From Chiloscyllium plagiosum (taxonomy: Eukaryota), in assembly GCF_004010195.1 (NCBI RefSeq), contig NC_057719.1, forward strand, positions 13,883,753 through 13,935,472: a stretch of DNA of 51,720 bases, in the 5' to 3' direction. Under the pieces are notes generated by a model that made no database searches, had not been told where the DNA came from, and worked only from the letters and a program-made list of their open reading frames with translations. This document shows, one piece after another, positions 1-51,720 of the stretch. The first letter of the stretch is position 1. Each line of letters begins with the position of its first letter. A program made the translations under genes and the position numbers.

Positions 1-60
1 AAAGCTAGTGTGCTTCCAATTAAACCTGTTGGACTATAACCTGGTGTTGTGTGATTTTTA
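1..60 (+). mobile_element. Partial Penelope-like pLTR (family A) cut by the window edge
   Basis: Identical to 794-853 of the next element (AAAGCTAGTGTGCTTCCAATTAAACCTGTTGGACTATAACCTGGTGTTGTGTGATTTTTA). Confidence 0.75.
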
Positions 61-93
61 GCTCTGCCCAAGACAGCAAGAAATTACAGAGTT

Positions 94-891
94 AAAAATC
101 ACACAACACCAGGTTATAGTCCAACAGGTTTAATTGGAAGCACACTAGCTTTCGGAGTGGCGCTCCTTCATCAGGTGATAGTGGAGGGCTCGATCGTAAC
201 AGAATTTATAGCAAAAATTTACAGTGTGATGTAACTGAAATTATACATTGAAAAATTGATTGCCTGTTAAGCCTTTCATCTGTTAGAATACAGTGATAGT
301 TTCACTTTTTTCATTTGTAAATCACAACCTTTTTTAAAAAGTTGCATTCTTGGGTTAGCTGTTAACAATGGTGACAGCAAGACATTGTAACTCTGCATTG
401 TACTATGCTCAAATACTGCATGCATTCATGTAGAACTCTGAGCTCAAAAACTGCATGGATTTATGTAAAACTCCGTTATCTCACTTTTTAGATTGGAATC
501 AATCTAAACATCATGCATAGACAGAGAGGAAGGTGGCTAACATCTTCAACATAATTGTCTAGCTATCACCATTGTTAACAGCTAACCCGAGAATGCAACT
601 TTTAAAAAAAAGGGTTTTGTGATTTACACATGAAAGAAGTGAAACTATCACTGTATTCTAACAGATGAAATGCTTAACAGACAATCAATTTTTCAATGTA
701 TAATTTCAGTTACATCATACTGTAAATTTTTGCTATAAATTCTGTGTTACGATTGAGCCCTCCACTATCACCTGATGAAGGAGCGTCGCTCCGAAAGCTA
801 GTGTGCTTCCAATTAAACCTGTTGGACTATAACCTGGTGTTGTGTGATTTTTAACTTTGTACACCCCAGTCCAACACCGGCATCTCCAAAT
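94..891 (+). mobile_element. Penelope-like element, family A, with ~290-bp inverted arms
   Basis: ~90-380 is the reverse complement of ~555-856. 17-bp TSD CAAGAAATTACAGAGTT at 77-93 and 892-908. Hammerhead core in each arm. Confidence 0.8.
769..803 (+). ncRNA. Minimal type I hammerhead ribozyme motif (family A)
   Basis: CAC-CTGATGA-A-GGAGC-gtc-GCTCC-GAAA-GC-TA-GTG: stem I CAC/GTG, 5-bp stem II, palindromic AGCT helix III. Inverted copy at 143-177 (-). Confidence 0.75.
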
Positions 892-2204
892 CAAGAAATT
901 ACAGAGTTGTGAACGGAGTCCAGTCCATCACACAAACCATCCTTCCAACCATTGACTCACTTCCCACTGCCTTCGGCAAACAGCCAACATAATCAAAGAC
1001 CCCTCCCACACCGGTAATACTCTCTTCAACCCACTTCCATTGGGAAGAAGGTATAAAAGTTTGAAAACACGTACCAACAGATTCAAGAACAGCTTCTTCC
1101 CCGCTGTTATGAGACTTATGAACGGACCTCTCAGAAATTAGAGTTAATCTTTCTCTTTAGCCGTAAGACTATATTCTGCATTCCGTTCTATTAGCCTGTC
1201 ATACTTATGTAACATATGTTTTGTCTGGTTAGTAACTCAGTACTTGTGACAATAATAAATGAAATCAAATTAAACCTCCCACCCAGTTCACTTACCAGTG
1301 ATCCTGATGCTATCACATCCCAGTTACTAACTGTGTGTAGTTGCGGCCCTAAGTTCCAGCAAGTTGTACGTATATATAACATGATATGCTCAGATGATGA
1401 TGAGAATTTTTTCTAATACTGGCAGCAAAATAACTAGATAAGTAGTGATGTCACCATCATAACCATTGGCTCTGATTTCCTAACTGATATTTGCCTGTAT
1501 TTATGCAGCTCGCCTTAAAAGGTTCACTCTATCACACATTTTTCTTAAAATGTGGAAACTTCAAAGCCAAAATTTGCCTCATTTTGCAAAGTTGCCTAAG
1601 ATTGAATCAAGAAATGCCTTTAATTTCAAAACAGGAATCCCTGCCCCTCTCAGCCAAACTATTAGCTGCAACTGATCCTGTAGTCTCTGAATTTAAATCC
1701 ATATTCATCTTTGTAATTGATGCTCTCCTTGATTTAAATAATCAGGAAGAACTAAAAATAAATAAACAGCTGTCATCACTATACCAACTGGAACGGTTAA
1801 GCACCCCAGTGTAGAATTAATTTGGTTTTTGCTTTCCTCTGTTTTGCTCTAAATCAGTGCTGGCAGTCTGAGTGATTAAAACCTATGCAAATGATGTGTA
1901 GCTGGGAGATTGCCTGTCACCATTTGCCCTCTGTTTTTTTTGTTGCACTGTGTAGAACGTTGCTACATGTCTTAATTAGAATGTTAGCAGCCTACAGTAT
2001 GTTTGCTGTACCTCACAATACACTCTGGGTGACTGTGCACCCTGCACAACTTCAATGGACATTGTCTATCGGAGTTATGGCCCCGGCATACTACCCAGCA
2101 CATAATATTCAGGAAATCTTAGCAAACAGCTTGCACTTAGACTTAAAGGGTCCGTGAGTTAGCTTATGCAACCTGTTCTAATACATCTACATTCACACAC
2201 TCCT

Positions 2205-2885
2205 GACAATGCAGAAGTAGGCTATTCAGCCCATCGAGTCTGCACCAATCCTCCAAAGATCATCCTACCCAGATCCACCACCCTGCTAAGCTTATTCCCT
2301 GTAACCCTGCATTTCCCATGGCTAATCCACCCAGCCTGCACGTCCCCTGGATGCAATGGGCAATTTAACATGGCTATCCACCCAGCCTGCACAACTCTGG
2401 ACACAATGAGCAATTTAGCATGGCCCATTCACCTAACTTGCACATGCCTGGACACAGTGGGCAAATTAGGTAAAAACAATGACTGCAGATGCTGGAAACC
2501 AGATTCTGGATTAGTGGTGCTGGACGTCGATTTTGAAGCTCCTTGGATGCTGCCTGAACTGCTGTGCTCTTCCAGCACCACTAATCCAGACAATGGGCAA
2601 ATTAGCCTGGCCAATCTACTTAACCTGCACATCTCTAAACACAATGAGCAATTTAGCATGGCCAATCCAACTAATCTGCACATTTTGGACACAATGGGCA
2701 ATTCAGTGAGGCCACTCCACATAATCTGCACATCTCTGATCTGTAGGAGGAAACCAGAACACCCAGAGGAGACCCACATGAACACGGGGAGAATGTGCAA
2801 ACTCCACACAGTCACCTGAGGGTGAATCGAAGCTGAATACCTAGCACTGTGAGGTAGCAGTGCTAACCACTGAGCCACCATGCCA
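2205..2885 (-). mobile_element. HE1-like SINE with an internal ~51-bp tandem expansion
   Basis: tRNA-like head at ~2820-2885 (-). The unit GGGCAATTTAGCATGGCCAATCCACCTAACCTGCACATCTCTGGACACAAT is repeated about 7 times between ~2317 and 2740. Confidence 0.8.
2470..2590. mobile_element. Short fold-back PLE derivative (family B-related)
   Basis: TCTGGATTAGTGGTGCTGGA / TCCAGCACCACTAATCCAGA inverted arms, flanked by repeated TGGGCAAATTAG. Confidence 0.65.
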
Positions 2886-3039
2886 ATACAACGCTGGCAT
2901 CCACCTGACAAAGTGGAAGATCACTTTAAAAAGATGAGACAAGTACAACCCACGTAATTAGTGCCTCAACAGTCCATTCTTGATCATCGGCAAAGGGGTG
3001 GCTGGTGTTATGACAGTGTTCACGTAGTAATCACCCTGC

Positions 3040-3860
3040 TCACCATCAGACTGTCCCAGATCTCATTACAGGATTAGTCCAAACACAGACAAAAGAAATT
3101 AATTGCAGAAGTGAGGCTGGAGTGACTTTACTTTACTTCAAGGCAGCATTTGAATGAGCCCGAGCAAAATGTGAAGTCAATGGGTAGAAGGCAGAAAGTC
3201 CCTGCTGGTTGACTTTATATAGAATGAAGACAAACAATCATGGTTGGTGGAAATTAGTCTTCTCAATTCCAAACATCTCTGAGGGTGATGCCCTCAAACG
3301 TCTTCCTTTCCTGCAAAAAATAACATTGCCTCCACGATAAGGTGAGAAGTGAATTAAACTGATTTAACTTTATTGTCACATGTACTCACATGAGTACAGT
3401 GAAAAGTTAACAAGTCGCCTTGAGTGAAGTGAACAAGCCACAGGAATCCTGTGGGTTACAAAGCAGGTCAGAGGCTGGGAATTATGTGACGAATCTGACT
3501 CCAACAAGGCACAAGTCAGGAGGGTGATGGGATACTCTCCACTTGCCTGGATAATAGTAACCGCAAACGCATTTAGGGTGCCTGTTACAACTGGGACCAA
3601 GCATTTTGTTTCATTGGCTCCATATCTACCGCCTTGAACATTTCCATGTTCAAACACCAACACACAACGTGTACCATTTGCAAGACGCACTGCCACAAAT
3701 CACCAAGACTCCTTCCCAACCCACTTCCATTGAGAAGGACAAAGCAGAAACTGTTTGGGAACACCATCAACTTCCAAACCACACAACATCCTGATTAGGA
3801 ACCATATTGCCACTCCTTTGCTATCACTGGATCAAAAACATGGAATTTGCTTACTAACTG
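3040..3860 (+). mobile_element. Degraded CR1/L2-group LINE fragment (second family)
   Basis: AAGGCACAAGTCAGGAGGGTGATGGGATACTCTCCACTTGCCTGG (KAQVRRVMGYSPLAW-like). Related to 34920-35880; its tail resumes at ~4800-4920. Confidence 0.5.
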
Positions 3861-3861
3861 C

Positions 3862-4512
3862 TTTTTGCCATTTATATAAACGATTTGGATGTGAACATAG
3901 GAGCTAACATTAATAAGCTTACAGATGACACCAAAACAGAGGTGTAGTGGACAGTGAAGAAGGTTATCTCAGAGTACAATGGGATCCTGATGGGCCAATG
4001 GGCTGAGGAGTGGCAGATTTAATTTGGATAAATGCAAGGTGCTACATTTTGGAAAGGCAAATTAGGGCAGGATTTAGACACTTAATGGTAAGGTCATTGG
4101 GAGTGTTGCTGAAAATTGAGACCTTGGAGTGCAGGTTCATAGTTCCTTGAAAGTGGAGTTGCAGATAGGTAGGATAATGAAAAAGACATTTGGTATGCCT
4201 GCATTTATTGGTCAGTAAATTGACAAGATCTTTTTCCTGTGGTAGGTGAGTCCAAAACTAAAGGGTTTTGGTGAGAGGGAAAAGATGGAAAAGGGATCTC
4301 AGGGACAACTTTTTCATGTAGAGGGTGGTGAGTGTATGGGATGAGCTGCCAGAGGAAGTGCTGGAGGCTGGTACAATTACAACATTTAAAAGGCATCTAG
4401 ATGAATAGGAAGGGTTTAGGGCAATATAGTCCAAGTGCTGGCAAATGGGACTAGATTAATTTAATATATCTGGTTGGCATGGACGAGTTGGACTGTTTCT
4501 GTGCTGTACACC
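3862..4512 (+). mobile_element. CR1/HER1-like LINE 3' fragment
   Basis: RT-region remnant (IYINDLD..DDTK) and the conserved 3' UTR GGCATGGACGAGTTGGAC..GTGCTGTAC. Confidence 0.8.
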
Positions 4513-4773
4513 TTAGATTAGATTAGATTACTTAGATTATTTACAGTGTGAAAACAGGCCCTTCGGCCCAACAAGTCCACACTGACCCACCGAAGCGCAA
4601 CCTACCCAGATCCATTCCCCTACATTTACCCTTTCACCTAACACTACAGGCAATTTAGCATGGCCAATTCACCTAACCTGCACATTTTTGGACTGTGGGA
4701 GGAAACCGGAGCACCCGGAGGAAACCCACACAGACACGGGGAGAACATGCAAACTCCACACAGTCAGTCGCCT
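4513..4773 (-). mobile_element. 5'-truncated HE1-like SINE
   Basis: (TAGAT)n tail and SINE body matching other copies; head absent. Confidence 0.85.
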
Positions 4774-5579
4774 CTATGACTCTATAACGCCGTTGTGGTT
4801 GTATCTCAACAACTTAAACTGCAACAGTTCAAGAAGACACCTCACCACCTACCTTCTCATGTTTAATTAATGATGGGCTATAAATAATGGCCTTGCCAGT
4901 GATATTCACATGCCATGAACAAATTAAAAAAGATTGATTTGTGTGCATCCGCTGTCCACTACATTTCATGCACCCTTTGCTCTTCACAGATCATGACTAA
5001 TGCAATTTCCATTGTCAAACAGAGCCAATAATTTTAATTCTATGCCTTAAAATCTCTCCTGCAGCACAAAACATTGTCACGGAGGGCTGCCTCAGAATAA
5101 AAAGTAGGTCTGGTCTGAAACTCCCTATATTTCCTGTTGGACTGATGGGACTAAAGCTTTAGCTGAACAAAGATTTGAAATTCCTCAGATCCACATGGGT
5201 GTGGTAATGTCACTGGGCTTGTAAGCTAGAGGTTAAAATTCATATTTGCCATCCTGTGGAGTTCAGAACCTCACCAGAACACCACCAGCCTCAAGTTCCC
5301 CTCCAAGCCACTCACCATCCTAAATTGGAAATATATCCACTTTCCTTCATTATTGCAGGCACTAACTCCTGGAATTCCCTTCTTAATGAGATTGTGGGGT
5401 TATTTACAGCACATAGACTGCAGCGGTTCAAGAAGGCAGCTCACGACCACCTTCTCAATGGCATTAGGGATGAGCAATAAAGGCTGGCCCATTTTTAATT
5501 CATTAAAACGATGCAAAAAAAGCCACTCACCCCATCATTTATGCACTGGCTTTCTGAGCATTTTGTCTCAGTGCTAATC

Positions 5580-6010
5580 TGTTCCCTTTTCTCCGCAGCC
5601 CTACATGGTATTGCTCAATAAATAATCATCTTATTCCCTCTTTATTGGAACCTGCCTTCACCACACTTCCAGACCGTGCATTCCATTCCCTAACTACTCC
5701 CTGTGTGGAAGCATTTGTTTGTCGTCTTACATTTGCTTGTTGTGCAAAACATTTTCAACCTGTCCCCCTCTGGTTCTTAATCTTCTTCAAGTATGAACAG
5801 TTTCTCACTACCTACTCTGGCAGACAACTCCTGATCTTCAAATTTGCTATCAGATCTCCTCAGAGCCGTCTTCTCTCCACAGAAAATAGTCTCTACTTCT
5901 CCAGTCTATCATTGTAACTGAAGTTTCTCACCCTGGAACCATTCTCATATATCTCTTCTGCATTCTCTCCAAACAAACCTCTTCCTTCATAAAGTGTGGT
6001 GTGCAGAATT
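5580..6010 (-). mobile_element. Old CR1 LINE fragment
   Basis: Degenerate reverse complement of the CR1 ORF2 3' end and UTR. Confidence 0.5.
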
Positions 6011-6039
6011 CAATTAACTAAATAAGGAATTAAAAACGC

Positions 6040-6170
6040 AATGGGTACTGGAGACCATCTTGTTCATTAATGTTGCTTGGAGAAAGAAGTCATCCATACC
6101 TGGCTTGGCCTTGTTGTGACCTCAGGTTCACTGCAATGGGGCTGGTGCCCTCAGAAATAGCCACTCCACT
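6040..6170 (+). mobile_element. Degenerate DeuSINE (SacSINE1-like) fragment
   Basis: Resembles the reverse complement of 24400-24485 and 36880-36960. Family assignment is from memory. Confidence 0.35.
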
Positions 6171-6474
6171 CCATTGCAACAAGCGCACTAGGAAATGAAA
6201 CAGGGAAGGAAAATAGACAATCTGCCTATTACGTTCTCAGGCACCAGTAACATCTTTACTGTTTCTGGGTAAAAAGCACGGAGCTCCCTCCCTAACAGTC
6301 ATGTGGATCAATTAAAACTGAACAGACGAAAGAAGTTCAAGAAGATGGCAGACCATAGCCTTCTGAAGGACAATCAGGGATGTGCAAAATATGCCAACCT
6401 AGTCAAAAACATGAATGGGGTTCAAGGAGTCAGTGAATAGATTCTTGTGGAGGGGACTCTATTTACAAATCGAG

Positions 6475-6826
6475 GGGGCGGCCCGGTGGTTCAGCGGTTA
6501 GCACTGCTGCCTCACAGCGCCAGGAGTCAGGGTTCGATTCCACCTTCAAGCGAATGCCTGTATGGAATTTACACATTCTTCCTGTGTTTGCATGGGTTTC
6601 CTCCGGGTGCTTCGGTTTCCTCCTCACTCTCAAAGGTGCGCAGGCTAGGTGAATTGGCCATGCTAAATTGCCCATAGAGTTCAGGAGTGTGTAGATTAGG
6701 AGCAGTAGTCAAGGGAGATGTAGAGTAACAGGGTAGGGGAATGGATCTGGGTGGGTCACTCTTCAGAGAGTCATTGTGGACTTGTTGGGCCAAATGGCCT
6801 GTTTCCCCACTGTAGGGATTCTATGA
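6475..6826 (+). mobile_element. Full-length HE1-like SINE
   Basis: A-box GGTGGTTCAGCGGTTAGC, B-box GGTTCGATTCC, LINE-like tail GGCCTGTTTCCCCACTGTAGGGATTCTATG. Confidence 0.9.
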
Positions 6827-7597
6827 AATCTGAACACAACCGGACGAATTAGGAGCAGAGGCAGACAATTCAGCCCCTCATGTCTGCTCTGCCAGTCAAT
6901 AAGATATGTGCAATCTGTTTGTAAGACCGTAAGATGGAGAATCATAAGTAGGCCATTCAGCCCCATCTCTGCCATTCAATAAGATCATGGCTGATCTGAT
7001 AATCCTCAAAACTATTTTCTCCCCTTTAATTCCCTGACTGATTACAAATCCGTCTATTTTAGCCTTGAATATACTTAATGACCCAGCTTTGTCTGCCCTC
7101 CATTGAAAGAATTGCACAAATTCACTACCTTTCCAGAGAAGAAATTTCCTCTCATCTCTGTTTTAGAGGGGTGACCCCTTATTCTGACCTTAGACTCTTC
7201 TATAAGCAGAAAGAGCCACTAACTTATTAATACCTATGTCCACCCTGCCAAGTCCCGTAAGAATTGTGTATGCTTCACTTAAGTTCTCTTCTCATTCTTC
7301 TAAACTCCAATGAGTACATGTCCAGCTTACTCAACATCTCCTCATTAATCGATCCCTCCATCCCCAAGACCAACCTAGTGAACAATCTCTGGACTATCTC
7401 CAATGCCAGTATATCTTTCTTTAGATAAGCAAACTAAAACTGTCAAAGCACATAACCTCATATTCCATCTACCAAGTTTTTGTCTGCTCACTTAACCTGT
7501 CTACATCCTTCCATAGACTGTCTGTGTCATCAATTTTTGTGTCATTCACAAACGTAGTATATTTACTTTCCTCATCCAAGTCATCAGTATATATTGC

Positions 7598-8046
7598 AAG
7601 GAGTCCAAGGACCTGCATGTCCTTGGTGGAGTGGAAGGGGGAGTTGAAGTGTTGAGCCATGGGGTGGTTGGGTTGGTTGGTCCGGGTGTCCCAGAGGTAT
7701 TCTCTGAAATGTTCCGCAAGTAGCCGGCCTGTCTCCCCAATATAGAGGAGGCCACATCCGCTGCACCCAATCTGCTCCCCCTCCCACTCCATCAAGGACA
7801 TGCAGGTCCTTGGACTCCTCCATCGCCAGACCATAGCAACACGATGGTTGGAGGAAGAATGCCTCATCCTCCGCCTAGGAACCCTCCAACCACAAGGGAT
7901 GAACTCAGATTTCTCCAGTTTCCTCATTTCCCCTCCCCCCACCTTGTCTCAGCCAAACCCCTCGAACTCAGCACCGCCTCCCTAACCTGTTTTCCAGCAA
8001 CACATTTTCAGCTCTGATCTCCAGCATCTGCAGTCCTCACTTTCTC
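7598..8046 (+). mobile_element. Penelope-like element with GIY-YIG endonuclease remnant, 5' part inverted
   Basis: Minus strand CSGCGLLYIGETGRLLAEHFREYLWDTRTNQPNHPMAQHFNS; plus strand MQVLGLLH..LRLGTLQPQGMNSDF. 15-bp TSD CATCAGTATATATTG at 7583-7597 and 8047-8061. Ends in the family-B pLTR terminus. Confidence 0.85.
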
Positions 8047-8174
8047 CATCAGTATATATTGTAATTAATTGTGACTGATTCCTTTGGCACTCTACGTCAT
8101 AAGTTGCCATCTTGAAAACTTTCCCTCCTATCCCAACTCTCTGTCTTCTATTAGTTAGCCAATCCTCTATCCAT

Positions 8175-8393
8175 TAGGAGAAAGTGAGGACTGCAGATGC
8201 TGGGGATCAGAGTCAAAAGGTGTGGCATTGGAAAAGCACAGCCAGTCAAGCAGCATCCGAGGAGCAGGAGAATTAACGTTTCAAGCATACATGACATTCC
8301 TGATGAAGGGCTTGAGCGCAAAACGTCAATTCTCCTGCTCCTTAGATGCTGCCGGACAGGCTGTGCTTTTCCAGTACCACACTTATTAACTCT
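8175..8393 (-). mobile_element. Fold-back PLE derivative, family B
   Basis: Inverted arms around ~8290. Degenerate HHR CTGATGAAGGGCTTGAGCGCAAAACGTC. 15-bp TSD CAATCCTCTATCCAT at 8160-8174 and 8394-8408. Confidence 0.8.
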
Positions 8394-9651
8394 CAATCCT
8401 CTATCCATGCTATTCAATCCCTAACATCATGGGTTCTGTCGTGTTAAGTACCCTTAGATGTGATACCACATCGAACGCTTTTTAGACATTAAATACATTA
8501 CAGCTACTCGTTTCCTTTATCTATCCTGCTTTTTACCTCTTCAAAGAATTCTAATAAATTTGTCATTTACCTTTCAGGAAGTCAAGGTGATTCTGTTTGA
8601 AGTTTCCAATTCCTCATTCCCATTTAGCCTCAATAACTCTTGATTCCGCTGTTGAACAGAAATCTATTGACCTCCATCTTAAAAATATTCAATGACATCA
8701 ACTTTACCGTCATATGAGGCAGAGGTCTAAACTTGCACAATCCTCTGAGAGAAAAGAAGTTCTCTTCATCTCTGTCCTGAAAGGAAGATCCCTAATTTTG
8801 AAACAGTAATCCTTCTTTCTAGACTAGACACACAAGAGTAAATATGCTTTGGACTTGTACCTTGTGAAAACCGTACAGAATCTTATACACTTCAAACAAA
8901 TTAACCCTCACTTTTCAAAAGTCAAGTGAAAACAAGCCTGTCCCACCTATCCTCAAAAGACAATCCACTCATTCTTGGTAGTAATCTAGTAAACCTCCTG
9001 TGGACACGTCCAATGCATTCACTAAAGTTGACACAGTATTTGCAATGTGGTGTCAATAATAACCTTGGATAACTGAAGCATAACATCCTTACCTTTATGT
9101 TCAATTCATTTCATAGTAAAGCATAATATTCTATCGCCTTCTTGAGTAAGCATTGGACTTCCACGCTAACCTCTTGTGAAGTTGGCAGTTGACTGATTTT
9201 CAAAACCCTTTCTGCTTATATACCGTGAATGACATATCAATTTCCTTACAATAACATTGGTCTGAAGTTGTCAGAACCATCAGATCTAGATTTAGATTCA
9301 TTTGGCTTTTAGTTTCTAAGTGCTTGGGTTAAATTGATTGGGTGATTCAAGCTAGTTGCCAAATTTTCAAAATGAGCCAAAGATTTCCAATCACACAGGC
9401 AGTTGATACATGTTTCACTTTCAGAACTGTCTCTAATCTGCGGCTGCTTACAGATACCTTTTTCTGTATAAATCATTAAGTTTAGAAAAGCACTTTAGCT
9501 CTTAAAGGGACCATGCACTCTTTCCTCCTTTCATTTATACAATCAAAATCTAGCTTCCTGCAAATCCACTTCACAGTCCTCTCCACAGCTTCGTAACAAT
9601 CCATATCTAGGAATGCTTGTGGCACTTAATGCTTCGAGCAAGGAAAATAGT

Positions 9652-9817
9652 GGGCGGCATGGTGGCATAGTGGTTAGCACTGCTGCCTCACAGCGCCAGA
9701 GACCTGGGTTCAATTCCCGCCTCAGTCGACTGTCTGTGTGCAGTTTGCACATTCTCCCTGTGTCAGTGTGGGTTTCCTCCCACAGTCCAAAAATGTGCAG
9801 GTTAGGTGAATTGGCCA
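9652..9817 (+). mobile_element. HE1-like SINE, 3'-truncated
   Basis: Intact tRNA-like head with A and B boxes. Confidence 0.85.
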
Positions 9818-9839
9818 ATGCGTCATCTTCGATATCAAG

Positions 9840-10295
9840 GTAACAAGGTATGAGAAGCTTCGCTAGAAAGTAATAGAAGAAACAGGGTTAAAACATTCAG
9901 CATTGCCTTTGAAAGTTGCCACCCAGGTAAATAGTGCGGTGAAGAAGGCATATGGCGTACTGGCTTTTATTGGTAGAGGAATTGAGTTCCGGAGTACTGA
10001 GGTCATGTTGCAGTTGTATAAGACTCTGGTGCGGCCGCATTTGGAGTATTGTGTGCAGTTTTGGTCGCCATACTATAGGAAGGATGTGGAGGCACTGGAA
10101 CGGGTGCAGAGGAGGTTTACCAGGATGTTGCCTGGTATGGTAGAAAGATCGTATGAGGAAAGACTGAGACACTTGGGGCTGCTTTCATTAGAGAAAAGAA
10201 GGTTTAGGGGTGACTTGATAGAGGTGTACAAGATGATTAGGGATTTAGATAGGGTCGACAGTGAGAATCTTTTCCCACGTATGGAGTCAGCTATT
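9840..10295 (+). mobile_element. CR1 LINE ORF2 C-terminal fragment
   Basis: ORF 9903-10325: [50 protein letters not shown]. Confidence 0.9.
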
Positions 10296-10441
10296 ATCTA
10301 TGTTCTATGTTCACTGAATAAGTAGAAAATTAATTGAAGTTATGCTAAAGAAGCCTTGCCATATTGTGGTCAGATCAAGCTGTAGTCTCTAACACTAAAG
10401 AAACACATGCTTTGTCTCACGATGTTGGAATCATTACACAG

Positions 10442-10545
10442 GGTTCTTGTGGCACAGTGACAGTGTCCCTACCTCTGAGCCAAGAGGTCAAGTCCAATCT
10501 GCTCCAGAGATTTGTAACAACATCTATATACAGGTTGGTTAGAAA
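10442..10545 (+). mobile_element. Degenerate tRNA-derived SINE, second family
   Basis: CTTGTGGCACAGTGACAGTGTCCCTACCTCTGAGCC; related copies at 12780-12848 (-) and 22653-22750 (+). Confidence 0.5.
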
Positions 10546-10646
10546 CTCTCTATAACAGTTGCATAAACAGTGTCAAAACTCACTCACAATAGTGAGGACT
10601 ATACATTTCTACAGGAATTGATTGTATTTGCATCTTCAAATCGGCC

Positions 10647-11508
10647 ATAGATTCCCTACAGTGTGGAAACAGGCCCTTTGGCACACCGACCTTCTGTAGA
10701 GTAACCCACCCAGACCCATTCCCCTACATTTACCGCTGACGAATGCTCCTAACCTACACATCCCTGAACACTATGGACAATTTAGCATGGCCAATTCATC
10801 TAACCTGCACATAGAGTCATAGAGTCATAGAGATGTACAGCACGGAAACAGACCCTTTGGTTCAGTGTGTTCATGCCGACCAGATATCCCAACCTAATCT
10901 CGTCCCACCTGCCAGCACCCGCCCCATATTCCTCCCAACCCTTCCTATTCATATACCCATCCAGATGCCTTTTAAATGTTGCAAGCATACCAGCCTCTAC
11001 CACTTCCTCTGGCAGCTCATTCCATATACACACCACCTTCTGCATGAAAAAGTTGACCCTTAGGTCTCTTTTATATCTTTTATGTCTCCCACCATAAACC
11101 TATGCCCACTAGTTCTAGACTCCCACACCTCAGAAAAGAGACTTTGTCTATTTATCCTATCCATGTCCCTCATGATTTTATAAACCTCTATAAGGTCATT
11201 CCTCAGCCTCTGATGCTCCAGGAAAAACAGCCATAGCCTATTCAACCTCTCCCTATAGCTCAACTCCTCCAACCCTGGCAACATCCTTGTATCTGAACCC
11301 TTTCAAGTTTCACAACATCCTTCCAATAGGAAGGAGACCAGAATTGCATGCAATATCTCAAAAGCATCTCTTTGGGCTGTGGGAGGAAACCCGCAGAGAT
11401 ACAGGGAGAACGTGCAAACTCCACATAGACAGTTGCCCGAGCCTGGAATTGAACCTGGGTCCCTGACGCAGTGAGGCAGCAGTGCGAATCATTGAGCCAC
11501 CGTGCCAC
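10647..11508 (-). mobile_element. HE1-like SINE split by a CR1 insertion
   Basis: Tail and body at 10647-10810, head at ~11365-11508. Confidence 0.8.
10811..11360 (-). mobile_element. CR1/HER1-like LINE 3' end
   Basis: (ATAGAGTC)n tail; peptides YCMQFWSPSYWKDVVKLERVQ and LRNDLIEVYKIM. Confidence 0.9.
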
Positions 11509-12949
11509 AGAATATGAATTCTGGGGCAAACAAAAAATGCTTCATTTTTAGCACACTCATTTTATATGTGCCCAACGCTGTGACACATAGTATTGTGAAA
11601 ATGCAAAATGCACTCCTGTGGAAGACAACCAATGTTAGCAGTAAGCCATGGGAAGAAACGAGAAGTGGGCATTGTGCAGATTGAGTTGTCATGCTGTAAA
11701 ATGTTTTGGTGGCCTTGAATAATTGACTCTTGTTTTTACCATTTAAACTGACTACACTGCTACCTCAGCCCACAACCTGCCTCATTCATGCTGCTGCAGT
11801 TTCTTTTTTTCCATTTATAAAGAATTTTGAAATTCGCATTCAATCTGCTGTCTTAATTGAATATCTGCAAATGAATGAAGATGAATGGTATTTCTCAAAA
11901 GTTTCAAGCTCAGGTGCTCTCTGTGGAATCCCCCATTTTGTCTAATGTGAATTGCTTTTTCAAAAAGATCTTCGTAAAGAATTAATTTTACAATTTCCGT
12001 TGTGCAATGAATCTGAATGTGCTTAGGCAACTTGAAGAGCATAAATTGATCCAAATGATTGAAAAGAACATAGAGCATAGAACAATACAGCGCAGTACAG
12101 GCCCTTCGGCCCTTGATGTTGTGCCGCCCTGTGAAACCAAAAGCTCCTTGTGCATATAATTATTTTAATTCGTCAAATTTCCCTTTGACTTTATGATCGA
12201 CAGCAGGTTTGCCTTGACTTTGTGAGCAAGTTTTGGTCTTTGGGGAGTCACTGTAATTACTGAAATAAATAGAAGTTGCTATTGTATTTAAAATTGCAGA
12301 AACATGAGTGTTAATTACAGGAGGAAATTACTCAAAGTGACATTACGAAAAGAAAACAATATCACAAAAGCTGGAAGAATGGTTGAAGTTGTCAGTATCT
12401 GTAATATTAATTTGAGGTGCAATTGTCATCTTAATGAAATCTGTTTAATTCCAAGTGTTAAATGGAAATGAATGGCACTTGCCTTGATTGTAATGCTTTG
12501 GAGACAATGTACAAGTTTAGAATTCACCCGAAGCTCATTCACATGCATATAATTAGTATTCATTCCGTATTATAATCTTTGAAATTACCAGTTTGTATTG
12601 TGGCAGAACAAGATAGCATTGCTCATGTCACGAACCTGTGTGTGCAGAGAGGTTCCTGATACTCTCTAGATTATCAGGAACCTCTCCCCAGCCTTGCCAT
12701 CAGCTTAATTGGAAGAATTTACAAACTGATAAACAATCTTTTTGACTGTATTATGACTCATCTTCCATGGCTGTCTAATCCTGAGGTGGGATTTGAACCT
12801 GGAACATTTAAGTCAGAGGTAGCAAAGCTATCACTCCACCACAAGGCATCCTATTTCTAGCTTTTGTGAAATGAAAAAACCTAAAGGTAGAATTAGATAT
12901 GGATTGCTCCGGGAAATAACCAATACTGGCTCAGTAAGCCTTCCCCTGT

Positions 12950-14345
12950 TTTGATTTGATTTGATTTCAATTTCATTGTCACATGTACACAAGGACAGAT
13001 GTACAGTGAAAAGTGTATCATGGCTCAGAGACCCCCATGTCAGGGTCTAGAGGCCCCCACATCAGGGCCCAGAGACCCCCACATCAGGGACCAGAGACCC
13101 CCACATCAGGGCCCAGACACCCCCACATCAGGGCCCAGAGACCCCCACNNNNNNNNNNNNNNNNNNNNNNNNNNNNNNNNNNNNNNNNNNNNNNNNNNNN
13201 NNNNNNNNNNNNNNNNNNNNNNNNNNNNNNNNNNNNNNNNNNNNNNNNNNNCAGGGCCAAGAGACCCCCACATCAGGACCGAGAGACCCTCCCCATCAGG
13301 GCCCAGAGACCCCTACATCAGGGCCCAGAGACCCGCACGCCAGGGCCAAGAGACCCCCGCACCAGGACCGAGAGACCCCCCATCAGGGCCCAGAGATCCT
13401 CACATCAGGGTCCAAAGACCCCCACATCAGGGCCCAGTGACCCCTAACTCAGGGCCAAGAGACCCCCACATCAGGACCGAGAGAGCCCCACGTCAGGGCC
13501 CAGAGTGCTACATCAGGGCCAAACGACCCCCCATCAGGGCCGATAGACGCCCACGTCAAGGCCGAGAGGCCCCCTCATCAGGGTCGAGAGACCCCCACAT
13601 CAGGGCCAAGAGACCCCCACATCAGGGCCAAGAGAACACCATGTCAGGGCTGAGAGACCCCACGTCAGGGCTGAGAGACCACCATGTCAGGGCTGAGAGG
13701 CCCTCACATCTGGGCCAAGAGACCACCATGTCAGAGTCGAGAGACCCCTTGATCAGGGCCAAGAGACCATCATATCAGGGCTGAGAGAACCCCACAGTGA
13801 GCTGAGAGACCCCCATGTTAAGGCCAAGAGATTCTGCCCGGGGCTAACAGACCCCCACATTGGACTGAGAGACCACACGCAGGGCTAACAGACCCCCACA
13901 TTGAGCTGAGAGAACTCCATGTTAGGGCCAAGAGACCCCACGCTGGGCTAAGAGACCCCATGTAGTGCTGAGAGATCCCCACACATGGCTGAGAGACCCG
14001 CTCGCTGGGCTGAGAGACCACCACACTGACTGAAAGACCCCCATGCTGGGCGGAGAGCCCCGCACACTGGGCTGAAAGTCCTCCTCGCCAGTCTTGGAGG
14101 CCTCCACACCAGACTGGGAAGCCACGGTGCCAAGCCCAAGGCTGCCATGCCAACCCCAGGAGGCCATCACGCCAAGGTGGGAGCTTGCCTTGGTAGGTCT
14201 CTGCTGAGTCTGAGGCCAGGAATCCATGGCCAGGAAAAGAAAGAAGAAGGAATAAAAGAAACATAAAAGAGAGGAAGAAATGAAAAGGAACCAAACGGAG
14301 CAGGCAAGTTCCATTTGAAATGTCCTACTCTGCAGCCAATTTGGA
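12950..14345 (-). mobile_element. Composite non-autonomous retroposon: head, GC-rich VNTR, Rex1/Babar-like tail
   Basis: Minus-strand 3' end CACTTTTCACTGTACATC..GTACATGTGACAATGAAATTGAAATCAAATCAAATC resembles the LINE tail at 1240-1272 and directly abuts the VNTR. No TSD found. Confidence 0.5.
13024..14090. repeat. ~22-bp minisatellite, consensus CATCAGGGCCCAGAGACCCCCA
   Basis: Visible tandem array that degenerates rightwards; contains an N gap at 13149-13251. Confidence 0.95.
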
Positions 14346-14409
14346 TGAGTGCACTTGCATGGTCAATTCCAAATCATCACTTGTCTAGAATGAAAACTTT
14401 TCATTTGGA

Positions 14410-14757
14410 CATAAGAACATAAGAATTAGGAGCAGGAATAGGCCATCTGACTTACTGGCCTGCATGGCTGATGTTTTCACAGCCTCAGCTCCATTTACCA
14501 GCCCCGCTCACCATAACCCTTAATTCCTTTACTGTTCAAAAAATTATCTACCTTAGCTTTAAAAACATCCAATATTTTGAGGACACCTCAACTGCATCAC
14601 TGGGCCGTGAATTCTATAGGTTCACAACCCTCTGGATGAAGAAGTTCCTCCTCAATTCAGTCCTAAATCCCCTTATTTTGAAGCCCAGCCCTTTTCCAGT
14701 TTCACCCACCAGTGAAGACAACCTCCCTGCTTTTATCTTATTTATTCCCTTCATAAT
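14410..14757 (-). mobile_element. CR1 LINE 3' fragment
   Basis: (CATAAGAA)n tail followed by reverse-complement CR1 UTR/ORF end. Confidence 0.7.
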
Positions 14758-14875
14758 CCGAGGAATAAAAACCCAAGCACTCCATCCATTTGGGTACTAA
14801 TTGCAAAATTGCTCAGGCTCAACTATCATTCAGCACAGAAATGCAAATATCCAATGCATTTGTGAAGTTATGTGG

Positions 14876-15184
14876 TTAGATTACATTACTTACAGTGTGG
14901 AAACAGGCCCTTCAGCCCAACAAGTCCACACCGACCCGCCGAAGAGCAAACCATTCCCCTACATTTACCCCTTCACCTAACATTATGGGCAATTTAGCAT
15001 GGCCAATTCACATAACCTGCACATGTTTAGACTGTGGGAGGAAACCGGAGCACCCGGAGGAAACCCACGCAGACACGGAAAGAATGTGCAAACTCCACAC
15101 AGTCAGTTGCCTGAGGTGGGAACTGAATCCAGGTCTCTGGCGTTGTGAGGCAGCAGTGCTAACCACTGTGCCACCATGCCGTCC
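14876..15184 (-). mobile_element. Full-length HE1-like SINE
   Basis: Head, body and tail all present. Confidence 0.9.
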
Positions 15185-15705
15185 ACCAAGCCTGGCGACG
15201 AGGACTTTCAGCCCAGCGTATGGGGCTCTCCGCCCAGCATGGGGGTCTTTCAGCCCTGACATGGAGTTCTCTTAGCTCAATGTGGGGGTCTGTTAGCCCT
15301 GGGCAGAATCTCTCGGCCTTAACATAGGGGTATCTGCTTCCAAAAATTGGAGCATTCAAATTTTCAGCTCTTAATGTCAAGCAAACTGCTCTGAAGAAAA
15401 TTCATCTGAAATTTTAATTTAGGATATTATAGACTGGACATTTTTGTATGTCTTGGAGATTTTGGAAATAACAATTTTAAAGCAAAAGAGACCAGTTGCA
15501 GCAGGAAAAAGACGTTGCATTTGTGAAGAAGGCAATGAAGTGTCATTGAGCTGCCAATACTTTCAAGGGCAGAAGTTCCAACACAGTTTGTAGATGTAGC
15601 GAAGCTTTTTATCTGAACATCGTCAGTCTGAGGTAACTTACTTCAAGAACTTTGCTTTGTTTCTCTTTCTTGTTTTAGAAACACCCCTCATCAAAGTTGG
15701 CTCGA

Positions 15706-16270
15706 GTCATGGACTCATAGAGATGTACAGCACATAAATAGACGTTTCGGTCCAACTCATCCGTGCCAACCAGGCATCCTAAATTAATTTAGTCCCATTT
15801 GCCAGTACTTGGCCCATATCCCTCCAAACCCTTCCTATTTATGTTCCCATCCAAATATTGCAATTGTACCTCCACAGCCTCCTCCACTTCGTCTGGCAGC
15901 TCATTCCATACACACACCACCCTCTGTGTGAAAAGGTTTCCCCTTAGGTCCCTTTTAAATCTTGCCCCTCTCACCCTAAACCTATGCTCTCTAGTTTTGG
16001 GCTCCCCCAACCCAGGGAAAGCAATTTGTCTATTTACCCTATACATGACCCTCATGATTTTATAAACCTCTGTAAGGTCACCCCTCAGCCTCTGACACTC
16101 CAGCTCCATCCTATTCAGCCTCTCCCTGTGGCTCACACCCTGGCAACATCCTTGTAAATCTTTTCTAAACCCTGACAATTTTCACAGCATCCTTCTTATA
16201 GGAGGGAGAGTTGCACACAATATTCCAAAAGTGGCCTAACCAATATCCTGTACAGCTGCAACATGACTTC
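15706..16270 (-). mobile_element. CR1/HER1-like LINE 3' end
   Basis: ORF 15789-16178: LRGDLTEVYKIM..FTQRVVCVWNELP. Confidence 0.9.
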
Positions 16271-16521
16271 ATTGGACCTCAATGAAACTCATTGGAAGAT
16301 CTCATCACCTCAAGGAGAATGGTGCTAAAGATGTTTTAATCGCTACAATCTGAGAGTTCTTAAGAGAGAATTCCAAATTTAGTCTCACCCATTGTCTCCA
16401 GATTAAAATAATTCAGCCAGCCATAAATGATCCAGCAAATTCAGTTCTTGATCATAATGTGGGAAAATCTGTGAATAATACATTTTTTCTGAACTTAACT
16501 GTTCCTTAACCAAAATAGCAC

Positions 16522-16737
16522 CCAGTCAGAAGTCACACAACACCAGGTTATGCCCAACAGGTGTATTTGAAATCACAAGGTTTCAGAGCACTGCTCCTTT
16601 GTCAGGTGAAATGAAGCACTACTTTGTCTGATGAAGGGGCAGCACTCTGAAAGCTTGTGATTTCAAATAAACCTGTTGGACTATGACCTGGTGTTGTGTG
16701 ACTTCCGACTCTGTCCACCCCAGTCCAACACCTACAT
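16522..16737 (+). mobile_element. Fold-back PLE derivative, family A variant
   Basis: Inverted arms; decayed HHR CTGATGAAGGGGCAGCACTCTGAAAGCTTGTG; TSD CAAAATA(G/A)CAC at 16511 and 16738. Confidence 0.75.
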
Positions 16738-17144
16738 CAAAATAACACACAGCGGGATTTTTTTCCTTAGTCTTGGAAGTTGTGCATGTGCTAATTTTTA
16801 AGTAGTTGTATATATTTGTGTTGTTTACAACTTTTGTTATTAATCTTTGCACCTATACCTGAGTAAATTTTGTTAGCAGTCAAATTTTTTAAAATTGTTT
16901 TAAGGAACCTAGTTGATTTGCTTATGACATTGAGTTATATATAGTCTAATATGCATGTGTGTATATTAACAATTTTCAGTATCACCTCCCTTTTTAAATT
17001 CAAACTTTATTGTGACCAGTGGAATAGAACAATGAGAGGCAACAATTCACTCTATCATAACAAGGAGGAAATAATAGATCACATGATTATTGGTCAATTG
17101 AAGACATGCCCTGATTGGATGAAGTGATTGTCCAGTCGGACGTT

Positions 17145-17325
17145 GGCTTTTGGAAGAGATTTATCAGGATGTTGCCAGGAATGAAGGATTTGAGTTATAA
17201 GGAGATGTTGAATAGGCTGGGACTTTTTTCACTGGAGAATAGGAGGTTGTGAGGTGACCTTATAGAGGTTTATAAAATAATGAGGGTTCTACATTCTATG
17301 TTCTATTATAGATAAGGTGAACAAT
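17145..17325 (+). mobile_element. CR1 fragment
   Basis: RRFIRMLPG..GDLIEVYKIM coding remnant. Confidence 0.75.
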
Positions 17326-18289
17326 CCAAGAGTATAGTCGATGTTTCAGGATTGTTTATAAGCAATATAGCACCAGCTTCATATCGCACTGCTTCTATCA
17401 GGCGTTCCTTTGATGATTATGTAAGCATAAAAATTGTTTCTGCTAATGGTTTTGTGAGTAATCCAAATAGCACCAGAAGGAGTAGCGAGCCTAATGCTCT
17501 GTTAATAGAGCGAATGATAAACTCTGATTCCTGCTAATACAATAATGGAGAGGAGAGAGTGTGCAGCTGCCTGACTAATTTATTTAATACAGAGTGAATA
17601 GAGTTAGTTCATCCCTCTATAAGATATTGAACAAGAGGTAAGCTATGAACGTGAAAAGGGAGTAAAATCAAGCAATGTTAAGCACTGCAGCAGCTGTTTC
17701 AAAGAGCACAGCACTGATGTTTGCAAAGAATAAATAACCATTCCTATTCCATCATATTGAATCAACCCATAATCTTCGCTCAGGTTTTTCTGAGGTTCAA
17801 ATGGCCACCATGCTCAATCATGCAGCTGCATTTCGGCCTAAGTTTGCTGAGTTTAGGTAAAATAATGATGAGCATCAATTTTGTGCAATGATCTACCATT
17901 TAAAAGCAGCACATACTCTTGAAGGGGGAGCTGCAAGCAATTGTCCCTGAAGATTGTGGACAATGGCAAGGGCAAGAGAAACTGCAAGCCCTCCCTAGTA
18001 TTTGCTTCCTGCCATCCACCCTCTCATCCCAGCGTTTCCCAATACTGATTTGGAGTTTTTGTGGAGGAGATTGCTCAGAGGAATAACATTATCCATCTAC
18101 CAAATGGTAGGAAGACATGGGGGCTTGTTAACCAGCAAGAGTAGGCTATCAGTTTTAGAAATGAGGCTCATTTCTTTAAGAAACAAATTTAAGAACAGCT
18201 CTGGAACTGACCCAGAGCAGTGATGCTCAGTGGTCTTCATACTTAAAAGCTGAATTCCTTGCACAGTAGGAAGTTGGCTTTTGGAGAGG

Positions 18290-18764
18290 TTTTGGAAGAG
18301 ATTTACCAGGAAATGGAGGGTTTGAGTTATAAGAAGAGGCTGGATAGGCTGGGACTTATTTCACTGGAGCTTAGGAGGTTGAGAGGTGACCTAATAGAGG
18401 TTTATAAAATCACGAGGGGTGGAGATAAGGTGAACGGCAGGTGTTATTTTTCCCTAAAGTGGGAGATTTCAAGTCGAGGGGATATATTTTTAAGGTGAGA
18501 GGAGAGTCAAATTTTGAAAGACATTAAGGGGCAATTCTTTTATACAGAGAGTGGTTCATGTGTGGAATGAACTTCCAGAGGAAATAATGGTTGTGGGTAC
18601 GGTTACAACATTCAAAGGACATTTAGATAAGAACATGAATAAGAAATGTTTGGAGGGATATGGGCCAAGTGCAGGCAAGTGGGATAAGTATAGTTTGGGA
18701 TTATGGTCAGCATGGATTGGTTGGGCCTAAGGGTCTGTTTCCATGTTGTATGAGTCTATGATTC
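18290..18764 (+). mobile_element. CR1 LINE 3' end
   Basis: LSYKKRLDRLGLISLELRRLRGDLIEVYK followed by UTR and tail. Confidence 0.85.
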
Positions 18765-19148
18765 CAGATGTAGGTTTGCTCGCTGAGCTGGGAGGTTCAT
18801 GTTCAGATGTTTCGTCACCATACTAGGTAACATCTTCAGTGAGCCTCAGGACGAAGCATTGCTGATGATTCCTGCTTTCTATTTATATGTTTGGGTTTTT
18901 TGGGTCGGTGATGTCATTTCCTGTGGTGACACCAATTCCTATAGTGATGCCATTTCCTGTTCAGGTAAATCGAGTCCAAGTCAATGTGTTTGTTGACAGA
19001 GTTCCAGTTGGAGACTCCGTCCAGAGGCTCACTGAAGATGTTACCTAGTATGGTGATGAAACATCTGAACATGAACCTTCCAGCTCAGTGAGCAAACCTA
19101 CACCCAGAACCTCAACCTGAGCTACAAATCTTCTCAAAACTCTCTAAC
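18765..19148 (+). mobile_element. Fold-back PLE derivative, family C
   Basis: 18767-18848 is inverted relative to 19024-19103; HHR core in both arms; inserted in the (CTATGATT)n LINE tail. Confidence 0.75.
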
Positions 19149-19984
19149 TCTATGATTCTATGACAGAGAAAGGATCCAGATGGGCACAATGGAAACTGTA
19201 GTTTGTGGTAGATTTAGAATAAAACCCTTGTACATCTCTGAAAATCTTTTGCAGGGATATTAATCTCTTAATTATGAGTAACAGGCACAGGGTATGTCAT
19301 TGTCTGAAGTATCAGTTCAGCATAAGGTTGCAATGCAGGATAACTAAAGTAAATGTTCTTGTCCATGTCTCTCCTTTCCGATGTGAGGCCGTTGCTGCCA
19401 CACTCATAGCCCTTCCCTCGCGGAGTACCACTACTCTCCTCCAATCACTGCAGCATACTGCACTCCTCCTTCTGCTGCTGTTACAGCCCTCTGCACCTCT
19501 CATTCACTTCACTGTTCCTTCCTTCACCTCCTCATACATCTGCCATCTTTCAGAAACCAGCAGCACTGCTCCACGTTGCCAAAGTTCCTCACTTTTAGCA
19601 CAAATAAAAAACTTCCTTCTCTCTTAACTTATATGAAGTCATGCCTCATGTGTCGAATTGTACGCCAGAACCAGCCAAGTAGTAGGCAGGAATATTTTTG
19701 TTCCAGGGAGTGATGATTTTGTTGACTTATGGCTTGACCTGGGAAACTCCTTCACCCTCCGACATCTTGCTTCAATAACTCCTGCAAGCGCTGCTAAACA
19801 CACAAAAGTAAATTAGCAAATGTGATGAGCCCTGAGTTTTTTCTCATTGACTCGGCATTAGGTTTTTTAAATTATTATTACTGCTTTCCTGAGATTTCAC
19901 CGCAGTTTTCATGTCCCTGTTTTGTAGTTTCAAACTTCCTGGTTAGACTCTTTTAATTTTTTCCCCTCTTGAATCAAGGCTGCT

Positions 19985-20287
19985 GACATGGTGGCACAGT
20001 GGTTAGCAATGCTGCCTCCCAGTGCCAGGGACTCGGGTTCGATTCCAACTATGGGTGACCGTCTGTGTGGAGTTTATACATGCTCCCCATGTCTGTGTGG
20101 GTTTCCTCCCACAATCCAAAGATGTGCAGGTCAGGTGAATTAGCCATGCTAAATTGCCCATAGAGTTAGGTTCATTAGTCATGGCTAAATGTAGGGGAAT
20201 GGGTCTGGGTGGGTTATGCTTCGGAGGGTCGGTGTGGACTTGTTGGGCTGAAGGGCCTGTTTCCGCACTGTAGGGAATCTAATCTAT
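19985..20287 (+). mobile_element. Full-length HE1-like SINE
   Basis: A and B boxes, body and tail. Confidence 0.9.
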
Positions 20288-20339
20288 GCTATCCAGTTTT
20301 GGACTCTTCTACCCTGGGGAAAAGAACTTGACTATTCAC

Positions 20340-20830
20340 AGTTAAAAATCACAGCTCCTTGGATGCTGCCTGACCTGCTGCGCTTTTCCAGCAACACATT
20401 TTCAACACCAGGTTATAGTCCAACAAGTTTAATTGGAAGCACACTAGCTTTCAGAGCACTGCTCCTTTATCAGGTGGTTGCGCGGTGCTCCGAAAGCTAG
20501 TGTGCATCCAGTTAAACCTGTTGGACTATAACCTGGTGTTGAAAATGTGTTGCTGGAAAAGCGCAGCAGGTCAAGCAGCATCCAAGGAGCAGGAGAATCG
20601 ACGTTTCGGGCATGAGCCCTTCTTCAGGAATCTGATTCCTGAAGAAGGGTTCATGCCCGAAATGTCGATTCTCCTGCTCCTTGGATGCTGCCTGACCTGC
20701 TGCGCTTTTCCAGCAACACATTTTCAGCTCTGATCTCCAGCATCTGCAGGCCTCACTTTCTCCTATAACCTGGTGTTGTGTGATTTTTAACTTTGTACAC
20801 CCCAGTCCAACACCGGCATCTCCAAATCTC
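20340..20830 (+). mobile_element. Family A fold-back PLE containing a nested family B fold-back PLE (20541-20763)
   Basis: Outer TSD GACTATTCAC (20330-20339 / 20831-20840); inner TSD TATAACCTGGTGTT (20527-20540 / 20764-20777). Confidence 0.85.
20596..20631 (-). ncRNA. Minimal hammerhead ribozyme motif (family B)
   Basis: Minus strand ATTC-CTGAAGA-A-GGGC-tcat-GCCC-GAAA-CG-TC-GATT: GUC triplet, palindromic ACGT helix III, weak stem I. Mirror copy at 20635-20670 (+). Confidence 0.7.
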
Positions 20831-21175
20831 GACTATTCACTCTAATCATGCCCCTCGTGATATAATAAACCTCTATAGGGTCACCCCTCAGGCTCCAACC
20901 CTCCAGGGAAAATAACCCCAGCCAATCAGACTCTCTCTATAGCTCAAACCCTCCAACTCCGGCAACATCCTTGTAAATCTATTCTGAGCCCTTTCAAGTT
21001 CCATAACATCTTCCCAATAGCAACTCCTATACACAATGCACTGACCAATAGAGACAAGGGTACAAAATGTGTTCTTCACTATCCCATCTACCTTCGATTC
21101 CATTTTTAAGGAATTATGAAGCTGTCCTCCAAGATCTTTTTGTTCAACAACCCTCCCCAGGACCTTACCATTACC
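20831..21175 (-). mobile_element. CR1 fragment, continuing from 20290-20339
   Basis: ORF 20888-21103: DVMELERAQNRFTRMLPELEGLSYRE. Confidence 0.8.
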
Positions 21176-21960
21176 AATACGAGGTTATTCACTTTGGAAG
21201 CAAAAACAAGAAGGCAGTTTACTACCTGAATGGCAGTAAATTGGGAGAAGGGAGTGTGCAGTGGGACCTGGGTGTCCTTGTGCACCAGTCACTGAAGGTG
21301 AGCATGCAGGTGCACCAGGCAGTAAAGAAGGCAAACGGTATGTTGGCCTTCATTGAGAGAGGTTTCGAGTACAGGTGCAGGGATGTGTTGTTGCAGATAT
21401 ACTGGGCCTTGGTGAGGCCACACCTAGAATATAGTGTGCAGTTTTGGTCTCCTTTTCGGAGGAAGGATGCTCTTGCTCTTGAGGGAGTGCAGCGAGGGTT
21501 TCCCAGGCTGATTCCAGGGATGTTGGGGCTGACATATGAGGAGAGATTGACTGGGTTAGGATTGTTTTCACTGGAGTTCAGACAAGTGAGGGAGAGATCT
21601 CATAGAGACCTATAACATTCAAACAGGATTAGACTGGGGAGATGCAGGGAGGATGTTCCCAATAGTGGGTATGTCCAGAACCAGGGGTCACAGTTTGAGG
21701 CTTCGGGGTTGACCATTTAGGACGGAGATGAGGAAACATTTCTTCATCCAGAGCCTGTGGAATTAATTACCACAGGAAGTAGTTGATGCCAAAATATTGA
21801 ATATAATCAAGAGGCAGCTGGATAAAACACTCAAGGTTATTGGGAGAGAGCAGGATGATTGAGTTGAATGATCAGCCATGATCATAATGAACAGCACAGC
21901 AGGCTCAAAGGGCTGAATGGCCACCTTTTGTTCCTATCTTCTATGATTCTATGTTTCTAT
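21176..21960 (+). mobile_element. CR1 LINE 3' portion
   Basis: [41 protein letters not shown]; (TCTATGAT)n tail. Confidence 0.9.
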
Positions 21961-22965
21961 TCAGTACATAAGTCCTGCTGTGATTTGCTCTACCAAAATG
22001 TAGTACCTCACATTTTTGCTTTTAAATGCTGCAAAAATAAAAATGTACTTTTTAAATTTTGTAACTTCCAGGAAGGACTGCGACGGTCAAGAATCACATG
22101 TCCCTTAATCACTTGACGGAGTTAAAGAAATAGGCATTAGGTTAAGATGAATTAAATCATGCATCACAAGTAGTCATCATTATTTATTCAAAGGCAATTT
22201 GGGACTTCTTACTAATTAGTATTAAGAATTAAGTTTATGAAGGGAACAATTATCATAAAACAAGGAATACACATAATAAACCATTAAGCATAATGAGTAG
22301 TGATAGTTGTCTATGTCGTTGTGCATGCATTTATAATTGCAATGAAGAAAATGTACAGTGGAAATTGTGTATAGTGTGAGCTGGTGTTGAAGAATGTTTA
22401 GAAATGTGGATTACACATGGCATGCAATGTAAATGGTTTGTATCTTATAAACATGGATCATATGTGGTATGCCATATAATGGGATATGTGTATGTCTGGA
22501 TTATGGTAAGAGTAGATATTTGTAAGAAAAGAACATGTTAGCAATTAGAACGCAATAAGACCAATTCCTTGAATCTTCTCCTTTCCAACAAGGCTTTACA
22601 TTAGTGCAGAAGCAGGGAGAGTCACCCCAGTATATGTTGAGAATGAGGAAAGCTCTTGTGGTGCAGTGGTCGTATCTCCACCTCTGAGCTAGAAGTCCCA
22701 GGTTCGCATTCCACCTGCCCCAGAGGTGTTACTAACTTCTCTGAATAAGCTGAGTGGAACTGTCTACATGGGAATGCAATCTGAATGGAGATTATACTCA
22801 TGTGCTGCATTACAATAGGAGATACACTATGTGTTGAGATGGATCCAATATTCACTCCCCTTGAGTCACAATCTCAGAGAGAAGTCAAATTCGTCATGGC
22901 ACTTCTTGTGGGTCAAGAAACATGGTAAATATTGAAAGAAATGTGCAGCAGCTTACTTTTAGTGA

Positions 22966-23062
22966 TGATTTGGAGATGCCAGTGTTGGACTGGGGTGTAC
23001 AAAGTTAAAAATCACACACATCAGGTTATAGTCCAAGCGCCGCTCCTTCATCAGGTGTTCTG
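22966..23062 (-). mobile_element. Internally deleted family A PLE
   Basis: 12-bp TSD TACTTTTAGTGA at 22954-22965 and 23063-23074. Confidence 0.75.
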
Positions 23063-24017
23063 TACTTTTAGTGAGCTAATGTGGACAACTGGGCATTCAC
23101 GTTACTGCACTTTGGGTTCACTTTGACCTAGTGATCTGGAACTGAAACCCCAGCAAATTGGCAAGAAAACTTAGGCTTGCAACCAACTCATATTGAATAA
23201 ACAAGTTAAATAAAGGAGGTTATCACTTGGAGATGAAGAAGAGAATCTGCTATTAGAGTACGTGTGGCTTTGAGTGAACCAATACAGAAAGGTCATTAAA
23301 TTCAGAGAAATTGTAAAATCACTCGGATGATGTCATGCTTATAATTTATACTTATGAGGTGAGGCAACAGATAGTCACTGGAGCAAAGACGGCTAAGTGG
23401 TTTTTAATAGAGGTTTAATGGAGGATTTTGAAATTCAGATAGCTACGGTAACGAAGATGGAAAACTATTTCTTTTGGTTGGCGAATCAATGCTGACACAT
23501 CTTCAATTTCAACAAGTCACTTCAAGAGTGAAGAAGGAGATTTTTGGAGCATGAATTACTTAACGCTGGGTGAGGCAGAGACATTGAATCTTTTCAGGGA
23601 AAATGCAGATTGGTTAATGTGTTCTTGCTAAATTCCATCTGGGATCAACAGAGCGATGCTGGTATGTCATTGAGTACAGTTTTATATTCAAATGTCATAT
23701 CCCACAATGCATATTCTTCTTCAATGCGACAGAATCAGACAAGAAGTGAGATGAAAACAAATAAAGGGAGAAAGATTTTCTTTATAGATTTTGTGAGATC
23801 TCCCTATTGAGTGTCGATTGATCTGTCTGCATCATCCAGCAGCACAATCCAAGAGTTCATTCTGTGCAACTCACTTCACTCCGGGACAATGACAACAAAA
23901 TGGATTTTGTAGCATTCATTGAACAGATGCTCTAAAGTTCCTTTTCAAAACTTCATTCATCAGTTGCTAGACTGGCATTGATTGCCTCTAATTGCCCACA
24001 GGGTTGTTAAGTCAACT

Positions 24018-24393
24018 AGGAGAAAGTGAGGACAGCAGATGCTGGAGATCAGGGTCGAAAATGTGGAGCTGGAAAAGCACAGCAGGTCAAGCAGCACCCG
24101 AGGAACAGGAGAGTCGACATTTCAGATATAAGCCCATCATCAGGAATGAGGCTTGTAAGCCAAGGGGTGGTGAGATAATTGGGAGGGGGTGGGGCTGGGA
24201 GAAGTAGCTGAGAATGCGATAGGTAGATGGAGGGGGCGTTATGGTGATAGGTCGGAGGAAATAGTGGAACGAACAGATGGGAAGGAAGATGGACAGGTGG
24301 CGCGGTGTCAAGTTGGAAGGTTGGATCTGGGATAAGGTAGGGGGAAGGGTAATGAGGAAACTGGTGAAATCCATATTAATCTCATGTGGTTGG
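24018..24393 (-). mobile_element. Family B PLE 3' end, inserted in a DeuSINE-like element (~23965-24560)
   Basis: Includes the ORF end (MDFTSFLITLPPTLSQ, cf. 7900-7960), the pLTR and a decayed HHR; repeated AGTCAAC flanks. Confidence 0.8.
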
Positions 24394-25149
24394 AGTCAAC
24401 CACATTGCTGGAGTCTGGAGTCACATATCAGCCAAACCAGTTAGGGACAGCAGTTTCTGTCCCTAAAGGACATGAAAGAACCAGATTTTTTGTTTGCAAT
24501 AAACAACAATGATTTCCATGACCATCATCTGATTCTTAAAGCCAGGCTTTTTAAATTGAATTAATCTGTCTTAGCAAAATTTAAATGTTATGGAGGATCT
24601 TAAAGGAGAAGGAGTAGAGTGTCTCACTGGTTTAGCAGAGGATTGCCATGCAGGTCAGATACTACACTTGGAGATGAGGGAGAAAGAGTTGCACAAGAGA
24701 CCAGACTCAGAGGACTAGGGAACTTGTGGGGGATGTGCACCTGGAGAACATCAGGAGGATCGGGAAAAGATAAGCCATGAAGAGATCTAAACACATAGAT
24801 ATGAAGTTAATCATTTCAGTTACTGGGGACTTGAGCTAATGTATGTCAGCGGGTACATGGATGAGGGAGAGCAGGACTCGGTGTAGAATAGGATGGGGCA
24901 GCCGTTGAAATGTGCAGAGAGTAGTTGATGGAGACTGGCCCAGGAGCTTTGGAAAGGTTGAAGCAGGCAGTGATAAATGTGAGTTACAGTAACTGATGGG
25001 CTGATGGAAAGGCTGGGAGTGAACAATGTTAGACACTGTGCATCTTCATTGATGGCGTGGGGTGGGAAAGGAACAAAACCTTTTTTCCATAATGGCATGG
25101 GTCAACTCCAAACCTTGTGAAAGCAACGTGCCCTCCACTGGACTTATGG

Positions 25150-25412
25150 TGATGGTGGCGGTAGTTCCTGAGCCGGGACTCCTTGTGGCAGTAGGCCAGG
25201 AGCCTAGATTCTTGACAGTGGTAGGCTGAGAGCCAGGACTCCTGGTGTCAATAGACTAAGATCCTGGATTCATAGTGGGTGCCGAGCCTGGAGGCTGGAC
25301 TCCTGGTGGCAGTAGGCCACGAACCTGGATACTCGTTGGTGGTGGTGCCCAGAGCAGGGATTCCTGGTGGCGGTAGGCCAAGTGCTTGAATTCTTCTTTG
25401 TGGCGGTAAGGT
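25150..25412. repeat. Diverged ~30-bp GC-rich minisatellite (GGTGGCRGTAGGCCNNGAGCCNGGACTCCT), about 8-9 units
   Basis: Recurrent GTGGC(A/G)GTAGGCC and GGA(C/T)TCCT motifs at ~30-bp spacing. Confidence 0.7.
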
Positions 25413-25661
25413 GAGAGCAGTGGCAGTAAAGCTGGGGTCTCCTGGTTTTGAAGGGACTTTATGTATCAATATCTATCAGTGATGGCTATGGACAGCCTGT
25501 GTGAATCAGTGTAGGAACATTGGAAACATTGGACCTGGATGATCAATCAGTGATGCTTATGGAGGCCTCTCTTATTCAGAGACAATTCCATAATCTCACC
25601 ATTGGCAATAATAAATAATTCATCTATACAAAATGAATCGTAAGTGTCATTATCTTTCCAC

Positions 25662-25856
25662 ATAGCGAGTTTTGAGAAGATTTGTAGCTCTGGTTGAGGT
25701 TTTGGATGTAGGTTTGCTTGCTGAGCTGGAAGGTTCATTTCCAGGCGTTTCGTTACCTTACTAGGTAACATCTTCAGTGGACCTCATGCGAAGCAATGCT
25801 GAAAATTCCTGCTTTCTATTTATATGTTTTGGTTTCTTTGGGTTGGTGATGTCATG
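25662..25856 (-). mobile_element. Family C PLE fragment with hammerhead motif
   Basis: Minus strand CCA-CTGAAGA-T-GTTACC-tagtaa-GGTAAC-GAAA-CG-CC-TGG at ~25741-25780. Confidence 0.75.
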
Positions 25857-25869
25857 ATATCACCACCCT

Positions 25870-26040
25870 CATACCACCACATACCACCCTCTGCCCCTGA
25901 GGTCCCCTTTAAATTTTTCCCCTCTCACCCCAAACCTATGCTCTGTATTTTTGGACTCCCCCACCCCAGAGAAAATATCTTGTCTATTCACCCTATCCAA
26001 GCCCCTCATAATTTTATAAACCTCTGTAAGGTCACCCCTT
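25870..26040 (-). mobile_element. CR1 fragment
   Basis: RGDLTEVYKIMRGLDRVN. Confidence 0.8.
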
Positions 26041-26664
26041 TCTTTAGATTTTTTAACCGTTATGTTCATCATAGAGAGAGGTGCAAATCGAAAATATTTA
26101 TTATTTCAGAGCTGGATGGAATATCTTCCTTTCAAAATGTCACAGACTGAGCAATATTTTTCTTGCTCATGGACAGCTAGCTGGCTTAAAAAAACACCAG
26201 TCGATCCTTCAGATCGGCATGTTGTACATTTTCAGTTTCCAGCCTTTAATTTTCTGTTTCAATTTAGGAGACAATTTCAGTCAGTGATGGTCAAGGAGTA
26301 GACAGGGGCACAGATAAATGTTTCATGTTGTCCAGGCAGTGCAAAATATTGTCAGCTCATGTTTAAACAAGTTACATTTTGTGGATGATATCCAACTAGA
26401 GAACATTCCGAAATATGCAGGCTCCTATCCTGTGAATTCTCATTTACTTATCAACACACCACAGCCCACCAATATACCATTTCTCATATTTAATGGAATA
26501 TTTTAGAATAGCAAATAGCTAGAGGAAACTACTGGTAAAGCCAGAAATCTTAAATAAAATCAAAAGTTGCTGGAAGCACTGGAAAAGCCAATGAAACTCT
26601 TAATAAAAAAATTAAAGTTGATGGCGCCTCATCAAGTCAGCAACAGGTTGTATTTATAAAGAAA

Positions 26665-27225
26665 ATATACTGTGGAAGGTGGAAATCTGAAACAAAAGGA
26701 GAAGCTGCTGGAGAAACTCAGCAGGTTTGAGCACATCTGTGGAGAGAGAAACCGAATTAATGTTTCGAGTCTGAAATGACTCTTCTTCTGAAGTGCAAGG
26801 GGCTGGAGAATGATGGTGTTGGCAGAGGTGGGAAAGGAGTGAGTGGAACAGGTGATCAGGGGGCCTAGAGCAAAAGATAATAGAGTGCTAAAGGTGGGAA
26901 AGGAGTGAAGGAGATGTAAAATTACATCTTTACAATCACACCACTTTACATTGGCAGCTATTTTACACCTCTATCCCTCCTTCGCCACCATTGCACTCCC
27001 TTCGTCTTTCCCTCTGGGCACCATCTTTTCCACTCACTCCTCTGCTGCCCATGGCATATTATTGTTTATTCACTCACTAACAGTCTAAGAACGCCACTGA
27101 CTACAAACCACCATTTTGAAGCCCCTTTCGGCTCTGAAAAAGAGACATATCAGGCTCGAAACATTAACTCTGTCCAGAGATGCTGCCAGATCTGATGAGT
27201 TTCTCTAGCAATTTCTTCATTTCCT
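26665..27225. mobile_element. Old fold-back PLE derivative, family D
   Basis: 26705-26790 is inverted relative to 27130-27215; decayed HHR cores (GAAGAAGAGTCatttcaGACTCGAAACATT on -, CTGAAAAAGAGACatatcaGGCTCGAAACATT on +). Confidence 0.6.
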
Positions 27226-27329
27226 TTTTGCATTTATAAATCATCTTTCACATAACAACATCTGTCAAGGCTGTTCATGGAGCCTTTGTCAATCAAACTA
27301 TGATGTAAGAAGATAAGCAAATGCATATT

Positions 27330-28072
27330 TGTTATGGACCAGGCCAGACCCCCTCAAAACATTTCAAAGAAGCAGTCTGGACCTTAACCATGCTAGCTGT
27401 TTTAAGCAGGTGTAGAGTGGATATCCCAGGAGGGATGCAGTTGTTCAAACCACTTGGTTTTAAACAAAATAGAATTTATTTACAAGATTACCGAATGAGA
27501 CACAAACAAAAGAGAGCAGAATACAGACTAACTTAACCTATCCAAAATCCCAGCAGATTATGATTCCTGAAGAAAGGCTTATGTCTGAAATGCTCCTCGG
27601 ATGCTGCCTGGCCTGCTGTGCTTTGCCAGCACATTTTTCAACTCCCAGCAGATTATCCCAACTTAACACTGCCGTTCCAAATACTTGCAACAATCCCCAT
27701 AAACATTCCTTGCCACAAAAGGTAAAATCAAACACAGGGTCTTACAGGAGAGAAATCAAAGAGAGGGACCAGCCTGGACTTGCTTCTTCCATGTGGCTGT
27801 TTCTTGGGCCATCAGCCTCAAAGCTAGCTGCCTGCTTTCAGGGAATTGCCAGACCACCAAAACCAAACCAAAGCAGAGAAAAGCCGAGCTGGGAGAACTG
27901 GCCACTCCCCTTTCATTATACGAGTGTTTTTTTTAAAAAAAAAACAAACTTGAAAGTCTTTTCCAGAGGCAGCATCTGTTAGCAAAAACCAAATTGGCCC
28001 TAGAGGTCTTTATGACCTCCTGAAAAGAAAATAAGCACAGCTTCACCTTGTTAAAGGAGCAGCGTTATCACG
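27330..28072. mobile_element. Solo LTR (4-bp TSD, Gypsy/ERV-like)
   Basis: Begins TGTTATG and ends TTATCACG (decayed CA); TSD TATT at 27326-27329 and 28073-28076; terminus repeated at ~32064-32090. Confidence 0.65.
27562..27642 (+). mobile_element. 81-bp family B PLE remnant inside the LTR
   Basis: 14-bp TSD TCCCAGCAGATTAT at 27548-27561 and 27643-27656. Confidence 0.8.
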
Positions 28073-29279
28073 TATTAGACCAGCTAACCAAAGGCTTGTT
28101 CAGAGATATTGATTCCAGGGCAAGTGAAAGAAAAAGAGAGGAGGTAGAGAAATGGTTAGGCAGGGAACCCCAGAGTTTAGGACTTATAAACTTGAAAGAA
28201 AATGAAAAAAAAATCAGTTTTGTAAAAAAGGCCAGAAATGGAAGAGCATGGAGATGTCAGAACATTGTTTGACTGGAGGACATTAGAAAGATAACAAGTG
28301 AGTCAGGGTGGTTTCAGTCAAGTTAGTACCAGACCAGAAGCCAAGTAGAAGATTGACTGAGAGTTGGTATGAGTTACAACACAATCAGCACACTTTAGTT
28401 AGCTGGGTGCTCAGCAAGAGTACTAAAGAAATCACTGACAGCTAACGCACAATGTAGTGTTTCAGCCTGAACAAATTCTTTGTTGAAGAACTGATCTCTG
28501 AGTAAATCAGTGCCAGATTACTTTTGAGAACTCCAGTCCTCTGAGGTCATTATCGGTGTTATTTCTGAAGAGAGACTGACACAGCTGAATTCGTATCATT
28601 GGAGGGAGACAAGATTAAAGTTACTTTTGTACTGCTCCTTTGTCATGTTAGAATAACAGCCAGTTCTAAGCTTCCACAATGCTGATTACAGCATCAAAAT
28701 AAACCTGCCAGATTTAAATAAGAACATTTACCAAGAATTGAACAAGTTGACCTTGTGTTGGTCCAGTATCATTGACTTTCTGAAATGCCTTCGAAGCCAG
28801 TGGCATTATAGCAATATAAAAACAGTTGTACACAATCCAAGATTTGAAAATGCTAAAAGGCATGAATAGGATGGGTGGAGGGAGCTTATTTAGGTTAAAA
28901 CTGAGCACACAATCAGTCATATGTAGAGAATTCAAAAGCTTCACACAAGCTTGGAAACTAAAGTGCTTCTTTTCTGAACTGTAGAGTAGGCATCTAAGAA
29001 TAGGGTTCTATAAGATTATTAGAAACATAGAAAATAAGTGCAATAGTCGGCCATTCAGCCCTTTAAGCCTGCACTACCATTCAATATGATCATGGTTGAT
29101 TCCTAGGATGGTGGATATCTAGATGTTGTGGTCAACCTAGCAGTTTTGATTGTCAAGGATTGCCTGGCTTCCAAACCCTGTTATGAATATGCAGAGTAGG
29201 CATCAACATTAAGAACAGTATTTTGGGATGGAATTATGCTGTGGCCTTAATATATGAACACTGTAGGAATGTAAGGAGA

Positions 29280-30730
29280 TAGGAACACCGGACATGAGTG
29301 CAAGACTAGGTCATTTGGTCCTTCAAAACTGCTTCACCATTCAAAGCAATCATGGCTGATGTGGCTGTGATTTCAATACACCTTTCCCGTCTGTTCAGCG
29401 GAACACCAGGCTCTCTTGCCAACCGAATATCTATTTGCCTTAATAATTGCAATGACCAGCCTTCACTGTTTGCTGGTGAAGGAAACTCCACAAACTATAA
29501 ATGCTCTGAGAGAGAAAAAGAATTCTCCTCATGTTCGACTTTAAAGTGGGGCCTATTAATCTTTGATCAGTCCCCCATCTCTAGTTTCTCCTAAAAAGGC
29601 GAAGCATCATCTCAGAATTAATCCTATCAGATCTTCTCAGGATCTTATGTGGGTGAAGGGACGACTCTTTAGAGCTGAGATGAAGAGGAATTTCTTCAGC
29701 TAGAGGGTGGTTAATCTGTGGAAATCATTGCCACAGAGAGCTACGGAGCCACGTTACTGAGTATATTTAAGGCAAAGATACTTAGGCTATTGATTAGTAA
29801 GGGGATTGAGGGTTACTGGGAGTAGGCAGGAGAAAGAGGTAACAAAACATATCAGCCATGGTCGAATGGCGGAGCTGACTCGTTGGGCCGAATGGCCTAA
29901 TTCTGCTTCTATATCTTATGGTCAGATGATATTATGGTGTTCAATCTTTCATTCTGCTAAACTCCAATAGGTAAAGGCCAAACCTGTACATCCTTTCCTC
30001 ATAAGATGAGCTTTTTAACCTAACAATGAGCCAAGTGAAACTTCATTGAAATGCTTCTAATGAAATTGCTATCCATCCTTTTACAAATAAATGAACTAAG
30101 ATTGTACCCAATTTTCTGGATATGACCTCACCAAGGCTCAGTTCAGTTGCAGTAAAATGACCTTACCTGTATTCCATTCTCCTTGCAATAAACATTCCAT
30201 TAACCTTCCTAATCACTTTCTGTACCTCTGAATTGACACTTTGTGATTCATGCACCAGGCCACCCAGGTCTCTCGCTGTACCTCTGAGTTCTGCAATCTC
30301 TTTCCACTTAAATAGAAACAGCTTTCCCAGTCTTCCTGCCAAAGTGGATAAATTCACATTTATCCACATTACATATCATCTGCCAAATTTGTGTCCCCTC
30401 ATTAAACTTGTCTGTATCACTTTACAGTCTCCCTCTCTTTACTTCCACATGAAAATGTGCTTCATTGGCTACGTTGGTGTCAATGGCACTGATCCCTGTG
30501 ACACTTCACCAGTTATCATTTACCAACCCAAAAGAAATACCACTCATCTCTACTCTGCTTCCTTTTAGCTAACCAATCCTTTATCCATGCCAATATGTTA
30601 CTTCTCACACCCTGAACCCTTGTCTTGTGAAGTAACCTTTGATGTGGCACCTTATTAAATGCTTTTTGCAAATCCAAGTACGCCACAGTGACAGGTTCCC
30701 TTTTATCGATCTTGCTTGTATTCCCTCAAA
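29280..30730 (-). mobile_element. Old CR1 LINE (-) with a nested CR1 3' end (+, ~29650-29925)
   Basis: Minus-strand remnants (DLGGLVHESQSV..; GSVPLTP and LDLQKAFNKVPHQRL near 30480-30680). Confidence 0.65.
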
Positions 30731-31079
30731 AACTCGAAAAAATTAGCTTTGCATTCTTATAAACTTTGCAGTGTACCAACGTTCATGAGATTTATGCTTC
30801 CCTTAAAATGGACTTCAAAGAAATGCAATGTCAATGCATTTAAATATCACTCTATATAATTTCATCCCAATTACGAGGCAATTAAAATCAAAGCACAAAC
30901 AGAAAGCATCCTTGCAATGTGTCAAAATGATATATTTAACAACATCTGTCCAAAAACGTACTGTATATTTGATTTTAAAGCAGAATAAGTTGAGAGTTTT
31001 AAAATATATTTTTCAAGTTAGAATTATAGAATGATTAAAAGGAAGCCATTCAGTTCATCAAGTTCGTCCGTGCTCTCTG

Positions 31080-31525
31080 TTCACTCCAGGCTCTTGAAGG
31101 AATGATAGCGTCGGCAATAAGGACAGCAGAGGATCCCAACAATGATGGCAGTGGCTGGAGTAACGTCAGATGAGGAACAGGTGGGACAAAACCTGTGCAG
31201 CCCCAGGTTCACGGCTCTGGCCCGGGCGCAACAGTCGTGATTGTTGGAGAGGTGGAGGTCCACAGTTGGGACTCCAGAACCTGTTGCAGGGATCCAGGAG
31301 CCTATTGCAGTGACTCCAGCCGATGTCAAACAGTGACTGGAGGAGCAGCGGAGGGGGAACAAGAAGGAGAGAGAGAGAGAGACGAACTCGATTGCAGTAA
31401 AATCTTACATCACGTTCAGTGTTTCAAGATGGCGCCGGAGACTGGCAACACTTGGCATATAACATACAAAAAAACATTTTTCACAATATTTTCTATGTAC
31501 ATGTGATAAAAAAATCAAAATCTAA
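31080..31525 (+). mobile_element. Probable non-autonomous retroposon with Rex1/Babar-like tail
   Basis: GC-rich body ending TTTTTCACAATA..GTACATGTGATAAAAAAATCAAAATC, like the tails at 1240-1272, 3361-3408 (-) and 12950-13016 (-). Confidence 0.4.
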
Positions 31526-31954
31526 TATAGTCTATTGTTTGCCTGTCAACCAACATTTTATATTTCTCTTCAGGTACGTGCCTTCTTGAGAAAGCCTAGT
31601 TGAATCTACCATAATACCAGAGAATATATTTCTGATCAAAAACACTCACTGTATCACCTCATGTCACATAGAACAGTACAGTACAGGCCCTTCAGCCCTC
31701 AATGTTGTGCTGGCCTTTTATCTTATTCTAAGATGAGACTAACCTATATACTCTTCATTGTACTAACTTCCATGTGCCAACTTCCATGTCATAGTAGCTT
31801 CTTTTCCCATTCACCTTCAGTCAGTATTCTCTGGTTCTCAAACGTAGTGCCAGTGGGAACAGCTTCCCTCTGTCTGTTCTATCTTGAACCCTCATGACTC
31901 TGAACACATCTGTCTCACCTCCAAATACTAGCATGCAATCCACACAGTACAGGG

Positions 31955-32058
31955 CATGAAGAGTGTGGTGCTGGAAAAGCATATCTGGTCAGCAGCATCC
32001 GAGGAGCAGGAGAGTCGATGTTTCGAGCATCAGGAATTCCTCTTCATCAGGAATTCAG
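31955..32058 (-). mobile_element. Family B PLE fragment
   Basis: GTGGTGCTGGAAAAGC..GAGCAGGAGAGTCGATGTTTCG; duplicated CATCAGGAATTC at the end. Confidence 0.7.
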
Positions 32059-32659
32059 GACACTGTGATGAAGCTGCTCCCTTAACAAGGTTCTGTTGTT
32101 CTGGGTTTTTTTTTCAGAGAGCAGCTCCGTCATAATGCATTCTCTGAAAACAAAAGTAACACGTCTCACTCAGCATTGTACATTTTTTTCAATCACGCAG
32201 GAGTTTGGAAGCCTATTGTCTTGTATGGCTTTCATTGTGACAATGCCTCAACCAATTAGTTGACTTGACAACTAATGAGCATTAATTTCTCCTGTATAAT
32301 TTGCTGTGATCATTGGAAACTTGGAGTTGCATTTATCTAGACGAGTGCAAAATGAAAAGCTTCTGTTAAGTGTCTCTGCAGTAATATTCCTACATTGAGA
32401 CTTTTTCTTTCTCAAAATAACATGGTAAGAAAGCATTATGTTTGCATTTTTCATTTCGAAATACTCTAGGACTGTTTTAATTGGAAATGGTCACAACAGG
32501 CATCAGTCAAATGAATGCAAGGGTGATATTTTCTAACTTTGTTTGTAAGATAAATGATCACCCATCTTACATCTGAAGATTTAATCCAAAATGTAAAGGG
32601 TTTTCTTCAATTGCATGATCAATATTGTTGTGTTTTTGTCCTGTCAGAAATAAATTGTG

Positions 32660-32963
32660 TGGGCAGCACGGTGGCACAGTGGTTAGCACTGCTGCCTCAC
32701 AGCGTCAGGAGACTCGGGTTCAATTCCCGCCTCAGGTGACTGACTGTGTGGAGTTTGCACGTTCTCCCCGTGTCTGTGTGGGTTTCCTCCGGGTGCTCCG
32801 GTTTCCCCCCACAGTCCAAAGATGCGCAGGTCAGGTGAATTGGCCATGCTAAATTGCCCGTAGTGTTAGGTAAGGGGTAAACGTATGGGTGGGTTACGCT
32901 TCGGCGGGTTGGTGTGGACTTGTTGGGCCGAAGGGTCTGTTTCCACACTGTAATGTAATCTAA
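32660..32963 (+). mobile_element. Full-length, young-looking HE1-like SINE
   Basis: CpGs retained; A and B boxes and tail present. Confidence 0.9.
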
Positions 32964-33256
32964 TTTACAAGAATAGAACAATTTTTTCAAGTTTCAACAT
33001 TGATTTTTGCTAGATTTTGTTTTGACAAGTCTCCTTTGGTATTTTTGTGAAGTTAATTCATTCATTAAAATACAGTCTCCAATAAAATCTGACAGTCCAG
33101 ATATGAAGTCTCCTGACCTCCCGCTCATCTTGCACATGGTGCTAGTGTGTGTATGAAGCTGAAGATCCTGGAACTCTGTTCCACAGAGTGATAATGTGAA
33201 CTTGTTATCTTGTCTGCCACCGTGAAGGAATATTGAACAGACTCCTTACTTCAAGA

Positions 33257-33560
33257 GGACAGCACGGTGGCTCAGTGATTAGCACTGCTGCCTCACAGCG
33301 CCAGGGACCCAGATTCGATTCCAGCCGTGGGTGACTGCATGGAATTTGCATGCTCTCCCATGTCTGTGTGGGTTTCCTCTGGGTGCTGCAGTTTCCTCCC
33401 ATTGTCTAAAGATCTGTAGGCTAGATGGATTAGCCATGGGGAATACAATGTTACAAGGATAGGATAGGATGTGGATCTGGGTGGGATGCTCTTCGGAGGG
33501 TCAGTGTGGACTCAATGGGCAGGATGGCCTGTTCCACACAGTAGGGATTCAATGATCCTA
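33257..33560 (+). mobile_element. HE1-like SINE
   Basis: Head, body and tail. Confidence 0.85.
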
Positions 33561-33872
33561 TCATGATTGTAACACATATTCCAGAACTAAGAATGTTCCT
33601 AGCCAGGTTTAGTGAAGTACACAGCCATCCACCTTCCAATGTGGAAAATTGCCCTGTTCACTAAGAACAAGGTAAATCAAATGACTGCCCCATCTATCTA
33701 TTCTCAATCATCAACAAAGTGATGTATGGTACTATTAACAGTGAAATCAAATGGCCATATACAGCAATTATCTGCTTGCTGAGTCTCAGCTTGTGTTCCA
33801 CTGGAGCCACATTAAAAATGCAAAGAGGTGAGCTAAGAAAGGCTGTCTCTGGCAGCAAAGCAATGCCTGAAT

Positions 33873-34015
33873 AAGGAGAAAGTGAGGACTGCCGATGCTG
33901 GAGAGTCAGAGTCAAAAAGGGTGGTGCTGGAAAAGCACAGCAGGTCAGGCAGCATCTGAGGTGCAGGAGAATCATTGTTTCAGGCTGAAGCCCTTCATCA
34001 GGAATCCTTCATCAG
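33873..34015 (-). mobile_element. Family B PLE single pLTR
   Basis: AGGAGAAAGTGAGGACTGC..CCCTTCATCAGGAAT; duplicated CCTTCATCAG at the end. Confidence 0.75.
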
Positions 34016-34342
34016 TAGAAATAAGAACATGAGTAGGTCATGTAGCCCTTCAAGCCTGCTCTCCATTCAATAGGATTATGGCTGATCAATATTCCTTACA
34101 TTAATTTAACTGACCACTTGAACTAACCCTGAATGTGAGCATGAGATGATGATGTATGTAAGACAAGAACCATTTCCCCGGAAATATCATTGGATTAACC
34201 TGCTGTCAATCATGTCACCTTATCATATTTGATTGGTCTTTTCTTGTAATTAAGGCTGTGCTGTCTCATAAAAAAACATATAAAAATTGCTTATTGTTCA
34301 ATTGTAATTGCTCAATTTCATCACAGAACACAGAAGTCTTGT

Positions 34343-34613
34343 GGCAGTGGCATGGTGGCTCAATGGTTAGCACTGCTGCCTCACAGTACCAGGATCCCAG
34401 GTTCAATTCCAGCCTTGGGTGACTGTCTGTGTGGAGTTTGCATGTTCTCCCCATGTCTGTGTGGCTTTCCTCCCACAGTCACAAAGATGTACAGGTCAGG
34501 TGAATTGGCCATGTTAGGTACGTTGGTTAGATGGGAAATGGGTCTGGGTGGGTTACTCTTTGGTGGGTAGGTTTGGGCTGAAAGGCCTGTTCCCACACTG
34601 TAGGGAATCTAAT
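34343..34613 (+). mobile_element. HE1-like SINE
   Basis: Head, body and tail. Confidence 0.9.
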
Positions 34614-34919
34614 CGTTAACCTCTGTGTTGCTGGACAAAACTGTGCCAGACTGCCTGATTTTATTAAATTGGTAACCTTGTTTTATAGACCGCATTCCAT
34701 TGATTCTTTTGACCGAACGTGAAACCAAGAGGTCCCTCCTGGAATCTAGATCTTCATTCTTTCCATCCATTTCTCTGTAACCCTTAATTCCTCAACTGAT
34801 TAAGAATCTATCTACTTCAGCCTTAATATTTACAAGGACTTTACCTCCCCAGCTTTATCATGATGATAACAGGAATTTCTACTGATGGCTGCTGTATTTA
34901 GAACTGTTCACAAATCCAC

Positions 34920-35880
34920 AGATACTGAAGGGTTCCAAATCTACATCTAGCAAGACCTGGGCAACATTCAGACTTGAGCTGCTAAGTGGCACTGTCTCTG
35001 CATAAGGTCAGGCAACGGCTCTCTCCAAAGGGAGAGATTCTAACCACCTCTCCATGATGTCCAACAACATTGGAGCGGCATGGTGGCTCAGTGGTTAGGA
35101 CTGCTGCCTCACAGTGCCAGGGACCCGGGTTTAATTCCCGCCTCAGGCAACTGTCTGTGTGGAGTTTGCATATTCTCCCCGTGTCTGCGTGGGTTTGCTC
35201 CAGTTTCCTCCTACAATCCAAAGATGTGCAGGTCAGGTGAATTGGCCGTGCTAAATTGCCCGTACTGTTAGGTGTAGGGGAATGGGTCTGGGTGGGTTGC
35301 TCTTCGGAGGGTCGGCGTGGACTTGTTGGGCCGAAGGGCCTGTTTCCACACTGTAGGGAATCTATAATAATAATAATAATAATTGCACTCACAACCATCA
35401 ATACTCTGAGAGTAAGCGTTGACTAGAAACTCAACTCAAATGCATACTGTAGCTGCAAGAGAAGGCAAGAGAGTTGGAATGCTGTCATGATTATTTCACC
35501 TCCTGAGTCCCCAGAGCCTGTCCACCATCTTCAGGATGATGGAATACTCCTCACTTATGTGGATGGAGTGCGGCTCCAACAGTACTCAGGAAGCTCAGCA
35601 TCACCCAGGCCAAAACAACATACTTGATCAACACTCCATTCAACACCTTAAACATTCACTTCTTATTCCACGACTTCAGTGTGCACTATCGACAAGGTGC
35701 ACTGCAAAATCTTACCAATGTTTCTCCAGCCTACTCTCCACCTTCCTCTAACCTCGATCACCTTGAACGACAAGGAAAGTTGGGGGCTTGTAATCACCCA
35801 CTTACAATTTCTCCACCAAGTCACAATTCATCAGGACTTGGAACTACATTTCTGTTTCTTTGCATCACTGAATCAAAATT
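34920..35880 (+). mobile_element. Degraded CR1/L2-group LINE (second family), interrupted by a SINE
   Basis: CAGCAAGACCTGGGCAACATTCAG-like segment and MMEYSSLMWM; tail resumes at ~36540-36590. Confidence 0.55.
35072..35383 (+). mobile_element. HE1-like SINE followed by (TAA)n
   Basis: Head, body and tail. Confidence 0.9.
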
Positions 35881-36298
35881 GAACTATCAAACAGGCAGTG
35901 CCCCTCTTCTGCAGTTATGTTCGAGATCAGGTGTCCTTGGAGAGGGAGAACGTGGTGTCTACCTTCCCTCTTGATGCCTGTAGGGAGAAGTGGGCACTGT
36001 GGGGGATGGAGTGCTTTACTTGCCCCTCCAATTCTAATTTAATCTCTATCCTCTCCCTTCTTCATGATTTTATCCAGTTTTGCTTGTTACTGGTTCACTG
36101 GGTGTTTTCCTGGTGGTACAAGGTATGGAATAAAGTTTTTGCACAGTGGTCTCTTTCTAAAAGAAAAAAGTAAGCAGCAAGTTCAGAGTCTCTTCACTGT
36201 AGGAACTGACTCCGAGCTGGGCTGGCCACAGCCAGTATCCTGTGGACCAGTAAATAAAAGGTGACTTGGTGACGGAAGGAAAATACAACTATCAAACA

Positions 36299-36503
36299 TG
36301 ATTTGGAGATGCCGGTGTTGGAGTGGGGTGTACAAAATTAAAAATCACACAACATCAGGTTATAGTCCAACAGGTTTAATTGGAAGCACGCTAGCTTTTA
36401 GAGCGACGCTCCTTCATCAGGTGGTTGTTGAAGGAGCAGCGCTCCGAAAGCTAGTGCTTCCAGTTAAACTTATTGGACTATAACCTGGCGTTGTATGATT
36501 TTT
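36299..36503 (-). mobile_element. Family A fold-back PLE
   Basis: Inverted arms around ~36425; TSD AACTATCAAACA at 36287-36298 and 36504-36515. Confidence 0.8.
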
Positions 36504-37004
36504 AACTATCAAACAGGCAGTGTTGAAATACTCTTCAGAGAACAGCTCACTATCTCCTTCTCAAGGGTATTTAGGATTGGCAAATGATCATTTTGTCTGA
36601 ATGAATAAAAGTAATGACACCAGTACCGTGGGCATCCTATCTGCTGGTGCAGCTGAAAAAAGACCCAATTTACAGCTCTAACAAGTTTACAGTTAATTAT
36701 CATGTGCTGGTGGTGGTGTTAGGTGGGGTTTAAAAAATGCTTAATAACAGCCACCTTTAAAATAAAATCATTTTCAAAGTGGAAATATTGCATTTATTGC
36801 CATTCCATAGTAACCTTGAAATCTAAATCAAAACTCTTGAATACTGGTCTATTGTAGATAGTAAAAGGCAGCCCCAAAATATGGAACTGAGGTCACGTGT
36901 ATACTTGACTGAGTAGAGGATGACAAGTTTCCTATTCCACAGGAGTTGAGTGAACCAGTCTTATTCCTAAAGCAATCTCTTACAAATGATCAGAGATATG
37001 CTGC

Positions 37005-37995
37005 AATTCTGGAGAGCGCTGGTTAGACCACACTTGGAATATTGTGTTCAGTTCTGGTTACTTTATTTTGGGCAGGATGTGGAAGCTTTAGAGAAAGTGC
37101 AGAGGAGATTTACCAGGATGTAGCCTGGACTAGAGGATATGTCTTAAGAAGAAAGGTTGAGGAAACTGCAGTAAAGAAGGGTGAGAGGTGACTTGATAGA
37201 GGTGTACAAGATGATGAGAGGCATTGGAAGAGTGGATAGTCAGAGGCTTTTTCCCAGGGCAGAAATGGCTATCACAAGGGGGCATAATTTTAAGGTGATT
37301 GGAGGAAGGTTTAGGGGAGATGTCAGAGGAAGTTGTTTACACAGAGAGTGGTGAGTGGGTGGAAGGCACTGCCAGCAGTAGTAGTAGAGTCAGATACATT
37401 CGGGACATTTAAGCAACTCTTGAATAGGCATGTGGATGATAGTAAAATGAAGGAGATGTAGCTTAGTTTGATCTTAGAATAGGATAAAAGGTCAGCACAA
37501 CATTGAGGACCGAAGGGCCTGTCATGTGCTGTATTGTTCTATCTTCTATGTTCTATATGCAATCTTTTGTGATCTTTCGAACTCAATGAGGGTGGGATTG
37601 GTTTCCTTGGAACAGAGAAGGCTGAGGGGGCGCCATAATTGAGGTATACAAAATTGTGAGGGATTGAGATAGAGTAGATGGGAGGAACCTGTTTCCCTTG
37701 GCAGCGAGTTCACAAACCAGGGGTTATAGATTCAAGCAAAGTGGCAGAAGGATTAGAGGGAACATCGGCAAAGCTTTTTCATGCAGAGGGTGGTGGGTGT
37801 CTGGAAATCACTGCCTGAGTTGGTGGTGGAGGAGAGACCTGGATCTGCAGCTAAAGTGCTGTAAGCTGCAGGGCTACGGGTCATCTGCAGGAATATGAGA
37901 TTAGAAAGGGTATCTGGGTGTCTTTGGGTTGGCATGGACAAGATGGGCTGAAGAGCCTCCTTTTGTGCTGTGTCCCCCATTTCTAAGGTTCTGTG
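37005..37995 (+). mobile_element. Two tandem CR1 LINE 3' ends (37005-37556 and ~37595-37995)
   Basis: [13 protein letters not shown] remnant and separate UTR/tails. Confidence 0.85.
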
Positions 37996-38706
37996 ATTGA
38001 CTGCTACTTTAACTCCAGTGATGTGCCACTGTTTTATTTCTCATGTATCTCCATTGGAGGAGATAGTAAAGGCATACTTGGAGGAAATAGGAGATCCTTC
38101 ACAACTGGATATTTATGCCAATGGAGATCTGATCCAACTTAGGTTTGATCCAGAGATGAGTGTCACTGTCTTACCCAACTGAACACCTTGCCTAAAACAC
38201 ATGAGGTTACAGCCTACAATCCTACAGGTATGTGGTGTAAGTGAAATGACCATTGACCTTAGAGGAATATTACAGGGGACACTACAGCATTAGGAATTCC
38301 CGATGTTCAAGTCTTCTAGAATCAACAAAACTCAGTCTTGAGTAACAAAGCATGCTTTCCCCTCAACATCCTGAAATTCATTGATATCGTTCAACCATTT
38401 CATATGAAACTACCTTTGACCCACCTCAGTAACACAACCGGTGGAAGACCTTGAGGGCTGTTGGGGCAGCCTGTAGTCAGAGGTGGCATAATATGGCTGC
38501 TTGTTGGCTTAAATATGGTGGAAAGTTTTAGCCACAATAATACGATTAGCTTATCTCCCCGACAAGGGCCTCAAAGATTAATGGCCGAACCTAAAAAGAT
38601 GTTTCAGTCAGCAAAAAAAAAAAAAAAACACTTTTTTAAAAGGTTCATCATTGATGGGATGTGGCTGTTGCTAATTGGGCCAGCGTTTGTTGCCCTGTCC
38701 CTAGTT

Positions 38707-39520
38707 ATAGAGTCATAGATTTGTGCAGCACGGAAACAGACCCTTCAGTACAATTCGTCCACACCGACCAGATATCCTAAATTAATCTAGTCCTATTTTA
38801 CCAGTACCTGGCCCATATTCCTCTAAACCCTTCTTATTCATATACCCATCCAGATGCCTTTTAAATGTTATAGCTTTCAGCCTCCACCACTTCCTCTAGC
38901 TGCTCATTCCATACACGCACCACCCTCTGCCTGAAAAAGTTGCCCCTTAAGTCCCTTTTAAATCTTTCCCTGCTCACCCTAAAGCTATGTCTCTAGTTCT
39001 GGACTCCCCCATCCCAGAGAGAAGACCTTGTCTATTTATCCTATCCATGTCCCTCATGATTTTGTAAACCTCTATAAAGTCACCCCTCAGCCTCAGGGAA
39101 AATAGCCCCAGCCTGATCAGCATCTCCCTATAGCTCAAATCCTCCAAACCTGGCAACATCCTTGTAAATCTTTCCTGAACCCGTACAAGTTTCACAACAT
39201 CCTTCTAATAGGAAGGAGACCAGAATTGCATGCAATGTTCCAAACGTGGCCTAATCAATGTTCTGTACAGCCACAGCATGACCTCCTAACTCCAGTACTC
39301 AATACTCTGTCCAATAAAAGAAAGCACACCAAACGCCTCCTTCACTACCCTATCTACTTTCAAGGAGCTATGAACATGCACTCCAAGGTCTCTTTGTTAG
39401 GTAACGCCCACGAGGACTTTACCATTAAGTGTATAAGTCCTGTCCTGATTTGCCTATTCCAGAATGCAGCACCTCACATTTATCTAAATTAAATTCAATC
39501 TGCCCCTCCTCAGCCCAGTT
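38707..39520 (-). mobile_element. CR1/HER1-like LINE 3' portion, nested in a second-family LINE tail
   Basis: RVQERFTRMLPGLEDLSYRE and FNLDKCEVLH. Confidence 0.9.
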
Positions 39521-40699
39521 GCTGTTGAGAAGGTGGTAGGGAGCAGCCTTCTTGAACCACTGCAGTCCAATCAAAGCAGGTAGACTGACAACGCTGCCAG
39601 AGAGTGAGTTCCAGCATTCTGACCCAGTCACACTGAAGGAATGGTGATATTTTTCCAAGTCAGGATGGTGAGTTGCTTGCCGGAGTATCTGATCTACTTC
39701 ACACTACCAGCACAGAAGGACACGCAGATTTCACTGGGCTATCGGACATGTTTTCTATCCCTGATACCACTGAGGAACCCCCAAAGGATAGCCTTCAGCA
39801 GAACTGAAACAACAAAATACTATTGCAAAACTAAATCATCCTGTCTTATCTGAGGTAATTGGTGTACTGTGAATGGAGCAATCACTGACAACACAGAAGA
39901 ACATACAGTGTGAGAAAAGAGATCCGACAGGTCTAACCTCTTGATAGAGATCAGATTCATGTTCAACGCAATATGTCTTCCATGAAAGACGTTCATGAAG
40001 TCAAAGATTTTCCAGATGGAAAACGAGTCCTCAACAAAAGACCTTTATGAGTTAAAGGATTGTCCAGAGGAGAAATAAACATATAATCAAGGTCAACAAG
40101 CCTCCGACCAGCAATGCCTTGACCTGTCAAGTCCAAATGTCTCCCCACCCACACCGCATCCCCCACCCCACCCACCCAATATCCTTGAAGTATTGTCAAA
40201 TCATCAGTTCATTTGAATTTAGTGTGAAGCTATAGTGATAAATGTAATATGGTTAGTTTTACAACTTTGAAAAAGCTTGTGGAGTATATAAGTTGCATTG
40301 TATAAGGTCATGGATATAAAAGAGTTAATCTACATGTGAAAGAGATGATCCACCCATTCTCATATATAGCAGGCAGGGGGAAAGGATGAGAAAGATGATC
40401 ATTCACGGTAAGCTCAGCCATGTCTAGGAATGGAACCTATACTGTTGGCACTACCCCACATCACGAAGCAACTATCCAGCCAACTGAGCTAACCATGGCC
40501 TTCTCATCAGTGTCACAACAGAGAGGATTTTTTTGATTTGAAAGCCTTCTTAAGAGAAACAAGTGACAATCTGGGTACCTTCTGGAAAAGCAATAAGGTT
40601 CAGGCTTGGAGGACTGAAGGGCCTGTTCCTGGGCTGTAAATTTTCTTTGTTCTTTGTTATTTTATCCAGTAGCATGAGGTCATTGGGTAAATGGACACC

Positions 40700-41648
40700 A
40701 ACAATGCATTCAACGTGGAGTGTTAAGGATTTAGATGGAGAGGAATTTCTAAGTGTGCACAAGAAAATTTTCTGATTCAGTATGTGGATGTACCTACTAG
40801 AGAAGGTGCACAACTTGACCTACTCTTGGGAAATAAGGCAGGGCAGGTGACTGAGGTGTCAGTGGGGGAGAACTTTGGGGCCAACGACCATAATTCTATT
40901 AAATTTAAAATAGTGATGGAAAAGGATAGACCAGATCTAAAAGTTGAAGTTCAAAATTGGAGAAAGGCCAATTTTGACAGTATTAGGCAAGAACTTTTGA
41001 AAGCTGATTGGGGGTAGATATTCGCAGGTAAAGGGACGGCTGGAAAATTGGAAGCCTTCAGGAATGAGATAACGAGAATCCAGAGAAAGTATATTCCTGT
41101 CAGGGTGAAAGGAAAGGCAGGTAGGTGTAGGGAATGCTGGATGACGAAAGAAATTGAGGGTTTGGTGAAGCCACAGAAAATGAGAGAGATACTAAATGAG
41201 TATTTTGCATCAGTATTTACTGTGGAAAAGGACATGGAAGATATAGACTGTAGGGAAATAGATGGTGACATCTTGAAAAATGTCCATATTACAGAGGAGG
41301 AAGTGCTAGATGTCTTGAAATGCATAAAGGTGGATAACTCCCCAGGACCTGATCAGGTGTATCCTAGAAGTCTGTGGGAAGCTAAGGAAATGACATAAAA
41401 GAGACCTAAGAGGCAACTTTTTCACACAGAGGGTGGTACGTGTATGGAATGAGCTGCCAGTGGAAACTGGTACAATTGCAACATTTAAGAGGCATTTGGA
41501 TGGGTATATGAATAGGAAGGGTTTGGAAGGATATCGACCGGGTACTGGCAGGTGGGACTAGATTGGGTTGGGATATCTGGTCGACATGGACAGGTTGGAC
41601 CGAAGGGTCTGTTTCCGTGCTGTACATCTCTATGTCTCTATGACTCTA
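40700..41648 (+). mobile_element. Internally deleted CR1 LINE: endonuclease/tether region joined to the 3' end
   Basis: PTREGAQLDLLLGN..GANDHNSI, ILNEYFASVFT, SPGPDQVYPR, then a jump to FTQRVV and the tail. Confidence 0.9.
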
Positions 41649-42892
41649 AATACCCATCTGGAGTTTTTTTTTACCTTGGGTGATCATCCTTGATTCCAAA
41701 GGTACTTGGCATGGTCAGCACAAGTGGTCACTGTGGATCACAGGGTTTCAGCTCCACCAACCCACCCCGATTCGTTCAATTCATTTTCACGGCTTGATCA
41801 ATGGGATTCTGGGCTGACATCATTCTGATAGTTGGTGTTGCACCAACAGCCAGAGGCTGTTCCATTTTCTGAGTAGCCTTTTGTCGCACCTTGCCTTGAA
41901 ACAATTCAACTGTGTAGCAGGATTGAGAATAAATCATGAGAAAAGCCAGAACTTGGGGAAAAGAAATCAAACGAAAAGCACTTCCGTTGTTACAAAATGC
42001 CATCTGCAGTGGCGAAGTGTGAGGGAGTGAGATGACAGAGAGAGTCGTGTGTCACAACAGGTCAAGATAAAAGCATCTAAATCTGCAGCGCCAAGGAAGC
42101 CAACACCAGGCAGCACTACTCAAAAGAGTGAGCAGCGCCAAGGGCCATTTTGTTCCTGTTTATTACTTTGTGCTCTTGGAGTAAACATAATTAAGTTGTT
42201 GCTCCTGGCTTCAACGTGTCTCTTGCACTTCAGTTAATTCCTTGAATTGAAGAGATTGCTTTATGTGCTTTCTGGTTGGTTGCTTGTCTCTTACCTGAGA
42301 TTGATATGAGAATTTACTTTTCTTTGCCCCCACTTTTACTCACCAGGTTTGTCAATACCTGCTTCCGAGCTCAGTTGGAGCGACTGTATTTATTTTAACC
42401 CTCAGTGTGACTTGCTCAAAACGCAACGGATTTACCCGAGTAATATTCCGGGAAACACTGTTCAACACCAGTAACACGCCCACAAAACTCTTGCCTCCTT
42501 GACTTGGGTCTCTGCAATGGCCAATGCATCGTCCCATCTATGTTATAACAATTCAACCAGCCTTTGAGGCTCCTTGTAGGCCTGGGATACAAACTGCAAT
42601 GATTTCATTCCAACACCGCACCAAGCCACGTTCATCTCTGCATGGGAGCTCTGAAAGTGACTGCGGATTTGAATTTCTGTGCCTTCACATCACTGCAGGA
42701 TACAACAGATGGTATTTTCAATATTCCCTGTATGGTCCTGTGCAGTCAATGGCTAAATACATGGCAGGTGAAGTATAATGTGGACAAAAGAGAGTTATCC
42801 ACTTTGGGAACAAAAAAAACAGGAAGGCAGGTTATTATCAGAACGATAGTAAATTTGGAAAGGGGGCAGTACAATGAGACCTGGGTGCCCTT

Positions 42893-43207
42893 GTAGATTA
42901 CATTACTTACAGTGTGGAAACAGGCCCTTCGGCCCAACAAGTCCACACCAACCCGCCGAAGCACAACCCACCCAGGCCCATTCCTCTACATTTACCCCTT
43001 CACCTAACACTATGGGCAATTTAGCATGGCCAATTCACCTGACCTGCACATTTTTGAACTGTGGGAGGAAACCGGAGCACCTGGAGAAACCCACGCAGAC
43101 ACGGGGAGAATGTGCAAACTCCACATAGTCACCTGAGGTGAGAATTGAAGCCAGGTCTCTGGCACTGTGAGGCAGCAGTGCTAACCACTGTGCAACCGTG
43201 CTGCCCA
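42893..43207 (-). mobile_element. Full-length HE1-like SINE
   Basis: Head, body and tail. Confidence 0.9.
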
Positions 43208-43225
43208 CACAAGTGCTGAAGGCAA

Positions 43226-43344
43226 GTGCCCTGTAGTGTGCAGGTTGGGTGGATTAGACATGGGAAATGTAGGGTTACAGGGATATGGTGGGCTGGTCCA
43301 CTTCGCGGGGTTACTGCACAGTAGGGATTCTGTGACTTGTACAG
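43226..43344 (+). mobile_element. 5'-truncated SINE variant, same subtype as 44479-44773
   Basis: 16-bp TSD CAAGTGCTGAAGGCAA at 43210-43225 and 43345-43360. Confidence 0.75.
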
Positions 43345-43447
43345 CAAGTGCTGAAGGCAAAATCATGCAGGTGCAGTAGGCAGTGAAGAAGGTAAATGGT
43401 ATTTTGGCCTTCATAACAAGAAGACTCAACTGCAGGACAGGGATTTA

Positions 43448-43968
43448 TTAGAATCCCTGCAGTGTGGAAACAGGCCCTTCAGCCCAACAAGTCCACACTA
43501 ACCCTCTGAAGAGTAACCCACCCAAACCCATTCCCCTACTCTGTATTAACCCCGACTACTGCAATTGACCTACACACCCCTGAACACTATTGGCAGTTTA
43601 GCATGGCCAATTCACCTGACCTGCAATATCTTTGGATCATGGCAGGAAACCAGAACAGGGAGTAAGTGAGGGCTGCAGATGCTGGAGATCATAGCTGAAA
43701 ATGTGTTGCTGGAAAAGCGCAGCAGGTCAGGCAGCATCCAAGGAGCAGGAGAATCGACGTTTCAGGCATAAGCCCTTCCTGCTCCTGCTCCTTGACCTGC
43801 TGCGCTTTTCCAGCAACACATTTTTCAGGAAACCAGAACACCCAGGGGAACCCACATGGACACGGGGAGAATGTGCAAATTCCACACAGACAGTCACCCA
43901 AGACTGGAATTGAACTCAGGTCCCTGGCACTGGGAGGCAGCAGTACTAACCACTGAGCTACCATGTTG
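43448..43968 (-). mobile_element. HE1-like SINE with a nested family B PLE (43658-43825)
   Basis: PLE TSD CAGGAAACCAGAACA at 43643-43657 and 43826-43840. Confidence 0.85.
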
Positions 43969-44478
43969 CTCTGGAACCCTTGCTGCAGTTGTACAGGGCT
44001 TTAGTGAGGCCACATCTGGATTATTGTGTGCAGTTTTGGTCTGGCAATAGCGGAAGTGCGATAAATGTTAACCAGACTGAATCCTGGGATGGCAGACTTA
44101 GTATGAAGCAAGGTTGGATCATTTCAGACTATATTATTTCGAAGGAATTTAGAAAAAAGGAGGGAATGTCATAGAAACTTACGAAATTCCGACATGATTA
44201 GACAGGGATATTGCAAGAGGAATGTTCTCATAGCTGGGAGTCCAGAACTGGAGATCACAGTCTAAGGTTACAGTGGAGGGCAATTAGGGCTGAGATGAGC
44301 AGAGATTTCTTCCCCCCCTGAGAGTGGTGAGCTGTTGGAATTCTCTGCAACAGAAAAGCAATTGAAGCCTAAACATTGAATGCTTTCAAGGAAGAGTTCA
44401 ATATTGTTCTTTGAGCTGAAGAGATCAATGGGTGTGGGGAGAAGGCAGGAACAGGGGACTGAGTTGGATGATCATCAA

Positions 44479-44773
44479 TGTCTCAGTGGTTAGCACTGCT
44501 GCCTCATAGCACCAGGAACTCAGGTTTGATTCCAACCTCAGGTGACTCTCTGAGTGGAGGATGGACATTCTCCCCGTGACTGCATGGATTTCTGCCAGGT
44601 GCTCCAGCTCCCCCCTCCCACAGTCCAGCAATATGCAGGTTAGGTGAGTTGGCCATACTAGGTTGCCCTGTAGTGTGCAGGTTGGGTGGATTAGCCATGG
44701 GAAATATGGCATTACAGGGATAAGGTGGGATGGTCCATTTCGCAAGGTTACTGCACAGTAGGGATTCTGTGAT
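44479..44773 (+). mobile_element. HE1-like SINE variant
   Basis: Partial head and variant tail GGTTACTGCACAGTAGGGATTCTGTGA. Confidence 0.85.
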
Positions 44774-44963
44774 GAGCCAATCATCATTCTGAATGGTGAA
44801 GCAAACTCCAAGGGCTGATGGCCTACTCCTGCTCCTATTGCCCCTGTTGACACAACAGCATCAGGCATGTGAAGGATGTGTCCTTTGTTAGAGCTGATGT
44901 CTTCATGTCCTGCTGAATATTCTCATAGAGGAGTCCCTTAGGGCTCAGGAAATTATTACCAAG

Positions 44964-45007
44964 ACACACACACACACACACACAAACACACATACACACA
45001 CACACAC
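44964..45007. repeat. (CA)n microsatellite
   Basis: Direct observation. Confidence 0.95.
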
Positions 45008-45609
45008 GTATCCATGAACAGAACAGTCTTCCACTCATCAGTGAAGAGATGGTGTGCACTGCTGTATGGTGTATCACACAAATCTATGCTGGGTTCTGAC
45101 AAAATGTCACTGACCTGAACACCGACTATACATTTCTCTCTGCAAATGGTGCCAGAGCTGCTGAGTGCTTACAACATTTCCTGTTTCCAGGAGAGACTTC
45201 CAACTTGCGTTGTTTTTCCTTTGTCTTCCCAAGACATTCACTGAATAATTGTTCTGACGTAATGGCCAGGTCATTGTTGCTGCTGGTTCAAGTGGGTCCA
45301 CAGAAATAACGTGACCGCTTAAATCCTGAATTAGGGGAAAAATGTAATCCTTGTGTTGGAGTTGGGAGGGTAATCCATGTCACAGACAAAGTAGATTAAT
45401 ATTCCAGCTCATTACATCATCCATTTCGATTTCAAGTTCTCAACAATATATTTTTATCAAAAGAAATTGATCCATGGTGAAACGACAGCATGTTTGTAAT
45501 AAGTCCGTCACATTGTATTATTACTTTGCTTCGCAATCAATAAACACACACAACAATCAATCTTTGATTTCACATTTGAAGTCTACCCGATGTCTCAAAA
45601 AAACAACTG

Positions 45610-46705
45610 GCCTCAGTGTAGACTGACACTCCCAGCCTCAGTGTGGACTCACTCTCCCAGCCTCAGTGTAGACTGACACTCCCGGCCTCAGTGTGGACTC
45701 ACTCTCCCAGCCTCAGTGTGGACTCACACGCCCGGCCTCAGTGTGGACTCACACTCCCAGCCACAGTGTGGACTCACTCTCCCGGCCTCAGTGTGGACTC
45801 ACTCTCCCGGCCTCAGTGTAGACTGACACTCCCGGCCTCAGTGTGGACTCACTCTCCCAGCCTCAGTGTGGACTCACACGCCCGGCCTCAGTGTGGACTC
45901 ACACTCCCAGCCTCAGTGTGGACTCACTCTCCCAGCCTCAGTGTAGACTCACACTCCCGGCCTCAGGGTGGACTCACAATCCTGGCCTCAGTGTAGACTC
46001 ACTCTCCCGGCCTCAGTGTAGACTCACTGTCCCAGCCTCAGTGTGGACTCACACTCCCGGCCTCAGTGAGGACTCACACTCCCGGCCTCAGTGTAGACTG
46101 ACACTCCCAGCCTCAGTGTGGACTCACACTCCCGGCCTCAGTGTGGACTCACACTCCCGGTCTCAGTGTAGACTGACACTCCCAGCCTCAGGGTAGACTG
46201 ACACTCCCAGACTCAGTGTAGACTCACACTCCCAGCCTCAGTGTAGACTGACACTCCCAGCCTCAGTGTTGACTCACACTCCCAGCCTCAGTGTGGACTC
46301 ACACTCCCAGTCTCAGTGTGGACTCACTCTCCCGGCCTCAGTGTAGACTCACTCTCCCGGCCTCAGTGTGGACTCACACTCCCGGTCTCAGTGTAGACTG
46401 ACACTCCCAGCCTCAGTGTAGACTGACACTCCCAGCCTCAGTGTAGACTCACACTCCCAGCCTCAGTGTAGACTGACACTCCCAGCCTCAGTGTTGACTC
46501 ACACTCCCAGCCTCAGTGTGGACTCACACTCCCAGTCTCAGTGTGGACTCACTCTCCCGGCCTCAGTGTGGAATCACTCTCCCGGCCTCAGTGTGGACTC
46601 ACTGTCCCGGCCTCAGTGTGGACACACTCTCCCGGCCTCAGGGTGGACTCACACTCCTGGCCTCAGTGTAGACTCACTCTCCCGGCCTCAGTGTAGACTC
46701 ACTGT
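45610..46705. repeat. 25-bp minisatellite CCTCAGTGT(G/A)GACT(C/G)AC(A/T)CTCCC(A/G)G, about 44 units, running into a gap
   Basis: Strict 25-bp period, homogeneous units. Confidence 0.97.
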
Positions 46706-47205
46706 NNNNNNNNNNNNNNNNNNNNNNNNNNNNNNNNNNNNNNNNNNNNNNNNNNNNNNNNNNNNNNNNNNNNNNNNNNNNNNNNNNNNNNNNNNNNNNN
46801 NNNNNNNNNNNNNNNNNNNNNNNNNNNNNNNNNNNNNNNNNNNNNNNNNNNNNNNNNNNNNNNNNNNNNNNNNNNNNNNNNNNNNNNNNNNNNNNNNNNN
46901 NNNNNNNNNNNNNNNNNNNNNNNNNNNNNNNNNNNNNNNNNNNNNNNNNNNNNNNNNNNNNNNNNNNNNNNNNNNNNNNNNNNNNNNNNNNNNNNNNNNN
47001 NNNNNNNNNNNNNNNNNNNNNNNNNNNNNNNNNNNNNNNNNNNNNNNNNNNNNNNNNNNNNNNNNNNNNNNNNNNNNNNNNNNNNNNNNNNNNNNNNNNN
47101 NNNNNNNNNNNNNNNNNNNNNNNNNNNNNNNNNNNNNNNNNNNNNNNNNNNNNNNNNNNNNNNNNNNNNNNNNNNNNNNNNNNNNNNNNNNNNNNNNNNN
47201 NNNNN
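46706..47205. other. Assembly gap (500 N)
   Basis: Run of N. Confidence 1.
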
Positions 47206-50200
47206 GAGTTTGCATGTTCTCCCCATCTCTGTGTGCGGTTTGCATGTTCTCCCCGTGTCTGTGTGGATTTTGCATGTTCCCCCTGCGTCTGCGTGGAGTT
47301 TGCATGTTCTCCCTATGTCATTGTGGAGTTCGAATGTTCTGCCTGTATCTGTGAGAAGTTTACATGTTCGCCCTGTGCCATGTGCAATTTGCATGTTCTC
47401 CTGTGTCTGCGTGCAGTTTGCATCTTCTCCCCATGTCAGTGTGGACTTTGCATGTTCTCCCCATGTATGTGTGGAGTTTGCATGTTTTCCCCATGTCTGT
47501 ATGGAGTTTGCATGTTCTCCCCATGCCTGTGTGTAGTTTGCATGTTCTCCCTGCGTCTGTGTGGAGTTTGCATGTTCTCCCCATGTCTGTTTGGAATTTG
47601 CATGCTCTCCCTGTGCCAGGGTACAGTTTGCATGTTCTCCCTCTGTCAGTGTGCAGATTCCATATTCTCCCTGTATGAGTGTGGAGTTTACATGTTCTCC
47701 GTGTATCAGTGTGGAGTTTACATGTTTGCCCTGTATCAGTATGTAGTTTGCATGTTCTACCAGTGTGAGTGTGCAGTTGGCATGTGCTCCCCATGTCAGT
47801 GTGGAGTTTGCATGTTCTACCTGTGTCTGTGTGCAGTTTGCATGTTCTCCCTGTGTCAGTGTGGAGTTTGCATGTTCTCCCCATGTCAGTGTGCAGATTG
47901 CATATTCTCCCTGTATCAGTGTGGAGTTTGCATGTTAACCCTGTGCCAGTGTAGAGTGTGCATGTTCTTCCTGTGTCTGTGTGGAGTTTCCATGTTTTCC
48001 CGGTGTCCGTGTGGAGTTTGTATGTTCTCCCTGTGTCTGTGTGTAGTTTGCATGTTCTCCCCACGTCATTGTGCAGTTTGCATGTTCTCCCTGTGTCAAT
48101 GTAGAGTTTGCATGTTCTCCCAGTGTCAGTGTACAGTTTGCATGTTCTCCCCGTGTCTGTGTGGAGCTTGCATGTTCTCCCCATGTCAATGTGTAGTTTG
48201 CATGTTCTCCCCGTGTCTGTGTGCAATTTGCATGTTCTCCCTGTGTTAGTGCAGAGTTTGCATGTTCTCCCTGTGTCTGTGTGCTGTTTGCATGTTCTCC
48301 CCGTGTCTGTGTGGAGTTTACATGTTCCCCCTGCGTCTGCGTGGAGTTTGCATGTTCTTCCCGTGTCAGTGTGGGGTTCGCATGTTCTCCCTGTATCTGT
48401 GAGAAGTTTACATGATCTCCCTGTGCCATGTGCAATTTGCATGTTCTCCTGTGTCTGTGTGCAGTTTGCATGTTCTCCTTATGTCAGTGTGGAGTTTGCA
48501 TGTTCTCCCTGTGTCAGTGTGGAGTTTGCATGTTTTCCCCATGTCTGTGTGGAGTTTGTATGTTCTCCCCATGTCTGTGTGGAGTTTGCATGTTCTCCCC
48601 ATGTCTGTGTGAAGTTTGCATGTTCGCCCTGTGTCAATGTGGTTTTTGCATGTTCTCCCCATGTCTGTGTGGAGTTTGAATGTTCCCCCTGTGTCTGCAA
48701 GAAGTTTGCCTGTTCTCCCCATGACTGTGTTGTATTTGCATATTCTCCCCATGGCTGTGTGTTGTTTGTATGTTCTTCCTGTGTCAGTGTGGAATTTGAA
48801 TGTTCTCCCCATGTCTGTGTGGAGTTTGCATGTTCTCCTCATGTCTGTGTGGAGTTTGCAGGTTCTCCCTGCGTCTGTGTGGAGTTTGCATGTTCTCCCC
48901 ATGTCTGTGTGGAGTTTGCATGCTCTCCCTGTGCCAGGGTGCAGTTTGCATGTTCTCACTGTGTCAGTGTGCAGATTGCATATCTCCCTGTATGAGTCTG
49001 GAGTTTACACGTTTGCCCTGTATCAGTATGTAGTTTGCATGTTCTACCAGTGTGAGTGTGCAGCTTGCATGTTCTCCCCATGTCTGTGTGGAGTTTACAT
49101 GTCCTCCCTGTGTCTGTGTACAGTTTGCATGTTCACCCTGTGTCAGTGTGGAGTTCACATATTCTCCCTGTATCTGTGAGAAGTTTACATGTTCTCCCTG
49201 TGCAATTTGCAAGTTCTCCTGTGTCTGTGTGCAGTTTGCATCTTCTCGCCATTTCAGTGTGGAATTTGCATATTCTCACTGTGTTAGTGTGCAGTTTGCA
49301 TGTTCCCCTTATGTCAGTGTGGAGTTTGCATGTTCTCCCTGTGTCAGTGTGGGGTTTGCAGGTTCTCCCTGCGTCTGTGTGGAATTTGCATGTTTTCCCC
49401 ATGTCTGTGTGGCGTTTGCATGCTCTCCCTGTGCCAGGGTACAGTTTGCATGTTCTCCCTGTGTCAGTATGCAGATTGCATATTCTCCCTGTATGGGTGT
49501 GGAGTTTACATGTTCTCCGTGTATCAGTGTGGAGTTTACATGTTTGCCCTGTATCAGTATGTATTTTGCATGTTCTACCAGTGTCAGTGTGCGGTTTGCA
49601 TGTTCTCCCCATGTACGTGTGGAGTTTGCATGTCCTCCCTATGTATGTGTGCAGTTTGCATGTTCTCCCTGTGTCAGTGTAGAGTTTGCATGTTCTCCCT
49701 GTGTCTGTGTGCGGTTTGCATGTTCCCCCGTGTCTGTGTGGAGTTTGCATGTTCCCCCTGCGTCTGCTTGGAGTTTGCATGTTCTCCATGTATCAGTGTG
49801 GAGTTCGCATGTTCTCCCAGCATCTGTGAGAAGTTTACATGTTCTCCCTGTGACATGTGCAATTTGCATGTTCTCCTGTGTCTGTGTGCAGTTTGCATGT
49901 TCTCCTTATGTCAGTGTGGAGTTTGCATGTTCTCCCTGTGTCAGCGTGGAGTTTGCATGTTTTCCCCATGTCTGTGTGGAGTTTGCATGTTCTCCCCATG
50001 CCTGTGTGTAGTTTTCCTGTTCTCCCTGTGTCAGTGTGGAGTTTGCATGTTCTACCAGTGTCAGTGTGCGGTTTGCATGTTCTCCCCATGTCCGTTTGGA
50101 GTTTGCATGTCCTCCCTGTGTCTGTGTGCAGTTTGCATGTTCTCGCTGTGTCAGTGTGGAGTTTGCATGTTCTTCCCCATGTCAGTGTGCAGTTTGCATA

Positions 50201-51720
50201 TTCTCCCTGTATCAGTGTGGAGTTTGCATGTTCACTCTGTGCCAGTATAGAGTGTGCATGTTCTTCCCGTGTCTGTGTGGAGTTTGCATGTTTTCCCGGT
50301 GTCCGTGTGCAGTTTGTATGTTCTCCCTGTGTCTGTGTGTAGTTTGCATGTTCTCCCCATGTCATTGAGCAGTTTGCATGTTCTCCCTGTGACAATGTAG
50401 AGTTTGCATGTTCTCCCAGTATCAGTGTACAGTTTGCATGTTTTCCCCGTGTCTGTGTGGAGTTTGCATGTTCTCCCCATGTCAATGCATAGTTTGCATG
50501 TTCTCCTCGTGTCTGTGTTCAGTTTGCATGTTCTCCCTGTGTTAGTGTAGAGTTTGTATGTTCTCCCTGTGTCTGTGTGGAGTTTGCATGTTTTCCCAGT
50601 GTCAGTGTGGAGTTCACATGTTCTTCCTGTATCTGTGAGAAGTTTACATGTTCTCCCTGTGCCATGTGCAATTTGCATGTTCTCCTGTGTTTGTGTGCAG
50701 TTTGCATGTTCTCCTTATGTCAGTGTGGAGTGTGCATGTTCTCCATGTGTCAGTGTGGAGTTTGCATGTTTTCCCCATGTCTGCGAGGAGTTTGCTTGTT
50801 CTCCCTGTGTCAGTGTGGAGTTTGCAGGTTCTCCCTGCGTCTGTGTGGAGTTTGCATGTTCTCCCCATGTCTGTGTGGAGTTTGCATGCTCTCCCTGTGC
50901 CAGGGTGCAGTTTGCATGTTCTCACTGTGTCAGTGTGCAGATTGCATATCTCCCTGTATGAGTCTGGAGTTTACACGTTTGCCCTGTATCAGTATGTAGT
51001 TTGCATGTTCTACCAGTGTGAGTGTGCAGTTTGCATGTTCTCCCCATGTCTGTGTGGAGTTTGCATGTCCTCCCTGTGTCTGTGTACAGTTTGCATGTTC
51101 ACCCTGTGTCAGTGTGGAGTTCACATATTCTCCCTGTATCTGTGAGAAGTTTACATGTTCTCCCTGTGCCATGTGCAATTTGCATGTTCTCCTGTGTCTG
51201 TGTGCAATTTGCATCTTCTCGCCATTTCAGTGTGGAATTTGCATATTCTCACTGTGTTAGTGTGCAGTTTGCATGTTCTCCTTATGTCAGTGTGGAGTTT
51301 GCATGTTCTCCCTGTGTCAGTGTGGAGTTTGCAGGTTCTCCCTGCGTCTGTGTGGAGTTTGCATGTTTTCCCCATGTCTGTGTGGAGTTTGCATGCTCTC
51401 CCTGTGCCAGGGTACAGTTTGCATGTTCTCCCTGTGTCAGTGTGCAGATTGCATATTCTCCCTGTATGGGTGTGGAGTTTACATGTTCTCCGTGTATCAG
51501 TGTGGTGTTTACATGTTTGCCCTGTATCAGTATGTATTTTGCATGTTCTACCAGTGTCAGTGTGCGGTTTGCATGTTCTCCCCATGTCCGTGTGGAGTTT
51601 GCATGTCCTCCCTATGTATGTGTGCAGTTTGCATGTTCTCCCTGTGTCAGTGTGGAGTTTGCATGTACTCCCCATGTCAGTGTGCAGTTTGCATATTCTC
51701 CCTGTATCAGTGTGGAGTTT
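47206..51720. repeat. 30-bp SINE-derived satellite TGTC(T/A)GTGTGGAGTTTGCATGTTCTCCC(C/T)N, about 150 units, open at both ends
   Basis: 30-bp period; monomer at 48572-48601 is identical to SINE segment 34424-34453. Confidence 0.97.

Follow-up and report, generated by a model that had tools for sequence, protein, structure and literature searches.

Insertions in the window

The window analyzed here is a 51,720-nucleotide stretch of the Chiloscyllium plagiosum genome (contig NC_057719.1). Its positions 1 to 45,000 contain 17 insertions plus one that is clipped at the window start, which together occupy 4,692 of the 45,000 bases (∼10%). An initial annotation had listed about 16 short insertions in four dissimilar families, A to D. 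All 16 of its coordinates hold end sequence of the Penelope-like element (PLE) type, and two insertions had been missed, a family A arm at 1-60 and a small fold-back at 2470-2593. A further, weak profile match at 45092-45186 (E = 0.002) was dropped, as a B-only profile did not recover it.

The first family A copy is the tail-less arm at 1-60 (+), clipped by the window start, which shows 64/66 identity to the family A reference and stops ∼34 to 41 nt before the end of the family A tail. The fold-back at 94-893 (+) is composed of an inverted tail-less arm (94-384) and a direct tailed arm (385-893) and is flanked by a 17-bp target site duplication (TSD) at 77-93 and 892-908. Other family A fold-backs lie at 36299-36503, with a 12-bp TSD, and at 16522-16737, where a copy of a diverged subfamily carries an AATAAA signal and an imperfect TSD. 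A single-arm copy at 22966-23062 (-; 12-bp TSD) has an internal deletion across the hammerhead. The fold-back at 20340-20830 (10-bp TSD) contains a nested family B fold-back (20542-20762; 16-bp TSD) with an intact hammerhead at 20627 (-), as well as a mirrored 51-nt piece of B at 20354-20404, and the A-plus-B composite might have moved as one unit.

Family B also includes an insertion at 7597-8047 (15-bp TSD) that carries an inverted fragment of a GIY-YIG endonuclease. It consists of endonuclease sequence at 7598-7771 (-) and 7776-7922 (+) followed by the B tail at 7990-8047, and an internal deletion took out the hammerhead. Two B fold-backs, both with 15-bp TSDs, have decayed cores (8175-8393) or arms that begin within or past the core (43658-43825). 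The remaining B copies are single-armed: one at 24017-24393 (-) runs from the C-terminal region of the endonuclease across the 3' UTR into the tail and is bordered by a 7-bp repeat, two are tail-less (27562-27642 [+], with a 14-bp TSD, and 31957-32060 [-], with no clear TSD), and one is tailed (33874-34017 [-], with no clear TSD). The fold-back at 2470-2593, which we call E, is related to B, lacks a hammerhead core, and has a 12-bp TSD. Family C comprises a fold-back at 18765-19148 (10-bp TSD) and a tailed single arm at 25663-25855 (-), which has a 7-bp stem II, a changed cut-site U, and no convincing TSD. Family D is a single fold-back at 26661-27231 (9-bp TSD) whose arms are ∼74% identical.

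In a profile comparison, families A, B, and C had nothing in common downstream of the core, as originally described. Family D did not stand apart in the same way: the B-only profile found both D arms (E values of 8e-7 and 5e-6; 0.002 and 0.04 once the hammerhead columns were removed), so D and B are distantly related and the families amount to three lineages. The description of all insertions as fold-backs held for 10 of the 16 listed copies, in which an inverted 5'-truncated copy adjoins a direct copy within a TSD of variable length; the other six are single-armed. Arm lengths ranged from ∼40 to 510 nt, and the junction centers varied between copies.

Target sites, tails, and coding sequence

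Exact TSDs of 10 to 17 bp surrounded 10 of the 16 listed copies, against a background of 1.3% among 3,000 random 60x60 window pairs, which bears out the earlier statement that many copies have them. Shorter repeats flanked the D copy (9 bp), the B copy at 24017-24393 (7 bp), and the diverged A copy at 16522-16737 (7 exact bp, or ∼11 with one mismatch, by eye), and comparison of the flanks gave no convincing TSD for the B copies at 31957-32060 and 33874-34017 or the C copy at 25663-25855. The TSDs were 64% AT, compared with 57%. Each of the 10 copies with two terminal-repeat arms carried a tail of 30 to 40 bp at one end and none at the other; two fixed 3' ends, 30 to 45 nt apart, were directly observed. 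For family A, the tail (856-893 [+]) lies between two classes of 3' ends defined genome-wide, in each of two organisms, by the loose ends of DNA contigs: 1,473 and 1,492 contigs ended at 893, and 456 to 564 contigs ended at each listed position in 855-858. We infer that ∼855-858 and 893 are the reverse transcription start sites of family A.

These features bear on the idea that the hairpins arose by fold-back replication errors after insertion or belong to MITE-like DNA transposons with terminal inverted repeats. The inverted arms are near-perfect, and the mirrored piece of B (20354-20404) might have been copied after insertion; however, variable TSDs of 9 to 17 bp enclose both arms, the ends differ by exactly the tail, and one copy contains GIY-YIG sequence. 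The TSD and tail pattern already largely refutes such origins, to which we attach a negligible probability.

At the tail-less ends, the overlap between TSD and template summed to 13 contiguous bases versus 3.1 expected (P ∼ 7e-4) in a test of nine copies with hand-set boundaries from which E and D were excluded. A preference of the endonuclease for tail-like sequence would equally yield this signal. This brief overlap is unlike the in vitro behavior reported for the Poseidon PLE of Anolis carolinensis, PAc, which primes at nonhomologous sites and needs no homology (Frangieh et al. 2024, PMC11167929). In other respects the available text on PAc describes a similar system, with two internal reverse transcription starts that define a tail, cutting and extension of both strands, and AT-rich targets.

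A protein-coding connection was found in the B insertion at 7597-8047. Its GIY-YIG fragment (7595-7762) matched three cartilaginous-fish proteins with 91%, 78%, and 62% identity, the first being a Chiloscyllium protein, and both arms aligned to the homologous proteins by tblastn (E values of 6e-31 and 5e-14). A GIY-YIG endonuclease with a CCHH motif, joined to the terminal repeat, characterizes endonuclease-bearing PLEs; here the endonuclease fragment and the B tail share one 15-bp TSD. Pfam gave no matches for five window open reading frames or the 56-amino-acid fragment, and the three homologs scored just below the GIY-YIG cut-off, P0002 also having a subthreshold RVT_1 match. No reverse transcriptase match was obtained in the window; reverse transcriptase was found in the homologs P0001 and P0002 and in L001, which has an A-type hammerhead too. 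A CX2-5CxxC linker motif is present in P0002 and L002, and the window fragment stops short of the linker. Unlike PAc, as far as its published description was available (PMC11167929), the closest proteins to B have a Neptune-type linker cysteine motif.

In the C fold-back, ∼17 codons at 18960-19012 (-) may correspond to a PLE endonuclease C terminus, which they resemble. No coding sequence was linked to families A and D within the window. The A-type hammerhead had only two metagenome matches, in a PLE with reverse transcriptase, GIY-YIG-like sequence, and like inversions, and genome-wide family A reaches upstream of position 400, with a depth gradient resembling that left by truncation.

The GIY-YIG fragment inside a B copy leads us to read the insertions as 5'-truncated coding PLEs. 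They are likely dead-on-arrival copies from at least three lineages (A; B, D, and E; and C) of endonuclease-bearing PLEs in this shark genome, and the short hairpin insertions with ribozyme motifs look like the usual truncated head-to-head PLE ends rather than a novel kind of mobile element. In the insertion units of endonuclease-bearing PLEs, a pseudo-LTR and an adjacent inverted 5'-truncated copy are found, and one end bears a tail of 30 to 40 bp (Craig et al. 2021, PMC8557442; Arkhipova et al. 2013, PMC3846280). In the parts of these papers available to us, the head-to-head arms, one-end tail, TSDs of ∼9 to 10 bp and above, heavy 5' truncation, and GIY-YIG endonuclease agree with our copies, which differ in that most are cut down to two terminal arms and fill ∼10% of 45 kb.

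In the insertion process that these ends suggest, the GIY-YIG endonuclease would cut the target with a 9- to 17-bp stagger; one nicked strand would prime at the distal start site and give the tailed end, and the other would prime at the proximal site and give the tail-less end, perhaps aided by 2 to 4 nt of pairing. Both cDNAs would usually halt around the front of the hammerhead, itself presumably passed down from the terminal repeat of the parent PLE, before being joined head to head.

Hammerhead motifs and their predicted folding

The best-preserved minimal type I hammerhead lies at 769-803 (+), with its core starting at 772 and a predicted cut after 800; it has a 3-bp stem I, an extra base after A9, a 5-bp stem II, and a palindromic AGCU helix III. 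On both strands of positions 1 to 45,000, the pattern CTGANGA-N-stem II (at least 4 bp)-GAAA occurred 10 times, compared with a mean of 0.17 and a maximum of 2 in 300 dinucleotide shuffles. Addition of NN-T-H left 7 occurrences (0.03 in shuffles), and the further addition of a G10.1-C11.1 closing pair left 5 (0 in the 300 shuffles). The core, the G-C closing pair, and the palindromic helix III are found together in three arms only, at 772 (+), 174 (-), and 20627 (-).

The stem II pairs reported previously (GGAGC/GCTCC, GGGC/GCCC, GTTACC/GGTAAC, and GAGTC/GACTC) are all present and differ between families, as are the mini-helix III palindromes AGCT in A and ACGT in B. By contrast, the claim that each element carries a hammerhead failed: the B copy at 7597-8047 has none, many other arms are decayed or begin inside the core, and the D core reads CAGA. 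Nor did covariation appear within family A, where a two-sided change of stem II was seen in none of five pairs. Among 16 Rfam matches at E values up to 10 there was no hammerhead, only chance matches to microRNA hairpins, and the B-type pattern had no match in viral or genome contigs and the C-type pattern none in viral contigs. The motif, the TSDs, and the protein and metagenome matches support a PLE origin with minimal type I hammerheads, as first proposed.

Like the minimal hammerheads of metazoan PLEs, as far as the available text of Cervera and De la Pena 2014 (PMC4209133) describes them, ours have an extra base between 9 and 10.1, a G10.1-C11.1 pair, and a palindromic 15.2-16.2; they also occur as several families per genome, mostly as solo copies from truncated PLEs, and as dual motifs 100 to 700 bp apart on opposite strands. 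They differ in a stem I of only 2 to 4 bp, and the available portions of that paper name no sharks.

RNA reads of family A, from a poly(A) single-cell library, span the predicted cut site uncut, with no pile-up of ends among the positions listed, although a 30-nt 3' product would probably be lost from such a library. For PAc, too, the available text (PMC11167929) reports that RNA reads do not end where the hammerhead would cut. When whole fold-back RNAs were folded, the stem II pairing probability was 0.0 in all four, versus 0.65 to 1.0 in five of six isolated arms; in a fold of 745-832, stem II was not formed (P = 0.03). Since the ribozyme is predicted to be hidden inside the fold-back RNA, these copies are unlikely to act as ribozyme-driven masters, and their hammerhead is probably inert, paired with its own antisense arm in the folding model. 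A designed double hammerhead of 762-806 reached -17.7 kcal/mol, whereas the best alternative duplex reached -32.7 kcal/mol, and the dimer form is therefore not favored by folding. In the terminal repeat of the parent, the hammerhead probably acts as a weak ribozyme that is assisted by dimerization or by protein.

Non-LTR retrozymes, in which tandem monomers would self-cleave into circular RNA that is copied into the genome, share with our insertions the type I hammerhead and descent from PLE terminal repeats (Cervera and De la Pena 2020, PMC7229834) and are reported from one chondrichthyan genome by Li et al. 2026 (bioRxiv 10.64898/2026.07.22.740005). As far as the available text of these reports goes, they are tied to canonical hammerheads in tandem repeats (PMC7229834) and defined by at least two consecutive units (bioRxiv 10.64898/2026.07.22.740005). 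Our copies instead have minimal hammerheads on opposite-strand arms, the window holds no head-to-tail tandem hammerhead units, no arm begins at the cut site, and no read-end pile-up is listed there, which makes a retrozyme origin very improbable.

Poly(A) site and terminal repeat of family A

RNA reads and the position of the hexamer place a poly(A) region at 812-852 (+), with an ATTAAA signal at 812-817, an addition site at ∼830, and a GU/U-rich downstream element. Reads with poly(A) had 372 loose ends at 829 and 460 at 832. Polyadenylation hence occurs ∼30 nt beyond the hammerhead cut site and upstream of both inferred reverse transcription starts. The position of this site is the new part of our findings; no terminal-repeat poly(A) site is described in the available text on PAc (PMC11167929). 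No poly(A) hexamer was found within ∼60 nt past the cut site in families B, C, and D, and thus the feature is not general.

The site also bears on the proposal that the insertions are dedicated mini-elements, made from a short hammerhead-to-tail RNA of solo terminal repeats and mobilized in trans by the PLE protein. Nonautonomous PLE derivatives are known, the composite at 20340-20830 might have been remobilized, the summed contig depth of family A (which is not copy number) peaks ∼10-fold at 798-873 over upstream bins, and 10 of 27 arms by script, plus 2 by inspection, have 5' ends between -7 and +5 relative to core base C3. This narrow start zone just before the core (∼10 to 12 of 27 arms) would be expected from a dedicated short template too; a full-length mRNA 5' end or a reverse transcriptase pause at the hammerhead explains it equally well. 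Hammerhead cleavage was ruled out as the origin of the 5' ends, as all arms begin more than 5 nt from the cut site. Against mini-elements, polyadenylation at ∼830 would end such an RNA before both start sites, junction centers differ among copies, and long copies with endonuclease sequence exist; we consider them unlikely. The earlier picture of nonautonomous ribozyme retroelements mobilized by GIY-YIG PLEs is upheld in its PLE origin and unsupported as a distinct class, given that the B copies at 7597-8047 and 24017-24393 run into endonuclease-coding or upstream PLE sequence, that arm lengths vary, that family A shows its depth gradient, that tandem monomers are absent from the window, and that stem II is predicted not to pair in whole fold-back RNAs.

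In family A, the addition site at ∼830 and the reads that cross the cut site uncut suggest an LTR-like U3-R-U5 layout. Whether the family A terminal repeat works as a retroviral U3-R-U5, with start, poly(A), and reverse transcription sites and strong-stop copying, is speculative and less likely than not. Transcription would begin immediately upstream of the hammerhead, at the position from which most short arms start, and polyadenylation would follow ∼30 nt past the cut site, with both reverse transcription starts farther downstream. In the mRNA, the R segment would be redundant and a hammerhead would lie at either end, and target-primed copying would have to start close to the 5' end and would run off the template after ∼90 to 130 nt. 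If so, the many short copies would be strong-stop products that became integrated, and a full-length copy would require strand transfer or hammerhead-dimer circularization through R.

A literature search, with most subscription papers outside its coverage, returned no paper on hammerhead-bearing Penelope elements of sharks and no relevant report on terminal redundancy or strong-stop products for PLEs, and the term "twin priming" was not used in the related papers found; the supplements of the retrozyme preprint may list similar chondrichthyan families. As a catalogue, our results add shark families to a known class and show their high density. Dispersed copies may serve as cryptic poly(A) sites or as sources of double-stranded RNA for host transcripts. 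How PLEs transpose and what part the hammerhead plays are treated as open questions in the available text of PMC8557442 and PMC11167929, and the main use of our findings is mechanistic: a poly(A) site that follows the ribozyme and precedes both start sites, the one-tail asymmetry, and the short target overlap lead to testable predictions.

Short PLE-end insertions and their hammerhead motifs

The window is vertebrate DNA rich in repeats, with a GC content of 43%. One copy of its tRNA-like SINE, which we take to be the shark HE1 SINE, has 17 matches of at least 60 nt in the window, and LINE-like ORF fragments are present without a Pfam match. A minisatellite of ∼151 copies of a 30-bp unit occupies 47206-51720; the unit is similar to an interior part of the local SINE (80-96% over 27-48 nt), and on this resemblance the array is probably derived from the SINE. 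Minisatellite arrays of 22 bp and 25 bp lie at 12970-14075 and 45609-46702, with an assembly gap inside or adjoining each.

The initial annotation listed 16 short insertions related to Penelope-like elements (PLEs). The feature is real, and its class is already known. We found PLE-type end sequence at all 16 positions and at two more, 1-60 and 2470-2593; together the listed and additional insertions account for 4,692 bases of 1-45,000. Ten of the 16 listed copies are bordered by exact target site duplications (TSDs) of 10-17 bp, against a background of 1.3% in 3,000 random window pairs, and the other six have no exact repeat of that length. The fold-back shape, with two arms head to head, holds for 10 of 16, the remaining six being single-armed. 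Of the four families proposed as dissimilar, A, B, and C share no similarity past the hammerhead core, but D is a relative of B: both D arms were found by a profile built from B alone, and weak matches persisted with the hammerhead columns removed. A B-related fold-back, E, is inserted in 50-bp tandem repeats resembling the 3' part of the SINE (2317-2737).

Some insertions lie close together or nested. Two A insertions lie ∼17 bp apart at 1-93, and a B copy at 20541 is inserted within an A terminal repeat, which may reflect a preference of PLEs for PLE ends. The left A arm of 20340-20830 contains a 51-nt stretch of the nested B, placed exactly where the B insertion would fall if mirrored into that arm. 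This stretch shows 0/51 mismatches to the B right arm, whereas the A arms differ from each other at 5/60 positions; it would stem either from hairpin-templated copying after B insertion or from a mobilised A+B composite.

The hammerhead motif occurred 10 times versus 0.17 in 300 shuffles, and the full canonical form 5 times versus 0. Contrary to the proposal that each insertion carries one, the B copy at 7598 (B7598) has no hammerhead. The initial annotation gave all four stem II sequences correctly, and G-C closes each, but the core, the closing pair, and the palindromic helix III co-occur in only three arms (772+, 174-, and 20627-). Because no two-sided stem II change was found within family A (0/5 pairs), covariation is seen between families only. 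In predicted RNA folds, the stem II pairing probability was 0.0 in 4/4 whole fold-backs and 0.65-1.0 in 5/6 isolated-arm folds, so that fold-backs, to judge from these models, are unlikely to act as ribozyme-driven masters. The insertions do not fit the definition of retrozymes, as the window contains no head-to-tail tandem hammerhead units. Passages of PMC4209133 describe dual minimal hammerheads on opposite strands, 100-700 bp apart, and ascribe solo motifs to truncated PLEs.

Evidence for coding sequences in families A, B, and C

Within a 15-bp TSD, B7598 comprises a GIY-YIG segment in inverted orientation, a direct one reaching the endonuclease end, a deletion, and the B tail (tails being the 30-40 bp at one arm's 3' end). 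Its 56-residue fragment (7595-7762, minus strand) matched 3 of 22 candidates, two from Chiloscyllium punctatum (91% and 78%) and one from Leucoraja erinacea (62%), which makes a carpet or bamboo shark very likely as host. RT motifs occur in these homologs along with a cysteine linker, a feature linked to the Neptune and Nematis clades in PMC8557442; their Pfam GIY-YIG and RVT_1 matches fall under the curated cutoffs. The B copy at 24018 likewise extends upstream to the endonuclease C-terminal region. In family C, ∼17 codons may resemble a PLE endonuclease end.

For family A, the window holds no coding sequence. When metagenome contigs were searched for the A-type hammerhead pattern, two loci emerged, both of one PLE whose alignment to A spans only 36 nt. 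The first contains an RT segment in inverted orientation (RVT_1, E 4.5e-5); the second has, ∼750 nt 5' of its hammerhead, a frame resembling GIY-YIG, with a tblastn match at E 1e-13 to P0002, a protein homolog of the B endonuclease fragment. The hammerhead match to A is expected by construction, and the PLE identity of both loci is independent of the pattern. These loci (L001, 1-1050, and L002, 1-1470) have a hammerhead nearly identical to that of A and flanks that do not align to A; their PLE has a 5-bp stem I, AATAAA after the hammerhead, and inversion junctions.

Arm ends and a proposed insertion mechanism

The arms point outward from a central head-to-head junction, and their 3' ends form two classes ∼30-45 nt apart. 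One end of each class was present in 10/10 copies with two terminal-repeat arms, the D and E tail being defined from their own longer arm; under independent even-odds arm choice, a crude null, this would occur about 1 time in 1,000. Public contigs from two organisms aligned to 380-1500 (∼88,000 contigs per run) showed the same two A end classes, with loose ends at 893 in 1,473 and 1,492 contigs and, for each position listed within 855-858, in 456-564. In the flank of the A reference copy (A94, 94-893), 912-1290 contains other high-copy repeats, and its contig depth far exceeds that of the unique 1292-1500 region. The arm anatomy matches the PLE pattern of an inverted copy plus a tail at one end described in PMC8557442 and PMC3846280.

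According to PMC11167929, two RT start sites delimit the PLE tail, and each strand of the target is cut and extended. We infer that each nicked strand would prime one cDNA, one per start site. At the tail-less ends of 9 copies, comparison of the TSD with the template continuation gave 13 contiguous matching bases versus 3.1 by chance, and 31/72 versus 18.2 (P ∼1e-3), with E and D left out, the TSD of the A copy at 16522 set by eye, and two zero scores arising from homopolymer slippage. Alternatively, an endonuclease preference for tail-like DNA would yield the same overlap.

From 893 onward, past the tail, the plurality sequence of the loose ends starts with TGACTA in 4/4 runs, at an agreement of only ∼0.4, and the TSDs at 20829-20840, 22954-22966, and 36287-36299 begin with part of TGACTA. 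This motif may represent an ORF start (ATG) together with a second microhomology. Among 27 arms, 12 have 5' ends between positions -7 and +5 relative to core base C3 (10 by script and 2 by inspection), and none starts within 5 nt of the predicted cut site (after 800 in A94).

Family A RNA and its terminal repeat

In one raw single-cell poly(A) run, sampled at ∼2% and labelled with the same species as the best-matching DNA data set, 3,556 reads of 12,955,460 records aligned. Only 94 reads were at least 99% identical, and thus the RNA derives mostly from other A copies and not from the A94 locus. Coverage favoured the hammerhead-sense orientation 4- to 18-fold over 570-835 and was near even over 836-911. 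Reads running into poly(A) numbered 372 at 829 and 460 at 832, which we read as a single site after base 830, 13 nt past ATTAAA (812-817) and ahead of a GU/U-rich tract. AATAAA occupies the equivalent place in a diverged subfamily of A, and L002 has it 19 nt past its cut site; no hexamer occupies the equivalent position in B, C, or D. Among the rows listed for DNA contigs, no loose end resembling poly(A) fell at 829-832. The poly(A) reads may instead be host transcripts using cryptic sites in A copies.

Read depth was level over the predicted cut site (1,158 and 1,198), which is no gauge of cleavage, as a 30-nt 3' product would probably be lost from the library. No read-end pile-up occurred at this site among the positions listed, as for the Anolis PLE (PMC11167929).

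Both A 3' end classes fall downstream of the poly(A) site, and therefore the polyadenylated RNA's own 3' end cannot supply the genomic 3' ends; their source must be either read-through RNA or the repeat that lies upstream, at the mRNA 5' end. Penelope and Chlamys transcripts start within the terminal repeat, according to parts of PMC2377424 and PMC8557442. An LTR-like reading, which concerns family A only and rests on a presumed start site, was not found in the literature searched, whose coverage excludes most subscription journals. Should the A start site coincide with the short-arm start, A RNA would carry an LTR-like R segment and, at both of its ends, a hammerhead, and short copies would represent integrated strong-stop products, a possibility that we consider rather unlikely.
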